A DNA stretch of 64,000 bases from Chloroflexota bacterium (lineage in GTDB: Bacteria; Chloroflexota; UBA11872; VXOZ01). Made by a program: the position numbers and the translations under genes. This document shows positions 1 to 64,000 of the stretch, one piece after another. Below the pieces are notes generated by a model. The model worked only from the letters and a program-made list of their open reading frames with translations. It was not told the DNA's origin and ran no database searches. Where the stretch lies: assembly GCA_965219505.1 (NCBI GenBank), contig OZ244775.1:3357569-3421568 (forward strand). Direction: 5' to 3'. Every line of letters starts with the position of its first letter. Position 1 is the stretch's first letter.

Positions 1-2
1 TT

Positions 3-410
3 GTGGACGTCAGTCATCCGCAATGTGAGCGTCAAGTGGCAGCCGTCTACCAGACCCTGGCCGACCTTGGCATCGTGGACAAACCCATCATCACGGTCCT
101 AAACAAGATAGACCGGCTCGAGGGACTCGCGCCGAATCCGGCGGACTACCCCAATCCTGTGTTCATTTCCGCCCGTGAAGGAGACGGACTGGAGACGCTC
201 TTGGATACGGTGGCAAGCACACTCAACGCGCAGCTTTCGGTTGACGTGCACGTGCGCATCCCCTACAAAGAGGGGCGCTTGGTCAGCCTTTTCCACCAGA
301 GAGGCAGCATTCGCCGCGAGCAACACCGTGCCGACGGTACCGTGATCGAAGGGACGCTCCCACGCAAGTACTGGCCGGCGCTGCGCCCGTACGTCATCGG
401 TTCCACGTAG
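3..410 (+). CDS. hflX: GTPase HflX, C-terminal part (truncated by window start)
   Basis: D-x-SHP, G4 NKID, G5 ISAR-G-GL, and HflX C-terminal domain IPY-EG-LVS-FH-RG. Confidence 0.88.
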   Translation: MDVSHPQCERQVAAVYQTLADLGIVDKPIITVLNKIDRLEGLAPNPADYPNPVFISAREGDGLETLLDTVASTLNAQLSVDVHVRIPYKEGRLVSLFHQRGSIRREQHRADGTVIEGTLPRKYWPALRPYVIGST

Positions 411-432
411 CCCACTCAAAAAACGGCCTGCT

Positions 433-1419
433 ATGACCCCCACCAATCGCCGCACGCTTCCCATAGTCTACACGCCGCTTCACCAACCCCACGTGCCGCG
501 TATCGAGCTTTCCTACAACATTGTGGTAGATCATCCGGAAGTGCCGGAGCGCGTCGAGGTGATGGCGAAAGCCTTACAGCAGGCGGGGCACGCCGACAGC
601 TTTGTAGAGCCGCTTGACTATCCGTTCAAATTCGCCGCCCAGGTACACGATGAGAGCCTCATAGCGTTCTTGGAGCAGACCACGACCCGCCTCGCCGAGT
701 CTGATGGAGACTCGGTGCTGGAGACACCGTACACCATTAGTCCCGACACGCCGCTGGCAGCGAATACACTCAAAAAGGCATGGCTGGCGTCGTGTGTGGT
801 GCTCACCGGCGCCGACATACTGCGTGGCGGAGCGCCCTGTGTCTATGCCTTGGAGCGTCCGCCAGGGCACCATGCAGGCCGCTACAAGTACGGTGGCTAC
901 TGCTACATCAATCATGCGGCAGTAGCTGCCAGCGTTCTCAATGGGCACGGCCGCGTCGCCGTGCTCGATATCGACTTCCACCACGGCAACGGCACACAGG
1001 AGATCTTCTACGACACCGACGAGGTGCTCTACGTCAGCTTGCACGGCCATCCCGCCTGGGCGTATCCGCGCTTTAGCGGCTGGCCCGAAGAGACAGGTTC
1101 AGGCGCGGGCGAAAATTTCAACCTCAATCTGCCGCTGCCTATGTTTACTGAGAATAGCGCCTTTCTGGAGGCATTCTCTCAGGCTCTGGAGAAGATTGTC
1201 TGGTATGCCCCTGACTATCTCATCCTCTCAAGTGGGTTCGACACGCGTGCCGGCGACCCCGTCGGCGCCTTCTCGCTCACCGACGAGTGCTACCAGGCCG
1301 TTGGCGAACAGCTTGCCGCGCTCTCGGTGCCGATACTAGCGGTACAAGAAGGCGGCTACGACCTGGAGGGCCTGGGCAAAGCAGTGGTAGCGCTGGTGGA
1401 CGGCCTCGTGCAGTCCTGA
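433..1419 (+). CDS. Histone-deacetylase family protein (acetylpolyamine amidohydrolase-like)
   Basis: HPE-PER, RPPGHHA, GGYCYIN, DIDFHHGNGTQ, SLH, GFD, QEGGY motifs. Confidence 0.9.
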   Translation: MTPTNRRTLPIVYTPLHQPHVPRIELSYNIVVDHPEVPERVEVMAKALQQAGHADSFVEPLDYPFKFAAQVHDESLIAFLEQTTTRLAESDGDSVLETPYTISPDTPLAANTLKKAWLASCVVLTGADILRGGAPCVYALERPPGHHAGRYKYGGYCYINHAAVAASVLNGHGRVAVLDIDFHHGNGTQEIFYDTDEVLYVSLHGHPAWAYPRFSGWPEETGSGAGENFNLNLPLPMFTENSAFLEAFSQALEKIVWYAPDYLILSSGFDTRAGDPVGAFSLTDECYQAVGEQLAALSVPILAVQEGGYDLEGLGKAVVALVDGLVQS

Positions 1420-1597
1420 GCGTCCCTATGATCGTGCCACTCGACCCCTTTCCCGCCAAACTAGCTTGCCACACCAATTTCGGCGCGCCCGCTATCGGCC
1501 TTCCTAATCTTCTACCCCGTAAAGGCTCACGGCCGGCTGATCATCAGCCCTCTCTCAGCTCATTCGGCACCATTAAGGGTCCCGCTATGAACGGGAC

Positions 1598-1777
1598 GTA
1601 ATCGATTTGTGAACATTCGATTAACACCCACGTCTTGGTATCGCAATCCGGCGAATGCGCCGCCTGCCTTGTGTCGCGCCAGATAGCGGCGGTTTGCCGG
1701 GTGTTGAACAAAGACTGCCGAAAGTCGTTATTCCCTGTCATAGAGCCAATCTTTACATCTTTATCTGATTGTTAACA
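1598..1777 (+). promoter_or_regulatory. Possible Pho-box-like direct repeats upstream of pstS
   Basis: TGAACA (1610) and TTAACA (1621) 11 bp apart; TTATCT (1761) and TTAACA (1772) 11 bp apart; TTTACA at 1752. Confidence 0.35.
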
Positions 1778-2000
1778 CGCCCCCGAATTGCGTTGACCGG
1801 TTTCAAGACCCCGTGATACCTTGCCTCACTGTTGGAAGTAATACTTTGTTCGGTGCCCGGCTCTATTGGCGTAGGATCGCACTAGGTGGCTTCCTCCCGG
1901 CCCACGGCGAAGATGAGGAAAAGGGGACGTGCACCACGCCCGGCATGCCACGCACAAGTGAACAGAGTGCTGTCGCACCAAGCCTAAAGAGAGGAAATAA

Positions 2001-3026
2001 ATGACAGCACCGCTTCGGTTGAGCAGACGACGGTTCACCATTGCTTCAGCAAGCTTGGTGAGCTTTGCCATTTTGGCCGCCTGCGGGAAGCAAGAGTCCG
2101 ATACCGGCCTACAGGGCGACATCATCATCGACGGCTCCAGCACGGTCTTTCCCATCACCATGGCCGCTGCTGAAGAGTTTGGCATCATGCATAACGGCGT
2201 GCGCGTCAGTGTCGGGGTCTCCGGCACGGGCGGCGGCTTCAAGAAATTCGCCGCCGATGAGACTGACATCTCAGACGCCTCTCGGCCCATCAAGCCTTCC
2301 GAGCGCGAGGCCCTGGCAAGTGCCGGTATCGAGTTCATCGAGCTGCCGGTTGCCTATGACGGCCTGACCGTAGTCGTGAACCCCGAGAACGACTGGGTCG
2401 ACTGCCTGACGGTTGACGAACTGAAGAAGATGTGGGAGCCGGCAGCACAGCGCACCATCACGAATTGGAACCAAATTCGCGATGGATTCCCGGACATGCC
2501 CTTGGATCTCTTCGCCCCTGGCGTAGATAGCGGAACGTTCGACTACTTTACCGGGGCCATCGTCGGCGAGGCACAGTCCAGCCGCGGCGACTTCCAGGCC
2601 AGCGAGGATGACAACGTGCTTGTGACCGGCGTCTCCGGTAGCAAGAGCGCCATTGGCTACTTCGGTCTCTCCTACTATGTGGAGAATACCGACAAGGTGA
2701 GGGCCGTGCCGATTGACTCCGGCAACGGCACGTGCGTTGAGCCAACCTTCGACACGGTCCGCAACGGCAGCTATCAGCCGTTGAGCCGCCCAATCTTCAT
2801 CTACGTGAGGGTGGACGCGGCTGAGCGGCCCGAGGTAGACGCCTTCGTAAAGTACTACCTCAGCAAAGAGTTCACGCCACTGATTTCCAGCCCCGAAGTC
2901 GGCTACGTCCAGCTCGGCGATGAAATCTACGAGGCGCTCACACAGCGCTTCGCCAACCATGTAACGGGCACGTTGTTCCCCAACGGCGCGGAGGTCGGCG
3001 CCTCGCTCGATCGCTACATGCAGTAG
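2001..3026 (+). CDS. pstS: Phosphate ABC transporter substrate-binding lipoprotein
   Basis: Lipobox [37 protein letters not shown]; RBS GAGG upstream. Confidence 0.95.
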
Positions 3027-3231
3027 AGGGTGCCCAAGGCTTGAGACAGATAACACCTCCTTGCAGTGAAGCCAGTATAGTTGAAGGAATGCTGCCGGCA
3101 TTCTCCTTGTTGGAGAGTGTCGGAGCAGTATTTCTTGAAGAGGTAGGTACACCCAAGTAGGGGCTGAAGAGATAGTCGACGCGTAGCGCTGCTACAGGGC
3201 CAAAGCAGTAGCAGTTAAGAGAGGAAGTTTG

Positions 3232-4173
3232 ATGGCAGAGGACGTATCACCGTTCTCACACTACCCGCCGCGCAATGACATGAGTAGCCGGACGAGTCGA
3301 CGCCTCAAAGAAGAGGCCATACGCATCACGCTGCTGGCTACGGCAACGCTTTCCATCGTTACCACCCTCGGCATCCTCCTCTCCCTCACGGGAGAAACGT
3401 TGCTCTTCTTCAGGGAAGTATCAATCCTCGAGTTTCTCACCGAGACCGAATGGACCCCGCTCTTCTCAATAAAGAAGTTTGGCATCTGGCCGCTGGTAAC
3501 TGCTACGGCCCTTGTTGCCTTCATTGCCCTTGCGGTGGCTATCCCCACTGGGCTGTTGATTGCCATCTACCTGAGCGAGTTTGCCCGGCCCCGGGTGCGC
3601 GACGTTGTGAAGCCTGTGCTCGAGGTGCTTGCCGGCGTGCCGACCGTGGTCTACGGCTATTTTGCTCTCACCCTGGTAACGCCTATTCTGCAAGAATTCA
3701 TTCCCGGGATGCGCATCTTCAATGCGCTGAGCGCAGGCATAGTGATGGGCATCATGATCATACCCATGGTAGCCTCCCTGAGCGAGGATGCCATCGGCGC
3801 GGTGCCCCAAGCCTTGCGCGAGGGAGCGTATGGCCTAGGTGCGACCCGCTTTGAGGTAGCGACCCAAGTCGTGGTGCCGGCGGCGCTCTCCGGGATCGTA
3901 GCCTCGGCTGTGCTGGCGCTTTCCCGCGCCGTCGGTGAGACTATGATCGTCTCGATCGCGGCGGGCCAAAACCCCACTTTTACGCTTGACCCCCGCGTAC
4001 CCATCGAGACAATGACAGCGTATATCGTGCAGGTAAGTCTTGGAGACACGCCCTACGCTTCGCTTGAGTACCGCACGATCTTTGCCGTGGGTACCATGCT
4101 CTTCTTCTTGACCTTTGCGATGAACATTTTCGCTCACTGGTTTGTACGCCGGTTCCGCGAGGAGTACGACTAA
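3232..4173 (+). CDS. pstC: Phosphate ABC transporter permease PstC
   Basis: [19 protein letters not shown] (EAA loop), SRAVGETM; operon position. Confidence 0.95.
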
Positions 4174-5069
4174 TGGCTGAAGAGACCGGAACGGTAAGCC
4201 GCGGCGCGCCAGTGTTTGGCGCGAGCATGCAGTGGCGCCGATTCAAGGCCCACTTCTTTGTGGTGTTAGGCTTGCTGAGCGTCTTGCTCGGTGTTCTGAC
4301 TCTCGTCGTGCTCTTAGTGGACGTTATCGTACAGAGCGCCGGGTGGTTCGACTGGCAGTTCTTCACCAGCTTCGACTCCCGTTTTCCAGAGCGGGCCGGT
4401 ATCAAAGCCGCGTTATTCGGCACGCTCTACATGATGGCCATTACCATGCTGATTGCCGTACCCACCGGCGTCATGTCCGCGTTGTACTTGGAGGAATACG
4501 CTAGTGACAACTGGTTCACCCAGTTCATCCAGGTGAACATTGCCAATTTAGCTGGGGTGCCCTCCATCGTCTACGGATTGCTTGGCCTGCAGGTGTTCGT
4601 GCGCTATATGGACATGGGGCGCAGCGTGTTAGCCGGCTCGTGCACCATGGCGCTCCTCATTCTGCCCATCATCATCGTCGCTTCCCGCGAGGCAATTCGC
4701 GCCGTGCCGCCGAGCATGCGGGAGGCCTCATTCGCCCTCGGCGCTTCCAAGTGGGAGACGGTACGCCACCACGTGCTGCCGTACGCACTGCCCGGTATGC
4801 TTACCGGCGCCATACTGGCTGCCGCCCGCGCAATTGGAGAGACCGCGCCGCTCATCACCATCGGCGCTCTCACCTTCGTGCCGTTTCTCCCTGAGCACCC
4901 GCTGGACCGCTTTACCGTGCTGCCGATTCAAATTTTCAATTGGGTTTCACGCGCTCAGTCGGATTTCCATGATCTCGCGGCAGCAGGTATCATAGTCCTG
5001 CTCGTCGTCCTAATTGTGCTAAATTCAGCAGCCATCTATCTCCGCCAACGCCTACGCACACGGTACTAG
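4173..5069 (+). CDS. pstA: Phosphate ABC transporter permease PstA
   Basis: [28 protein letters not shown]; TAATG overlap with pstC. Confidence 0.95.
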
Positions 5070-5091
5070 CCTGCGAAAAGGAAGGAACTGT

Positions 5092-5961
5092 ATGATAAAG
5101 ATGCCGTTCATTAGGACCAAAACGGAAGTTGCCGCCAAGGAAGTGGTTAGGCAGCCAGCTCCCGCAGAGAAGGCCAAGGACGCTCCTGTGGAAATTCCCG
5201 ATCCCGCAGTAGAAGTAAATAACTTCAGTCTGTGGTATGGAAACTTCCGCGCGGTTACGGATGTTTCGATCAAGTTTCCGCGCAAGAAGATAACGGCCGT
5301 CATCGGCCCCTCCGGCTGCGGCAAGAGCACGTTGCTGCGCGCAGTTAACCGCATGAACGAACTCATCGGCGGCGTGCGCTCGGCAGGCAACGTGATGCTG
5401 GAAGGCGCCAACATCTACGCGGATACGGTGGACCCCGTCGAAGTGCGGCGGCGCATCGGCATGGTCTTTCAGAAGCCGAACCCGTTCCCGCGTTCCATTC
5501 GCGACAACATCCTCTTCGGCGCGCGCGTGAACGGCTACCAAGCGGATGAAGATGAGCTTGTGGAAGCAGCCCTGCACGGCGCTGCCCTGTGGGACGAGGT
5601 CAAACACGATCTCAAGCAGAGCGGTCTGGCGCTTTCCGGCGGACAGCAACAGCGCCTCTGCATCGCCCGCGCCATCGCCGTCTCTCCCGAAGTGCTGCTC
5701 ATGGACGAGCCGTGCTCCGCGCTTGACCCCATCGCCACCCTGAAAATCGAAGACCTCATGCGCGAGCTGGCCAAAGACTTCACCATCATCATCGTTACCC
5801 ACAACATGCAGCAGGCCGCCCGCGTCTCGGACTACACCGCCTTCATGCTCTCCGACGACAAGGCGCGCGGGAAGCTCATAGAGTTCGGCCCCACCGCAGA
5901 CCTCTTCACCAACCCCACGGACGAGCGCACCGAGGCATACATCACCGGCCGCTTTGGGTAA
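5092..5961 (+). CDS. pstB: Phosphate ABC transporter ATPase PstB
   Basis: [46 protein letters not shown]. Confidence 0.97.
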
Positions 5962-6088
5962 GGGCTGCGAACTACTGCGGGCAGACCCCCCAAAGAAACC
6001 TGCGCCTATCCGGAAGCGCGCAGACAGTTCTCGCTCCACCCAATGCAACATAGGATGGGTTTACCTGCCCCGAAGGCAACGGCACTGT

Positions 6089-6122
6089 TCCCTCTCCTGG
6101 GGGAGAGGGTTAGGGTGAGGGC
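6089..6122 (-). repeat. REP-like palindrome, family R1 (CCCTCACC-N-CCCTCTCCC...GGGAGAGGG)
   Basis: Related copies at ~25767-25806 and, split by inserted elements, at ~44428-44646, ~56415-56740, ~61921-62248. Confidence 0.75.
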
Positions 6123-7213
6123 GACTCCGAAGTTTCCATGCCACTCTGGCCCTTGCGCCGCAGATGATACTGCGGAATTGCCACCGGCTGACCCCCAGCG
6201 GCGGCGGATTCGGCGGCGCAAACGCCGGCCAGGCTGTGCATGATCCCTTCGTACACGTCAAGGGTTGGCGCCTTGCCTGTCCTGATGGCGTTGAGGAAGT
6301 CAGTAAGCATATACCACTCGGTGGTGCCGCGGCCGCCAAGCCTTGCCGTCTCCGGCGTGTCCGGGAACTTTGTGCCCAGAGGCAGGTTGTCGGGCACGGT
6401 AAACTCCGATTCTCCCGCATAGCGGAACTTGGGCTCGTCCTTGCCGATCCAGCCGGAATCAAACGTGGCTTTAGTGCCCATAAACACTTGGCGGTGACCG
6501 CCCCAGTGGGTGTTGGCAAACGAACACGTGATGCGCACCACGCTGTCGTCCGTCATGCGAAAGATCGCGAACTGCAAGTCGATGAGGTCGGGCTCGAAGT
6601 TACTATCCGTACCCATGCACGTCACTACTACCGGATATTGGCCGGTAACCCGCATGATCGGTCCCAGGCTGTGCGTGAGATACGTGATGGGCGCCATGTA
6701 CCACCGCCACGTGCGATTGCCGTGCTCGTCACGCCGCAACTTGGAAGTATTGTGGACGTACTCCGCCTCCGCAGCGAAAATGTGGCCCAAGTCACCGCGC
6801 CTGAAGAGTCGCCGCAAGGAGTCCACGTACGCCCAGTAGTTGCAATTCTCACCGCTCATATAGATGGCATCACTCTTTTCCGCCGCCGCAACGAGCTGCT
6901 CCGCGTCTTCGCGCGTGCCAATCGTCGGAATTTCGGAGACTACGTTAATGCCCGCCTCCAGCGCTGCAATTGCTTGTTTGGCATGTTGCGCCACCGGCGT
7001 CGCCACCACCACGATGTCCAGGTCGGCAGCAAGCAACTCCTCGCACGTTGTAAAGCACTGGGGGATGCCGTGCTCCCGGCTGAACGTGTGCAGCCGATCT
7101 ACATTCATGTCCGCCACCGCCACCACGGTCACGCCGTCCATGGCCTGCAGCACCCGCACAAAGTTTCCACCCCTCCCCAAACCCAATATACCGGCACGCA
7201 GTTCGCTGCTCAT
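6110..7213 (-). CDS. Gfo/Idh/MocA family oxidoreductase (paralog 1)
   Basis: Rossmann GILGLGRG, VVVATP, SEIP, GENCNY, EAEYVH, YLTHSLGP. Confidence 0.9.
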   Translation of the reverse strand: MSSELRAGILGLGRGGNFVRVLQAMDGVTVVAVADMNVDRLHTFSREHGIPQCFTTCEELLAADLDIVVVATPVAQHAKQAIAALEAGINVVSEIPTIGTREDAEQLVAAAEKSDAIYMSGENCNYWAYVDSLRRLFRRGDLGHIFAAEAEYVHNTSKLRRDEHGNRTWRWYMAPITYLTHSLGPIMRVTGQYPVVVTCMGTDSNFEPDLIDLQFAIFRMTDDSVVRITCSFANTHWGGHRQVFMGTKATFDSGWIGKDEPKFRYAGESEFTVPDNLPLGTKFPDTPETARLGGRGTTEWYMLTDFLNAIRTGKAPTLDVYEGIMHSLAGVCAAESAAAGGQPVAIPQYHLRRKGQSGMETSESPSP

Positions 7214-7423
7214 AGTATTCCTCGTTCCGTTCCTGCTTGCGACGTCACATGAGTTCTTGGAGGATTGCGCCTAGTCCCACGGGTTGGACCATCGGCGACA
7301 CTGCGGAATCCCGCGCCCTGCTTCGTCACTGCGCAACCACTCATCCTCAATTGGGCTCAGGAGGTGCGGTAGCACTTCACGCGAACTGTACTCTTGATCC
7401 GTTCGCGAAGCATCCAGTACGCT

Positions 7424-7452
7424 CTGGATGCTGGCTTTCGCCGGAATGACGG
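7424..7452 (-). repeat. REP-like palindrome, family R2 (CGTCATTCC-GC-N4-GC-GGAATCCA)
   Basis: Copies at 7424-7452, 9594-9620, 23935-23962, 40888-40916, 54060-54088, all intergenic. Confidence 0.8.
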
Positions 7453-7556
7453 TGCCGCGCACAATTCCCCGTGGACAGAGGAAACGCTCTGTAACAGAAG
7501 CGATCGCTCTGCGGCGTAACGAATCCGCCGGTCAGCTGCTTCTTCTGTCCGCTTCG

Positions 7557-8621
7557 CTACGCCTTGCGCTGTAGCTGGTACTGCGGTATCGCTACCGGTT
7601 GGCCGCCGTTGGCGGCAGATTCGGCAGCGCAAACGCCGGGCAGACTGTACATGACGCCTTCGTAGACATCGAGCTTGGGCGTGGCGCCTGTGCGAATTGC
7701 GTTGAGGAAGTCGGTGAGCATGAACCATTCGGCGGTGCCGTGACCGCCAAGTGCCGCGTGTTCCGGCGCTTCCGGGAAATTCGTGCCGAGAGGCAGGTTG
7801 TCGGGCACGGTAAAGTCCTCTCCCGCGTAGCGGAACTTCGGTTCGTCCTTACCGATCCAGCCGGAGTCAAAGGACGCCTTGGTGCCAAAGAACACCTGGC
7901 GGTGGTTGCCCCAGTGGGTGTTGGCAAAGGAGCACGTGATACGCACCACGCTATCATCCGTCATGCGAAAGATCGCGAATTGCAGGTCGATAAGGTCCGG
8001 CTCGAAGTGGTTTTCCGTACCCATGCACGTCACTTCTACCGGGTACTGGCCCGTAACCCACATGACGGGTCCCAGGCTATGCGTGAGGTACGTAATGGGC
8101 GCCATGTACGACCGCCACATGCGATTGCCGTGCTCGTCGCGCCGCAACTTGGGGATGTTGTGGACATACTCGGCTTCCGCGGCGAAGATGTGGCCGAAGT
8201 CGCCGCGCTGATTGAGGTGTTGTAGAGAATGAACATAGGCCCAGTAGCTGCAGTTCTCGCCGCACATATAGATGGCGTCACTCTTTTCTGCCGCCGCAAC
8301 GAGCTGCTCTGCCTCCTCCCGCGTGGCGAGCGTAGGAATCTCAGAGATTACGTTGATGCCCGCCTCGAGTACAGCAATCGAATGCTCGGCGTGCTGCGGC
8401 ACCGGCGTCGCCACCACCACGAGGTCCAGGTCAGCCGCAAGCAACTCCTCGAATGTCTCAAAACACTGGGGGATGCCCTGATCCCGGCCGAACTCTTGCA
8501 GCCGCTCTTCATTCATGTCCGCTACCGCCGCCACAGTCACCCCATCCATGGCCCGCAACACGCGCACGAAACTTTTCCCACGGCCCAAGCCCAATACACC
8601 GGCTCGCAGATCGCTGCTCAT
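7557..8621 (-). CDS. Gfo/Idh/MocA family oxidoreductase (paralog 2)
   Basis: Same motifs; long identical stretches with 6110-7213. Confidence 0.9.
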   Translation of the reverse strand: MSSDLRAGVLGLGRGKSFVRVLRAMDGVTVAAVADMNEERLQEFGRDQGIPQCFETFEELLAADLDLVVVATPVPQHAEHSIAVLEAGINVISEIPTLATREEAEQLVAAAEKSDAIYMCGENCSYWAYVHSLQHLNQRGDFGHIFAAEAEYVHNIPKLRRDEHGNRMWRSYMAPITYLTHSLGPVMWVTGQYPVEVTCMGTENHFEPDLIDLQFAIFRMTDDSVVRITCSFANTHWGNHRQVFFGTKASFDSGWIGKDEPKFRYAGEDFTVPDNLPLGTNFPEAPEHAALGGHGTAEWFMLTDFLNAIRTGATPKLDVYEGVMYSLPGVCAAESAANGGQPVAIPQYQLQRKA

Positions 8622-8677
8622 CGCATTCCTCGCTTTCGGCTGCTCATGACATTACCCGAGATTTCTATGGATACCGC

Positions 8678-9442
8678 CTATCCCAACGACGCGGTCTGCT
8701 CCAGGAGATTGTTCATGCCGTTCATGACGAAGACGGAGTCGTTGCCGAACCAGAGGAAGCGGAAGCCCTCGGCGACGCGCTGCTGGGCCTGCTCGTAGCT
8801 TTGGCAGACGTAGCCCGCTGCCGTGCCGGTGCGCTTGCCGGCCGCGGCGACCTGCTGCACCAGCGCCTCATGGTGTGCTTCGTTGTGGCCGTGGGCGTGC
8901 ACATTTATCATGAGGTCTCCCGGCCCAATCAGTACCACATCCACACCGTCTGCCTGCATGATGCTCTCCACGTTGGCAATCGCCTCTTCACTCTCGACCA
9001 TGACGATAACCATAACCTCATCGTTGGCAGCGGCGTAGTAGTCCTGCGCCGTGCCGCCGCCGATAAGGCCGAGGCGCATCCCGCCGCCGGAGCGGGTGCC
9101 GTCCGGCGGGAATCGTGCCGGGCTCGCCATGGCCGCGGCCTGCTCGGCAGTCTCCACCATCGGAACAATGACGCCCATGGCGCCCATGTCGAGCACACGG
9201 TTAATGGTGCCCGGTTCGTGGCCTTTCACGCGCACGATGGGAGCGGAGTCGGTATGGAGAAACCGCGCCAGCGCGTTGTTCAGCGAAAGTTCGGTCCACT
9301 GACCGTGTTGCCAATCGAAGCTCACAAAGTCGAAGCCCACGTGGGCAACCTGCTCCGCCAAGTCCGGCGAATCTATGCCCATGGCCGGTCCGGCAGTAAC
9401 GCCCCCGGCACGAATCTTCGCCAGCGCCCGGTTCTTCTGCAT
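8678..9442 (-). CDS. HpcH/HpaI aldolase family protein
   Basis: GFDFVSFDWQHG, LDMGAMGVIVPMV, FPP-G-R, MVES, IGPGDL; start moved to ATG 9442 (RBS GGAG). Confidence 0.9.
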   Translation of the reverse strand: MQKNRALAKIRAGGVTAGPAMGIDSPDLAEQVAHVGFDFVSFDWQHGQWTELSLNNALARFLHTDSAPIVRVKGHEPGTINRVLDMGAMGVIVPMVETAEQAAAMASPARFPPDGTRSGGGMRLGLIGGGTAQDYYAAANDEVMVIVMVESEEAIANVESIMQADGVDVVLIGPGDLMINVHAHGHNEAHHEALVQQVAAAGKRTGTAAGYVCQSYEQAQQRVAEGFRFLWFGNDSVFVMNGMNNLLEQTASLG

Positions 9443-9680
9443 TGTTTCAAACGCTCCTTGTTTTCTCTGGCTTTTGGTGTGCTTGCACAACTCGAATTGT
9501 CTTGCTCACGTCTGCCGCTCCAGTCTTCACGTGCCGTTGTGAAAACCGAATTCCCTTGGTACCAATCCGCTACCTGAGTAACAGCGTCAAATTCGTCATC
9601 CCCGCGTAAGCGGGAATCCATCTTCTCTGTGCAACTGATCGCCCTTGGTATGGCAGCAGCGGCGAATTTGCCACTAGCGC

Positions 9681-10673
9681 CTAGTTCGCCAGTCCCTGCA
9701 GCAGCGCCCGCACGTAGCCCACCGAGTAGGCGATATACTGCCGTCCGTTCGCAGTATCGCCGGTCAACTGCATCACGTGGTCGAAGTCAATCGCACCCTG
9801 GTAGTTTACCGCATGCAGCGCTTCCACGACGTCCTGCATGTGCATATCGCCTTCGTCTAGGAACACCTCGTCATAGCCGCCGTCCGCGGGCAGTTTGCCG
9901 CGCACGTTGCGAAAGTGCACGTGCACGATCTTGCCTTGTCCGCCAAAGTGGCGAATGCCCGCAAGAATGTCCTCTCCCGATTCGTAGCGCGTGCCGACGC
10001 AGAACGTCATGGTGTTCTTCGAACTCGGCACTTCAGTGAAGAGTCGGTCGAAATCGGCAAAGCGGCACATTATCTGGGGATTGCCGTAGAGTTCATACAG
10101 CGGCGGGTCGTTGCCATGCATAGCAACATTGATGTCCGCCCGCTCCGCCACGGGAATAAGTTGCTTGTAGGTGAGGATCAGGTTCTCCCAGAGCTGGTCG
10201 CTGGTGACGGTGAACCGCGGCGCTTCCTGTATTGCTTCTTCCGCTGCCAGGTCGAAGTGGTAGTAGCGGTACCCGCCCCGTCCCTCCGGCCACGACCGAC
10301 CCGTAGCCGAGCCGCTCCTGGCGTTGTCGGCTTGGAAGCACTGAACCCCAAACACGGGCACACCAACCTCCGCTAGCATCTCCGCCATGGTGCAAAGGTG
10401 ATCGCGCTGCTGGGCCGCGTTGGGCCCGCCGATGAGGGCATCCAGGTGCTGCGAATTGCGCGCGTTGGCGCGTTCGATCTGAAGGCCGGCTGCCGCAAAG
10501 CGCTCCACTAGGTCGTGCAATGCCTCCCGCGTGAAGCAACCGGACTGATTGTATCCCGCTACCATCCCAAGCTCGATGTCTACGTAGTCCACGCCGATCT
10601 GCTTGAGAAACCGGAAGTCATCATCACCCCCGTTATCCAACCACTGCCGGGAAGTGCGTACACCGATACGCAT
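9681..10673 (-). CDS. Mannonate dehydratase (UxuA)-like sugar-acid dehydratase
   Basis: LWENL, IPVAE, HGNDPP, FCVG, HVHFRNVRG, E-FLDEGD, DH motifs. Confidence 0.8.
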   Translation of the reverse strand: MRIGVRTSRQWLDNGGDDDFRFLKQIGVDYVDIELGMVAGYNQSGCFTREALHDLVERFAAAGLQIERANARNSQHLDALIGGPNAAQQRDHLCTMAEMLAEVGVPVFGVQCFQADNARSGSATGRSWPEGRGGYRYYHFDLAAEEAIQEAPRFTVTSDQLWENLILTYKQLIPVAERADINVAMHGNDPPLYELYGNPQIMCRFADFDRLFTEVPSSKNTMTFCVGTRYESGEDILAGIRHFGGQGKIVHVHFRNVRGKLPADGGYDEVFLDEGDMHMQDVVEALHAVNYQGAIDFDHVMQLTGDTANGRQYIAYSVGYVRALLQGLAN

Positions 10674-10840
10674 GGCGATTACTCCTTTGCTATGTCCGTA
10701 AGTTCGCGTTGCTGCCTCTTTGTCCTAATGAGCCCTTCTTAGCTTCTTACCGTGTATGCTACACCGTAATGCTTGCGCCGATACGGCACGGCCGGTACGC
10801 CAAGCCCGTGTGTTTCTCAAAAGAATCCATTTTGAACGAG

Positions 10841-12043
10841 CTATGCCGCCGCCTGCGCCGGCTTTTTCCTGATGAGCGCAAGCGCGGCGAGCGCCGCAAA
10901 GACCGAGACGGCGCCGGAGAGAATGAACGCGCCGCCGAGCCCGAGGAGGTCGGCAACGGCCCCTGCCGTCATGGGACCGAGAAACATGCCGATGGCGTAG
11001 ACGGCTTGGAAGACTCCCATTGCCGTGGCGCGGTCTTCGCTTGAAATCTCGCGAATGCTCAGCCCCATGAGCAGAGGATAGACAATACCGCGCCCGATCC
11101 CGTTGATACCCTGAGAAGCGGCAAGGAGCGGCACGTCATGGATAAGCGGCACTACAAACGTGGTGGCGGCCATAATCATCATGCCGGCAAAGACCGCCCA
11201 ATTGTCGCCGAGGCGTTGCGCGAAGCGGTGATTGACGAGCGAGGCAAGCGTGTACGGCACGAGCGAGACCACGCCGATAATGCCAAGGGTAAATTTGCTC
11301 GCCCCGAGGTCGTCGGCGTAGACGGGAACAAAGCTGAAAGTTGTCGCCCAGAAGGCGTAGTGGTTGAGTGCTGTGACCGAAGCGGCGATCAACAACGCCG
11401 GATGGGTCATCACCCGCCAAATCTGTCGGATCGTCGGCGGCGTTCGCGTTACGCGCTTCTCCTTGATCGGCACGGTCGAAATCAGACCGATAACGGCCAG
11501 GCCGGCGCCTGCATAGAACGTGGCCACCATGCCCCACGATTCGGCAATTTGACCGCCGGCGAGGTTGACCACGATGAGTGAGACACCGTTGATGGCCGAC
11601 ATGATGCCCATGGCCTTAGGCGCCTCGTCGGACGGGAAGTAGCTGGCATAGAGCACCGTAAAGGCCACCCAGGTGGCGGCGCTGATACCCAACACGCCCC
11701 GAAAGACCGCCAAGTACGTAGCAGTGGGCGCGAGCGCTAACCCCAAGCAACCGACGATGTTGAAGAAGTGCCCCGCGTAAAGGAACGGCAACCGCCTGCC
11801 CCAGCGGTCCGACAATATGCCCAGCGGGATACGGAGCACCATCTGCACCAAGCCATACGTGCCCACCACGATGCCGATGAGCGTAAACGTCGCTCCCAAC
11901 GATTCCGCGTAGACCGAGAGAATCGGCGAGTAGACGTACAGCGCGCCCCAATAGAGGAACGTGCCCACGTAGAACGCCCAGATGGTCAGCCGATCAGGCC
12001 GGTGGTGAGAACCGGAAGTGGTCGCTTGCTGGGATGTGGCCAC
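10841..12043 (-). CDS. MFS transporter
   Basis: About 12 hydrophobic segments, motif A GILSDRWGRR. Confidence 0.9.
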   Translation of the reverse strand: MATSQQATTSGSHHRPDRLTIWAFYVGTFLYWGALYVYSPILSVYAESLGATFTLIGIVVGTYGLVQMVLRIPLGILSDRWGRRLPFLYAGHFFNIVGCLGLALAPTATYLAVFRGVLGISAATWVAFTVLYASYFPSDEAPKAMGIMSAINGVSLIVVNLAGGQIAESWGMVATFYAGAGLAVIGLISTVPIKEKRVTRTPPTIRQIWRVMTHPALLIAASVTALNHYAFWATTFSFVPVYADDLGASKFTLGIIGVVSLVPYTLASLVNHRFAQRLGDNWAVFAGMMIMAATTFVVPLIHDVPLLAASQGINGIGRGIVYPLLMGLSIREISSEDRATAMGVFQAVYAIGMFLGPMTAGAVADLLGLGGAFILSGAVSVFAALAALALIRKKPAQAAA

Positions 12044-12160
12044 AGGGCAGTTTGCTGCTTTCTCTTGTCAAAGTGTTGCGAAGTGAGTTGCTAATGCCAA
12101 TACTTACACTTTGGTATACTGAATCCGAGGGAACTTGACACACAAAGGTTAGGGGGACTG

Positions 12161-12358
12161 ATGGGTTCGTCACAGGAAACAGACAACCGGGAACCCGAGC
12201 GCCCCAAGATATACGTAACGGATAAGGGTGCCCGGTACGTCGACGTGAACGAATTGATGCGCAGCAAGAGGGGCCGCGCCGCAGTCAAAGCCGCAGCAAA
12301 GATTCCTGTCAACAGACCGAACCACAAACCTTCCAAAGATAGCTCGTCGAAAGCGTAG
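12161..12358 (+). CDS. Small hypothetical protein (65 aa)
   Basis: ATG with purine-rich RBS; stop lies 2 nt before the next (split) gene. Confidence 0.55.
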   Translation: MGSSQETDNREPERPKIYVTDKGARYVDVNELMRSKRGRAAVKAAAKIPVNRPNHKPSKDSSSKA

Positions 12359-12504
12359 CTGTGTTGGAGCTTGGCGAGGCGCTCATTCCCATTCTTGCAG
12401 GCTACTGGATTTTGACACGCCTGCATTACACACACTATAGCATCGTTCGACACTCCAACTATCATCCCTTCTTTAGGGATCTATGTACAACCTTGGCTAA
12501 TAGC

Positions 12505-12539
12505 AAAGCCCCGCGCTAGGTGGTGGCAACGCGGGGCTT
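12505..12539. terminator. Hairpin, probable intrinsic terminator
   Basis: AAGCCCCGCG...CGCGGGGCTT inverted repeat. Confidence 0.5.
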
Positions 12540-12676
12540 GCGCCACCTGTCGTCCTTATAGTACTCTTTGTACTTGACTCTTGACGGCGGTTCCGATAGT
12601 TGAGACTATAAGATACAGGAGACAACTCGCAATAGACCGGATAGACGCCGGACATGCGGATAATCGGAGGTATAGT

Positions 12677-12988
12677 GTGAATACTGCCCGGATAGATGGC
12701 TCTGTCGCTTGGCTTGTGGCCGTCACGGAAAGCGGTTATTACGTAGGATTTTGTGAAGAGTTGGCGTTAGCCGCACAAGCACAGACATGGCATGAGTTGA
12801 TGGAGAATATTGGTGACGCAATGTCTTTGCTGTTTGTTAGCCTCTTCAAAGAAGGGGATATGGACGAGTTTTTCACTGCCAAAGGGTGGACGAAGCCTGA
12901 AGGCATAGAGGATGGCATGCTATTTGACATGCCATTTATCCCGCAACAGGTGGGCACCCATGACTATTCCACGGCAGTATACAATTAA
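12677..12988 (+). CDS. HicB-like antitoxin
   Basis: SGYYVGFCEELALAAQAQTWHELMENIGDAMSL resembles the HicB partial RNase H fold; GTG start with GGAGG RBS. Confidence 0.6.
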   Translation: MNTARIDGSVAWLVAVTESGYYVGFCEELALAAQAQTWHELMENIGDAMSLLFVSLFKEGDMDEFFTAKGWTKPEGIEDGMLFDMPFIPQQVGTHDYSTAVYN

Positions 12989-13181
12989 TAAACTGAAGGA
13001 TTTGGGCTTCTACTTTGATGGTTTTCAAAGGAACACTGATTTGTGGAAGAAGCGGGGTGCCCATAATCGTGTTGCTTTGTCTAGGGATGACATGCTTGAC
13101 GAGTTGTACGCTTGCACCGTGCTCAAACTTGCCGGATGTGGCGAGTGTGAGATTGAGGAATTCATAAGGTCCGCATCTTAG
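12960..13181 (+). CDS. HicA-like toxin (divergent)
   Basis: 73 aa, INKLKDLGF...TVLKLAG pattern of the HicA dsRBD fold; overlaps upstream gene; canonical GSH His not evident. Confidence 0.5.
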   Translation: MTIPRQYTINKLKDLGFYFDGFQRNTDLWKKRGAHNRVALSRDDMLDELYACTVLKLAGCGECEIEEFIRSAS

Positions 13182-13209
13182 ACTAAGATCACCAATCCGC
13201 TATCCAACC

Positions 13210-13247
13210 AAAGTCCCGCACCGGATAATCGACCGGCCCGGGACTTT
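13210..13247 (+). terminator. Hairpin after hicA-like gene
   Basis: AAAGTCCCG-ccgg...ccgg-CGGGACTTT inverted repeat. Confidence 0.5.
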
Positions 13248-13984
13248 CGCCATTTGGCTGGCTAAATATTCCACTCTCCTTCTTTCAGGCCGCTATCGTT
13301 GGCACGATTCTATTCTTTGCTGCGCACCTACTTGTAGTTCTCGGGAACTTCATTCCTTCGATGGCTACAACAAAGAGCCTACGCTCCATAGGCCCCTATT
13401 CGGCTACACTGACTGTGATCGCAATTCTAGGCCTGCTAATCCCGTTCGTAGGAAACCGATTCTATACCAGAGAGAAAGCCGCAAGTCGAGCGGCTGTGAG
13501 AGATGGTGATCTCGTTGAACTTCTAATTGCAGATTCCATTTAGACTCAGAAGCTAATCGAAGTGTCACTAAGGAATCGAAAGTCCTACGTCCGTATCGGA
13601 ATTGTCAGCGGCATCGAAACCATCGACAAGGATAAGGCTGATATAAAACTACTGCCACTAGCAAGCGGCTATCGCGACGAGCACACACAGGAGTTATTCA
13701 TCATAGAGAACTATGCCGAGGTGCTCCAAGAACACACTTATGAGCGTTACGACGACTTCTGTGTCGTCATTCCTATGTCCGAGATAGTATCCGCTCGAGT
13801 GTTCGATCCCGACGCCTATACAGTCTTTCAAGAAAAGAAGGAAGATTCCTCGCTCTAGCTCGCAGAACAGCACTTGAGTTGGTGCATCTCCTTCAGGCGC
13901 ATAGGCTCCGCAGTGACGACTCTGTCCCACAAGAGAGCAACGCACGAACGGAACGCTCTCATTTCTCTACGTGGTGCCTCCAAC

Positions 13985-16942
13985 TCACTCCAGCCGGATG
14001 CGGGCGTGCTCCACGCCGAAGCGCACGAAGGTGTAGTCGTCCGTCCAATTCAGCCAATCGGAAAAAGTGGCCGGAGAGACGGCCAGGATCTCGCCGTTTT
14101 GGTGGTGGTGGGGGCCGAGCAAGTTATGGAGCGTGCCCACAAGCTCCAATTCCAGCGTATTCTCGCCCTCGACCAATACGGATGAAATATCGAGCTCGTG
14201 AGGTCTCCAGACGATAGTGCCGGCCTCTTTGCCGTTCACACGCGCAACGGTGACGGTAGCATCGAGCCCTTCGAGCGCCAATGCGGCAGCGCCACCGTTG
14301 CGAGAGACGTGCACTTCCTGCGTGAGCTTTACACGACCGGCATAGAAGGGCAGACCCTGATGCGTGAGATCGCCTGACTGCGCCTGCGTCGGTGCCGCTA
14401 CGAGCCTAAAGCCATCCTTCGCTTGCTCAACGCCAAAGTCGCCAATTATGTAGCAGGCTTCGATCTCCATATCGAGACTTGTCACGCCCTCCAACGTAAT
14501 CGTGTTCGTTCCCGCTCGGGTGAGGGAACCAATCGGAATGCGCCGGAAGGTAGTATCGAGCCAGTAGCCGTCGTTCGAGTCGTGCTGGACAGCGGCGCCG
14601 TTTACAGAAATGCGAAATTCATCCGGACGTTCCACCACCAGCGTGAGTTCTTGTCCCAGCGGCAGACCGGATTCAAAGGTGTACTGCACGGCAAACGGTA
14701 CGCCAGTCCCAGTAATCCGGAAATGTTCCAGAGTTCCGGCTCTCCGTAAGATCTCCAGTGCCTTAAGGTGGGGCACCGGGTCCTGCCACGCGCCGTCGGC
14801 AATGCGATAGGCACAATAGTCAAGCGTGAGCGCGTTGGGGTCCAACAATTCCAAATTCCAGGTAGCACCCGCATCCACAGAATCGCTATAGTCGGGTGCG
14901 GGCGCCGCCTTGCCGGCTTGGCCGCCTGTTTCACTTACGAGCAGGTACGAGCCGACCGGGGCAAAGTGCAGCGTGATCGCGCCATTATCCGCGTGATCCT
15001 GTGCGGGCAGCGGTTGTACCTCGCCGGTAGCCGCGTCCCACACCTGCCAACTCCCGGCAGCGGGCAAGCGCACGGTGTAGTCGCCGCCTTCGTCTTGGCT
15101 CGTGTTTGCCAAGAAGAGAGTTTGCGCGGCGCCGTTGCGCCGCAGGTTGTACCAGACGTGCGGCGCCTCGCTGCCGTCCCCATTGGTCACCCGGACCGGC
15201 CGCGCCAGGTGCGGCTCCAGCGTCGCCGCCAGGGGCTCGACTCCAAGCGACAGCGTCTCACACGCGGCAACCAGCGCATCCACTGAGTCATCGCGCTCGC
15301 CTTCCACCAGCGTGGGCTTTTCATCGCAGAAGAACACTACGCCGCCGGCGGCCCTGAACGCCTGAAGTATCTCGACCGTAGTACTCGCCAGAGTTATGCT
15401 CGGCGGTACGACAACCACACGGTAGCGCATTTGACCGACGACCAAGCAATCGTCTTCCACGCGGGCGTGCCGCGCCATGATCGATTCATCGCCAAAGTGG
15501 TAGTCGAAGTGCTCTTCCAAGAGCCGCGTTGAAAGCGCAACCCAAGGATCGTTTATTGCCCGCGCTGCCTGGGGGTTCTGCGGACGAAACACCGACCACG
15601 CGCTGCCAATGGGATGCACGACGAGGAGGTCTACCACACGCTCGCCCTGACTGAGCGCATAGGAGAGTCGGGCATTGTAGTCGTCGATCAAGGCATTGTG
15701 CGGCCACCACGGCTGCTGGTAGAAGATGTCCGGCGGATAGTCCCGCTTGCGCGCGCCACGCAGCGTATACGACGACAGGTGCGGATTCAGGAAGTTTATT
15801 CCCAGCACGCACTGCCAGTCGCCAATCCACTTGCGCCCTTCAAACGAGAGGTTCTGCCCGGAACAGCCATAGGTCTCAGAAAGAGCCCTTTCCTTGCCAA
15901 GCTGGCAAACGACGCTGTCCAACTGTTTGGGCGTCACGAGATCGGCAATGTTGCGGCGCAGGTGGTCGATACCCGGATAGTGCATGTACTCATAGTGGGG
16001 CATCACCGCGCCTGATACCGGAATCTGCTGCTGGAGCGAATCCTCGTAGAGGTAGTGTCCGGTGAGCTTGAGGTTGTGCGCGTCGCACCACTCGTAAATC
16101 TGTTTTGAATACGCCTCGACGAACTGCTCGGTGATGGCGCGCCAATAATGATACCGCACTTTGCGATAGTCACCCGTGTCGAAGAAGAGCGACGGCAGGT
16201 GTGGAATCAGGTCATAGCCAAACTTCTCCTCGAAAATCCGGGCAAACCCTTTCGTCCATGGAACGGACATCTCCGGGTACTCCTGATGGAAGGAGCAGAA
16301 ATTCGGCTCGTCGGTGAACATGCCGGGAACGACCGTACCGAAGTCGTCGCCTAAGACTTCATGATAAGCGGCATACGTGTTGGTGATGAATTCACGCACG
16401 CCCTCTACGCTAAGCTGGTCGCTATAGGCCGCCCCGTTGAACCAATCGCTGCCGAGCGGCGCGACCCATTCGTGAAACTGCAGGTAGGTGAGATGAGCAT
16501 CGTCTTGCTGCCCATCTACCAGCCGCACGTCGGTGAGTTTGTCACCATTCAGATAGCCTGCAAATTCCGCCACGCTTTCCGCATAGGTGTCGTAACGATT
16601 GAAGACCCGGCAGGCGAGCACGCGCATGCGAAAGTCGGGGTCTTTGAGCGCCGTCATGCCGCCGGCGAAGCCGCTCGGCCACTTGTCTTCATCATAGAGC
16701 CAGGCGTGCATGCCGCGCCGCCGCGCCTCCTCGACGCACGTGCGAATGCGGTCCATCCACTCCGGCGTCATGTAGGGCGTCTTTAGGCCCAACCGCGAGT
16801 GCATGAAGAAGCCGCCCCAGCCGGCTTTCTCCATCTCGTCAATTTGACGCACCAACTCGCCGTCTTCCAGCCAATCGTTCCACGACCAGAACGGCACAGC
16901 ACGATACTCGACGCCAGGGTTGCGAAAGGTCTCTCTATCCAT
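13985..16942 (-). CDS. Large glycoside hydrolase, GH106 / alpha-L-rhamnosidase-like
   Basis: PFWSWND, GGFFMHSR-GL, WLYDEDKWPSG-AGG, FTDEP, TGH, PGID, SETYG, RKRDYPP; C-terminal beta-sandwich. Confidence 0.8.
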   Translation of the reverse strand: MDRETFRNPGVEYRAVPFWSWNDWLEDGELVRQIDEMEKAGWGGFFMHSRLGLKTPYMTPEWMDRIRTCVEEARRRGMHAWLYDEDKWPSGFAGGMTALKDPDFRMRVLACRVFNRYDTYAESVAEFAGYLNGDKLTDVRLVDGQQDDAHLTYLQFHEWVAPLGSDWFNGAAYSDQLSVEGVREFITNTYAAYHEVLGDDFGTVVPGMFTDEPNFCSFHQEYPEMSVPWTKGFARIFEEKFGYDLIPHLPSLFFDTGDYRKVRYHYWRAITEQFVEAYSKQIYEWCDAHNLKLTGHYLYEDSLQQQIPVSGAVMPHYEYMHYPGIDHLRRNIADLVTPKQLDSVVCQLGKERALSETYGCSGQNLSFEGRKWIGDWQCVLGINFLNPHLSSYTLRGARKRDYPPDIFYQQPWWPHNALIDDYNARLSYALSQGERVVDLLVVHPIGSAWSVFRPQNPQAARAINDPWVALSTRLLEEHFDYHFGDESIMARHARVEDDCLVVGQMRYRVVVVPPSITLASTTVEILQAFRAAGGVVFFCDEKPTLVEGERDDSVDALVAACETLSLGVEPLAATLEPHLARPVRVTNGDGSEAPHVWYNLRRNGAAQTLFLANTSQDEGGDYTVRLPAAGSWQVWDAATGEVQPLPAQDHADNGAITLHFAPVGSYLLVSETGGQAGKAAPAPDYSDSVDAGATWNLELLDPNALTLDYCAYRIADGAWQDPVPHLKALEILRRAGTLEHFRITGTGVPFAVQYTFESGLPLGQELTLVVERPDEFRISVNGAAVQHDSNDGYWLDTTFRRIPIGSLTRAGTNTITLEGVTSLDMEIEACYIIGDFGVEQAKDGFRLVAAPTQAQSGDLTHQGLPFYAGRVKLTQEVHVSRNGGAAALALEGLDATVTVARVNGKEAGTIVWRPHELDISSVLVEGENTLELELVGTLHNLLGPHHHQNGEILAVSPATFSDWLNWTDDYTFVRFGVEHARIRLE

Positions 16943-17076
16943 TACAAGAGCCTCCAAAGGCATTGCACATGAAGCGTTTTGGCAAGTCTATTGGCTGCAT
17001 TGTACTCACGCAAGATAGCGAGAGACAAGCGGCATGCAGGCAGGGGGAGCCTAGCGATCACCACGCGCAATGCAAC

Positions 17077-17104
17077 GTAGGGGCACGACATGTCGTGCCC
17101 CTAC
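17077..17104. repeat. GTAG-type REP palindrome, family R3 (GTAGGGGCACGACATGTCGTGCCCCTAC)
   Basis: Perfect palindrome; identical copy 18479-18506, variant ~25708-25735; related GTAG palindromes ~21970-21997, ~19963-19983, ~23994-24013, ~30724-30747. Confidence 0.85.
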
Positions 17105-17133
17105 ACCCCGAGAACAGCCAGCGACTGCGGTCA

Positions 17134-18393
17134 TCAGTCCCGCGCAGGTGGCGCCCCATTGTCTTTTCCACGTGCGCGTATCGTGACGAGAACGTTGTTC
17201 ATATCCACGTCAAATTCAATATCGGGGTGCCCCGCTTCGCGCAGCAGTCTTTTGGCCAAGGGAATGCCCAGCCCAAAGCGTTGCACGAGCCTCAGATTCC
17301 GCATGGCTTCCGCAAGGTTGGGATTGCGGTATGCCGTAATGCCCGGTTGACCGAAGTTTTGTGCCGTTACCGAGCCAAATACACCACCGGGGCTCATGAT
17401 TTCTATGCGATTGTCATACCAGTAAACTCGCGCAGGCGCATTGTTGCCTTCGTACGAACGATGCATGACCGCGTTGCGGGCGATCTGCTGGATCGCGGCG
17501 ACCGGATACGTGCTTATCCGTTTCTCGATTGGGCCGGAAATAATGTCAACCGCCGTGCGATTGTGGCCGTTCAGCTTCTCATCGAGACGACGCAGCATGT
17601 CTCCAATTGTGCCGCTGATTGCCCCTTCATCGGAGATTGGGTCCGTCGGTTCATCACCGGCAAAACGCAAGAATTGAATGTATGTCCCCGGAAGGAAGTC
17701 TAGAGTGCGTTTACCCAGCACAAGTAATCCCAACACGGTGGGTATAGCCTCATCGGCTGAGGCGATCATTTTCGTGGCAGCCAACTGTTCTTCTCGGCTA
17801 CGTTCATTGGACTCCAAGATGTCGGGCGCAAAGGCTCGCGGCAAGTATTCGTACTCGAACACTGACAGGATGAGATCCTTCAACGTGGCAGAGGGAACCG
17901 GATGAATGTCGAAGGGAATGTCTGCATAACGGCGTTTCTCGTTCAGAATGCGTTCATCCTGCGCAGTTGCGATCCCCCTCCGAGAGCCAATGCGGACATG
18001 CACACGGCCGTCATAACGGACCGGCGGCGAATCGGACGGCTGCACCGCGATCACGGCAACGTCGATTCCACTTACAGAACGTCGCTCTACTGTCAGCGAG
18101 GGCGGCGGCACAATGTTGCCATCGGTTTTCATATCCGCCAGTTGCCGGAGTAGCTCATCTGTGACCGACAAGCCTGAAACGGTACCATCATCCCGCACGC
18201 CTACAAGTACATATCCCGGTTGCCGATGGTCAGGCAGATCGTTGGCAAAGGCGCAGATGGCTTGGCGTATCCGGTTGGGCGCATCGCCGCGCAAGGACTC
18301 CTTGAACTCTACGCGGTCCGATTCGCCTTTACGCACCAACCGCATCACGTCTTCATTGTCGAGATTTGCCACCGTGGGAGCTCCAACTTCCAT
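17134..18393 (-). CDS. AlbA_2 (Schlafen-like) domain + RecG-C/HATPase_c_4 domain protein
   Basis: ESDRVEFKES, ICAFAND, GVRDDG; NAVMHRSY, IEIMSPGG, RNPNLAE, G-GI. ORF-track extension to 18576 runs through a REP and is discarded. Confidence 0.85.
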   Translation of the reverse strand: MEVGAPTVANLDNEDVMRLVRKGESDRVEFKESLRGDAPNRIRQAICAFANDLPDHRQPGYVLVGVRDDGTVSGLSVTDELLRQLADMKTDGNIVPPPSLTVERRSVSGIDVAVIAVQPSDSPPVRYDGRVHVRIGSRRGIATAQDERILNEKRRYADIPFDIHPVPSATLKDLILSVFEYEYLPRAFAPDILESNERSREEQLAATKMIASADEAIPTVLGLLVLGKRTLDFLPGTYIQFLRFAGDEPTDPISDEGAISGTIGDMLRRLDEKLNGHNRTAVDIISGPIEKRISTYPVAAIQQIARNAVMHRSYEGNNAPARVYWYDNRIEIMSPGGVFGSVTAQNFGQPGITAYRNPNLAEAMRNLRLVQRFGLGIPLAKRLLREAGHPDIEFDVDMNNVLVTIRARGKDNGAPPARD

Positions 18394-18568
18394 TCCAGCT
18401 TTCAGCAACACATCTCTGGCTGCATTGTACTTACCCAAGATAGCGAGAGACAAGCAAAGAGCGAACAGGGGAAACGCCGTAGGGGCACGACATGTCGTGC
18501 CCCTACACATCAAGAACAGGCAGCGCCCGTAGCCATCATCCCCGCTGGAGCGGAGACGCAGAAACGTC

Positions 18569-19894
18569 CTATGCACGTACGATGCGGTAGATTGTGCCGT
18601 TGCGGATGATCACGTACACCTCGCCCTGGGCATCCTCGCCGAATGAGGTGATTTCAGATGGCGCGACAAGAAGCACGGTGCGCAGCCAAGTACCGTCGGC
18701 TTGGGGTGTCAGTGTCCAGATGATGCCGGAACAGTAGTCGCCAAAGATGTAGTTGCCGGCGAGCGCCGGCAGTTGCCGGCCGCGATACACGTAGCCACCG
18801 GTCACGGAGCAGCCCTCGTCGCGGCCATATTCCGCGATCGGGAAAACCATCTCCCTTCGGACCATTCCCTCCGTACTGCGGTTACCGTAGGGCTGGCTAC
18901 CTTCAAACCGATTCCAGCCGTAGTTCTCGCCGCCCGGACTGGAAGCCGGCTGGAAATTCACCTCTTCCAGCTTGTTCTGCCCCACGTCGGCGATGAAAAG
19001 ATCGCCTGTAACGCGGTCGAACGAGAAGCGCCAGGCGTTGCGCAGCCCCCACGCCCAGATCTCCGGTAGCGGGCCCTCATGTCCGACGAATGGGTTATCC
19101 GCGGGGACGGCGTAGCCGCCGCCTGTGCGCACGTCTATACGGAGCAGCGTGCCGAGCAGCGTTCCCCGATCTTGCCCGCTGTCTAACGGATCACCGCCGG
19201 AGCCGCCATCACCGAGGGCGACGTAGAGGTAGCCGTCGGGGCCAAACTTGATCAAGCCGCCGTTGTGATTTCCATACGGTTGGTCGGCCCGCAGCAGCAC
19301 CTCCTCGCTATCGGGATCGGCAGCGTCGGGATTGCCAGCAGAGACGCGGTAGCGGGCAACCACAGTATCTCCCCGGTTGTCCGTGTAGTAAGCGTAGAAG
19401 ATGCCGTTCGCCGCATACTCTGGGTCGAACGCAATACTCAAGAGACCCTGTTCGTTGGCGCTGGAACCGACGCGCGAGTCAATGTCGAGGAACAGCGCCT
19501 CCTGGCGTCGACCGTCTCTGAGAATGGCGACCGTGCCATTCTGCTCAACGATAAAGAGCCGTCCGCCGGCGTCACCGGGCGCGTACGTGAGGTAGAGCGG
19601 ACGCTTGAAACCCGTACCGACAGTCTCCAGGCCGTACGCGCCTTCTGCCGGCGGAACCGGCGTGCTTACGGCGGGGGCGGGGGCGCTCGTCGGCGTCGCT
19701 TGCGGCATCGCAGTTGGTGCAGTTTGCGTTGGGACCGCCGTACTGACGACAGGCGTTATTGCAGGCAACTCCGGCTCGTCGCCGCCACACGCACTAAAGA
19801 GAGTGGTACCCAGGACGACCAACAGCGAGAGTAGGCTCAGCTTTAGAGCTGTCAGCCCACGATTCGAGAGGTGCGTTTCTGCGCTATTGCTCAT
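18569..19894 (-). CDS. PQQ-dependent sugar dehydrogenase (GSDH) lipoprotein
   Basis: Lipobox FSAC, Pro/Thr linker, EQGLL, NHNGG, FGPDGYLY, GDGG, GLRNAWR, DVGQ. Confidence 0.9.
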   Translation of the reverse strand: MSNSAETHLSNRGLTALKLSLLSLLVVLGTTLFSACGGDEPELPAITPVVSTAVPTQTAPTAMPQATPTSAPAPAVSTPVPPAEGAYGLETVGTGFKRPLYLTYAPGDAGGRLFIVEQNGTVAILRDGRRQEALFLDIDSRVGSSANEQGLLSIAFDPEYAANGIFYAYYTDNRGDTVVARYRVSAGNPDAADPDSEEVLLRADQPYGNHNGGLIKFGPDGYLYVALGDGGSGGDPLDSGQDRGTLLGTLLRIDVRTGGGYAVPADNPFVGHEGPLPEIWAWGLRNAWRFSFDRVTGDLFIADVGQNKLEEVNFQPASSPGGENYGWNRFEGSQPYGNRSTEGMVRREMVFPIAEYGRDEGCSVTGGYVYRGRQLPALAGNYIFGDYCSGIIWTLTPQADGTWLRTVLLVAPSEITSFGEDAQGEVYVIIRNGTIYRIVRA

Positions 19895-20219
19895 GCAGCT
19901 TCCTTTCCTGCAACCCAATCGCCTTGCCCAAGATGCAGTTTGTCTTCTTGCGCCAAGAAGTGGGGGGCAAGCCCCCGCGCTACCACTTGCTAACGAGGAT
20001 CAAGCTTATTTGGGCAAGAGATAATTAACGAAGTCCCGGTGCCTAGGTAGACAAAGCGCACGCATGTGTCCGCCTGCTTCTATTCCGATACAGCACGCTG
20101 AGCAGCGGACACGTGACCTCAACCACCGCTCCTCATTTTCCATGATACACTGGGTAGCGCTGCCTCGGCAGCGGCCAGATGTGCCAGTCCTGCAATTCGT
20201 TGATAGGCTCAGACCCTAG

Positions 20220-20633
20220 ATGTCCGAAGCCGAGCCGGATAGTCCGCATCCGTTCCCACCTGCCTACGAAAAACGGTGCCGCGCGGCGCGTAGAGAGTTG
20301 TCTGCACAGTGGACGCCGACCGTCGGCGATTGGATGATGCAGGATGACGCTCTGCGTCTGCTTGATGAGAAAGAGGCGACACGAGGGAGCGAATTCGTTA
20401 CGGATCGTGCCGTATGCTGGCTGCCGCGCCTGGACCAGCTTCTTGCACTGCTGAACGCGGTCTCGCCCCACACAGTGTTAGATTGCTATCAGGGCGACTT
20501 TGCCTGCATCTGTTTTGACGAAATGAGCCGGCGCATTGCGGACGTAGTAGCAGAAACTCCCGAACTAGCCTGCTTGCAAGCTTTTCTATTCATTCGTGCC
20601 GAGATTGCAGCGCAGGAGAGCGGGCAGGAGTAG
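20220..20633 (+). CDS. Hypothetical protein
   Basis: Protein-like ORF (WLPRLDQLL; AETPELACLQA) ending 19 nt before the next start. Confidence 0.65.
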   Translation: MSEAEPDSPHPFPPAYEKRCRAARRELSAQWTPTVGDWMMQDDALRLLDEKEATRGSEFVTDRAVCWLPRLDQLLALLNAVSPHTVLDCYQGDFACICFDEMSRRIADVVAETPELACLQAFLFIRAEIAAQESGQE

Positions 20634-20652
20634 CAACCCGGATACATGGGCT

Positions 20653-21882
20653 ATGCAGCCATCCTATCTCGCCGACCTCCACCTGCACTCATCGTATGCA
20701 ATAGGCACGGCGAATGACATCACTGTTCCCGCACTAGCCTATTGGGCGCGGCGCAAGGGCATCCATCTGCTGGCCTCCGCCGACTTCACGCACCCGGCGT
20801 GGCGCGCCCATTTACAAGAGACTCTGCAACCCGCTGCGGGTGACCTCTTTACCTACGAGGACACCCACTTCATCCTCGGTACCGAACTCTCCTGCGTCTT
20901 CAAACATGCGGGCAAGGGCCGCCGCATGCATTTGCTTGTGTACGTTCCGAGCTTTACTACCATCGAGAAGATCTGCCGGTTCTTGGAGCGCGTTGGAGCA
21001 AAGCTCGCCGGGGATGGTCGTCCGCTCATTTCCTTGCACGCGCGTGAACTAACCGCCGCAATCCTAGAGATCGACCCTCGCAGCATTATCGTGCCCGCCC
21101 ACGCCTGGACTCCTTGGTACGCGCTCTTTGGTTCCAAGTCCGGTTTCGACTCCTTGGAGGAGTGCTTCGGTGAGTTGACGCCGGCCATCCCCGCGCTGGA
21201 AACGGGCCTTTCGAGCGATCCCGCCATGAATTGGCGCGTGCCGGATGCCGATGGGCGCAGCATCGTTTCATTTTCCGATGCCCATTCGCTGCGGAACTTG
21301 GGACGGGAACTCACCGCTTTTCAGAGGCCGCTGACGTTTGACGGCCTCGCCGCGGCTCTCAAAGATGAACGCATTGCCTACACCGTGGAATACTACCCGG
21401 AGGAGGGCAAGTACCACGCGACCGGCCACCGCGCCTGCAACGTGCGCTACCTGCCGGTGGATACGCAAGCGCGGGGCACGTCGTGTCCCGTCTGCGGCCG
21501 TACGCTCACGGTGGGCGTACTGGAGCGCGTGGAATCGCTGGCAACCCGGCCGGAATTTTCTATGATAGCTGATGAGCGAGGTTTTCTGCATGGACCGGAC
21601 GGCCGCCCACCCTTCAAGCGTGTAGTCCCGCTTATGCAGATCCTGGCCGAATGTCTTGGCGTCGGCGAGCGCACCAAGACCGTTGCACGTGCCTACACGG
21701 CGCTCATTGAAGCGTTCGGCGCAGAGTTTTCTGTGCTACTGGAAGCCCCTTTGGAAGCGATTGCGGACGTGGCCGGAGATCGGATAGCTGAAGGCATTGC
21801 GGGCATGCGGGTCGGCGATGTCGCGGTCGAACCGGGATATGACGGGGTCTACGGTACGGTGCGCATCTGGCCGGATGGGTAA
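20653..21882 (+). CDS. Endonuclease Q family (PHP domain + Zn ribbon)
   Basis: DLHLHS, GTE, PAHAWTPW, ETGLSSDP, SDAHS, GKYH-GHR-C, CPVCG, PGYDGVYG. Confidence 0.88.
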   Translation: MQPSYLADLHLHSSYAIGTANDITVPALAYWARRKGIHLLASADFTHPAWRAHLQETLQPAAGDLFTYEDTHFILGTELSCVFKHAGKGRRMHLLVYVPSFTTIEKICRFLERVGAKLAGDGRPLISLHARELTAAILEIDPRSIIVPAHAWTPWYALFGSKSGFDSLEECFGELTPAIPALETGLSSDPAMNWRVPDADGRSIVSFSDAHSLRNLGRELTAFQRPLTFDGLAAALKDERIAYTVEYYPEEGKYHATGHRACNVRYLPVDTQARGTSCPVCGRTLTVGVLERVESLATRPEFSMIADERGFLHGPDGRPPFKRVVPLMQILAECLGVGERTKTVARAYTALIEAFGAEFSVLLEAPLEAIADVAGDRIAEGIAGMRVGDVAVEPGYDGVYGTVRIWPDG

Positions 21883-22010
21883 CGCACGAGGCATCGCATC
21901 GTATTACGCCCTCCCTTGCAGGAGTCTACGCACCGCGTCGCGTAAGTGCTTGTTTCCCATTGGAAGGCTGTAGGGGTGGTTCGCGAACCGCCCCTACGCA
22001 ATCACAATCT

Positions 22011-23177
22011 TCACCGTGGCATGGCGGCCATGATGTCGATGGCGCGTGCTATCTCCTCTTCGCTATTCATGAAGGCGGTGCAGAGGCGCACGCCCTGCAT
22101 GCCGTCGTGCATGAGCGAGCGGCACCAGATCTTGTGCTCATGCAGGTAGGCGGCGAGGTCATCGCCCGTTACCCCTTCAACGCCGTACGCCACGATGCCC
22201 GTATAGGCATCGGGATGCTCAGGATCGTAGCAGACCACTTTCGGGTGGTTTAGCAGCTCGCCGCGCAGCCAGCGCGAGAGGTGTTTACTGCGCTCCTCGA
22301 TCACACTGATGCCGAAGCTTTCCAGGTACTCCACGGCAACGCCCAGCCCCGCCATCGTGGGAAAATTCACCGAACCCCATTCCAGCCGCTGGGGATAGGG
22401 TTGCCAATCAACTTCGCCGGTCTCGAAATCTATGTGGCGGGCAACGTGGCTGCCGGACCAGGAAATCTGCAGCACGTCGCGCATGCGTTTGGCCACGTAG
22501 AAACAGCCGGTCCCATAGGGACCGAGCATCCACTTGTAGCCGAGCACGGCGTAGAAGTCGGGGTCGATGGCGGCAATGTCCACGTCGAGTTGGCCGACGG
22601 CCTGCCCGCCGTCAAAATAGACGAACGCGCCGCGTTCGCGGGCCAGGCGGCACATCTCCGCCACGGGCAGCTCCGTGCCGCGGTCCTGCATCACGTGGCT
22701 CATGGCGACGAGCTTGGTACGCGGGGAGAGCAGCGCCTCGAAATTGGCAAGATTCTCTTCCGGTGTCGCGCCAACCGGCATGTGGTGCACCACCGCCCCG
22801 TATCGTTTGCGGCCGATATTATAGAGCGGCAGCCAGAGCGCATCGTCTTCCTCATTGCTGGTAATGATCTCGTCACCCGGTACAAGCGGCAGGCCGGAAA
22901 CCACCATACTGATACTGTTGGAGACGTTGTTCACCATTGAAATCGTATCGGCGGGCACGTTGAAAAACCGCGCCAGCGCCTCACGCGTGCGTTGCTTGTG
23001 CAAAAAGCGCTCGTCGCGACGGCTCTGCAGCCACGGGCCGTTCTCGAAGAAGAACTGCCACCGGTCTGTCACTTCTTCCAGCACCGGCCGGGCGTTCATC
23101 CCGATACCGGCCGTGTGCAGATAAATGCCGTGTTGCAGCGCCGGAAAGTCTTCTCGAATGCTCGGAATGTCCAACAT
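22011..23177 (-). CDS. Aminotransferase class V (cysteine desulfurase / selenocysteine lyase-like)
   Basis: IREDFP, DGGQAVG, GYKWMLGPYGTG PLP-lysine motif. Confidence 0.88.
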   Translation of the reverse strand: MLDIPSIREDFPALQHGIYLHTAGIGMNARPVLEEVTDRWQFFFENGPWLQSRRDERFLHKQRTREALARFFNVPADTISMVNNVSNSISMVVSGLPLVPGDEIITSNEEDDALWLPLYNIGRKRYGAVVHHMPVGATPEENLANFEALLSPRTKLVAMSHVMQDRGTELPVAEMCRLARERGAFVYFDGGQAVGQLDVDIAAIDPDFYAVLGYKWMLGPYGTGCFYVAKRMRDVLQISWSGSHVARHIDFETGEVDWQPYPQRLEWGSVNFPTMAGLGVAVEYLESFGISVIEERSKHLSRWLRGELLNHPKVVCYDPEHPDAYTGIVAYGVEGVTGDDLAAYLHEHKIWCRSLMHDGMQGVRLCTAFMNSEEEIARAIDIMAAMPR

Positions 23178-23241
23178 GCCTATTCCTCTTGTCCTTGTCT
23201 GCCTAGAAGCTCTTGTGCCACCATGCCCTGCCGGCCGGCGT

Positions 23242-23586
23242 TTACCCAGACCCGCCCGGCCGATCGTACGATGTTCTTTCGGCGACTATCTTGGTCTTGC
23301 TCAGGGCAGCTTGCATCTCATCCACCGTGAGCAGCGGAGTCGTCTTGACCGTCTTGACGTGCCCCGGCGCAATGGCGGCAATGACCGCAGCCGCCGCGGT
23401 GGCGCCGTCGGGCGCTTCGAAGATGACAACTCCATCATAGTCGCCAAAGGCATAGTACACCGCGATCAGCCGGCCGCCGAGACTCTCCAGCAGCGGCTCG
23501 ATGGCGTCCCTCCGGTCCTCCGGATGTTCGGCCAGTTGGTTCCAGGTTTCCGTCGCATAGGAAAACTGTGACATGAACACAGGCAT
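23242..23586 (-). CDS. GYD domain protein
   Basis: LESLGGRL..YYAFGDYD..I-EAPD, KTTPLLT; RBS GGAGAGG. Confidence 0.85.
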   Translation of the reverse strand: MPVFMSQFSYATETWNQLAEHPEDRRDAIEPLLESLGGRLIAVYYAFGDYDGVVIFEAPDGATAAAAVIAAIAPGHVKTVKTTPLLTVDEMQAALSKTKIVAERTSYDRPGGSG

Positions 23587-23654
23587 CGCGCACCTCTCCT
23601 TTCTGTTGTGCTGTCTAAGCGCTGAGCGCGCTTGAAAACTCGCACACGGGCTCA

Positions 23655-23828
23655 CTCTCCCCTGCAGGTTACCCCGAAACTACGTATTTGGGAACCGATG
23701 AATCCTACGGCCCATAGGCAGCAATGATGTAGGAAACCAAGACTTCCCGACCCGCCCTGCAAACGGTTCGCCTTAAGTATATCCATTCGGCTCCGCCATG
23801 TACCGCTTTTGGCGGCAACAGGGGAGGA
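23655..23828 (+). ncRNA. Candidate 6S-like RNA
   Basis: Nested helices TCCCCTG/CAGGGGA, CCGAA/TTCGG, GAACCG/CGGTTC, TCCTAC/GTAGGA; 6S-like words GAACCGAT, CGCCCTG..GGTTC, GGCGGCA. Confidence 0.4.
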
Positions 23829-24117
23829 ACCACGTTCGATTGGTCTGCAGGACCCCGCTACGGTGACTTCTGCCCTGGCTGAATTCAGTTGTCGTGCTGC
23901 TTACTTGAGAGGCCGGTTGGAAGATCCGCCCCATCCGTCATTCCCGCGCAGGCGGGAATCCATCTACTCTTGATTCCGCGGTTCCGATCCAGCGGGGGAC
24001 AGGCCCCCGCGCTATATTCTTGCGCTGGTTCTGAGGTGGGCCATCATGGAGAATTGCGGAACACAGGCTCCAGATTCCTCTCCCGTGTCAGGCATGGGGC
24101 TGCGGCGCGCTCGGAAT

Positions 24118-24384
24118 TGTATGTGTTGAGTATTTCGTTGACAAAATCCTTCCCCACTTGACAGTATTGACAATTCATGTCATTCCGAGCGGAGCGTCGA
24201 ACCCTGTTCGCGGAATCTGGAGTCCATGCGGTATATCGCCTAATAGGCTCAGCATCTTAGATTCCGCGCTCCGAGCGACACTTCGCTGCGCTCCGTTCGG
24301 AATGACATGTGTACCAGTCTTGAATAGTACTGCGTTCAGTTTCTCTTGCTTTCAATCCTGTCAACGAATTACCTGACATTTACA
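24118..24384. mobile_element. MITE family A, copy 1 (TGT...ACA ends, internal REP pair)
   Basis: Imperfect ~28-bp TIRs; flanks CGGAAT/GGGAAT; homologous to 36929-37169 and 45686-45927. Confidence 0.8.
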
Positions 24385-24436
24385 GGGAATGACATTTCTT
24401 GTCAAACTTCTCATGCCAAAGCGGGAGCGTATTTAC

Positions 24437-25564
24437 TTAAGATAGTCTTTGCACTGCCCGCTGGAGCGCGGCGGCGTTGCGGCGATGGAAGTCACGGTCA
24501 CGGGCGCTTATACCGGTGATCATGAGGCGCGGCATCAGAGACTCCGCCACCGGGCACCAGCCCCGACGATAGGGGAGCGGCTGCGACTGCGGGGCGCGAC
24601 TCACGCCGAACGCCCCGCCCAAACTAAAGACGGGATGCAGGTACGCCGGGACGCCGACGTAGCCGAAACTGAAGCCTGCATTCTCTTCCGCGCATGCGTC
24701 CTTGAATTCCTCCAACGAGGGGCCGTCCGAATGCGGCGCAAAGGCTGCCACCCAAAGATGGTAGGAGTGAACGCTGTCCGCGCCGGCTTGCTGCGGTCGC
24801 AGCCAGTCGCAGCCATCCACTGCTGCCGCATAGAGCTGGGCACTGGCGCGATCTTCTGCCACGTAGCCGCGCGCGCGACGCATCTGCACGCGCGCCACGG
24901 CGGCCGTGAGTTCGGTCATGCGGTAGTTGTTGGCCATGCGTACGGGCGCCGCGCCAAACGTGATAATGGCACGCATTTGCTCGTTGAGATAGGCGTCATC
25001 GGTCACGGCCACGCCGCCGTCGCCGGTGCTGACGTGCTTCGAGGAATTGAAGCTGAAGACGCCGACTGCGCCGAGCGTGCCCGTGCTGCGCCCACGCCAC
25101 TCGCCAAAGAGGGCGTGCGCACAATCTTCGATTAAGGGCAGCTTGTGGGTGTTTGCTACCGCCAGGATGCCGTCCATGTCCGCCGGTTCGCCCCAGTGGT
25201 GGGTTACGACGATGGCTTTCGTGCGCGGCGTGATGCGTTCTGCCAGCGAGGCGGGGTCCATGTTGTGGGTATGCTCATCCACGTCGGCAAACACGGGCAT
25301 GGCGCCCGTGTACAGGACCGCCAGGCCGCCAAAGAGCACCATCGGATCGCATACCACCTCATCGCCGGCCCCTACGCCAACCGCCAGCAGCGCCGCGTGC
25401 AGCCCACCCATGGCCGCATTGCAGGCGATCCCATGATTCGCTCCCAGTGCCGCCGCAAACTCCTGCTCCAGCGCCGCTACCTCCGTGCCGGCGCCGAGCA
25501 CGCCGGACTCCAGCACCCGCGTAACCGCTGCGATATCTTCGGCGTCGAAAACCTTCCTGCTCAT
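24437..25564 (-). CDS. DegT/DnrJ/EryC1/StrS family aminotransferase
   Basis: GDEV, IEDCAHA, FSFNSSKH-STGDGG, NYRM. Confidence 0.92.
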   Translation of the reverse strand: MSRKVFDAEDIAAVTRVLESGVLGAGTEVAALEQEFAAALGANHGIACNAAMGGLHAALLAVGVGAGDEVVCDPMVLFGGLAVLYTGAMPVFADVDEHTHNMDPASLAERITPRTKAIVVTHHWGEPADMDGILAVANTHKLPLIEDCAHALFGEWRGRSTGTLGAVGVFSFNSSKHVSTGDGGVAVTDDAYLNEQMRAIITFGAAPVRMANNYRMTELTAAVARVQMRRARGYVAEDRASAQLYAAAVDGCDWLRPQQAGADSVHSYHLWVAAFAPHSDGPSLEEFKDACAEENAGFSFGYVGVPAYLHPVFSLGGAFGVSRAPQSQPLPYRRGWCPVAESLMPRLMITGISARDRDFHRRNAAALQRAVQRLS

Positions 25565-26027
25565 CTTATTTGCCCTCTCACGTGCCTCGCCGCAGTTTTT
25601 CGTCCTGGTTTCTTGATGATACTGCATTAAGTGCAGTGCGGTGGTTGCTCCACCGCACGTGGCTTGGTCTACTTTTCAACGTCCCATGCCTCCGTGTCCG
25701 GCATTACGTAGGGGCACGACATGTGGTGCCCCTATACTACCCACGCTCTTGCAGGGACGGATCAATCCTCACCCCCGACCCTCTCCCACTCTTGGAAGGG
25801 GGAGACCAATGCGACACGAGGGGAGAATGTGCGCACCTTCCTCGAGCTATGCTGGACAATTCTAGGAGCTCGACAAACCTAGACTGAGTTCTTCAGCTCA
25901 GAGTCTCGATTTGGCCAAACCCCATTTATAATAGTATTGTGGTTCGATTGTGGATTTAGTTTGTTTGCGGGCAATGCATTCAGTGTTGCTTGCTGAATTC
26001 AGTCGATGATGGAAGAGGGAGTCAACT

Positions 26028-27695
26028 GTGGTCACGAATGAACGAATAATTCTCGACGGGGTCCTGAAACAGCTTCAAGAGGAAGTCGATCCAAACGGAG
26101 ATCCCAGTTCCTTTTTTGAATTCTTTACTGCAGAACAGGTGCTAAAGGACTTTGATCTCTCCTACGATGAGATTGAAACGGGACTAGTAGGTGCCGGAGG
26201 GGATGGTGGGATTGACGGAATCTATCTCCTCATCAACGGTGATCTTGTCCAGGAAGATCCAGATTACGCCCACTTGAGAAAAGATATCACAATTGACCTC
26301 ATCATAATTCAGTCGAAGACTGACGCTGGATTCAAAGAGACTCCAATAGAACGCTTTGTTTCCGTAAGTAACGACATTCTCAATCTTTCAATCGACAGAT
26401 CATCGCTTTCGGTAACATATAACGAGTCCTTAGTGGAAACTATTCATCGATTCCGCACACTTTACCATCAGCTTGCCGCTCGTTTTCCAACGCTGCGACT
26501 CTCTTACGTCTACGCGTCTAAAGGCGTAGATCCGCATCCGAATGTCGAACGTAAAGTTTCAAACCTTGAGGAAGTAGTGAAGAGACACTTTCCGGACTCT
26601 GACTTCTCATTTCAATTCTTGGGAGCACCTGAGCTATTGGGCCTTGCTCGCCGGCGCCCGCAAAGAACCTACAAACTTCAGTTAGCCGAGAATCCCATAT
26701 CTTCAAATGAGCAAGTTGGCTTTGTTTGCTTGGTGGGCCTTTTCGATTTCTTCAAGTTTATTGCAGACGATTCGGGGGCGCTCCAAAGGCAGATTTTCGA
26801 AGCAAATGTGCGTGACTATCAAGGTCGCACACAGGTCAACGACGAAATTCAAGACTCACTACGCACAAAGTCTTCGGAGGACTTTTGGTGGTTGAATAAC
26901 GGAGTCTCGATTCTTGCAACAAAAGCATCTCTAGGTGCCAAGACACTGACCATAGAAGATCCTCAAATAGTTAATGGCCTTCAGACATCAACGGAGGTCT
27001 ACAACTACTGTAGTATCCACGAAAGGGTGGACGATGACAGGAAAATTCTGGTTCGTGTCATTGTTCCCGAAGAAGATGAAAGCCGTGATCGTATCATCAA
27101 AGCAACTAACAGTCAGACTGTTGTGCAGCTATCTTCCTTAAGGGCAACGGACAGGATTCACCGCGATATCGAAGAGTACTTTCGGCCAAATGGGTTGTTT
27201 TACGATCGGCGGAAGAACTACTACAAGAACGAAGGAAAACCGCGAGACAAAATCATTAGTATCCCGTTCTTGGCACAGGCCATCATGGCGATTGTCCTTC
27301 AACGACCAGACAATGCCCGAGCTCGTCCCTCTTCGCTACTGAAGAGAGACGACGACTACAAGAAGGTCTTTAGCCCTTCGTATCCAATTAAACTGTATTT
27401 TGTATGTGCTGAGGTTATGAGGAGAGTTGAGAGAAGTCTAAAGCTACCAAGCCTAGGGGTTGCGTCAGAAGACCGAAACAATCTTAGGTTTTATGTTGCT
27501 ATGCACGTAGTTGGGGGCACGAGCAATTCTTCAAAGCTGCCAAAGGAAATTGCCAACTTCGACGTTGAAGTAGTGGATGAATCGGCAATTCGGAATAGTC
27601 TTGGCGTCATTAGACCAAAGTACATGGAACTTGGTGGAAACGATCAGGTATCCAAAGGCACAGCTCTGCTGGATGCTCTTCGCAGCTGCACATAG
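26028..27695 (+). CDS. AIPR family protein (abortive infection phage resistance)
   Basis: DGGIDG, IIQSK, FEANVRDYQG, FWWLNNGV, QIVNGLQT, ATNSQ; lower GC than neighbours. Confidence 0.9.
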   Translation: MVTNERIILDGVLKQLQEEVDPNGDPSSFFEFFTAEQVLKDFDLSYDEIETGLVGAGGDGGIDGIYLLINGDLVQEDPDYAHLRKDITIDLIIIQSKTDAGFKETPIERFVSVSNDILNLSIDRSSLSVTYNESLVETIHRFRTLYHQLAARFPTLRLSYVYASKGVDPHPNVERKVSNLEEVVKRHFPDSDFSFQFLGAPELLGLARRRPQRTYKLQLAENPISSNEQVGFVCLVGLFDFFKFIADDSGALQRQIFEANVRDYQGRTQVNDEIQDSLRTKSSEDFWWLNNGVSILATKASLGAKTLTIEDPQIVNGLQTSTEVYNYCSIHERVDDDRKILVRVIVPEEDESRDRIIKATNSQTVVQLSSLRATDRIHRDIEEYFRPNGLFYDRRKNYYKNEGKPRDKIISIPFLAQAIMAIVLQRPDNARARPSSLLKRDDDYKKVFSPSYPIKLYFVCAEVMRRVERSLKLPSLGVASEDRNNLRFYVAMHVVGGTSNSSKLPKEIANFDVEVVDESAIRNSLGVIRPKYMELGGNDQVSKGTALLDALRSCT

Positions 27696-28054
27696 AATGT
27701 GTGCTGTGAAACTGGGGAAATGTGCCATACTTTTCCTTCGCTGGTTAGCTGATCTATCCCGGCCAGTTGACGCGGTAAACTTGGTCTTGCCACGCGCGAG
27801 ACCCAGGATTCGACATTCTCTCAATTAGTGCGTATCGTTGCCCACACACATCGCAGGCTATTGGCATACGCGTCGTTTTGAGTAGGTCAGGATCTTATGC
27901 CGGAGTAACATCCAAAGACGCGCCGCATGGCTTGTCCGGCATTCGCCTTGATGAACCAGTCTAGGGAATCACGTTTCCAGCTTTCAAGAAGTGGCAAACG
28001 TTCCGCACGCCGAAAGATATAGCCCACTGCCTGGGGGCACACTCTTGAGTTGCC

Positions 28055-30046
28055 CTACTCGGCTATCAGCACTTCCTGCTGGCCGGCGCGGATTTCGCGG
28101 ATTTGATCGCGGACGAGCGCGGCGCGCTCGAAGTCCAGATCTTTCGCCGCCTTGCGCATCTGTTTCTCAAGCTCCTTGATGAGCTTCAGCGCCTCTTTGG
28201 CCGAGAGCGGCTTATGCTCCGCCTGGTAGCTTGATTCCTCTTCCGCTACGGCGCGAATAGTATCGGTAATATCGCGAATTGCCTTGTGCACGCTCTCCGG
28301 CTTAATGCCGTGTTGATCGTTGTGGGCAAGCTGCCTATCGCGGCGGCGGTAGGTTTCGTCGATGGCGCGGCGCATGGAATTGGTCACCGCATCGGCGTAG
28401 AGGACCACGTGGCCGTTGATGTGACGCGCCGCCCGGCCGATGGTCTGCACCAGCGAGGTCTCGCTGCGCAGGTAGCCTTCCTTATCCGCATCCAGAATCG
28501 CCACCAGCGATACTTCCGGCAAGTCTAGACCTTCACGCAGCAGGTTGATGCCCACCACCACGTCGTACACGCCCAGCCGGAGGTCGCGCAGAATTTCCAC
28601 GCGCTCCAGGGTATCGATCTCCGAGTGCAGGTAGTGCACCTTGACACCGATTTCGTTGAGGTAGTCGGCGAGTTGCTCCGCCATGCGCTTCGTTAGCGTC
28701 GTGACCAGCACGCGCTCGTGCTGCGCCACCCGCTGGCGAATCTGATTGACGAGATGGTCGATCTGACCGGTAGTGGGCTGTATTTCGACCGAAGGGTCCA
28801 CCAGACCGGTGGGGCGGATGATCTGCTCCGCGATTTGGCTACTCCGTTCCCGCTCGTACATGCTCGGCGTCGCGGAAACGAAGATCACCTGATTGAGCCG
28901 TTGCTCGAGCTCCTGGAACATGAGCGGGCGGTTATCGAGCGCGCTCGGCAAGCGAAAGCCGTAATCCACCAGCACTTGCTTACGCGAGCGGTCCCCGGCG
29001 TGCATGCCGCGCAGTTGCGGCACGGCGACGTGGGACTCATCGATGAACATGAGGAAGTCTTTGGGGAAGTAGTCCAGCAGCGTCCACGAGGGATCGCCGG
29101 CGTTACGCCCGTCGAGATGGCGGCTATAGTTCTCGATGCCCTTGCAGTGGCCGGTCTCGCGCAGCATCTCCAGGTCAAACCGGGTGCGTTGAAGCAGGCG
29201 CTGCGTTTCGAGCAGCTTACCCTCGCTTTGCAACACGGCGACGTGCTCGTCGAGCTCCGTCTCTATGCTCTTGATAGCCTCTTCAATGCGCTCCACCGGC
29301 GTCACGAAGTGGCTCGCCGGATAGATATTGATCGCTTGCCGCGTATCCAGAATCTCACCGGTTAGGGGATCGATCTCGATGATGCGGTCTACTTCGTCGC
29401 CAAAGAAGTCTATGCGGATTGCCGTATCGCCATAGGCCGGAAAGATGTCGAGCACGTCGCCCTTCACCCGATACGTGCCCCGCTTGAAATCCACGTTGTT
29501 CCGCTCGTACTGAATGTCGTTCAGATGCCGCAACACGTTCTGGCGGCGGTACTGCTCGCCGACGTTCAGCGGTACGACCACCTGGCCGTAGTCGTGGGGC
29601 GAGCCCATGCCGTAGATACAGGAAACACTGGCGACAATGACAACGTCCGGCCGCTCCATGAGAGACCGTGTGGCCGAGAGTCGGAGCTTCTCTACCTCCT
29701 CGTTGATGTCGGAGTCCTTCTCAATGTAGGTATCCGTGCGGGGGAGGTACGCCTCGGGCTGGTAGTAATCGTAGTAGGAGACGAAGTATTCGACTGCGTT
29801 CTCCGGAAAGAAGTCGCGAAACTCGGAGAAGAGCTGCGCAGCCAGTGTCTTGTTGGGCGCTAAGACCAGTGCGGGCTTCTGAATGGCTTGAATCACCCGC
29901 GCCATGGTAAGCGTCTTGCCCGACCCGGTTACGCCGAGGAGGGTCTGAAACGGGTACTCGGCGTGGCACCCGCTGACCAGTTGGTCGATGGCTTCCGGCT
30001 GATCTCCGCGCGGCTCAAGCTCTGAGGTCAATTGAAACGGGGGCAT
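28055..30046 (-). CDS. uvrB: Excinuclease ABC subunit B
   Basis: [44 protein letters not shown]-terminal UVR domain. Confidence 0.98.
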
Positions 30047-30183
30047 GCCCAATCTCCAGAATCAGAACGAGGAGTGCAAAAAGGATAGGTGCTATGTAAA
30101 CATGAGTGGCTGGCAGTTGTGCGCGCCGCTCTGTGTATGATACCATGGCATTCGATTCCTCAGAGAAGAGAGGCGATAGATTC

Positions 30184-30390
30184 ATGCCAAAGATGAAAAC
30201 GCATAAGAGTACGCGCAAGCGGTTCAAGGTCAGCGGCACCGGCAAGTTGATGCGGCCGAAAGGGAGCATGAACCACTTGCGTCGCAAGAAGAAGCCGCGC
30301 ACGCTGCGTACCACGACGCACTTTTTTGAGGCGCCAGACGGCGAAAGAAAACGCGTCAAGCAACTCCTTCCCGGCGCTGGTATCAAGTAA
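30184..30390 (+). CDS. rpmI: 50S ribosomal protein L35
   Basis: MPKMKTHKSTRKRFKVSGTGK. Confidence 0.96.
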   Translation: MPKMKTHKSTRKRFKVSGTGKLMRPKGSMNHLRRKKKPRTLRTTTHFFEAPDGERKRVKQLLPGAGIK

Positions 30391-30547
30391 GTGCCAAGAG
30401 CCGGTGTAGCTTCCGGCAAGCCAGCGGAGAGATTCGTTCAGGAGTGAAAGGTTCTCACTGTTCATCCTGAGCACCTCGACAAGCTCAGCACAGGCTTGCG
30501 GAAGGACGAATAGAGTGAGGCTGAGGAAGCTGAATTAGACTGAGAAC

Positions 30548-30716
30548 CTAGAAGCTATCTCATAAATGGGTTCGATAGCTGATTCGTGCTTCGACAAGCT
30601 CAGCACGAACGGAAAAGGCAAGAATCCGTTCGCCCCCGTATCGTGTACGGGGCAGGCTCTGAGCCTGTCGAAGGGCAGGTCTACACAGAGCGATATATCT
30701 ATGAGACAAGTTCTAG
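30548..30716. mobile_element. MITE family C, copy 1 (CTAG flanks, internal CTTCGACA-GCTCAG REP pair)
   Basis: Ends AAGCTATCTCATA / TATGAGACAAGTT between two CTAG; homologous to 44442-44620. Confidence 0.7.
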
Positions 30717-30811
30717 AAACAATGTAGCGCGGGGGCTTGTTCTCCGCCTGTTACCTTGGAATCCACGAGAGACCGAAAGAAACGTAGCAAACACCAAAGA
30801 GTAAAGAGACC

Positions 30812-31177
30812 ATGCCTCGAGTAAAACGCGGCGTCACCTCCCATAAACGCCATAAGAAAGTACTGAAGCGCGCGTCCGGCTACTGGGGCGGCCGCCACCG
30901 CCTCTTCAAGACTGCAAATGAAGCGGTGATGCGCGGCATGGCCTTTGCCTACCGCCACCGCCGCACCCGCAAGCGCGAAATGCGCCGCCTCTGGATTGTG
31001 CGCATCAACGCCGCCGCGCGCCAACACGGCCTCTCCTACAGCGCCTTCATGCACGGCCTGCGTGAAGCCAACGTTACCCTGGACCGCAAGATGCTGGCAG
31101 AGCTCGCTGTCCAAGACAGTGCGGCCTTTGCCGAGCTTGCGAACGTGGCGAAAGGCGCGGTACCTGCGGCCTCGTAG
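30812..31177 (+). CDS. rplT: 50S ribosomal protein L20
   Basis: [30 protein letters not shown]. Confidence 0.98.
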
Positions 31178-31236
31178 CAACCTAGACAATTGAAGATTCT
31201 CGATTCTATTCGATTGTTTTGCCTGGGAGGATCCTG

Positions 31237-31740
31237 ATGTACGATATTTTCAGCAAACTAGGTGCGCCCGACTACGCCACGCGCAGAGAAGCGCGCAAGT
31301 CTCTCATGATGTCGAACGAGGACGTGGTCCCGATTCTGATCTCCGGACTACGGCACGAGAATCGGCAAGTCCGCAAGAATTGCGCTGAACTTATGGACCA
31401 TGTTGCGGATGAAAGGTGTGTGGCCCCTCTCGCCGAGGCGCTTGAGGACCCGATAGCCGACGTTCGACGACACGCCCTTCATTCTCTAGTCTGTGATGAA
31501 TGCAAATCTGTCCCGTTAGACATCGACGCGATAGGACTCGTAATCAAGCGAGCGACGGAAGATTCGAGCATTCGAGTAAGGAGAAAGGCAACGACGACAC
31601 TTGCCATCCTCCCTACCTGGGACGAGAGAACACTCAAGGCGTTACAGACACTTACCTCGGATGGAGACGCGGAAATTCGTCGCAGAGCGGCTTGGTCGCT
31701 CGAGAGATGCAGGAACCGCAATTCGACGCACGCCGCGTGA
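31237..31740 (+). CDS. HEAT-repeat protein
   Basis: Repeated L-D/H---VR--A---L units; GGAGG RBS. Confidence 0.8.
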   Translation: MYDIFSKLGAPDYATRREARKSLMMSNEDVVPILISGLRHENRQVRKNCAELMDHVADERCVAPLAEALEDPIADVRRHALHSLVCDECKSVPLDIDAIGLVIKRATEDSSIRVRRKATTTLAILPTWDERTLKALQTLTSDGDAEIRRRAAWSLERCRNRNSTHAA

Positions 31741-31868
31741 ATGTGCACTTGTGCGCCAATCCCTTCCGGGTCCAGCACCATAGTCGCTACGCTTACATCG
31801 CCACAGAAGTTTTTCCAGCCGATTCCTAGCGAGCCATGTAGCGCAGCCCAACATTTTAGTCCCCACAT

Positions 31869-32204
31869 TCACGCGCTCTGCACATTCTCTGCAAGCACGT
31901 GCTTGATCCACTCGTTGATGCTCATGCCGCTCCGCATCGCTGAGGCCGCTACACGCTGATGTAATGCTGTCCCCAGCCGCAGGTTCAGCTTGCCGGAAAA
32001 TGGCTTTCGCGGCTCGACTCCATCCTCCTCGCACGAGGCCAGATACTCATCCACCGAGATGCGGAACTCGCGTTCGAGCCCTTCTACGTCAGTGGCTTCG
32101 AACGTGGCAATCGGATAAGGCCCCGCGTTGACAACCGATCCATGTAGAAGCCCCACTGAATCGTCGAATTCGACGGCGGCAATGTAGCCTTTATACTCCA
32201 TCAT
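31869..32204 (-). CDS. hicB: HicB family antitoxin
   Basis: MEYKGY, F-ISVDEYL, KPFSGKLNLRL, C-terminal RHH (SINEWI). Confidence 0.92.
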   Translation of the reverse strand: MMEYKGYIAAVEFDDSVGLLHGSVVNAGPYPIATFEATDVEGLEREFRISVDEYLASCEEDGVEPRKPFSGKLNLRLGTALHQRVAASAMRSGMSINEWIKHVLAENVQSA

Positions 32205-32455
32205 GGCGTCACTCCTATTTGCCGGAGAAACATGGCGATGTTCCGCACCGTGGCCCTGCCAGTGTGTGGGCTGGGGTGAGGCCGATGCACGACGATGCGC
32301 TCCGTTCCCTTCTTCACCAGCAGCCGCGCACCGGCCCGCTCCGAGACCTCCACGCCGACCGCCTCTAACATACTCTCGATATCAGCCCACCTGATGTCGG
32401 ATGGCGTGGGCCTTGTGAAGACTCGTTCTAGGGTGCGCCGGTGCTTCCTCCTCAT
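32201..32455 (-). CDS. hicA: HicA family toxin
   Basis: IRWADIESML, HRPHP; ATGA overlap with hicB. Confidence 0.9.
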   Translation of the reverse strand: MRRKHRRTLERVFTRPTPSDIRWADIESMLEAVGVEVSERAGARLLVKKGTERIVVHRPHPSPHTGRATVRNIAMFLRQIGVTP

Positions 32456-32463
32456 ATAGATGG

Positions 32464-32488
32464 ATGGTACCATGAAACAGTACCATCG
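32464..32488. promoter_or_regulatory. Palindromic operator upstream of hicAB
   Basis: GATGGTAC-N9-GTACCATC just before the hicA start. Confidence 0.6.
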
Positions 32489-32756
32489 GTGCAAGTAGGA
32501 AGGTCAAAGCAGTCCGTTTACAGCTGCCCTACCTCACATGTATGCAAATCAACAGTTAGTTGCCGCTAGGCCTGGAGCCGATGGTGACGCTGTAGTTGCA
32601 CTGTCGAGTGGGTCTCATACGCAAGATCACCGGATTTCGCTCGTGCGTGCGTTGGAAGCAAGTCGGCGCCAGTCTTGTCTACGCATTGCCGGTCAGCTCC
32701 TGCGTGGACGATGTGGTACACTCCCCACCGGTATGGAATGGCGCTGGAGAACTCAA

Positions 32757-32900
32757 ATGAGAATACGGTCATTGCTTTACTGGTTGGCGCGAATACTCGG
32801 TGACGTGAGTGCCGTGCGCAGGGGGCGTATCGGACAACGCGTTGTACGTCGCGTGGCGGGCAAGGCGGCAGGTCGAGCTATGCGCAAGACGCTGCGCTAG
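32757..32900 (+). CDS. Small Arg-rich amphipathic protein (47 aa)
   Basis: GGAG RBS; MRIRSLLYWLARILGDVSAVRRGRIGQRVVRRVAGKAAGRAMRKTLR. Confidence 0.6.
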   Translation: MRIRSLLYWLARILGDVSAVRRGRIGQRVVRRVAGKAAGRAMRKTLR

Positions 32901-33120
32901 TAGAGACAGACCTTGCGCGCCCAGGCTGCACAGGCCGCTGTACATTGACGTGATTTCGCAGAGATCTAGCGCATTTCGGGAAAAGCGCAGGTAGTACCGT
33001 AGCATGGTAGCCAGGCTGCACAATCATCTTACCGCCATTCCCCCGCAATGCTTGCTCCGTACTCGATGCGAGGCGGGGTTTCTTCTTCTTTCGTTGAGTC
33101 GGTAAAGGCACGTACGCCTC

Positions 33121-33801
33121 ATGCGCAGAAACCTCTGGTTCCGATCAGGCAAACGCTGGCAGCGGCTTGTCTCCAGTCTTACCTATCTTATCCTGATTGG
33201 CCTCTGCATCGGTGTGCTTGCCTGTGGAGGAGACGAAGAGAGCGACTCGGCGTCGGTCGCTACGGCCACGGCCGCCAGAATGGCAGCTACTGCTTCACCT
33301 GTGCTGCTGGCTACGCTCACGGCTCCGGTTAAGGCAACGGCTAGGCCACTTCCTACGCAAACGCCCTCCCCGGCAACTGGGCCCGCCGTTGAGCCTACGC
33401 CAACACCTTCGCCTCCACCCGAACCTACTGCCCCGCCTTTACCAATACCCTCTCCTTCTCCCGTGCCTACTCCTATCCCTTCGCCAATTCCTTCTCCCTC
33501 TCCCGCACCTACTGCCACTCCTGTGCCAATTCCCTCCCCTTCTCCCGTGCCTACCGCTATCCCGTCGCCGATACCTACTCCCTCTCCTCTACCTACTCCC
33601 ATTCCTTCATCAATACCAGAGCCCACCGCAGCACCGCAAAGTGACTTCGACCCGCGACAATATGTTGGCAAAGGGGATGAGTATAACTGCGGAGACTTCG
33701 AGTACCAGTGGCAGGCTCAAGCCGTGCTGGATGCCGACAAATCGGACCCGAACAGACTAGATAGAGACAAAGACGGCACCGCCTGCGAGAGCCTGAAGTA
33801 G
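33121..33801 (+). CDS. Lipoprotein with Pro-rich linker and Excalibur Ca-binding domain
   Basis: Lipobox VLAC, (PS/PT/PI) repeats, NCGDF...[11 protein letters not shown]. Confidence 0.85.
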
Positions 33802-33949
33802 AAGCCCATTCCCTAAACTGTGCCCACGCGAATTGCACTCCTATAGTGGAGCTTCGCCCTAGCAAATACTGAGGGGCAATGGGAGTAGCTGACAGGAGCA
33901 TCAGTTATGATATACATAGAGTGTGCATTGTGTCCGGAAGAGGTGTGAA

Positions 33950-34672
33950 ATGTCGGCGCAAAACGACTATGTCACATTAAGACTAGATGGTGTAGTGCCG
34001 TTCCCAGACTTCGCTAAAGCCGTTAGTGAGCTTGATGAACTGCTAAAGTCTCTTAGTTCTGAGATTACGGGCAGTTCTGCTACGGTCCAATGGAAAGTCG
34101 TCGATCTCTCTGCCTCAAGTGCAGTGACAACGATTCAGGGAACCGCCGACGATCCGACGGACGTGCCACCGATTGTAACCGCGTATTCCATAGTCGGCCA
34201 GGCTTTACAGAATCACTCTGAGATACCCTACTCAGAAGACATACGCCGACGTGCCACTTCCATTGCGTCTCTAATAAACGGCGAAATCACGGCTATTCAC
34301 TTTACAACGCCTAGAGGGCAGCACATTGTACGGGAGCCGCCTGAACGCCAGGATAAGCCAGTCCCAGTAGATTCGTTTGGGACAGTCGAAGGACGTATAC
34401 GAACGCTTTCTGACCGCCAGAACCTGAAGTTCATGCTGTACGACAGTCTCTTTGACTCAGCCGTAACTTGCTTCATTTCGCCTGAGAAAGCAGACGAAGC
34501 GCGACGGCTCTGGCGGGAACGGGTAGTCGTAGAGGGGCTGGTTCGACGCGATCCACACACCGGCATCCCAACGCAGATTAGGAATGTACGCGCAATCCAT
34601 AGGATACCTTCTGCTGCACCTGGCTCTTACCGTGAGGCGCGGGGCGCTTTGCGAAATGCGGCCAATTCCTAG
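33950..34672 (+). CDS. Hypothetical protein, putative partner of downstream PIN protein
   Basis: 240-aa ORF with GAGG RBS, 11 nt before the PIN gene. Confidence 0.75.
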   Translation: MSAQNDYVTLRLDGVVPFPDFAKAVSELDELLKSLSSEITGSSATVQWKVVDLSASSAVTTIQGTADDPTDVPPIVTAYSIVGQALQNHSEIPYSEDIRRRATSIASLINGEITAIHFTTPRGQHIVREPPERQDKPVPVDSFGTVEGRIRTLSDRQNLKFMLYDSLFDSAVTCFISPEKADEARRLWRERVVVEGLVRRDPHTGIPTQIRNVRAIHRIPSAAPGSYREARGALRNAANS

Positions 34673-34683
34673 TAGGAGGCAGA

Positions 34684-35163
34684 ATGGCGGCTGAACCAAG
34701 GTACGTTTACTGGGACGCCAACTGTTTCCTCCACTATATCAATGAATCAGCAGAGCACATCGATACGCTGCAAGGCATTCTCACCGAGGTAGAAAACAGC
34801 GGAGACTACAAGATTATCACGTCTACGCTCACAATCACTGAGGTCGCCCACACGGAACAAGAGCGCCTCAACCGAGCCCTTGATGCGGCTGAACTTAGCA
34901 GAATAGATAGCATATTCCTAGACGATAGCGTCGTGCTTCTTGTTGAGTTTAGCCAGATTATTGCACGGCGCGCGCGAGACGTAATGCGAATTGGTCTGGC
35001 GAATCACCTTAGGAAAGACCCACGCGATTGCATACACCTTGCTTCCGCACAATTCTTGGGCGCAGTTGAAGTCCATACATATGACAAGTCGTTGTGGGAC
35101 TATTCAGAGCACTTGGGCATTAAGGTCTGCGAACCGCACGTCCAGCAATTTGGTCTGTTCTAG
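34684..35163 (+). CDS. PIN domain (VapC-like) ribonuclease
   Basis: YWDANCF, TSTLTITEV, DCIHLASA, TYD. Confidence 0.88.
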   Translation: MAAEPRYVYWDANCFLHYINESAEHIDTLQGILTEVENSGDYKIITSTLTITEVAHTEQERLNRALDAAELSRIDSIFLDDSVVLLVEFSQIIARRARDVMRIGLANHLRKDPRDCIHLASAQFLGAVEVHTYDKSLWDYSEHLGIKVCEPHVQQFGLF

Positions 35164-35223
35164 CATCCAATTGACCGCCTGCAGAGAGTTAGTGCGGACT
35201 GCAGTCTGTGGTCGCGAGTTTGG

Positions 35224-36543
35224 CTAACTTGCTTCCTTTCCCTCCTGTACCGTCTTTAGTGCCGCACGCGCGCGGTCGAGGATTTCGCCTACGTCCTCGT
35301 CGGTGTGGGCGAGCGAAAAGTAGAGCTTCTCGCCGGGATTGGTGAGAATGCCGGAGCGGAGCAGTTCGCGGGCGAAAGCGATGCGTTTGGTGTTGTCGGT
35401 TTGCAGGCAATCGCGGTAGCTGCGCAGGGCGCCTTCGCCGAAGAAGACCTGGAGCAACGGCCCGGCGCCGATGGCTTGCAGCGGTTCGCCAAACTCCCTG
35501 CCAAGGGCTTCCAGTCCGGCGCGCACCTGGTCGCCGATCGCGTGGAGTCGGGCAAAGCTCCCCTCTTCTTGCAGCACGCCAAGCGTTGCCAGGCCCGCCA
35601 CTGAGCTCAGAGGATTGCCGCTAAACGTACCGCCCATCCAGACGTAACGCGGCGTGCCTCGGATTGCGGCCGAGACCACTTCCATGATCTCGGCGGGGCC
35701 TGCCACCGCGCCCACCGAGTAGCCGCCGCCCAGCGCCTTGCCCAGCACCGCCAGGTCCGGCTCCACGCCGTAGTATTCCTGCGCGCCGCCCCATGCCAAG
35801 CGGAAGCCGGTGACGATTTCGTCGAATATGAGCAACGCCCCAACCTCGTGGGCCAGATCGCGCATGGCGGCCAGGAAGCCCGGATCCGGGTTGAGGGCGC
35901 GCTGGAGCGGCTCCATGATGATCGCCGCCAGGTCGTCGCCGTGCTGGTGCACCAACTCGCGGGTGAGCGCGAGATTGTTAAACTCGGAGACCAGCACCTG
36001 CTCCTGTACCTGCGGCGGGATGCCGCTGCTGTCCGGTATGCCGTGGGGGTAATCGCTGGTGTGCGGCGGCACCGTGCTCATGGTGGCGTAGTCGTTGCCG
36101 CCGTGGAGCGCCCCTTCGAACTTGAGCACCTTGTTGCGGCCGGTATAGGCGCGGGCAATGCGAATCGCGTAGAATGTCGCCTCGGTGCCGGTGCTGACGA
36201 AGCGAATCTGCTCGGCGCACGGCACGGCATCCACCACCACTTCTGCCAGTCTAATCGCCGGTTCATTGAGGAGGAAGTAGGTCGCGCCCTGCGCCACCTG
36301 CGCTTGCACTGCCGCCACAACCGCCGGATGGGCGTGCCCGATGACCACCGGCCCCGATCCCAGGATGCAGTCGATGTACTCCCTGCCGGTCATGTCCCAC
36401 ACGTGGCTGCCGCGCCCGTGGGTGACCACGATTTGATACTCGTCCGGCAGACGCCACAACCCCGATGACCCTCCCGGAAAAACCTGCCGGCTGCTCGCTA
36501 AGAGTTCTTGCTGCAACGTGCTCGCCTCAGACACAGACTTCAT
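35224..36543 (-). CDS. Class III aminotransferase (glutamate-1-semialdehyde aminomutase-like)
   Basis: STGTEAT, KFEGALHG, FDEIVTGFR, GKALGGG, GTFSGNP. Confidence 0.9.
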   Translation of the reverse strand: MKSVSEASTLQQELLASSRQVFPGGSSGLWRLPDEYQIVVTHGRGSHVWDMTGREYIDCILGSGPVVIGHAHPAVVAAVQAQVAQGATYFLLNEPAIRLAEVVVDAVPCAEQIRFVSTGTEATFYAIRIARAYTGRNKVLKFEGALHGGNDYATMSTVPPHTSDYPHGIPDSSGIPPQVQEQVLVSEFNNLALTRELVHQHGDDLAAIIMEPLQRALNPDPGFLAAMRDLAHEVGALLIFDEIVTGFRLAWGGAQEYYGVEPDLAVLGKALGGGYSVGAVAGPAEIMEVVSAAIRGTPRYVWMGGTFSGNPLSSVAGLATLGVLQEEGSFARLHAIGDQVRAGLEALGREFGEPLQAIGAGPLLQVFFGEGALRSYRDCLQTDNTKRIAFARELLRSGILTNPGEKLYFSLAHTDEDVGEILDRARAALKTVQEGKEAS

Positions 36544-36598
36544 GCGCTCTCATCCCTCATGTTCAGGTGTTTGTTGGCCAAGAGTGAAGGTTGCTTAA

Positions 36599-36770
36599 GA
36601 GGGTGTGTGAAAAGAGTATCCCTTCATCCTTCGACAGGCTCAGGACGAACGGACACCGCCTTTTCTGGCGGATTCTTCTATCTTCCGTTCGCGGACTCTT
36701 GTTTCTTCCGTTCGTGGTGAGCGTGTCGAACCATGAACGGCGATTGGCTGAGAACTTCTCACACACCCTC
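36599..36770. mobile_element. MITE family D (IS5-like ends, TAA target duplication, internal REP pair)
   Basis: TIR GAGGGTGTGTGAAAAG / CTTCTCACACACCCTC (15/16); TAA on both sides. Confidence 0.8.
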
Positions 36771-36928
36771 TAAGTGTTCAGCCCGATTGGATACATTTGC
36801 CGGTCGCGCCACGGCACTGTCCGTATACTATCACTGTGCGGAACTTAGGGGAGCTTTGGCCGCTTCTTCCTTCTGAAGAGTCCGCTGGCATCTCCTCGTC
36901 GAACAGCTTCCTCTTGCGGAGTCATTCC

Positions 36929-37169
36929 TGTAGATGTCAGGTAATTCGTTGACAGATTTGGTAGAAGAAACATGGGAGAAAATCTCTGTGCTTGCCTGCA
37001 TGCATGTCATTCCGAACGGAGCGCAGCGGAGTGAGGAATCTAGAGTACTAAGCCGTATGGACTATGCTCGACATTGATCCTAGATTCCTCGCTGCGCTCG
37101 GAATGACATGCACCGTCAACTCTTCAGAATGGAAAGCGAATTCTGTCAACGAATTACCTGACACCTACA
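36929..37169. mobile_element. MITE family A, copy 2
   Basis: 28-bp TIR TGTAGATGTCAGGTAATTCGTTGACAGA (1 mismatch); 5-bp duplication ATTCC. Confidence 0.88.
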
Positions 37170-37286
37170 ATTCCGATTGAGGCGATTTGCCCAACAACAC
37201 GGAGCGAAAGCGCGGGATCCTACTATGGCCGCAGGTTGCAAACCTGCGCTACCCGATCTCATCTTGATCGATACGAGAATATTGGA

Positions 37287-39476
37287 CTACTCCGCCGCAT
37301 CACCCTTTACGTAGCGATCGAACCAGCCGATGATGCGGTCCCAGCAGTCTACCGCGTTATCCACCGACCATTCACGCACCACATGCCCTTCGCCATGATA
37401 CCGTGCGAGCATGGCCCGCTTGCCAAGCTTGAGCAAGCCGCCATACATTTCCTCCGCTTGCGCCATAAAAGGCTCATCCGCGGTCCCACAGGTGAACAGC
37501 ACCGGTGATGTCACGCGATCGCAGAAGAAAACCGGCGAATTGTCCACCCATAGTTCTCTGGATTCCCAAAGACCCTTGCGCAATTGGAATATATGGCCGG
37601 TCACCCCATCGTATTGCGTCACCTCGTTGCCATCAACGTGCAGACCAAAGCTGATGAGATTTGTAATTGGCGCGCTAACGACCGCAGCGCGGAAGCGGTC
37701 GGTGCGGGTCACCACACAACTCGCGCTATACCCGCCCCCACTGTGCCCAATCACCCCTGCTCGATCCGGGTCCGCGTATCCCGCCGCAGCCGCAGCGTCG
37801 AGGGCGTTCAAGGCCAGTGTCGTCATCTCGTCCGCGACGTTCGGCTGGCGGCGCGGCATGCTTGGCGCAACGACCAGATAGCCCCGGGCTGCCAACACAT
37901 GAAGATCAATACAGCCGATCTCCCAGTCAAATTCATTCAGATAGCCGGTAGTGCCCAAATCGGGATACACAACGACAATCGCCGGATAGCGCTCGCCTGC
38001 CTGATACCCCGGCGGGAGCAGTACCACCCCCTGCAAGGCTTCACCGTCCACGTCGGGAAACTCGAGCAACCGAGCGGCTCCCGCTGACACGCCTTCCAGC
38101 GCCGGATTGAGGCGCGTGATCCGCTCCTCTTCGCCGGTCGCAATCTCGATCTGAAAGAGGTCGGGCGGCTGCGTGGCGGACTCTATAATCCCTATGATTC
38201 TGTCCCGGTTACTATCTCCGTAGAGCGTCAGATCCAGCAGGTGCCGCTGCTGTTCCGGCAGCACCACTTCCGGTTGACCGTAGCCGACCCTATAAATTCC
38301 TTGTTTCCTCGTCTGTCGGTGGTATGTCATGACGAGGAAGGTGCCGGGCCGACCGCCGTCGTTCACCGTGTTGTTGCCGAGTGTACTGATGAATCCCCAA
38401 ACTCTGTGATTCTCAAGTTCTCCGGTTATGTTTTCGATAGCGCCGGTGGAGACGGAAAAGGCGTATATCTCCCTTTCGGCCCAACAGTAGACGGTCTCTC
38501 CGTCCGCAGACCAGAGCGGCGGCGGATACGGTTCCTCGTTGCCAACGTCAATCTCGCTGCCGTCGTGGCGCACACGTTGCGAGCCATCGAGCGACACCAA
38601 GACCAGCCGCCCCGGTTCATCATCGCTGTAGGTGGTGTACGCAATGGCGTCTCCGGCAGGCGACCAGGTGAAGGCGCCCCACGACAGATTTGCGCTCCGG
38701 ACGAGAACCTCTCGTCGCGAGCCGTCTGCGGCAAACAGATGTAAGTCAAACTGGTGCCAATAGCTGGAAGCGCCGTGTTCCCGCTCTTCCGCCAAGCACA
38801 TGGCGGCAACGTAGCGCCCATCAGGCGAGGGCGCATAGCCAAAGGGAAATATCTCCGTCCCGAGGCGGCGCGCTGACCCGGTTTCAATGTCGATGACGCC
38901 GATGTCGCCCCGGTCGTTGTCGAACCAGCGCCACCCTTCGTCTTCGGAACGCTGCGACGTAGCGGTTGCCGGAGATTCCCAAACATCCCGGCCGCTCCCT
39001 ATTTCTTCCTCCTCATCCGATGCCGGCGGGCTCCAACCAGGCGCTTGCAGTTTCGCGACAATACGTCTGCTATCGGGAAGCCAATGCAACAGTTGAAACT
39101 CAAAGTTGATTATGCAAGGATCGGCGGATGCAAGCTGCATCTCGCCGGTCTTGCGATTCCAGAGCCAGACCTGCAACACACCATTGCGATCGGACAAGAA
39201 GGCCAGCCACTGCCCATCGGGCGACCAGCGCGGTCCCCAGCCGGTGGTCAGAGCTTTCGCTTTACCGTCAGATAGATCTGTAATCCAAAGTTCAACGCCC
39301 TGCACACCTCTGGGTGCTCCCGTTGCATGCGTTCTCGTGGGTGACTTTGGAATCAAGCGCTTAGCTGGCGCAACCCCGTAGGCCACTAGGTTGCCGTCAG
39401 GAGAGAGTGCTACCGGCGAATGGGTATCAATCTTCGCCCGAGATCGGAAGGCCTCAACGTCTGCGCGGCTACTCAT
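37287..39476 (-). CDS. S9 family peptidase (beta-propeller + alpha/beta hydrolase)
   Basis: WSPDG repeats, GHSGGG nucleophile, D, EGH. Confidence 0.9.
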   Translation of the reverse strand: MSSRADVEAFRSRAKIDTHSPVALSPDGNLVAYGVAPAKRLIPKSPTRTHATGAPRGVQGVELWITDLSDGKAKALTTGWGPRWSPDGQWLAFLSDRNGVLQVWLWNRKTGEMQLASADPCIINFEFQLLHWLPDSRRIVAKLQAPGWSPPASDEEEEIGSGRDVWESPATATSQRSEDEGWRWFDNDRGDIGVIDIETGSARRLGTEIFPFGYAPSPDGRYVAAMCLAEEREHGASSYWHQFDLHLFAADGSRREVLVRSANLSWGAFTWSPAGDAIAYTTYSDDEPGRLVLVSLDGSQRVRHDGSEIDVGNEEPYPPPLWSADGETVYCWAEREIYAFSVSTGAIENITGELENHRVWGFISTLGNNTVNDGGRPGTFLVMTYHRQTRKQGIYRVGYGQPEVVLPEQQRHLLDLTLYGDSNRDRIIGIIESATQPPDLFQIEIATGEEERITRLNPALEGVSAGAARLLEFPDVDGEALQGVVLLPPGYQAGERYPAIVVVYPDLGTTGYLNEFDWEIGCIDLHVLAARGYLVVAPSMPRRQPNVADEMTTLALNALDAAAAAGYADPDRAGVIGHSGGGYSASCVVTRTDRFRAAVVSAPITNLISFGLHVDGNEVTQYDGVTGHIFQLRKGLWESRELWVDNSPVFFCDRVTSPVLFTCGTADEPFMAQAEEMYGGLLKLGKRAMLARYHGEGHVVREWSVDNAVDCWDRIIGWFDRYVKGDAAE

Positions 39477-39534
39477 GGGAATACTCCTTCTCTGTCTCTA
39501 ATGAGCTCAGGGCAAGATCAGCATCGACCTTGTC

Positions 39535-40578
39535 CTACGCGAGCACCTCATCGGCGTGGGCGAAGAGCGACGGGATGCCGCCGGTGTGCACGAAGACGAC
39601 GCGTTCGTCTTGACTGAAAGAACCGTTGCGCACGAGATCAATGAGGCCGGACATCGACTTGCCCGTGTAGGTGAGGTCGAGCAGGATGCCTTCCGTGCGC
39701 GCGACGGTGCGCACGGCTTCCCTACCCGCAGCGGTGGTTACTCCGTGTCCGGCGCCGAAATACTCTTCCCGTACGTCTACTTCATCTGGCGTCAAGGCGC
39801 AGGGGATACCATAGTATTGGGCGGCGCTTTGCGACAGGGCGGCAATGCGTTCGCGCTGCGGGGGATTCTGCGGACGGATGGAGATGCCGGTGACGCGATA
39901 GGGCAAGCCCAATGCCTTCACCGTGGCGGCAATTCCGGTATGCGTAGAACCGGAGCCGGAGGTTACAACAACCCTTGTTTGCTGTTTCGGCAGGTCCTGC
40001 AATTGCCCGTGCAACTCCAGCATGCCGTTCAGATAGCCCGCCACCGACTTTACGGCCAGTGCGGGGTATTTATTCGTGAAGCGATAGGGCCGCCTGCCCT
40101 GGGCTTTGAGCGACTCCACGCGCTCGTCGATGATGGTCTGCACGCCGACGTCGTCAGCATCCGGCGCCACTTCCACGTGCGCGCCAAAAAGGTGGTCGAG
40201 GAGCAGGTTGCCCTGCACGTCTGCCCGGTGGCGCAATGCTCCCAACACTAGATAGCATTCCAGCCCCAGTTTCGCCGCGGCCGCCGCGGTCTGGCGGCAC
40301 TGGTTCGACTGCGGGTACGCGCCGGTAATGATACAGTCCGCACCCTGCGCGATCGCTTCGCCGAAGAGAAATTCGAGGTTGCGAGTCTTGTTGCCGCCCA
40401 GCGCCAGACCGGTCAGGTCGTCGCGTTTGAAATAGATGTCGGGGCCGCCCAGACTTTTTGTAAGGCGCGGGCAATAGTCGAGCGGCGTGGGGAGATTCGC
40501 CAAGTGCGCCCGGGGCAGGGCATCAAGGGCCTGTTGAAAGGTCTCTACTGCAATCGTCGTCTGGTCTTGAATTGCCAT
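39535..40578 (-). CDS. D-cysteine desulfhydrase / ACC deaminase family
   Basis: PTP, KRDDLTG-GGNKTRNLE, QSN, GSGST, D-TYTGK, HTGG. Confidence 0.92.
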   Translation of the reverse strand: MAIQDQTTIAVETFQQALDALPRAHLANLPTPLDYCPRLTKSLGGPDIYFKRDDLTGLALGGNKTRNLEFLFGEAIAQGADCIITGAYPQSNQCRQTAAAAAKLGLECYLVLGALRHRADVQGNLLLDHLFGAHVEVAPDADDVGVQTIIDERVESLKAQGRRPYRFTNKYPALAVKSVAGYLNGMLELHGQLQDLPKQQTRVVVTSGSGSTHTGIAATVKALGLPYRVTGISIRPQNPPQRERIAALSQSAAQYYGIPCALTPDEVDVREEYFGAGHGVTTAAGREAVRTVARTEGILLDLTYTGKSMSGLIDLVRNGSFSQDERVVFVHTGGIPSLFAHADEVLA

Positions 40579-40977
40579 GCGCTGCTCCCTTCATGGACAG
40601 TGTGCAACCGAATTGTCTTTATGTACTCTCACTAAGCCAATCTCCACTTGACAGTACGGCCCCTTGTGAGAGATGCACTCACACAGTACCGAAACAGTAG
40701 TGGGGGTACACATTCCAACGCAAGCCGATCGCACCGACTAGGGAGCAGGTGAGGGATCACGGTACGCAAAGAGAAGCTGGATGGCGTGAGCGACACTCCG
40801 TCACAACTTCGAATCCAGCCCGATAGCGGCAAGCTCTTAGCAAACTCAGGGCCAATGTCCTGGTGAGGATATCGTACCGGAGGAGATCTGGATTCCGGCT
40901 TTCGCCGGAATGACGGCACTCCCGGCGCATACTTCGCTTGAAAGCCCTAGCGTATCTGCCTAAACAAATTCTTAATT

Positions 40978-41445
40978 CTAGGAAGAGGAATTCACTGTGA
41001 CTGCTTGGAGTTCGGCTTCGATCTGCTCCAGCCGTTCCCGTACGCGCAGAGATCGCTCGTCGAATTGATCGCGGAGCTCAGCCACCTGGCGCATGCGGCC
41101 ATCCAACACTTCAACCTGCTGCTCCAGAATTTCCAGCCCTTTTTGCAGAGTTTGCCGCTTGGTTTCGAGATCGGAGGCCTGCTTGCTCTCTTGTCTCAAG
41201 AGCTTGAGGGACTCCATTGCCTCCACCACTTGCTTGATCTCAGCCAGCGAGAATCCCAGAAGGCGCTTGAGCTGCACGATGTTTTCCAGGCGGGTAATAT
41301 CCGCTGCAGAGTAAAGCCGGAAGCCCCCCTCCATGCGGGAAGGCGGCGCGAGTAGGCCGATTTCTTCGTAATAGCGGAGCGTGCGTGGTGTAAGTCCGAG
41401 TTGCTCTGCTACCTCACCAATCTGAAGATAGCGTTCGCCAGACAT
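40978..41445 (-). CDS. MerR family transcriptional regulator
   Basis: IGEVA, RTLRYYEEIGLL, R-Y, GFSLAEIK, coiled coil. Confidence 0.93.
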   Translation of the reverse strand: MSGERYLQIGEVAEQLGLTPRTLRYYEEIGLLAPPSRMEGGFRLYSAADITRLENIVQLKRLLGFSLAEIKQVVEAMESLKLLRQESKQASDLETKRQTLQKGLEILEQQVEVLDGRMRQVAELRDQFDERSLRVRERLEQIEAELQAVTVNSSS

Positions 41446-41500
41446 GTTTATTCCTTAGCAGTTCCCCCAGAACGTGCCCACCAAATCTGTTCGCACTTTC

Positions 41501-41530
41501 ATCATAGAGTCCAGTTTCCCTTAAAGTCAA
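41501..41530 (-). promoter_or_regulatory. Sigma70-type promoter for the merR gene
   Basis: TTGACT-N18-TATGAT on minus strand. Confidence 0.55.
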
Positions 41531-41534
41531 CGTC

Positions 41535-42356
41535 TCACTGGTCCAACCCTCCCAAGTTGCAAAAGGACAGGGGCAAACGCTGTGTCGAACCGTCCAAAAA
41601 GCGAGCTACCAAAGGATCGCTGCCATGCAGGTAGACCGGCCAGACTTTGTAGAAATTGCCGCCGAGCAAGGCCGCGTCGCCAGCCGCAATCTGGTAGACC
41701 AACGCTCGCCGCGGCGTATCGCTGTTATTGGGATGCGTGTAATGCAGCAGATTCCCGTGGTGAATGGTCATGCTGCCGGCAGGGCCTTCCAGGTCGTAGA
41801 GGTTGCAGTTTGCAACGTCGGGGGCGTAATCGTCGGCGTTGGTGCAGCGCCCCACAAAAGCGCCGTCTGCGTCGTGGTGATTCAGCGGGCCGCGCTTGTG
41901 GCTGCCGGGGATAGCCTGCAACGCGCCGTTCTGCACCGTTGTGTCGTCGAGCAAGAATGTCACCGCCAGCAGGTCGTAGTTGGTTAGCGGCAGAAAAGGG
42001 TAGTCCTGATGCCAGTCCACTGCGCCTTCACCTTTCGCGATAGGCTTCCAATGGACGCGCGCCTGGAGCAGATGCAAGTTCTCGCCGATAAGCTGCACGG
42101 ACGCTCCCAGGAGCGCGGGATGGTGCGCGGCCTCCATGAACGCTTCCTGTAGGAAAATAACGTCGTGTATGGCTACGGTGCGCTCCGCGCCGCCGCGACG
42201 AAGACGCTCCTCGTCCAGCGCATCGGCGGCTGCCCGCAACCCTGCGAGCTCCTGCGCCGTCAGCACGTCGGGGAGCACCAGATAGCCGTTTTCATGGTAG
42301 GACGCCGCCTGCTCGTCGCTCAGGACTGGTTGGGCAGCAGCAGCCCAGTCTGCCAT
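41535..42356 (-). CDS. Phytanoyl-CoA dioxygenase (PhyH) family protein
   Basis: ENGYL, WHQD, NGAL-IPGSH, H-N-S-R. Confidence 0.9.
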   Translation of the reverse strand: MADWAAAAQPVLSDEQAASYHENGYLVLPDVLTAQELAGLRAAADALDEERLRRGGAERTVAIHDVIFLQEAFMEAAHHPALLGASVQLIGENLHLLQARVHWKPIAKGEGAVDWHQDYPFLPLTNYDLLAVTFLLDDTTVQNGALQAIPGSHKRGPLNHHDADGAFVGRCTNADDYAPDVANCNLYDLEGPAGSMTIHHGNLLHYTHPNNSDTPRRALVYQIAAGDAALLGGNFYKVWPVYLHGSDPLVARFLDGSTQRLPLSFCNLGGLDQ

Positions 42357-42479
42357 AGCACCATCCTCCTTCTCGTGTACTATTGCTGGGGTCAATGCAT
42401 TTGTCAAGCCTGCTCGTTGCGGTGCCTGGAAGTAGCTTTGGTATACTGAGAGAAAGACACGGCAGTGGAGGACAGCGCG

Positions 42480-43265
42480 ATGGCAGAGACGGTATCGATA
42501 ACACTGCGGCTCTTTGCGGTCTTTCGCGAAGCCCTGGGCAGTAGCACGCTCGAGCAAAAGGTGCCCGTCGGCACGACGGTAGGTCAGGTGCTTGCCCGGC
42601 TTATTGACGAGTACCCGGCGTTGGTGGGTGCGGAAGCCGCAGTCTCCTTTTCCGTCAACCGCTCGTATGCATCAGCAGATACGGTGCTTCACGCCGGCGA
42701 CGAGGTAGCTTTCATTCCGCCGGTAAGCGGTGGCGGGCCTTCTCTCTATCTTAGGAGCAACTACGCGATGCCTACGGCAAAGTCTATAGCAAAGACGACA
42801 ACGGAGAAAGTCGAGACCGGTCACTTCCGCATCCTTGAGCGCCTGATTACGGCTGACGAACTCATCCCCCACGTGCTAACCGACGCCTACGGCGCCGTGG
42901 CGACGTTCTCCGGCACGGTGCGCAACCATGCGCGCGGCAAGCACGTCACCGGCCTCACCTACGAGGCCTACCCGGAGATGGCAGAGGCCGAGATGCGCAA
43001 GATCGCTGTGGAGGTCTACGCGCAGTGGCCGGAATGTCAGGTGGCCATGCTGCATCGCATCGGCAAGCTTGAGATCGGTGACGTCTCAGTGGCGATTGCG
43101 GTGGCAACCCCCCACCGCAAGGAGTCGTTCGAGGCCTGTGAGTTTGCCATCAACCGGCTCAAGGAGACCGTACCCATCTGGAAAAAAGAAGCCTACGCCG
43201 ACGGCGAGGTGTGGGTGGAAGGAGTCTCGCCAAGCGCCGACGGCGCCAGCGGCGATTCCGGCTAG
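42480..43265 (+). CDS. moaE: Fused molybdopterin synthase MoaD-MoaE
   Basis: MoaD LFAVFRE...GDEVAFIPPVSGG in frame with MoaE GAVATFSG-VRN, YEAY, HRIG, HR, PIWKKE. Confidence 0.92.
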   Translation: MAETVSITLRLFAVFREALGSSTLEQKVPVGTTVGQVLARLIDEYPALVGAEAAVSFSVNRSYASADTVLHAGDEVAFIPPVSGGGPSLYLRSNYAMPTAKSIAKTTTEKVETGHFRILERLITADELIPHVLTDAYGAVATFSGTVRNHARGKHVTGLTYEAYPEMAEAEMRKIAVEVYAQWPECQVAMLHRIGKLEIGDVSVAIAVATPHRKESFEACEFAINRLKETVPIWKKEAYADGEVWVEGVSPSADGASGDSG

Positions 43266-43360
43266 ACCCGCGCACGCCAAGCCGACACTGCGCAGAGGCG
43301 GCTTCTGCGCACTGCTTTCGCCACACTCGGCCGTTGCCAAATACGTCCTGCTCGTTGCAG

Positions 43361-44296
43361 CTATGAACCAGCCATGCTCCGCTCCCGCATCGGGATCATG
43401 TTTTCCTTCTGCGGCGCGATCTCTGCATAGGCACGGGCGTAGACATCGGCGCGATGCTGGCGCAGGATTGTCCGGCGGTGGTCGTACTTCGTGCACCAAC
43501 TCGTCCAGCGTTCTTCATCCAAGTCGAGCGTAGCGGTCGCGTGACCGTCGCGGTGGCCGGTCTCAGCTAGGGTAAAACCGTTAAAGTCATAGATTGTAGC
43601 GTGACTCTGGCGGTACTGCCACCCGAGCGGTTTATCCTGGAGAAAGGAAGACGTGACCAGATAACAGGAAGCATCGTGCGCGCGCGTGCGCAGCATCTCC
43701 GAGCGAATGGTCTCGGTCGGTCCTGCGGCTTGCGTAGGATGCAGGAGCACGTCCGTGCCCTGCAGGCCGTAGATCTGGCAGATCTCCGGAAATGCCTGGT
43801 CGTTGCAAATAAAGACGCCGTAGCGCACGCCGTCCACCTCGATGGGCTCGATTTCGTTCCCGGGGGTGATTCCCTTTGCTTCGTACTCGTTTTCGGTGGG
43901 TTGCACCTTCCGGTAGCGTCCCAGGATTTCGCCCTGCCTGCCGTAGAAGGTCGCTTGGTTGTACAGGGCTGCGCCGTCTCCGGTCAGGTTGTTTGAGACC
44001 ACAGTGACGTTATGGCGGGCGGCAAACTCCAGAAATCGCTCCGCTATCGAACCGTTTTCCGTCATGGCGAGTTCAAGCGCTGCGGCGAAGCGCGCCTCCG
44101 GGTCGCTCCGCTGCTGAATGTGCCGCCACTCCATGCACCCCATGGTCTCGAACATCTCCGGCAGGAGGATCACGTCGGGTTCGTCTTCCAGCGCCGCTTC
44201 CAAGTATCTAAACGCCTGATCGTAGCGAGCGGCCTGGGTTGCCACTTCGCTGCCGAGCAGAAAGGAAATCGTGGAAATTCTCACGCGCCGCGCCAT
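43361..44296 (-). CDS. Carbon-nitrogen hydrolase (nitrilase superfamily)
   Basis: LLPE, YRK, ICND-FPE triad. Confidence 0.88.
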   Translation of the reverse strand: MARRVRISTISFLLGSEVATQAARYDQAFRYLEAALEDEPDVILLPEMFETMGCMEWRHIQQRSDPEARFAAALELAMTENGSIAERFLEFAARHNVTVVSNNLTGDGAALYNQATFYGRQGEILGRYRKVQPTENEYEAKGITPGNEIEPIEVDGVRYGVFICNDQAFPEICQIYGLQGTDVLLHPTQAAGPTETIRSEMLRTRAHDASCYLVTSSFLQDKPLGWQYRQSHATIYDFNGFTLAETGHRDGHATATLDLDEERWTSWCTKYDHRRTILRQHRADVYARAYAEIAPQKENMIPMRERSMAGS

Positions 44297-44441
44297 GGCT
44301 GCCTCACTTTCTCAAGTTGACGGACTCTATCGTTTGCCAATGCTCTTGACGTCGCGTCTTTCCCTAGAGAGAACTTTGCATGACCCACGCCGGAATCGCA
44401 AGAGTAACTCCTTCCCCGTAGACTTACCCCCTCTCCCTGGG

Positions 44442-44620
44442 AGAGGCTGTCTCATAAGTCGACTCGATAAGCAAAATCGTGCTTCGACACGGGCTTCGCG
44501 CAGCGCTCAGCACGAACGGGATTTGCCTTTTCCGTTCGCCCCCCTATCGAGTACGGGGCAGGCTCTGAGCCTGTCGAAGGGCAAGTCTACACTGAGCAAT
44601 GCACTTTTGAGACAAGCATC
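44442..44620. mobile_element. MITE family C, copy 2, inserted in an R1 palindrome
   Basis: Ends AGAGGCTGTCTCATAAGT / ACTTTTGAGACAAGCATC; TGGG on both sides; R1 halves flank it. Confidence 0.75.
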
Positions 44621-44733
44621 TGGGGAGAGGGTCGGGGTGAGGGGGGAATCTTCGCCAATTCTACCCAATCCCGCCCGTTTGGCAGAGTTACCGGGAGGTC
44701 TTCATCAAGTGCAATGCGTTCCGCAACGGTCGC

Positions 44734-45528
44734 CTAGAGCACCGCTAGGTGGGCGTCCTGCAGGTCCGTGAGGAACATGTGACCCGCCGCGTGGGTTATC
44801 ATCAAGGGCGGTTTGCTTGCCAGCGCGACTGCTTGCGGGGTAACGCCGCACGCCCAGAAGACGGGCACCTCACCATCGCCCACGTCAGTTCGCGCGCCCC
44901 ACTGCGGTTCGTCGAGGTCCGTAATGCCGATTTCAAGCGGATCGCCGATGTGCACCGGGGCGCCGTGCACGCCTGGAAAGCGCGAGGTCGTCTGCACCGC
45001 GCGCACTACCTGGGTGTGGTGAATGGGGCGCATGCTGACTACCAGCGGCCCAGAAAAGGCTCCCGCAGGTGTCGTGTCGCGATTTGTCACGTACACGGGC
45101 ACGTCGTTGCCCGCCTGCAAGTGGCGCAGCGGGATACCGGCGGCGAGCATGGCGGATTCGAAACTAAAGCTGCACCCGAGCAGAAATGAGACAAAGTCGT
45201 CTTGCCAGCGATCCGTGATGTCTGTGACTTCACCCACGAGCTCGCCGTTCTCATAGATACGGTACCGGGGCAGGTCGGTGCGGATATCGGCGCCGGGAGC
45301 CGTCTCGCGCGGTTCATAGGAACCCGGCTCCATCACCTCCAACACCGGACATGGCTGGGAATTGCGCTGGCAGAAGAGCAGAAAGTCGAACGCCAGATCC
45401 TTGGGTACTATCGCGAGGTTCGCTTGCACGAATCCGGGCGCTAGGCCCTCCGTCGTGGTCTGCCAGTCACCGGCGCGTATGATCTCCCGTAAGTCGTCTG
45501 GCTGTTTCGGTAACGCTGCTCTATCCAT
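44734..45528 (-). CDS. DUF1445 putative hydro-lyase / D-glutamate cyclase family
   Basis: QANL, FCQRN-PCP, DIRTDLP-Y, GCSFSFE, VVSMRP, HGAP, FWACGVTPQ. Confidence 0.92.
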   Translation of the reverse strand: MDRAALPKQPDDLREIIRAGDWQTTTEGLAPGFVQANLAIVPKDLAFDFLLFCQRNSQPCPVLEVMEPGSYEPRETAPGADIRTDLPRYRIYENGELVGEVTDITDRWQDDFVSFLLGCSFSFESAMLAAGIPLRHLQAGNDVPVYVTNRDTTPAGAFSGPLVVSMRPIHHTQVVRAVQTTSRFPGVHGAPVHIGDPLEIGITDLDEPQWGARTDVGDGEVPVFWACGVTPQAVALASKPPLMITHAAGHMFLTDLQDAHLAVL

Positions 45529-45685
45529 GTTCTGATTCCTTATCTACCGTTTCACGCCAGGTCCTCGGCAAACATTCGTTTGCATGCTCTTAGAAGCAGT
45601 GTAGCAGAACCCGCGTGGCCGGAGGTCTTCGGAATTAGTAGAGCTAAACTTGATAGCTTCGCAGGGCTGCGTTCTGTGTCATTCC

Positions 45686-45927
45686 TGTAAGTGTTGACTA
45701 TTTCGTTGACAGAATCCTCTACCCAATTGGCGGCGTAGAGAGATCATGTCATTCCTCGCTCCGCTCGGAATCTAGGGTCCATGTAACATGTCGCCCGATA
45801 GGCTCAAGAGCTTAGATTCCTCTCTTCGCTGCGCTACGATCGGAATGACATTGGTACTAGTCATGTCTTGTGTTGCGTTCAGTTGCTCTTGTTCTGAAAT
45901 CTGTCAACGAATTACCTGACACTTACA
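45686..45927. mobile_element. MITE family A, copy 3
   Basis: TGTAAGTG...CACTTACA; flanked by TGTCATTCC / AGAATGACA. Confidence 0.82.
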
Positions 45928-46069
45928 AGAATGACAGATTGAGGAACTGCTTCAGACGTGAGTACGTTCGGTGCTTCGCATACCTGCACTATGTAAGTCC
46001 AAACCCACCAATCCCGGAGGTCTTTTCACCTATGCCCGTCAGCGCCAAGCACTCTGGTCTGCATCAAAC

Positions 46070-46717
46070 CTAGCTTGCGCTCCACTGTTGCAGCACCTCT
46101 ATCGCTCTGAGCAAAGACTCGCATTCGGCATCGGCTTCTGCGATCCTGGTTTCGCCTTCCGGCACTGCTATACATCGCATTCCCGCCGCTTTCGCGGCAC
46201 TCACACCGCGAGGGCTGTCTTCCAGCGCCACACACTCTCCCGGCTCCACTCCCAACCGTTCGGCAGCAAGGAGATAGAGCGCCGGGTGCGGCTTGCCCTC
46301 TAAGACCTCATTCCCAGTTGCTACAGCCTGGAAGTAGGAGCGTATGTTCAGTACCTCAAGCACCACGTCAATATAGACCCTGTCCCCGGAGGAGGCCGAT
46401 CCACAGCGCCATCCCTGGCCGCGCACCCACTCCAGGGCCTTCTGCAAGCCCTGTTTCGGCCCCAGGCGCTCCCGCATGAGCGCGATCAGGATCGCGTGAT
46501 AGAGATCCAGCATCTTCTCCGGCTCTTCGGCGAATCGGCCCCGCGCATGGTGCCGACGGAAGATATCGATGCTGCGCTTCCCCAAGCTCTCCGCCGCGTC
46601 GGTCGGATAGGTTGGAAAGCCGCGCCGGCGGCCGAGCTCAAGCCAGGCGGCGCGATGCAGCGGCTCGCTATCGGCCATGAGACCGTCCACGTCAAAGATG
46701 ACTCCAGCTATATTCAT
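46070..46717 (-). CDS. HAD family phosphatase
   Basis: FDVDG, SS, KPHP, EDSPRG. Confidence 0.92.
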   Translation of the reverse strand: MNIAGVIFDVDGLMADSEPLHRAAWLELGRRRGFPTYPTDAAESLGKRSIDIFRRHHARGRFAEEPEKMLDLYHAILIALMRERLGPKQGLQKALEWVRGQGWRCGSASSGDRVYIDVVLEVLNIRSYFQAVATGNEVLEGKPHPALYLLAAERLGVEPGECVALEDSPRGVSAAKAAGMRCIAVPEGETRIAEADAECESLLRAIEVLQQWSAS

Positions 46718-46724
46718 CTACAGC

Positions 46725-47843
46725 CTAGAAGTGGTCAAGGTTCCACATGTACGGATGACCTCCTGCAAACAGCGCGTCGACAGCAGCAACATCCTGCTCC
46801 CCAACGCAAGCCGGGAACTCCAAGCGCAGTTCTTCAATGCTGCGGTAGCCCATCAAGAGCTGCAATAGATTTTGCTGTGGCAAGTTGATAGTGAGCGTGC
46901 GACCGGCGCCGACTTCCATTTCCGCCCGCTCGGTATCGCAGACGAGTGCCACCTTGCCGACACAACCCTCCAAACCCGAAGTTTGAATTCGTTCTCCCAG
47001 AGTGACTCTGAGCGCCATGGCGAGGCCGGCAAGATTCACGATGCGGCCCATGCCTCCCTGATTGTGTGAATACTCGATTTCTTGGCTAAAGCCGATAGAC
47101 CGCAAAACTGCCAACATCGGCGCATCCGGCGGCATCTCAAGCTCAATCCACTCCGCTCGCTGCTCAACTGCCTTAGCTGCAAGCGCTCGGACCACACTTG
47201 ATCCGGCAGTTGCCGCCACTGTCCCTGGCGCCGCAATCTCATACGGGCGTGTTTGCCACATGGATGCCGAGCGCCATCCATGCTCACCTAATGCGTATGC
47301 GACAGGCTTCCCATTTTCTTCTGCGACCAGGATGCGACTCGGCTCTTGAAACCACTCATCCGTTGCATCACGCCAGGGCAGAAAAGCACTTTCTGAGCGC
47401 TTGGCTGCCCCGTTTCGTTCGCGTGTCTCCTCATTGTAGATAGCCAGGAGCGCTTTCTCTTCCCCTTGCCTGGCTTCGCGCACCGGCAACAACTCCCTTA
47501 ATGATTCAGCCGCTTCCGTTCTAACTCTTATGAGACTCTTCGCTGGCAGTACGGTTGCGTAGCCAATGCGATGGTAAAAGCCAGGGATACCAAACAGAAT
47601 CGAGACCAGAAACCCTTCCCGACGCATGTACTCAACGGCATCTTCCATGAGCCGCCGTCCATAGCCTTTGCCTCGGTGCGCGGGACTAGTTCTAACGCTA
47701 GCCACTCCCCCCATGCGCACCCACGTTGCTCCCAGGCGCATTTCCCGGTCCTCAATGGTTAGGCGCCCTACCTCCTCACTGTCTACAACAAGAGCTAATC
47801 TGTGGCGATCCCCTTCTTTAGTAGAACGAAGTGACGTCTCCAT
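46725..47843 (-). CDS. GNAT acetyltransferase, Eis-like
   Basis: GGVASV-TSPAHRGKGYG, FYHRIGY; Eis-like length and C-terminus. Confidence 0.85.
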   Translation of the reverse strand: METSLRSTKEGDRHRLALVVDSEEVGRLTIEDREMRLGATWVRMGGVASVRTSPAHRGKGYGRRLMEDAVEYMRREGFLVSILFGIPGFYHRIGYATVLPAKSLIRVRTEAAESLRELLPVREARQGEEKALLAIYNEETRERNGAAKRSESAFLPWRDATDEWFQEPSRILVAEENGKPVAYALGEHGWRSASMWQTRPYEIAAPGTVAATAGSSVVRALAAKAVEQRAEWIELEMPPDAPMLAVLRSIGFSQEIEYSHNQGGMGRIVNLAGLAMALRVTLGERIQTSGLEGCVGKVALVCDTERAEMEVGAGRTLTINLPQQNLLQLLMGYRSIEELRLEFPACVGEQDVAAVDALFAGGHPYMWNLDHF

Positions 47844-48039
47844 GTAAGTCCTCCAAACCTACCCCAAATCTGCAGCGGAAGCAGTCTCACCTAGAACCTC
47901 TTAGGGTAGTGCTGTCTCATGCTGGCATCCTCAACGCACACATTAGTCTCCGTACATTTACGATTGCCGCTTTGGTCTCTGGCTTGTGCGAAGCTATTCT
48001 ACCTGGCTCCGAGGGAGGTTGCTACTGAGGGTAGGCATT

Positions 48040-48430
48040 GGAGTCGGTTCTGAATAAACAGCTTTAAGAAAAGGTTAATCATCATCTTCATAAGACCTGT
48101 AGAAAGTGGGGAAAACGCGCTGAACCGACCTGCTGGAGCGCTTTGGAGAGCAGCATAAGATCTTGGAAAAAGGGTCTCAACTGCTGGGAAAAACTGACAA
48201 TCCATGAGAGAGTATTGAGTTTCTGTCGGAGGTGGGGAAAAGGTGCGTAGTTGTCCCCAAGGATTACCCTGGTGAATGGGCTGATAATCGCAACCAAAGC
48301 CGTGATTATGGGTGGCTCACGGCGAAAACGGTCAAGTTGTCTGAAGGGTCGATTTTCCGCTCTAGACCTAGGATATCCCCATTTCGGGTAATTTATCCAC
48401 GGGAAAAGTGCGAGTTATCCACAAGAGGGC
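48040..48430. other. Candidate chromosomal replication origin (oriC)
   Basis: Perfect DnaA box TTATCCACA 48415-48423, TTATCCACG 48393-48401, degenerate boxes 48098-48115, 48233-48241, 48251-48259; adjacent trinucleotide run and AT-rich tract. Confidence 0.6.
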
Positions 48431-48500
48431 GATTTTGGGTGCTCACCGGTGAAGGACACAGGATTATGTAGAGACAGCTAGTCCCTAGTGGCCGTAATGC

Positions 48501-50513
48501 CTAGCGATGTGCGGAATCTGCAGTGGGGATTGCGGGCTTTTGTAGTGATTCAAGCTGCTGATATTTTTTTATATACGCATTGACGGTCATTACGACGGTA
48601 GCGTGGCTCCAGGTAAGCGGGGACACGCTTAGGGGCGCGTTGGTAAAGGGATGCACCTGTTCGGCTAAGCAGCCGCTCTCGAGACGGTGTTGCTCTACCC
48701 AAAGCAGGATTTCCTTCGCTGGTTGCAGGTCCTCAAGAGAGGTTGCTTTGGCAATGTACCATTCCGCCAGCCACAGGGTACAGATAAACCATGGGTTCCC
48801 GGGAACGACGGCAATATTGTTACTTATTTGATGGTAGTAGTCGTCCTCGTAGCGCGCGATGCCCCCAACATCCGTCTTGACCCACAAGCGCTCCCGCACC
48901 GTCTCCATCATCTTAACCACCAGTGGATCATCAGGCTCCAGCATACCGAAATACCAGAGGGCATAGGTCGCGCTGTCGATAGTGGTGTCGTGGTGGACGG
49001 TACCGTCGGGCAGAGGCGTGACCATGCGGGAGAAGAGGCCGGTGTCGGGGTTTATCATGTGCGTGAGAGCTGCTTGTTTGAGCTCTTCCGCCGTGCGGCG
49101 GTAGCTCTCCGTATAGGTGCTCTCGCCAAATGCTTCGGTGAAGTTCGCGGCTGCTCGGAGGCCGGCGTAGACGGTGGCAACCGTATGCGCGTGAACACCG
49201 CGGCGTTCTTCCCACAAGTCATACGACGGTACCGGCAACCCGGTGGTAAGGTCGCGGTAGAGGCTCATGAACTGAGCGGCAGGCTTGATGAATGACGCGT
49301 AGAACGGCTTTATGAACTCTACGTCCCAATACTTTTCAAAGTGCTGCCACAGGGCCCAGAGTACCAGGGCTGTCTCGTCCTCTTGGATCGGGTGTTGGCG
49401 GGAGCCGTCCGGCGCCGCCCAGGGATGCCAGGAAGAACCAACTGAACCATCCGGATTGTACTTGTGCATCATGTAGCCCTGGGGGGTGATGGTGCGCAAG
49501 CAGAAGCTAAAGAAGCGGCGCGAAATCTCACCGTAACCGGCGCGGCTTAGCGCGTACGCCACCAGCGCGCCGTCGCGCGGCCACATGTAGGAATACGTGT
49601 CGCGTCCGAACTGGGCAATGTCGTTGTCATTTGCCGCGAGAATCGCGCCTTCATGGTCGGTCTGGGTCTGGATCGTGAGGAGACTCCGATTGAAGAGGGC
49701 GCCGATTTCAGCCGGTAGGTCAGCTAAGGTAAAACCCTCTTTCCGCACCCAATGCCGCCAGTATTCCTGCGTGCGATAGAGCACCGCCGCAGGCCCCACC
49801 TGGCGGATGTGCCGCTCGATGGCTTCCACATCCATGGCATCAGACCCGACAGCCATCCAGTAGTACACGGTAGCGGATTCGCGTGCGGGAATCGTAATGC
49901 TGATTGAGCCGGTACTGTCCACAGAGCCTTGAGCGATGGGGTTTCCTTCCAGGCGGCCGTCCTCGGCATCGCGCCAGGTGCCTTCCAGTCCGCCAACGTT
50001 CTTGGTGCCAGTCGCGTATGAATCCAAGCCGATGTCGGTCCCATTCATCACGTTCATCCAGAAGAAGGTCTTGCCCTTGTAATGAATGAGCGCACGGTGG
50101 CGTGGATCGTAATACGCAGTGTCCCCAATGCTGATACCGCCGAGAGAGAAGTTATGGTGGAAGAAGAGGCGCACCTCTCGCTCGGAGTCCGCCTGGTTTT
50201 CTACGGCTATACGACGCACGAAGACATTCTGGCTATAGTCAACGGCATCGTTGAAGTTCAGCCGCAGGCGGAGGCGATCGTTTTGCGCCGTGACGTCGGT
50301 GACTAACGTGTCTTCCTTGTAACGCAGCGACTTTTGCCAAGACCGGTCGTGAATCCAGGCGAAGAGTCCGTCCACCCAGACACCGAATTGGAATGGGTGG
50401 CCCTGTGCATGGTCCTCTTGTCCGACGTGAGGGTAGTACACGTCACGGATACGATAATCGCTGTCGAAGCAGACGAGCAGACTACCGTTCCCCACTGGTA
50501 AGTCACGTGGCAT
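48501..50513 (-). CDS. Glycoside hydrolase family 15 (glucoamylase-like)
   Basis: YSYMWPRDG, QEDET, DLWEE, GGIARYE-D-Y, GNPW, LAEQ, PLTWSHA. Confidence 0.92.
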   Translation of the reverse strand: MPRDLPVGNGSLLVCFDSDYRIRDVYYPHVGQEDHAQGHPFQFGVWVDGLFAWIHDRSWQKSLRYKEDTLVTDVTAQNDRLRLRLNFNDAVDYSQNVFVRRIAVENQADSEREVRLFFHHNFSLGGISIGDTAYYDPRHRALIHYKGKTFFWMNVMNGTDIGLDSYATGTKNVGGLEGTWRDAEDGRLEGNPIAQGSVDSTGSISITIPARESATVYYWMAVGSDAMDVEAIERHIRQVGPAAVLYRTQEYWRHWVRKEGFTLADLPAEIGALFNRSLLTIQTQTDHEGAILAANDNDIAQFGRDTYSYMWPRDGALVAYALSRAGYGEISRRFFSFCLRTITPQGYMMHKYNPDGSVGSSWHPWAAPDGSRQHPIQEDETALVLWALWQHFEKYWDVEFIKPFYASFIKPAAQFMSLYRDLTTGLPVPSYDLWEERRGVHAHTVATVYAGLRAAANFTEAFGESTYTESYRRTAEELKQAALTHMINPDTGLFSRMVTPLPDGTVHHDTTIDSATYALWYFGMLEPDDPLVVKMMETVRERLWVKTDVGGIARYEDDYYHQISNNIAVVPGNPWFICTLWLAEWYIAKATSLEDLQPAKEILLWVEQHRLESGCLAEQVHPFTNAPLSVSPLTWSHATVVMTVNAYIKKYQQLESLQKPAIPTADSAHR

Positions 50514-50994
50514 TGCTAACCGCCCTAACACCGGATGGTGGCGTGATGGCAATGTATCAAAGGATTCGCATTCATGCCCGCGCGCGCCATCGTAAACGCG
50601 CCGACAAACTCCGCCGGGCGAATGCGCCTGCGCCGGCAGTGAGTCTATGCAATTTGGCTACTGCTCTTCTGGCCGGGGTGTCCCCAGCCCAACGACTCCC
50701 ATTGTACAGACCAATGCGCCATACGCAACCTGGGCTCATCTCCAAGCGACCTGCAGCCGAAATACCCCTTGCGCCGTGCTATCATGGGATTGTGTTGCGT
50801 CTCGCTGGGGTGCATAGGGGTAGCGCGAGATGAGGCGGGACGCAAGGACGACGGCGACCCTCTCCTTGCTCGTGATCTCGTCTTATCGGCAGCCGGTAGG
50901 TGCCTCGGCAAGCGGGATAAGGAATGCTGGAAGCGTTGGCTCCGCAGCCTACAAGCGGGATGCGGTCTGGGACGAAAGTACACGAATAGAGAAG

Positions 50995-52416
50995 ATGAGC
51001 GAGAGCGTGGAAGTGTCTGTACGCGGTACAAGCGTGGTGCAAGACCTCGTAGACGCGCCGGTATTGCGCACCCTGGCGGCGCACTTTACCGAGGCCGGGT
51101 ACGAGCTCTACCTGGTCGGAGGCTCGGTCCGGGACGCGCTGTTGCACCGCCCGAGCCACGACCTGGATCTGGCCACGGATGCGCAACCTCCGGAAATCAA
51201 GCGATTGCTCGCGCAAACCAGGCCGGATTCCCGCTACGACGTGGGGGAGAAGTTCGGCACAATAGGCGCCACTTTTGGCGACTGGGTGGTGGAAATCACG
51301 ACCTACCGCAGTGAGCAGTATGCCTTCGCCAACCGCAAGCCCGCCGTAACCTTTGGCACGAGCCTGGAAGATGACCTGTCTCGGCGCGACTTTACGATCA
51401 ACGCTATTGCCCAAGAACCGGCTGCCGGTGGCATGCTCGATCCTTTTCATGGGCTGCAAGACCTGCAGAAGGGCCTAATCCGCGCCGTGGGAGATCCTGC
51501 GGAGCGTTTTCGGGAAGACCCGTTGCGCATGTTGCGGGCGGTGCGGTTTGCGGCTGAGCTCGGTTTTCGGATCGATCAGGCAACCCGCGAGGCGCTGCAG
51601 CAGCAGGCCGGCGCGCTGGAGCACGTGAGCACGGAACGTATCGCCGCCGAGATGACCCGCATGCTCACGGCGGACCAACCAGTGGTTGGACTCGAAATTC
51701 TGTGCGATACCGGACTGGTGTCATTCGTCGTCCCGGAGCTTCTGCCGCTGCGCAGTACCGGCCAGGACGGGCGCCACAAGGACGTGTTCGGCCATACTCT
51801 CAAGGTGGTAGAGAATGTGCCCGCAACGCCGGTGCTGCGCTGGGCGGCGCTGCTGCACGACATCGGCAAGCCGAAAACGAAGTCAGTGCAGGACGGCAAG
51901 GTGCACTTCTTCCGGCACGAGATGGTGGGGGCGCGCATGGCGCGGCGCATTCTGCGGCGGTTGCGCTTCGACCGGGAGAGCAGCGAGCGCATTCAGCGTC
52001 TGGTGGCCGAACACCTGCGTCCAAACCTCTACACACCGGAATGGACCGATGGCGCGGTGCGCCGCTTCTTGCGCGAAACCGACGATATCACAGACGACCT
52101 CTTCGCCCTCTCCCGCGCCGACATCACCAGCTACCGCCGTTCCCGCGTGGAAGCTGGTGTAGCCCGCGTCAACCACCTGGAGGCCCGCTGCCGCGAACTC
52201 CAGGCCCAGGAGGACGTGGCCCAGTTGAAGAGCCCGCTCGACGGCAACGACCTCATGACTATGTTCGAGCGCGGCCCAGGCCCCTGGATCAAGCCCATCA
52301 AAGACCACCTCCTCAACCACGTAATCGACGGCGACCTGGGTCAGGACGATAGAGAAACCGCTGCCAAACTGGCACAGGAGTTCGGAGAGCAGCATCCGGA
52401 GCTGTTTGCAGAGTAA
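50995..52416 (+). CDS. cca: CCA tRNA nucleotidyltransferase with HD domain
   Basis: VGGSVRD, DLDLAT, EITTYR, RRDFTINA, EDPLRMLRA-RF, LLHDIGKP. Confidence 0.9.
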   Translation: MSESVEVSVRGTSVVQDLVDAPVLRTLAAHFTEAGYELYLVGGSVRDALLHRPSHDLDLATDAQPPEIKRLLAQTRPDSRYDVGEKFGTIGATFGDWVVEITTYRSEQYAFANRKPAVTFGTSLEDDLSRRDFTINAIAQEPAAGGMLDPFHGLQDLQKGLIRAVGDPAERFREDPLRMLRAVRFAAELGFRIDQATREALQQQAGALEHVSTERIAAEMTRMLTADQPVVGLEILCDTGLVSFVVPELLPLRSTGQDGRHKDVFGHTLKVVENVPATPVLRWAALLHDIGKPKTKSVQDGKVHFFRHEMVGARMARRILRRLRFDRESSERIQRLVAEHLRPNLYTPEWTDGAVRRFLRETDDITDDLFALSRADITSYRRSRVEAGVARVNHLEARCRELQAQEDVAQLKSPLDGNDLMTMFERGPGPWIKPIKDHLLNHVIDGDLGQDDRETAAKLAQEFGEQHPELFAE

Positions 52417-52507
52417 GGGCCCGCTTGTGCGCAGCACAGCAGTGTAGAAAGCATTCTAACTGGGAAACTCGCGTTCCTACGTTGATCTTGGAAAGCGGAA
52501 TAGATCC

Positions 52508-52819
52508 TTGGATACCGCATATCGGAACGAACAGACACTCTCCGTAGCGGAGATTCGACGGAGAGCCTTGCCGGTGCTGCGCCGGCACAGTATCACGCGC
52601 GCGGGTATATTTGGGTCGATCGCACGCGGGCAGGCTACGCCGGAAAGCGACGTCGATATTCTCATTGAGCTAGACAGGCAGGCGAGCTTGCTCGATTTCA
52701 TTGGGATAAAGCTCGACCTGGAGGATGTGCTGGGGCGGTCCGTTGATCTTGTGGAGTATGCTGCCATAAAGCCGCGCCTGCGCGACCGAATACTCCGCGA
52801 CGAGGTGCCGCTCCTATGA
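52508..52819 (+). CDS. Minimal nucleotidyltransferase (MntA-like antitoxin)
   Basis: FGSIARG...SDVDIL, VDLV. Confidence 0.9.
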   Translation: MDTAYRNEQTLSVAEIRRRALPVLRRHSITRAGIFGSIARGQATPESDVDILIELDRQASLLDFIGIKLDLEDVLGRSVDLVEYAAIKPRLRDRILRDEVPLL

Positions 52820-53187
52820 GTAAAGAACGAAGCGTTGCGCTATACCTGCAAGACATGCTGGAGAGCATTGAGAAAATCGAGAGCTATCGCGTAGGCGTGA
52901 CCGCAGATGAATTCGCCGCGAACTCTTTGTTGCAGGATGCAGTGGTCCGCCGTTTGGAAGTCATCGGTGAGGCCGCCAAACACGTTCCGCAAGCGGTGCG
53001 CGCGGGGTATCCTGATGTTCCTTGGCGCAGGATCTCCAGCTTGCGGGATGTGCTAATTCACGAGTATTTCGGAGTCATCGTGGATCGGGTCTGGCAGGTT
53101 ATCACAATTGATATGCCAGCCGTGAAACCGCGTCTGTTGCAAGTGCAAGCTGACCTCGATAGTGCTGAACGGGAGGATTCTCTGTGA
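52816..53187 (+). CDS. HEPN / DUF86 ribonuclease (HepT-like toxin)
   Basis: LEVIGEA, VPW, RDVLIHEY (Rx4HxY); ATGA overlap. Confidence 0.92.
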   Translation: MSKERSVALYLQDMLESIEKIESYRVGVTADEFAANSLLQDAVVRRLEVIGEAAKHVPQAVRAGYPDVPWRRISSLRDVLIHEYFGVIVDRVWQVITIDMPAVKPRLLQVQADLDSAEREDSL

Positions 53188-53253
53188 GCAATCAAGGTGC
53201 TGGGTCAGTGCCGCAAATGTCTTGGATACTAGGCGGATGGTAGTTTAATCGCC

Positions 53254-54018
53254 ATGGTTGCACCCCGGTCTCGCATTACACCGCCGTTTCTTATCGCCGC
53301 TGTTGTGGCGCTAGTGACGGCATGGGCGGTTGCGGCGCTGCTGGTCGGAGAGCCGATCCTGCCGGTGCCGTGGGTGGTGGCGGTGGCCTTTGGGCGCGAG
53401 TGGACGAATGGCTTGTGGGAAGACCTGCTCGTCAGCGCCTACCGCGTGGTGCTGAGCATCATCATCGCCGTGATTCTGGCCGCCCCGGCGGGCATGGCCG
53501 TGGGGCAAGCGCCCATGATCGACCGCATTGCCAGTCCCCTCATCTATCTCATCTACCCCGTGCCCAAGATCGTGCTGCTACCCATCATCATGCTCTTCCT
53601 GGGCATCGGCGAGGCCTCCAAGATCTTCATTATCAGCCTCATCCTGTACTTTCAGATTCTTGTGCTCACGCGTGACGCTGCCTACGCCGTGCGGCCCGAG
53701 CTCGTGCTCTCGGTGCGTTCGCTGGGGGCGCGCCGCCGCCATTTGCTGCGGTACGTCTACTTCCCGGCAGTGCTACCTTCTGTCCTCAGCGCGCTGCGCA
53801 TCACCAGCGGCACAGCTATAGCGGTGCTCTTCTTCACGGAGACCTTTGCCACGCGCAGCGGCCTGGGCTATTTCATCGTCGTGCAGTCTTGGGGACGGGT
53901 GGACTATCCCGCCATGTACGCGGGCATCGTTGCCATGGCCGTGCTGGGCCTCAGCCTCTATGCTTTTATCGAGTTCCTCGACCGCCGCCTCTGCGCCTGG
54001 GTGCAAGCGGGGGTGTAG
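53254..54018 (+). CDS. ABC transporter permease, SsuC/TauC-like
   Basis: PVPKIVLLP, RSLGA loop, PAVLP, GLGY. Confidence 0.88.
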   Translation: MVAPRSRITPPFLIAAVVALVTAWAVAALLVGEPILPVPWVVAVAFGREWTNGLWEDLLVSAYRVVLSIIIAVILAAPAGMAVGQAPMIDRIASPLIYLIYPVPKIVLLPIIMLFLGIGEASKIFIISLILYFQILVLTRDAAYAVRPELVLSVRSLGARRRHLLRYVYFPAVLPSVLSALRITSGTAIAVLFFTETFATRSGLGYFIVVQSWGRVDYPAMYAGIVAMAVLGLSLYAFIEFLDRRLCAWVQAGV

Positions 54019-54133
54019 TAGCAATTGGCGGGACAGTGCGGAAACCAACTGCGTCGCTGCCGTCATTCCGGCGCAAGCCAGAATCCAGCGCATGCGGCTG
54101 GCGAGGGACGGAGCTGCCACCGTTGGCCGATTG

Positions 54134-54931
54134 TTACTTCCTGACAGTAAAGACCTCAGCCACTAGATAGGGGCGCATCGTTTCGCGCGTTTCTTCACCT
54201 GCGGGCTGCGCGCACACCCACTCCTGCACCTCAGCCAGGACTTGGTCATACGCTTGGTCAGGGACCGCCCAGAATTCCGAATGGAGCTTTAGCCGAAGGT
54301 GTTCCAGCGCGGTCCCGTACGAGATGGTCTTTTCCCAAGTCAGGTCGTGAGTGTCGACTGCAACCCGCGCGGTGCCATTCTTCATGAGATATACGGCGAG
54401 TTGACTGCGGTCCTTTATGCCAACGTAGAGATTGGTGTAGCCCTGCTCTTGACAACGGGCGGAAAACTGCCTTCTCACCGCATGCTTGAAGGCGCCTTTT
54501 TCATTGATATGCATAAACAGTCCGCCGCTCTTTGTCACCCGAATCAACTCGTCTACGGCTGACTGCCAGTTCCCAATGTGTTGGAATAGTTTAGAAACAA
54601 CAATCCCGTCGAAGGTATCATCCGGATCTTCCAGAAACCTAACGTCGCCCACTCGAAACTCCGCAGAATCGCCCGGCGCAAGCTTCTGACGCGCGATTTC
54701 CAGCATCGCTAGCGACACGTCTACGCCAACAACGCTATAGCCTCCCCTAATCAACGGCAAGGACAACTGGGCCGTGCCACAGCCCGCATCGAGAAGACGG
54801 CCCTGCTTAGGAAAGTCTGCCCTCGCGAAGATGCGTTGGAAGCATTGCTGTAGGAGGCTATCAGGCATGTTGCGACTGGCATCGTAGTGCGGTGCAACCC
54901 GAGTGTAGTCAGACGTATTGCGATAGCTCAC
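54134..54931 (-). CDS. Class I SAM-dependent methyltransferase
   Basis: LDAGCGT, GVDVS-ML, FD, RVTKSGG. Confidence 0.88.
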   Translation of the reverse strand: MSYRNTSDYTRVAPHYDASRNMPDSLLQQCFQRIFARADFPKQGRLLDAGCGTAQLSLPLIRGGYSVVGVDVSLAMLEIARQKLAPGDSAEFRVGDVRFLEDPDDTFDGIVVSKLFQHIGNWQSAVDELIRVTKSGGLFMHINEKGAFKHAVRRQFSARCQEQGYTNLYVGIKDRSQLAVYLMKNGTARVAVDTHDLTWEKTISYGTALEHLRLKLHSEFWAVPDQAYDQVLAEVQEWVCAQPAGEETRETMRPYLVAEVFTVRK

Positions 54932-54983
54932 GGAAAGCTTTCCTCAATTCTCAATTACCGTTGTTTATGCTCTCAGAGCAATG

Positions 54984-56195
54984 TCACGGGCTATCGACAA
55001 TCTCGCCGCCGCGGACAGTAAGAACCGGTTCCCACACGCCGCCCTCGCGTTCGTTGCCGGCGGCGTCGCGGTGGGCTTGCGGCGCGTCGTGCCAGCGGAG
55101 AACGGCCAGGTCGGCGCAGGCGCCGGGCGTCAGCGCCCCGATCTCGTTCTCCAAGCCGAGGAGGGCGGCGGGACGCGATGTCACGCGGGGCCAGATGTCG
55201 GCCTCCTGCATGCCGGCGGCACGGAGCTTGGACATCACCAGCGGGAGGTGGTGGCGCGGCGTTGCACCGCTGTGGCGGGCGTAGACGTCGCTGGAGATGG
55301 TATCCGGCAGGAACCCCTCGGCAATAGCGATCGTAGCGATCTCAAAGTTGAACGAATCCATGCCGTGGCCGAGATCGAAGAGGATGCCGCGCTCGCGGGC
55401 GGCCCACACGCAGTCGAGCACGCGCCCATCAGCCACAATGCTTCCCGCTCGCGCATGGTAGCAGTACGTTACCACGTCGCCGGGACGCAGCAGGTTGAAT
55501 TGCTCCGCCAGCGCCCAATCGTCATGGCGGCGCTGGCCGATGAGCAAGGGCTTGCCTGTGCGTTCGGCGGCGGTCAGCGCTCGGGCCATGACCTCGCGGG
55601 GATCGTTCTCCCGGCAGTTAGTAGGGCCAACATTCAGGGCAATGCCCCAGATGAGTTCGGGTTCCTGCATGACGGTCTCCACGCAGGCGTTCACATCGGC
55701 GTCGGCCAGATCGGCAAAGCAGCCTTCTTCGTTGGCTTCGCCGGAGGCCGATAGGTTGAGGGCCATGAGAATGCGGCTGCGGCTGCCGGCAACGGTCTCA
55801 GCCTTGTACCGGTCCCAGTTATGCGCGCCCGCGTCGCCTTGGGAGAGCAGCGTAGTCGAGCCGTACGGCAAAATGTGCGTATCGGGCGCGATACCGTACT
55901 TGGAACCCGAGAGCGCTGGATGCGCGTGTGCGTCCACGAGGCCGGGCAGCAAGATGCCATCGGGTAAGGAGAGCGTCTGGAGCGCCGAGTCGAGCGGCAG
56001 AGCAGCGCCCTCCGCGGCGTCCGGTGACGAAGTCTGCGTCTGCGACGAAGTCTGCGTCTGCGAGAGAAGCGAAACCGCCGCGATGCGGTCGCCGCGCACC
56101 GCCACGGCGCCGGGACCATCCCGTCCCGTGGCGGGACAAAGGACGCGCCCGGCGTGGATTACCAGATCGTACGGAGTGGTGGAAAGTGTGCTCAT
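54984..56195 (-). CDS. Amidohydrolase / dihydroorotase-like metallohydrolase
   Basis: PGLVDAHAH, GDAG, LRPGD, FDLGHG-SF, PDTISSD, ADLAV. Confidence 0.88.
   Translation of the reverse strand: MSTLSTTPYDLVIHAGRVLCPATGRDGPGAVAVRGDRIAAVSLLSQTQTSSQTQTSSPDAAEGAALPLDSALQTLSLPDGILLPGLVDAHAHPALSGSKYGIAPDTHILPYGSTTLLSQGDAGAHNWDRYKAETVAGSRSRILMALNLSASGEANEEGCFADLADADVNACVETVMQEPELIWGIALNVGPTNCRENDPREVMARALTAAERTGKPLLIGQRRHDDWALAEQFNLLRPGDVVTYCYHARAGSIVADGRVLDCVWAARERGILFDLGHGMDSFNFEIATIAIAEGFLPDTISSDVYARHSGATPRHHLPLVMSKLRAAGMQEADIWPRVTSRPAALLGLENEIGALTPGACADLAVLRWHDAPQAHRDAAGNEREGGVWEPVLTVRGGEIVDSP
56026..56061. repeat. In-frame 18-bp tandem duplication
   Basis: (GACGAAGTCTGCGTCTGC)x2 giving SQTQTS-SQTQTS. 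Confidence 0.9.
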
Positions 56196-56436
56196 GTTTC
56201 TCCTTGGGACCAGTGGGTCGGCTATTTGTACCTGTGAAGCCAACTGAGTGATTCCGCCAACCGGCGGGACGAGACTGAAAGTTCAAAATTCGCCCGCACG
56301 CCCCGTTCAAGTACGGGAATTGAGGGTGAATCCCTCTCAATCTACCCCATTTTCACCGAGCTGGCACATTTGCGTATGGGTTCTACAGGCAGAAAAGCCA
56401 GGATAAGCAGGAATCCCCTCACCCCGACCCTCTCCC

Positions 56437-56724
56437 TGTACAGACTGGGGACATAGGTAACAGTTGTTCGGGGACATGGGTTACACATTTTACTGATTGA
56501 CACCTACGGGAGCTTTGGGTTGGGCCGGGATCGAGACGTAACTTGCGACACAACGCGCTCATGTTCAGCTAATCAGCTTGTGCCAGAGAAACAAACCGTG
56601 TGCACAAGGGTATTGAGTGGATCTAGCTTTCAAGGCAAGGACATTGCATACTACGAAAACTCCCAGGTTCTATGGTGTAACCAATGTGCCCGAACATGTG
56701 TAACCCATGTACCCGGTCTATACA
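56437..56724 (+). mobile_element. MITE family B, copy 1 (TGT...ACA, reiterated subterminal sites) inserted in R1
   Basis: ~50-bp imperfect TIR with two GGG-ACATGGGTTACA-like units per end; CTCCC duplicated. Confidence 0.85.
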
Positions 56725-56873
56725 CTCCCAGGGAGAGGGAGTAATTCTCGCACTTTCGGCCTAAGTTAGACAAAGCCTGCCCCGTACCCGGTACGGGGGT
56801 GAGGATGAATCCTCGACAATACAACCCAATCGTGCTCGCCTGGTCGAGTTAGGTAAGGGTCTCCTTAACAACC

Positions 56874-57082
56874 CCCGCACGTCCCGCAAAGCGCATGTGA
56901 CGAAGGGTTACCCACATTCTACATACCGCCCGCCAAAAGAGAAGCCCGCCTAGGAATTCGCGACGGAACATGAGTACACGCTTGCTGGAGGATGAATCTG
57001 GGCCAAGGAATAGGCCCAGTCTCACATTGCCTTCCCTGGGTCTTCCAGCAAGCCAGTCAGCCTCACTCTTGCGGGACGCGGG
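56874..57082. ncRNA. Candidate structured RNA of unknown class
   Basis: Nested helices CGTCCCGCAA/TTGCGGGACG, GCTTGCTGGAGGA/TCTTCCAGCAAGC, CTGGGCC/GGCCCAG. Confidence 0.45.
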
Positions 57083-57243
57083 CTCAGTCCGCGAAATCTG
57101 CGACAGACCAATAGCCTGCGTAATCAACTAGGATGTTTGAGAGAAAAGACAAGGAGGAGAGTGACGATACCGTCACTCTCCTCCTTGCGGAGTGAGAGGG
57201 TAAGAGACAGCAGGTGATATTCTGCTTAGCGTGCGCCGGACGC

Positions 57244-57630
57244 TCAGCGAGCGCCGAACCAGGCGCGCTCGCGCCGGGCCTGGCAGGCGACGCACAACGT
57301 GGCTTCCGGCACAAACTCAAGGCGTTCCGCGGAGATGCCTTCTCCGCAGTCTTCGCAGACACCGTAAGTGCCGGCTTCGGCTTTCTGCCAGGCCTGATCG
57401 AAGGCTCTCAGGTCGCGCCGCAGGACATCCAGCACGGCTTCGCGATCCTCTTGGATGGCGACGTCCTGTGCCAGATCCACGAAGTCGTCGTCGTCAGTCG
57501 AGGCATCGCTTCCACGCGCACGTTCCTGCAAATCGGTCGCGATTGAATTCGCGAGGAGCGCTGCCAAGGCATCTCTTGCCTCTTGCAACCGCTGCACGCG
57601 GTCTACTCGTTGTTCCAGTTCTCTGGCCAT
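57244..57630 (-). CDS. TraR/DksA C4 zinc-finger protein
   Basis: DFVDLA coiled-coil tip, GTYGVCEDCG, ERL-P-ATLCVAC; GGAGG RBS. Confidence 0.9.
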   Translation of the reverse strand: MARELEQRVDRVQRLQEARDALAALLANSIATDLQERARGSDASTDDDDFVDLAQDVAIQEDREAVLDVLRRDLRAFDQAWQKAEAGTYGVCEDCGEGISAERLEFVPEATLCVACQARRERAWFGAR

Positions 57631-57804
57631 GGTTCATACCTCCTTCACCGCACTCTGTCCGCCTCATGGACGGCGCCGGTACCGTGCCACGTTGTGGGCT
57701 TGGTGGGGCTCAATGTAACTCCTTTGTTGCATTCAAGCGTTCCCACCGGATCGCAACGAGTTGTTTCTGCCAGCATACCACCGGATATCGAGACTGTGAA
57801 GCGA

Positions 57805-57854
57805 TTCTAAGGAACTTCTTAGGATATTCGTCAATTATTAAGGATATTCTAAGA
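57805..57854. promoter_or_regulatory. 11-bp-period direct repeats (OmpR/PhoB-type operator)
   Basis: CTAAGG 57807 / CTTAGG 57818; TTAAGG 57838 / CTAAGA 57849. Confidence 0.5.
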
Positions 57855-58132
57855 ATCAAGCTTCTATTCTAATAACTATAGTCTTTATAGTAAAGGACGC
57901 TGGGCAATGATTCAAGAGATTCTCTTAGGTTCCCACTAAAAGGGTTGCAGTCTTAATGAAGAAGGCTTAAGAAAAGCGACGTTCGGCAGTGCGCGAATTT
58001 CGCACACTCTGGTCCTGCATTCCCTGACAGGAACACAAAGCTGCATTAGCAGTGCACTATCAGCAATGCCGTTTGGTGGCGCAGAACGCAACATGGCACA
58101 ATGACGTACACAAGCTAAGGAGATCTCCTTCA

Positions 58133-59191
58133 ATGAAGACGCATAGACTTGCCGTTGCCGGTCTGGGTTCCTTTACGCAACGTGTCCTGCTGCCCGGCCT
58201 CCTTAGTTGTGACCGCGTACACGTGGTTGGCGCCTATACGCGGAGTCTCGAGCGTGCGGCAGAGATGCAGTCGCAGTTCACGGAATTGCCGATCCACACA
58301 GACTACTCGCGGATGTTGGATGTTGCCGAGCCGGATATTGTATTGGTCGGCACCCCAAATGCCGCTCACGTGCCCATGACGATTGAGGCCGCCCAACGGG
58401 GCTGCCACGTCATCTGCGAGAAACCCCTTGCGCCAACGCTGCAGGGGGCCGAGGCGATGGCGGCTACCGCAGACAAGGCCGGTGTTCGCACGGCGGTCAA
58501 CTTTACCTTTCGTTCAATTGGCGCCGCGCGCTTCGCTAAGCACCTACTAGACGAAGGGCGCGTGGGGCGAATTATACATGTCACCCTATTGTATTTGCAA
58601 GACATTCGTCACGGAGCCGACCGTCCCAAAGTATGGCGCATGGATGGTGAGGTAGCCGGAGCCGGCGCGCTCGGCGACGTGGGCAGCCATGCTATCGATC
58701 TGGTGCGGTGGTGGTGCGGCGAGTTTGCTGCTGTTTCGGGTCACGTCTCCACACACAACGTGGAGCGGCATGGCGGTACGGTTACCAACGACGATACCGC
58801 AGTCTTTCTCGCTCGGCTTGAGTCGGGCCTACCGGTGACGTTGCACATCAGTCAGGCGGCGGCCGGACGCTCCAACTCGCTGCGCGTGGAAGTCTATGGC
58901 GAGAAAGGAAGCTTGATCTTCACGGCAGAGCGAGGCACGGAGCCTGCCGTCCAAGTCGCCAGTCCCGGTGAGATTGGCTTTTCGCAAGTGCCGCTGCCGG
59001 AGAATTTCTCGGTAGCGTATGAGGCTTTCCCCGCATATCACGCCGGGCGGCTGGTGGGCACCATTCTCGGCACTGACTTCGTGGCAGACTTTGCCGACGG
59101 CTTGGCGGCACAGCGCGTCATCGATGCGGTGCAACGAGCTGCGGCGAATAGCATTTGGGTACCGCTTCCACGCGTCGAAAAGACAACGTAG
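58133..59191 (+). CDS. Gfo/Idh/MocA family oxidoreductase
   Basis: AGLG, GTPN-H, CEKP, GALGDVGSHAID. Confidence 0.92.
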   Translation: MKTHRLAVAGLGSFTQRVLLPGLLSCDRVHVVGAYTRSLERAAEMQSQFTELPIHTDYSRMLDVAEPDIVLVGTPNAAHVPMTIEAAQRGCHVICEKPLAPTLQGAEAMAATADKAGVRTAVNFTFRSIGAARFAKHLLDEGRVGRIIHVTLLYLQDIRHGADRPKVWRMDGEVAGAGALGDVGSHAIDLVRWWCGEFAAVSGHVSTHNVERHGGTVTNDDTAVFLARLESGLPVTLHISQAAAGRSNSLRVEVYGEKGSLIFTAERGTEPAVQVASPGEIGFSQVPLPENFSVAYEAFPAYHAGRLVGTILGTDFVADFADGLAAQRVIDAVQRAAANSIWVPLPRVEKTT

Positions 59192-59256
59192 GCTGCTGCA
59201 TCGGTGAGGCTTCAGTCTCGGACGGTGGAGTGCCTTTGGGAGATACGCTCGCGGCA

Positions 59257-60381
59257 CTAATTGGGCCCATCGCTCTGCGGCGGCGCATCCTCATCTCCAT
59301 CATGTAATGGCTCATCCTCTGTCTCCAATTGAGCGATGAGCCACGGCACGAGCAGGCGCATTACGAGCACCTGCATCGCTGCCACGAGGGGCACGGCAAT
59401 CACGATGCCAAGTATTCCATACAGCACACCGCCTGCCAGGACACCAACCATTACGAGGATGGGGTGCAAGCCGACAGCGCGTTCCATCACCTTTGGAACA
59501 AGAATGTTGTTCTCCAACTGTTGAATGATTACGTACAGAATTGCCGTGGCTAACGCGATCCAGGGGGATTTGAGGGCGAGGGCCACGAGAATCGCCGGTA
59601 TGGCTCCAAGAAACGGCCCGATAATGGGGATAATTTCCATGAGACTGGCCCACGTCGCCAGGGCAAGCGGATACGGTACGCCCAGCGCAAAGAGGCCGAC
59701 AAACGTCACTGTCCCGATGAAGACCATCAGGATTACTTGGCCGCGCACCCACCCGCCGGCGCGTTGCGAAAGTTCGGCGGCCAGGCTGCGCACCGCCTCC
59801 GCGCGCTTTGGCGGCAAGAGCGCGATCACGGAACGATTCAGCCGTTCCGTGGCGCTCATCCAGAAAAAGCCAATCACGAGCACAGAGACTACGCCGAACA
59901 AGAACCCCAGAACCTGAAACGGCACCGCAGCCAAGGTGCCGATGAGCTGCGTGATTGAAGTGGTGAGAGTCGTGCCAAGTTCCCGTACTTGGTCGTCGAA
60001 TCCCAAGTCTACCGAAATCTGGTAGAGTCTCGGGACTTCATCCCGCGCCCAGTCGGTGAGTTCCAATGTTATGTCGTCAACTTCGCGCACCTGCACGACG
60101 AGCGGAGGGACGAGAATCAAGCCCAGTCCCGTCAGTACCAACGCCAAGAGGAGATAGACGATCATTACGGCGACGCCGCGGGGGATCTTCCAGGTCTGCA
60201 GCTTGTTGGCGATCGGTCGAATCGACTCCGCCAAGAGGATGCCGAGGAACAGCAGCACCAGAACGCTGACGATGCGCGTGGCAATGATGCCGATGAAAAG
60301 CACAAACAAAACCACGCCCGCACCGAGCAGAAAGCTCATAGGCGTGATTCGGATTTCGCGTGATTCGGGAAGATCGTCCAT
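59257..60381 (-). CDS. AI-2E family transporter
   Basis: W-RGQ, IPIIGP, QQLENN-LVPK, GLHP, G-LG-AVP. Confidence 0.9.
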   Translation of the reverse strand: MDDLPESREIRITPMSFLLGAGVVLFVLFIGIIATRIVSVLVLLFLGILLAESIRPIANKLQTWKIPRGVAVMIVYLLLALVLTGLGLILVPPLVVQVREVDDITLELTDWARDEVPRLYQISVDLGFDDQVRELGTTLTTSITQLIGTLAAVPFQVLGFLFGVVSVLVIGFFWMSATERLNRSVIALLPPKRAEAVRSLAAELSQRAGGWVRGQVILMVFIGTVTFVGLFALGVPYPLALATWASLMEIIPIIGPFLGAIPAILVALALKSPWIALATAILYVIIQQLENNILVPKVMERAVGLHPILVMVGVLAGGVLYGILGIVIAVPLVAAMQVLVMRLLVPWLIAQLETEDEPLHDGDEDAPPQSDGPN

Positions 60382-60941
60382 AGCAGTATGGGATTCAGCA
60401 TAGCATGCCGCCAACCTATTGGCAAAGCGGCTCGCCCCTGCCTGTGGGATACTCCGACGAGATCTGCTCGCGTCGGTTGCAGCGCTCGCCCTTGGCGTCT
60501 CGGTGGACCGCGACTTGTCGTGAGTCTGTCGGTCCACGTACTGACTCCAAAATAGTCTGAATTCAGCGGCGCCTTTCTTTCGAGGGTGCCCCCTCGCTGG
60601 CGCCGATCGTTCGGAGAACGGTAAGGTGGCAAGTATAATACATATGTGCTGGTGTTGAAGTATTATATAAAAGCCAACTTTCGTATGTAGTGTTGATATG
60701 AATAGCTCCAACCGTGCGTTAAAGACGGTCAGCGTGAAACGCAGGAGGGCCGGCGCGAACGGTACCCCAAGCGTAGCAGCCCTCTTCCTGCTGGCGCGGA
60801 AGCTCTGCATGGCTAACCAAGCAGTCGCTGTAGACGGCGCCGCAACTCTCGCCGAGGGTACACGGCGAGTGCTTTGCTATTCGCTCTCGATGCGAGACAG
60901 GTCCGGCACACGTGCCGCGCCCTCTACCGGAGGTTGAGACG

Positions 60942-61559
60942 GTGATCGACGAAGAGCAACAGCCAATCCCGGGACAAGGCACGCGTGAGTCTGCCGGCTC
61001 GCTCCAATGGCTGGAACGTAACCGCTTGAGCATTGTGCTCTTGCTGGTCGTGCTCACGGCTGTGGCATTGGGTTTGTATGCACTGCAGTTGCGCAATACC
61101 GCGCCGATTACGGTGACGCCGGTGCAGACGGAGTTGCGCGATATCAAGGTATACGTTACGGGCGCAGTAGCACAGCCGGGTGTCTACGCCGCGAGCTCCG
61201 GCGAGCGCGTGGGAGACGTGGTGGCGCGGGCGGGGGGATTCACGGCTGCGGCCGATCCCGTAGCCATCAATCTGGCGCGGCGCATGCGGGACGAAATGCA
61301 CATTCATGTCCCTGCCAAGGGGGATGCCGCACAAGCGGGCGCGTCTGACACGGGGCCGTCAACGCTCAGGCCGATCAACATCAATACGGCGACACAAAAG
61401 GAACTGGAAGCGCTGCCTGGCATCGGTGAGGTGACTGCCCGCAGAATCCTCGCCGCACGGGAAGCCGACGGTCCGTTTGCAAACGTGGACGATCTGCGCC
61501 GCGCGGGCGTGCGCGTCTCCGTAATCGAGCAGATTCGCAGTCTGGTCGTCGCCGAATAG
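60942..61559 (+). CDS. comEA: ComEA family DNA-binding protein (TM, SLBB, HhH)
   Basis: VYVTGAV-PGVY, AGG, INLA, ININTAT-ELEALPGIG; GGAGG RBS before GTG. Confidence 0.92.
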   Translation: MIDEEQQPIPGQGTRESAGSLQWLERNRLSIVLLLVVLTAVALGLYALQLRNTAPITVTPVQTELRDIKVYVTGAVAQPGVYAASSGERVGDVVARAGGFTAAADPVAINLARRMRDEMHIHVPAKGDAAQAGASDTGPSTLRPININTATQKELEALPGIGEVTARRILAAREADGPFANVDDLRRAGVRVSVIEQIRSLVVAE

Positions 61560-61937
61560 AGGTTCCACGGTTCTACTTTCTGCCCCGGGGTGCTAGGCTG
61601 CGCTGCGCATTTGCAGACAAATAGCAAGCAACGGTGGCGAACCGCTAAGCCAACCTAGGCAAGTATGACCGGCGTGGGTTTCTCCAAGGGCAGAGATTCT
61701 ATCCTGTAGCCTACAGACCCTGCGAGCAAGCAATTCCTGAAATGGCACAGGTTTCAAACCTGTGCTACCCTCTCCAATCAAGGAGACCTTTGCACAGCAC
61801 GGGGCAGTGGGCGAGAAGACCCGCTCTCCCGGGAAACCCATGCCTAGCGCGGGTCGGTAGGCGAGAAGACTTTTCCTCCCGGGAGACCCTTGCATTAACC
61901 AGGCATGCAGGCCAGAAGACTCCCTCTCCCTGGGGAG

Positions 61938-62224
61938 TGTATAGACCGGGTTGATGGGTAACACTTGTTCGGGTTGATAGGTTACACCATCGAATATGGG
62001 AGTTTTCGTTGTATGCAGTGTCCATGCCTTGGAAGTTAGACCCACTCAATACCCTTGTGGATACGGTTTTTCCCCTGGCACCAGCTCACGAACTGAACAT
62101 GGGCATGTCGTGGTGCCTGGAACGTCTATTTCTCTGCCCAACCCAAAGCGCCCGAAGGTGTCAATCAGTACAATGTGTAACCTATCAACCCGAACACCTG
62201 TTACCTATCAGCCCAGTCTGTACA
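61938..62224 (-). mobile_element. MITE family B, copy 2 (inverted relative to copy 1) inserted in R1
   Basis: TGTATAGACCGGG...CCCAGTCTGTACA; GGGGAG duplicated; interior alignable to 56437-56724. Confidence 0.85.
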
Positions 62225-62445
62225 GGGGAGAGGGCCGGGGTGAGGGGAAATCTTCACTTTTCCAGCCAAATTCCGCGCCCTCGTCAGAGTTTCGCAAGGC
62301 TTGACCCGCATCCCGAGACGGGGGTCTCAAGCACGGCAGCGCGCCCCGAAAAGAAGCGTACAAACTGGCGAAGTGCCGAGATCAATATGCCTGAGATCCG
62401 AAAGCGAACCCCAGAGAAGAATAGTGGAGAAACGAGTGTCTAACC

Positions 62446-63630
62446 ATGGATGAAATACGCATCGGTCTGGTCGGATTGGGGCATCGCGGGCTGCACTGGC
62501 TGCGCATGCTGGAGCGCATCGAGGGCTATCGGATTACGGCTTTGTGCGATCCGATTGTGACTCTACACGAGCGTGCGCTGGGTGCCCTGGATTCACGGAA
62601 TGGCGTGAAAGCCTACGCAAGCTATGAGGACATGCTGGGCGATCCGAACGTGGACGCGGTGGCCGTAACCGTGCGCTGCAAGGAGCAGGGCGAATTGGCG
62701 GCCATGGCGCTGGAGGCCGGCAAGCACGTGAATACCGAGGTGCCGGCTGCGCACACTATGGAGGACTGCTGGCGCATCGTGCTGGCGCAGGAGCGGTCGG
62801 GTCTGGTCTACCAGCTTGGCGAGCAGACGCGCTTCTGGGGCTACATCGACGCCTGGCGCGATCTGGTGCAGTCAGGAAAACTGGGCCGCGTCACGTTCTG
62901 CGAGGGACAATACATCGGCTACTACGGCACGCGGCAGTTCTTTCAAAATCCCGAATCGGGAGAGTTTTCTGCGGTGGAAGACCTGCCGGAGAATCCAGGC
63001 GCGCAGCCGACGTGGCTCCACACCATGCCGCCGATTCACTACCTGCCCCACGAGTTGAGCCCGCTGTTGAAAGTGCTCGACGACCGGGTGGTGTCCGTGA
63101 CCGCTATGAGCACGGCGGAGCCCAGCTACTCGCATCCGGAGATCGGCCAGCCGGACATCCAAGCGGCGCTAATGAAAACCGAGAAAGACGCCATCCTGCG
63201 GCTAGTCTGCGGCTTCACGCAGCCGGTCTCCCACGGCATGGGCCACCACTGGTTCCACATCGCGGGCACGAACGGCGTGCTGGAATGGAAGCGCAGCGGC
63301 AGCGGCAAACCCCTCATGTGGCTGGCCGACGGGCAGATGCACGACTTGGCGGAGATGGACTGGGGCCACGCCCGCACCGACGCGCCGGCCGCCGCCCGCG
63401 GCAGCGGTCACGGCGACGCCGACTACTACGTCCACGTCTCGTTCCGCGACGCCGTGCTCGGCAAGACACCCCTGGAATTCGACGTCTACCAAGCTATGGA
63501 CACCGCCGCCCCCGCCATCCTCGCCGCCGACTCCGTAGATGAGGGCACTACCCTCCTCCAAGTCCCCAACTTCCGCCCGGGACCAGAGCGGATGAAAGGT
63601 GAAGTGCTAGAAGCAAACTTGACCGGTTAG
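62446..63630 (+). CDS. Gfo/Idh/MocA family oxidoreductase
   Basis: GLVGLGHRG, TEVP, GEQ, PIHYLPH, GHG-ADY; same subfamily as 6110-8621. Confidence 0.9.
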   Translation: MDEIRIGLVGLGHRGLHWLRMLERIEGYRITALCDPIVTLHERALGALDSRNGVKAYASYEDMLGDPNVDAVAVTVRCKEQGELAAMALEAGKHVNTEVPAAHTMEDCWRIVLAQERSGLVYQLGEQTRFWGYIDAWRDLVQSGKLGRVTFCEGQYIGYYGTRQFFQNPESGEFSAVEDLPENPGAQPTWLHTMPPIHYLPHELSPLLKVLDDRVVSVTAMSTAEPSYSHPEIGQPDIQAALMKTEKDAILRLVCGFTQPVSHGMGHHWFHIAGTNGVLEWKRSGSGKPLMWLADGQMHDLAEMDWGHARTDAPAAARGSGHGDADYYVHVSFRDAVLGKTPLEFDVYQAMDTAAPAILAADSVDEGTTLLQVPNFRPGPERMKGEVLEANLTG

Positions 63631-63697
63631 GAGGACTTTGCAGGAGGCGAGAACTAAGCCTTACTGTTCCTACAGACAGCCTTTTCCTATGAGGCTT

Positions 63698-64000
63698 CTA
63701 GGGTTGCCGCCACTCAAACTTACCTCCAAGCCGACGTAGCATCTCGAAGGTGTCGATATAAGAGACATTGAACGCTAGGCAGACGTTTGGTATGGGAATT
63801 CGCTTCTTGACATCTGCGCGATATACCTCTTGTGTGACGACGACTGCACTATTTGTCTTCGCGTATGCTATCACCCAACCATCGGCTACCCCTGCAAACT
63901 TCACCTTTGCTTCAGAGCTAAACTGTGCATTGCCCTGAGCCCATGACTGCATCTCTTTGAATGCGTCAACTACGGGTTGCTGTACCGTAGATGCGAAGAT
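63698..64000 (-). CDS. DUF4411 family PIN-like protein, C-terminal part
   Basis: ADGWVIAYA, VVTQE, IPIPNVC-F-V; frame open to window end. Confidence 0.85.
   Translation of the reverse strand: MFASTVQQPVVDAFKEMQSWAQGNAQFSSEAKVKFAGVADGWVIAYAKTNSAVVVTQEVYRADVKKRIPIPNVCLAFNVSYIDTFEMLRRLGGKFEWRQP

Follow-up and report, generated by a model that had tools for sequence, protein, structure and literature searches.

Eight miniature elements and the palindromes around them

The window analysed here, a stretch of 64,000 nucleotides, belongs to a 3.52-Mb genome of the Chloroflexota / Dehalococcoidia lineage and contains eight elements of 161-288 bp, which have no transposase gene, are all intergenic and lie among ordinary genes, such as those for aminotransferases, uvrB and hydrolases. 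All eight had been predicted from the letters of the DNA and were found again with slightly corrected coordinates; each has further copies elsewhere in the genome, so that we are dealing with real multicopy families. MITEs in general are small (about 120-290 bp) and have no transposase gene. The genome holds 14 MITEs of family A, 12 of B, 35 of C2, 10 of C1 and 7 of D. Their small size, inverted ends, dispersed copies, filled versus empty sites and target duplications (5 bp in A and B, 4-5 bp in C2, TA in C1 and TWA in D) are those of MITEs. Six of the eight are situated inside REP-type palindromes, A1-A3 at GTCATTCC/GGAATGAC and B1, B2 and C2 in CCCTCTCC..GGAGAGGG, and an inverted REP pair is present inside six of the eight (those of families A, C and D), both counts agreeing with the original prediction. 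A search of the window against Rfam gave zero matches at the gathering threshold. Most of the eight elements are miniature relatives of three IS that land almost only in REP hairpins, and the genome probably hosts three such REP-specialist IS along with their transposase-less miniature derivatives.

Two IS481-type lineages and their REP targets

Family A is represented in the window by three copies. A1 (24118-24384, plus strand) has TGTA..TACA ends with inverted repeats of ~28 bp, is bordered by a duplicated GGAAT (24113-24117 and 24386-24390, the second preceded by an additional G at 24385), and carries as cargo an inverted GTCATTCCGAGCG / CGTTCGGAATGAC doublet (24179-24306). The second copy, A2 (36929-37169, minus strand), lies in the orientation opposite to A1, with ATTCC duplicated at 36924-36928 and 37170-37174 inside GTCATTCC and a REP doublet at 37006-37107. 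The flanks of A3 (45686-45927, plus strand), TGTCATTCC and AGAATGACA, had been taken for direct repeats and are in fact inverted, leaving no direct duplication; this site is occupied in the sister genome G007 and the element is missing in G008. Family A as a whole carries a GTCATTCCGAGCG..CGCTCGGAATGAC doublet and, besides its 14 MITEs, includes five copies of a 1060-bp IS481-like IS (IS-A). The 336-aa transposase of IS-A scores 205 bits against NF033577 (IS481), which is under the curated cut-off of 224, yet far over the 82.5 bits of the next-best family, IS3, and it shares 34% identity over 210 residues with the transposase of IS-B (see below); membership of IS-A in the IS481 family is therefore likely rather than certain.

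The target of family A is GTCATTCC, with a 5-bp duplication (ATTCC/GGAAT). In 18 of 19 insertions the site is a perfect GTCATTC/GAATGAC, and the remaining one differs by a single mismatch; in an intergenic control the figure is 364 of 60,000 positions. Relatives of IS-A in other genomes lie at GTCATTY/RAATGAC at 52 of 71 scored loci and have a 5-bp duplication at 55. Short GTCATTCC hairpins number 159 genome-wide, and the window itself contains free targets of this class in the short hairpin GTCATTCCCGCGCAGGCGGGAATC (23937-23960, plus strand) and in two further unoccupied hairpins (54062-54085 and 40891-40914). We propose that IS-A would recognise the octamer GTCATTCC, which is common to two hairpin repeat classes, and that the family-A MITEs, bearing its ~28-bp ends, would be moved in trans.

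The two copies of family B in the window have no equivalent of this cargo: B1 (56437-56724, minus strand) has 50-bp ends with an internal repeat and is without REP cargo. It interrupts a CCCCTCACCCCGACCCTCTCCC..GGGAGAGGG hairpin in the arm nearer the tail, with CTCCC duplicated at 56432-56436 and 56725-56729. B2 (61938-62224, plus strand) belongs to a set of four identical genomic copies and is bordered by a duplicated GGGGAG at 61932-61937 and 62225-62230. In addition to the 12 MITEs the family includes one 1265-bp IS481-family IS (IS-B), whose ends are 98-100% identical to those of B2 over 51-53 bp and whose 397-aa transposase scores 284 bits against NF033577 (cut-off 224) and also has the LZ_Tnp_IS481 domain. 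Members of the IS481 family have TGT..ACA termini and short target duplications, and the families of IS-A and IS-B both have TGTA..TACA ends with 5-bp duplications. The elements had originally been described as four unrelated types from several DDE families; this does not apply to A and B, whose transposases are homologous and both of the IS481 type.

All 13 copies of family B adjoin the hairpin, with both arms intact in 11, a situation seen at 55 of 200,000 random and 72 of 60,000 intergenic control positions. Relatives of IS-B elsewhere lie between both hairpin arms at 48 of 60 scored loci, with a 5-bp duplication at 32 and no exact duplication at 20. The evidence for the family-B lineage extends beyond Chloroflexota, and the flanks of relatives from Desulfobaccales and gammaproteobacterial records are likewise hairpin-like. 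IS-B would recognise the CCCTCTCC-loop-GGAGAGGG(NCGGGGTGAGGGG) repeat and always inserts in the arm adjoining the G-rich tail, duplicating GGGAG; the family-B MITEs bear its 50-bp ends.

An IS1182-family lineage in hairpin loops

C2 (44443-44619, plus strand) has the ends GAGGCTGTCTCA..TGAGACA and splits a CCCTCTCC-CTGG-GGAGAGGG hairpin at its loop, with the loop CTGG duplicated at 44437-44440 and 44620-44623 and a REP doublet as cargo. The 35 MITEs of this type have their ends in common with a seven-copy IS of ~1.64 kb, whose 538-aa transposase scores 372.9 bits against NF033551 (cut-off 270), with further matches to DDE_Tnp_1_6 and DUF772, and which we refer to as the IS1182-family IS. Hairpin flanks are present at 7 of 7 copies of this IS, on both arms at 32 of the 35 C2 MITEs and on one arm at the other 3; in a sixth family, F, which has no REP cargo, both arms are present in 3 of 6 copies and one arm in 2. 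The duplicated loops vary among copies (CTGG, CCAG, CCAA, TCAA, TTAT and others), which indicates independent insertions into pre-existing hairpins. Among 49 elements of C2, F and the IS1182-family IS, 27 have at most a 4-bp exact duplication and 5 have one of 5 bp. Exact duplications are absent in 16 of the 49, and at 36 of 76 loci of IS1182 relatives; these missing duplications, like those of the IS-B relatives, may be due to mutation or inter-copy recombination. These relatives have palindromic flanks at 59 of 76 scored loci, compared with 609 of 20,000 control positions; at 17 of the 76, belonging to more distant relatives, a 4-bp duplication occurs without a palindrome, which points to a clade-specific preference for hairpins.

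For all three of A, B and C2 the enrichment of REP flanks over the intergenic background is thus far beyond chance. The IS1182-family IS inserts into the hairpin loop and duplicates a 4-5-nt loop of any sequence, and the C2 MITEs and the cargo-less family F have the terminal ~12-15 bp and the target in common with it. As only about 12-15 terminal bases are shared with the IS of this genome, the true driver of C2 may be a closer relative. The ends and targets that the MITEs share with their parent IS suggest mobilisation in trans; recognition would be sequence-specific for A and B and structure-guided for C.

Elements at TA and TWA sites

The original prediction had treated C as one family; it comprises two subfamilies, C1 and C2, which have different targets. 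C1 (30551-30713, plus strand; ends GAAGCTATCTCATAAAT..TGAGACAAGTTC) is not in a REP and is bordered by TA at 30549-30550 and 30714-30715, inside CTAG; its cargo is a TTCGACAAGCTCAG / CTGAGCCTGTCGAA doublet. The TA of this subfamily lies inside YTAR, and 9 of the 10 C1 copies are outside the CCCTCTCC..GGAGAGGG hairpin. D1 (36599-36770, plus strand; ends GAGGGTGTGTGAAAAG..CTTCTCACACACCCTC, with TAA duplicated at 36596-36598 and 36771-36773) is likewise not in a REP and carries a TTCGACAGGCTCAG doublet. C1 and D are MITEs of related appearance with TA/TWA sites, not hairpins, as their targets, and the end sequence of D is IS1182/IS5-like. The autonomous IS expected to have the same ends as the MITEs were found for A, B and C2. 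For D a search of this genome found no two D ends in inverted orientation with the spacing of an IS, and one with a 17-nt end pattern found none in 17 genomes of the genus; for C1 none was found in this genome.

REP classes, cargo and the proposed reciprocal dispersal

The CCCTCTCC..GGAGAGGG hairpin is present in 116 intact copies in the genome, as against 7 in a reversed-genome control, and about 62 of about 178 such hairpins are occupied; among the intact copies is the CCCTCTCC-TGGG-GGAGAGGG hairpin at 6090-6109, which is unoccupied and available to B, C2 and the IS1182-family IS. The TTCGACAAGCTCAG class comprises 358 units (21 in the control). By a crude proxy based on frames rather than gene calls, 54-59% of REP units are wholly outside stop-to-stop frames of at least 150 codons, compared with 14% of the genome. 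The genome contains a single gene resembling that of a REP-associated tyrosine transposase (RAYT), which matches NF047646 with 80 bits, equal to the cut-off, and has one sub-threshold match to PF01797. It is flanked by GCAGGTT-N3-AACCTGC units, a fourth REP class with 77 copies. RAYT was therefore rejected as the driver of the REPs discussed here, so that the general statement in the original prediction that REPs spread via RAYT is not supported for them, and three REP classes are left without a visible driver.

Of the six MITE families, four (A, C, D and E) have REP cargo, which looks too frequent for plain chance. The cargo of C and D is a TTCGACARGCTCAG doublet. Of the long GTCATTCCGAGCG-type sites 19 of 37 are inside A MITEs, and the C, D and E MITEs contain 36 of the 73 inverted doublets and 91 of the 358 units (25%) of the TTCGACAAGCTCAG class. 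One of the 37 free doublets proved to be a C1 copy missed by the pattern; the free doublets have spacers unlike those of the cargo, which excludes them as remnants of decayed C or D elements. Similarly, only ~40 of all 253 cargo-REP clusters had an inverted repeat scoring at least 11 around them, which indicates that most units of the cargo class are outside MITEs. DNA folding z-scores range from -2.8 to -11.1 for the cargo MITEs, and are -4.0 and -7.1 for B and -1.7 (weak) for F; as B folds well too, folding has no power to separate cargo from cargo-less elements.

That REPs serve as landing sites, as originally proposed, is borne out for A, B and C2, with intact REPs at the orthologous B1, B2 and C2 sites. 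The hairpin is intact at the B1 site of G008, and the corresponding stretch of G007 holds a CCCTCTCC..GGAGAGGG hairpin with a C-type MITE inside it; the B2 site is an exact intact hairpin in G008 and a degraded unsplit one in G007; at the C2 site G007 has an unsplit hairpin with one arm mismatch, and in G008 the hairpin is mostly gone. Clean empty sites were not found in the sister genomes for A1, where G007 has another A-type copy nearby in different flanks, for C1, where the region is rearranged, or for D1 and A2, a 3-kb stretch with both being missing from G007. The flanks of B and C2 are mutually inverted, like terminal inverted repeats, and the hairpin halves could on this account be outer parts of longer elements, travelling along with them. 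The chance of this is practically negligible, being contradicted by the unsplit hairpins at the orthologous B1, B2 and C2 sites (three exact, two with arm mismatches) and by the 116 unsplit hairpins of the genome; moreover, the letters that separate arm from element form a direct duplication whose sequence varies among the copies, and elements of four kinds (B, C2, F and the IS1182-family IS) lie between the same arms. A secondary entry of the REP doublets, which would make the MITEs sinks and not vehicles, is very improbable as well. The C copies do show a modular gain and loss of REP-type blocks, for example CCCCGTATCGTGTACGGGGCAGGCT, GGCTTCGCGAAGCC and CCTTCGAC repeats, but the core doublet occupies an identical position in the aligned C1 and C2 copies, and one G007 C-type copy has TTCGAC/GCTCAG-type cargo. 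This position and the G007 cargo argue that the core doublet predates the amplification of the family and was copied with each transposition.

The multiplication of REPs as MITE cargo is accordingly upheld for A, C and D; their doublets would be passengers, copied each time the element transposes, and in this way the MITEs would add to REP numbers. The further proposal was that of a closed loop, in which REPs without a transposase of their own disperse via MITEs and the MITEs land in REPs as safe sites, each amplifying the other. The three REP classes without a visible driver and the sizeable cargo shares given above are consistent with it, as is one IS-A copy, at genome position 174746, which lies in a REP that an A MITE carries as cargo. 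The loop closes, however, for A alone: the REP class carried by C and D is targeted by no identified IS, no MITE carries the hairpin into which B and C insert, and B and F use that hairpin without any REP cargo. Furthermore, 75% of the units of the cargo class are not MITE-borne, nor are 151 of the 159 short GTCATTCC hairpins, and the spacers of the 37 free doublets are unrelated. Nesting into a cargo REP is seen in 1 of 19 family-A insertions, and at 2 of 71 loci of IS-A relatives a second family-A end is no more than 200 nt away, which hints indirectly at nesting. The loop is thus incomplete, and mutual amplification is distinctly unlikely; with 25% of the class in MITEs, free doublets unrelated to the cargo and nesting rare, it is at most a side effect. 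Co-evolution in a broader sense, with REPs and IS/MITEs as mutual niche and vehicle rather than independent parasites, two IS481 and one IS1182 lineages specialised on REPs as harmless targets and the MITEs as a second, transposase-driven route of REP multiplication, is a tentative idea that we place on the unlikely side. REPs are unlikely to depend on these elements for their spread, and would neither need MITEs nor mostly derive from them. We therefore favour REP-specialist IS with miniature derivatives, for which REP-specific insertion would permit multiplication without hitting genes and possibly explains how dozens of copies are tolerated in a 3.5-Mb genome. The target choice is kept across long evolutionary distances. 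For annotation, REPs and MITEs may account for many spurious ORFs and for intergenic length differences in Chloroflexota MAGs.

Comparison with known REP- and hairpin-targeting systems

Among the papers searched, none has 'repetitive extragenic palindromic' together with 'IS481 family', and a search of titles and abstract openings found no description of MITEs carrying REP doublets. The inverted REP pair that A, C and D carry is built like a REPIN of the REPIN-RAYT systems (Bertels & Rainey 2011, PMC3116915; Nunvar et al. 2010, PMC2817692), but differs in the DDE-type terminal inverted repeats and target duplications, and in that the single RAYT here adjoins another REP class.

Within the IS1182 family, palindromic targets are noted, with citation of Siguier et al. 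2015, in PMC4923244, where IS1272 / TnSha1 of staphylococci are described as having hairpin targets with little primary-sequence requirement (Furi et al. 2016). Our IS1182-family element resembles IS1272 in targeting hairpins. According to the same paper, IS1272 cuts the stem bluntly and deletes part of the hairpin without a duplication; here, in contrast, insertion is in the loop, the whole hairpin is kept and its 4-5 nt are duplicated.

The closest likeness in insertion inside REP hairpins is to IS of the IS1397/ISKpn1 type. The survey by Tobes & Pareja (2006; PMC1525189) describes IS1397, ISKpn1, ISPsy8, IS621, ISPpu9/10 and ISRm22 as inserting at a fixed position in the REP hairpins of their species, with many copies per genome all in REPs, and argues that the transposase itself confers REP specificity. 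Five REP-targeting families are given there (IS3, IS110, IS4, IS256 and IS5), and the terms 'IS481', 'IS1182' and 'MITE' occur zero times in its text. REP-targeting by IS is thus already known from other bacteria, and the present case contributes new members, adding IS481-type and IS1182-type elements to the families concerned. Unlike the systems in that survey, it combines two IS481-type lineages and one IS1182 lineage, each with abundant MITEs, and has three element types in common on one hairpin, on which two contrasting modes of recognition, a fixed arm position and a loop of any sequence, would be used side by side.

Genomic setting of the miniature elements

The source genome is a single contig of 3,520,232 bp with 57.9% G+C, in which the window spans positions 3,357,569-3,421,568. 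All eight miniature elements named in the original prediction (A1-A3, B1, B2, C1, C2 and D1) were recovered in the window, and each of them recurs at other genomic positions. They are placed between ordinary genes, whose products include class-V, DegT and class-III aminotransferases, UvrB, an S9 peptidase, a CN-hydrolase, a D-glutamate cyclase, a HAD hydrolase, a ComEA-like protein and an oxidoreductase. No Rfam family reached its gathering score within the window. A 28-nt near-perfect palindrome beginning with GTAG (GTAGGGGCACGACATGTCGTGCCCCTAC; window 17077-17104, 18479-18506 and 25708-25735) defines a fifth REP class associated with none of the MITEs, and five to six 42-bp units stand in tandem within an open reading frame at 33352-33603, their translation being rich in proline and threonine.

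Families A and B and their IS481-type parents

BLAST searches of the genome recovered 14 full or nearly full family-A MITEs, one additional copy split by a nested IS, and a 1060-bp element, IS-A, present five times with family-A ends, whose 336-aa product contains rve-type integrase domains. The top-scoring family for this protein is IS481 (NF033577) at 205 bits, under the curated cut-off of 224, followed by IS3 at 82.5 bits. The MITEs and IS-A have only their terminal ~28-44 bases in common, the MITE interior being a long inverted doublet CATGTCATTCCGAGCG...CGCTCGGAATGACATG. An exact GTCATTC/GAATGAC adjoins 18 of 19 family-A insertions and a version with one mismatch the remaining one, with ATTCC or GGAAT as the target duplication. 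Similarly, among the 71 scored loci (of 79) of IS-A relatives, 52 lie at GTCATTY/RAATGAC and 55 show a 5-bp duplication, which is GGAAT or ATTCC in 38. In A3 (window 45677-45936) the flanks (TGTCATTCC / AGAATGACA) prolong the inverted repeat by 9 nt past TGT..ACA, and a direct duplication is absent; the sister genome G007 shows the identical arrangement. These inverted flanks may have arisen through an unusual insertion event or by recombination of two copies.

Family B comprises 12 MITEs, none with REP cargo, of which four are identical to B2 and two more are 99% identical. Its parent is the single-copy, 1265-bp IS-B, whose terminal 51-53 bp match B2 at 98-100% identity and which encodes a 397-aa IS481-family transposase (284 bits) with LZ_Tnp_IS481, HTH and rve domains. 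The A and B transposases share 34% identity over 210 residues and, as judged by sequence, are homologous. Among the matches listed, the B1 part of the query is wholly or partly matched in 15 of 16 same-genus genomes. All 13 family-B elements adjoin the REP-type repeat CCCTCTCC-loop-GGAGAGGG (henceforth the hairpin), often with a tail NCGGGGTGAGGGG, and both arms are intact in 11. Every insertion lies in the tail-proximal arm, with GGGAG duplicated, and both orientations of the element occur; this pattern points to a target recognised by its sequence. Of the 80 loci of IS-B relatives 60 could be scored: both hairpin arms are present in 48, one arm in 5 and none in 7, and a 5-bp duplication in 32. 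Relatives in Desulfobaccales (L178) and Thiodiazotropha (L186) records are bordered by CCCTCTCCC/GGGAGAGGG-like sequence at each end, and in three others (L175, L176 and L181) only one flank is visible. The right arm and tail, GGGAGAGGGNCGGGGTGAGGGG (window 62225-62247, and every tailed hairpin), hold four runs of at least three G and would on paper constitute a G-quadruplex motif adjoining the hairpin.

Families C, F and D and an IS1182-family IS

Family C falls into two subfamilies with a total of 45 copies. The 35 C2 copies (ends GAGGCTGTCTCATAAGT..TTTTGAGACA) occupy the hairpin loop, with both arms in 32 and one arm in 3, and the 10 C1 copies (ends GAAGCTATCTCATAAAT..TGAGACAAGTTC) lie at TA within YTAR flanks in nine cases and in the hairpin in one. 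A genome search for DDE_Tnp_1 genes traced the parent of C2, an IS1182-family IS of ~1.64 kb with ends GAGGGTGTCTCAAAATGG..TGAGACAGCCTC and a 538-aa transposase (NF033551 at 373 bits versus a cut-off of 270), all seven copies of which are located in hairpin loops. The transposase frame has no stop inside the element (genome positions 462128-463795 and the six other copies) and continues past the right end into the adjacent hairpin; the open frames of the seven copies accordingly measure 527-615 aa and differ in their C-termini. A sixth family, F (six copies of 214 bp, without REP cargo), has the ends of C2 and the IS1182-family IS and uses the same loops, with both arms in three copies and one arm in two. 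Across C2, F and the IS1182-family IS (n=49), 27 elements have 4 bp as their longest exact flanking duplication, 5 have 5 bp and 16 have no exact duplication, and the duplicated tetranucleotide varies by copy (CTGG 11, CCAG 8, TTGG 3, CCAA 3, and others). This variation implies independent insertions, which duplicated the loops of pre-existing hairpins.

Among 76 scored loci (of 79) of IS1182-family relatives, 59 have palindromic flanks, as against 609 of 20,000 control positions; a 4-bp duplication is seen in 31 and none in 36. The distant Caldilineaceae relatives (L089-L095) lie in, or beside half of, another long palindrome, CTGCCCCCCAAAAGCTGGTCCAGG / CTGGACCAGCTTTTGGGGGGCAG, whose different sequence agrees with structure-guided targeting: these relatives retain the preference for hairpins although the hairpin itself has another sequence. 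Chloroflexota and Dehalococcoidia MAGs are among the sources of the IS relatives.

Family D (seven copies, ends GAGGGTGTGTGAAAAG) shows an exact TAA or TTA duplication in four copies and a REP location in none. Its end matches that of the IS1182-family IS at 13 of 16 bases, and searches of this genome and, with a 17-nt end pattern, of 17 genus genomes found no parent IS. Further low-copy, MITE-like elements with D-like ends TAAGAGGGTGTTTCC, TAAGAGCCTGTTTAC and AGAGGTTGTTTGCAAAG occur at genome positions 2805614-2805732, 2848349-2848491, 305722-305903, 602180-602341 and 3061864-3061994, at least the first two with TAA duplications; each of the five surrounds units of the REP that families C and D carry as cargo.

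Hairpin occupancy and empty sites

A relaxed pattern detected 116 unsplit hairpins in the genome versus 7 in the reversed genome, and ~62 more are split (C2 35, B 13, the IS1182-family IS 7, F 5, C1 1 and an IS5-family IS 1), giving an occupancy of ~35%. Only 55 of 200,000 random positions, and 72 of 60,000 outside long reading frames, lie between two hairpin arms. One hairpin is common to several element types. The IS5-family IS (1.2 kb, two copies, ends GAGAYCTTTGCGTAAC) stands between CCCTCTCC..GGAGAGGG arms in its copy at genome positions 3432413-3433630.

We compared these sites with two sister genomes, G007 and G008, which align collinearly with the window and are about 80-87% identical to it. 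G008 has an unsplit repeat CCCCTCACCCCGGCCCTCTCCCCAGGGAGAGGGAGTAATC at the B1 site and an exact unsplit CCCTCTCCCTGGGGAGAGGGTTGGGGTGAGGGG at the B2 site, and its hairpin at the C2 site is mostly lost. In G007 the stretch corresponding to B1 holds a C-type MITE in a CCCTCTCC..GGAGAGGG loop, with CCAG duplicated; the B2 hairpin is unsplit yet degraded, with mismatches in both arms, and the C2 hairpin is unsplit with one mismatch (CCCTCTCC-TCGG-TGAGAGGG plus tail). Orthologous loci therefore do show intact REPs at empty sites, contrary to the outcome that would have refuted the original prediction. A3 is present in G007 too, and G008 lacks both A3 and its flanks; regions around A1, C1 and D1/A2 are rearranged and offer no clean empty sites in the sister genomes. 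A 3-kb segment (window 36513-39535) with D1, A2, one RAYT-type REP and a 729-aa S9 peptidase/PD40 gene has no counterpart in G007, where 448 bp stand instead.

REP cargo and relation to known REP-targeting elements

The original prediction envisaged a reciprocal loop, with REPs hitch-hiking in MITEs that in turn land in REPs as safe sites. This reading is only partly supported. The C/D cargo REP (core TTCGACAAGCTCAG, up to 2 mismatches) numbers 358 units against 21 in the control; 91 (25%) of these, and 36 of 73 inverted doublets, lie within MITEs of C, D or E, the last a family of two copies. The doublet keeps a constant position across aligned C copies, which indicates that it was multiplied by transposition, and blocks inside it have been gained or lost. 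Spacers are unrelated among the 37 doublets lying free, one of which is a C1 copy missed by the pattern, and only ~40 of 253 cargo-REP clusters have any surrounding inverted repeat. For the family-A REP, base composition predicts 97 occurrences of the octamer GTCATTCC, and the genome contains 358. A short hairpin (GTCATTCC-N8-12-GGAAT) accounts for 159 of them and the long form for 37, with 19 of the long-form sites lying within A MITEs. MITEs therefore amplify some REPs, yet REPs are mostly independent of them. The loop closes for family A only. One IS-A copy, at genome positions 174746-175805, is nested in a REP that an A MITE carries as cargo. Such nesting is rare, with another family-A end within 200 nt in only 2 of 71 IS-A relatives. 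The sole RAYT-like gene (genome positions ~2020057-2020581, minus strand; locus L003 1423-1947; 174 aa, NF047646 at 80 bits, equal to the cut-off) has arrays of GGTAGCGCAGGTTTGCAACCTGCG units at both sides, which belong to a fourth REP class, GCAGGTT-N3-AACCTGC, with 77 copies. One such unit is found in the window at 37231-37247.

REPs are established IS targets (summarised in Delihas 2011, PMC3184786). REP targeting is described for five IS families, with experimental support for IS1397, ISKpn1 and IS621 (Tobes & Pareja 2006, PMC1525189); the terms IS481, IS1182 and MITE are absent from that paper. Our literature search found no paper in which "repetitive extragenic palindromic" and "IS481 family" occur together. 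IS1272, an IS1182-family member, targets hairpins, deleting part of the hairpin and producing no duplication (Furi et al. 2016, PMC4923244), and a review cited therein reports palindromic targets in this family. The window elements are MITEs derived from REP-specialist IS. Such IS are already known as a kind, and the present ones add IS481-type and IS1182-type members.
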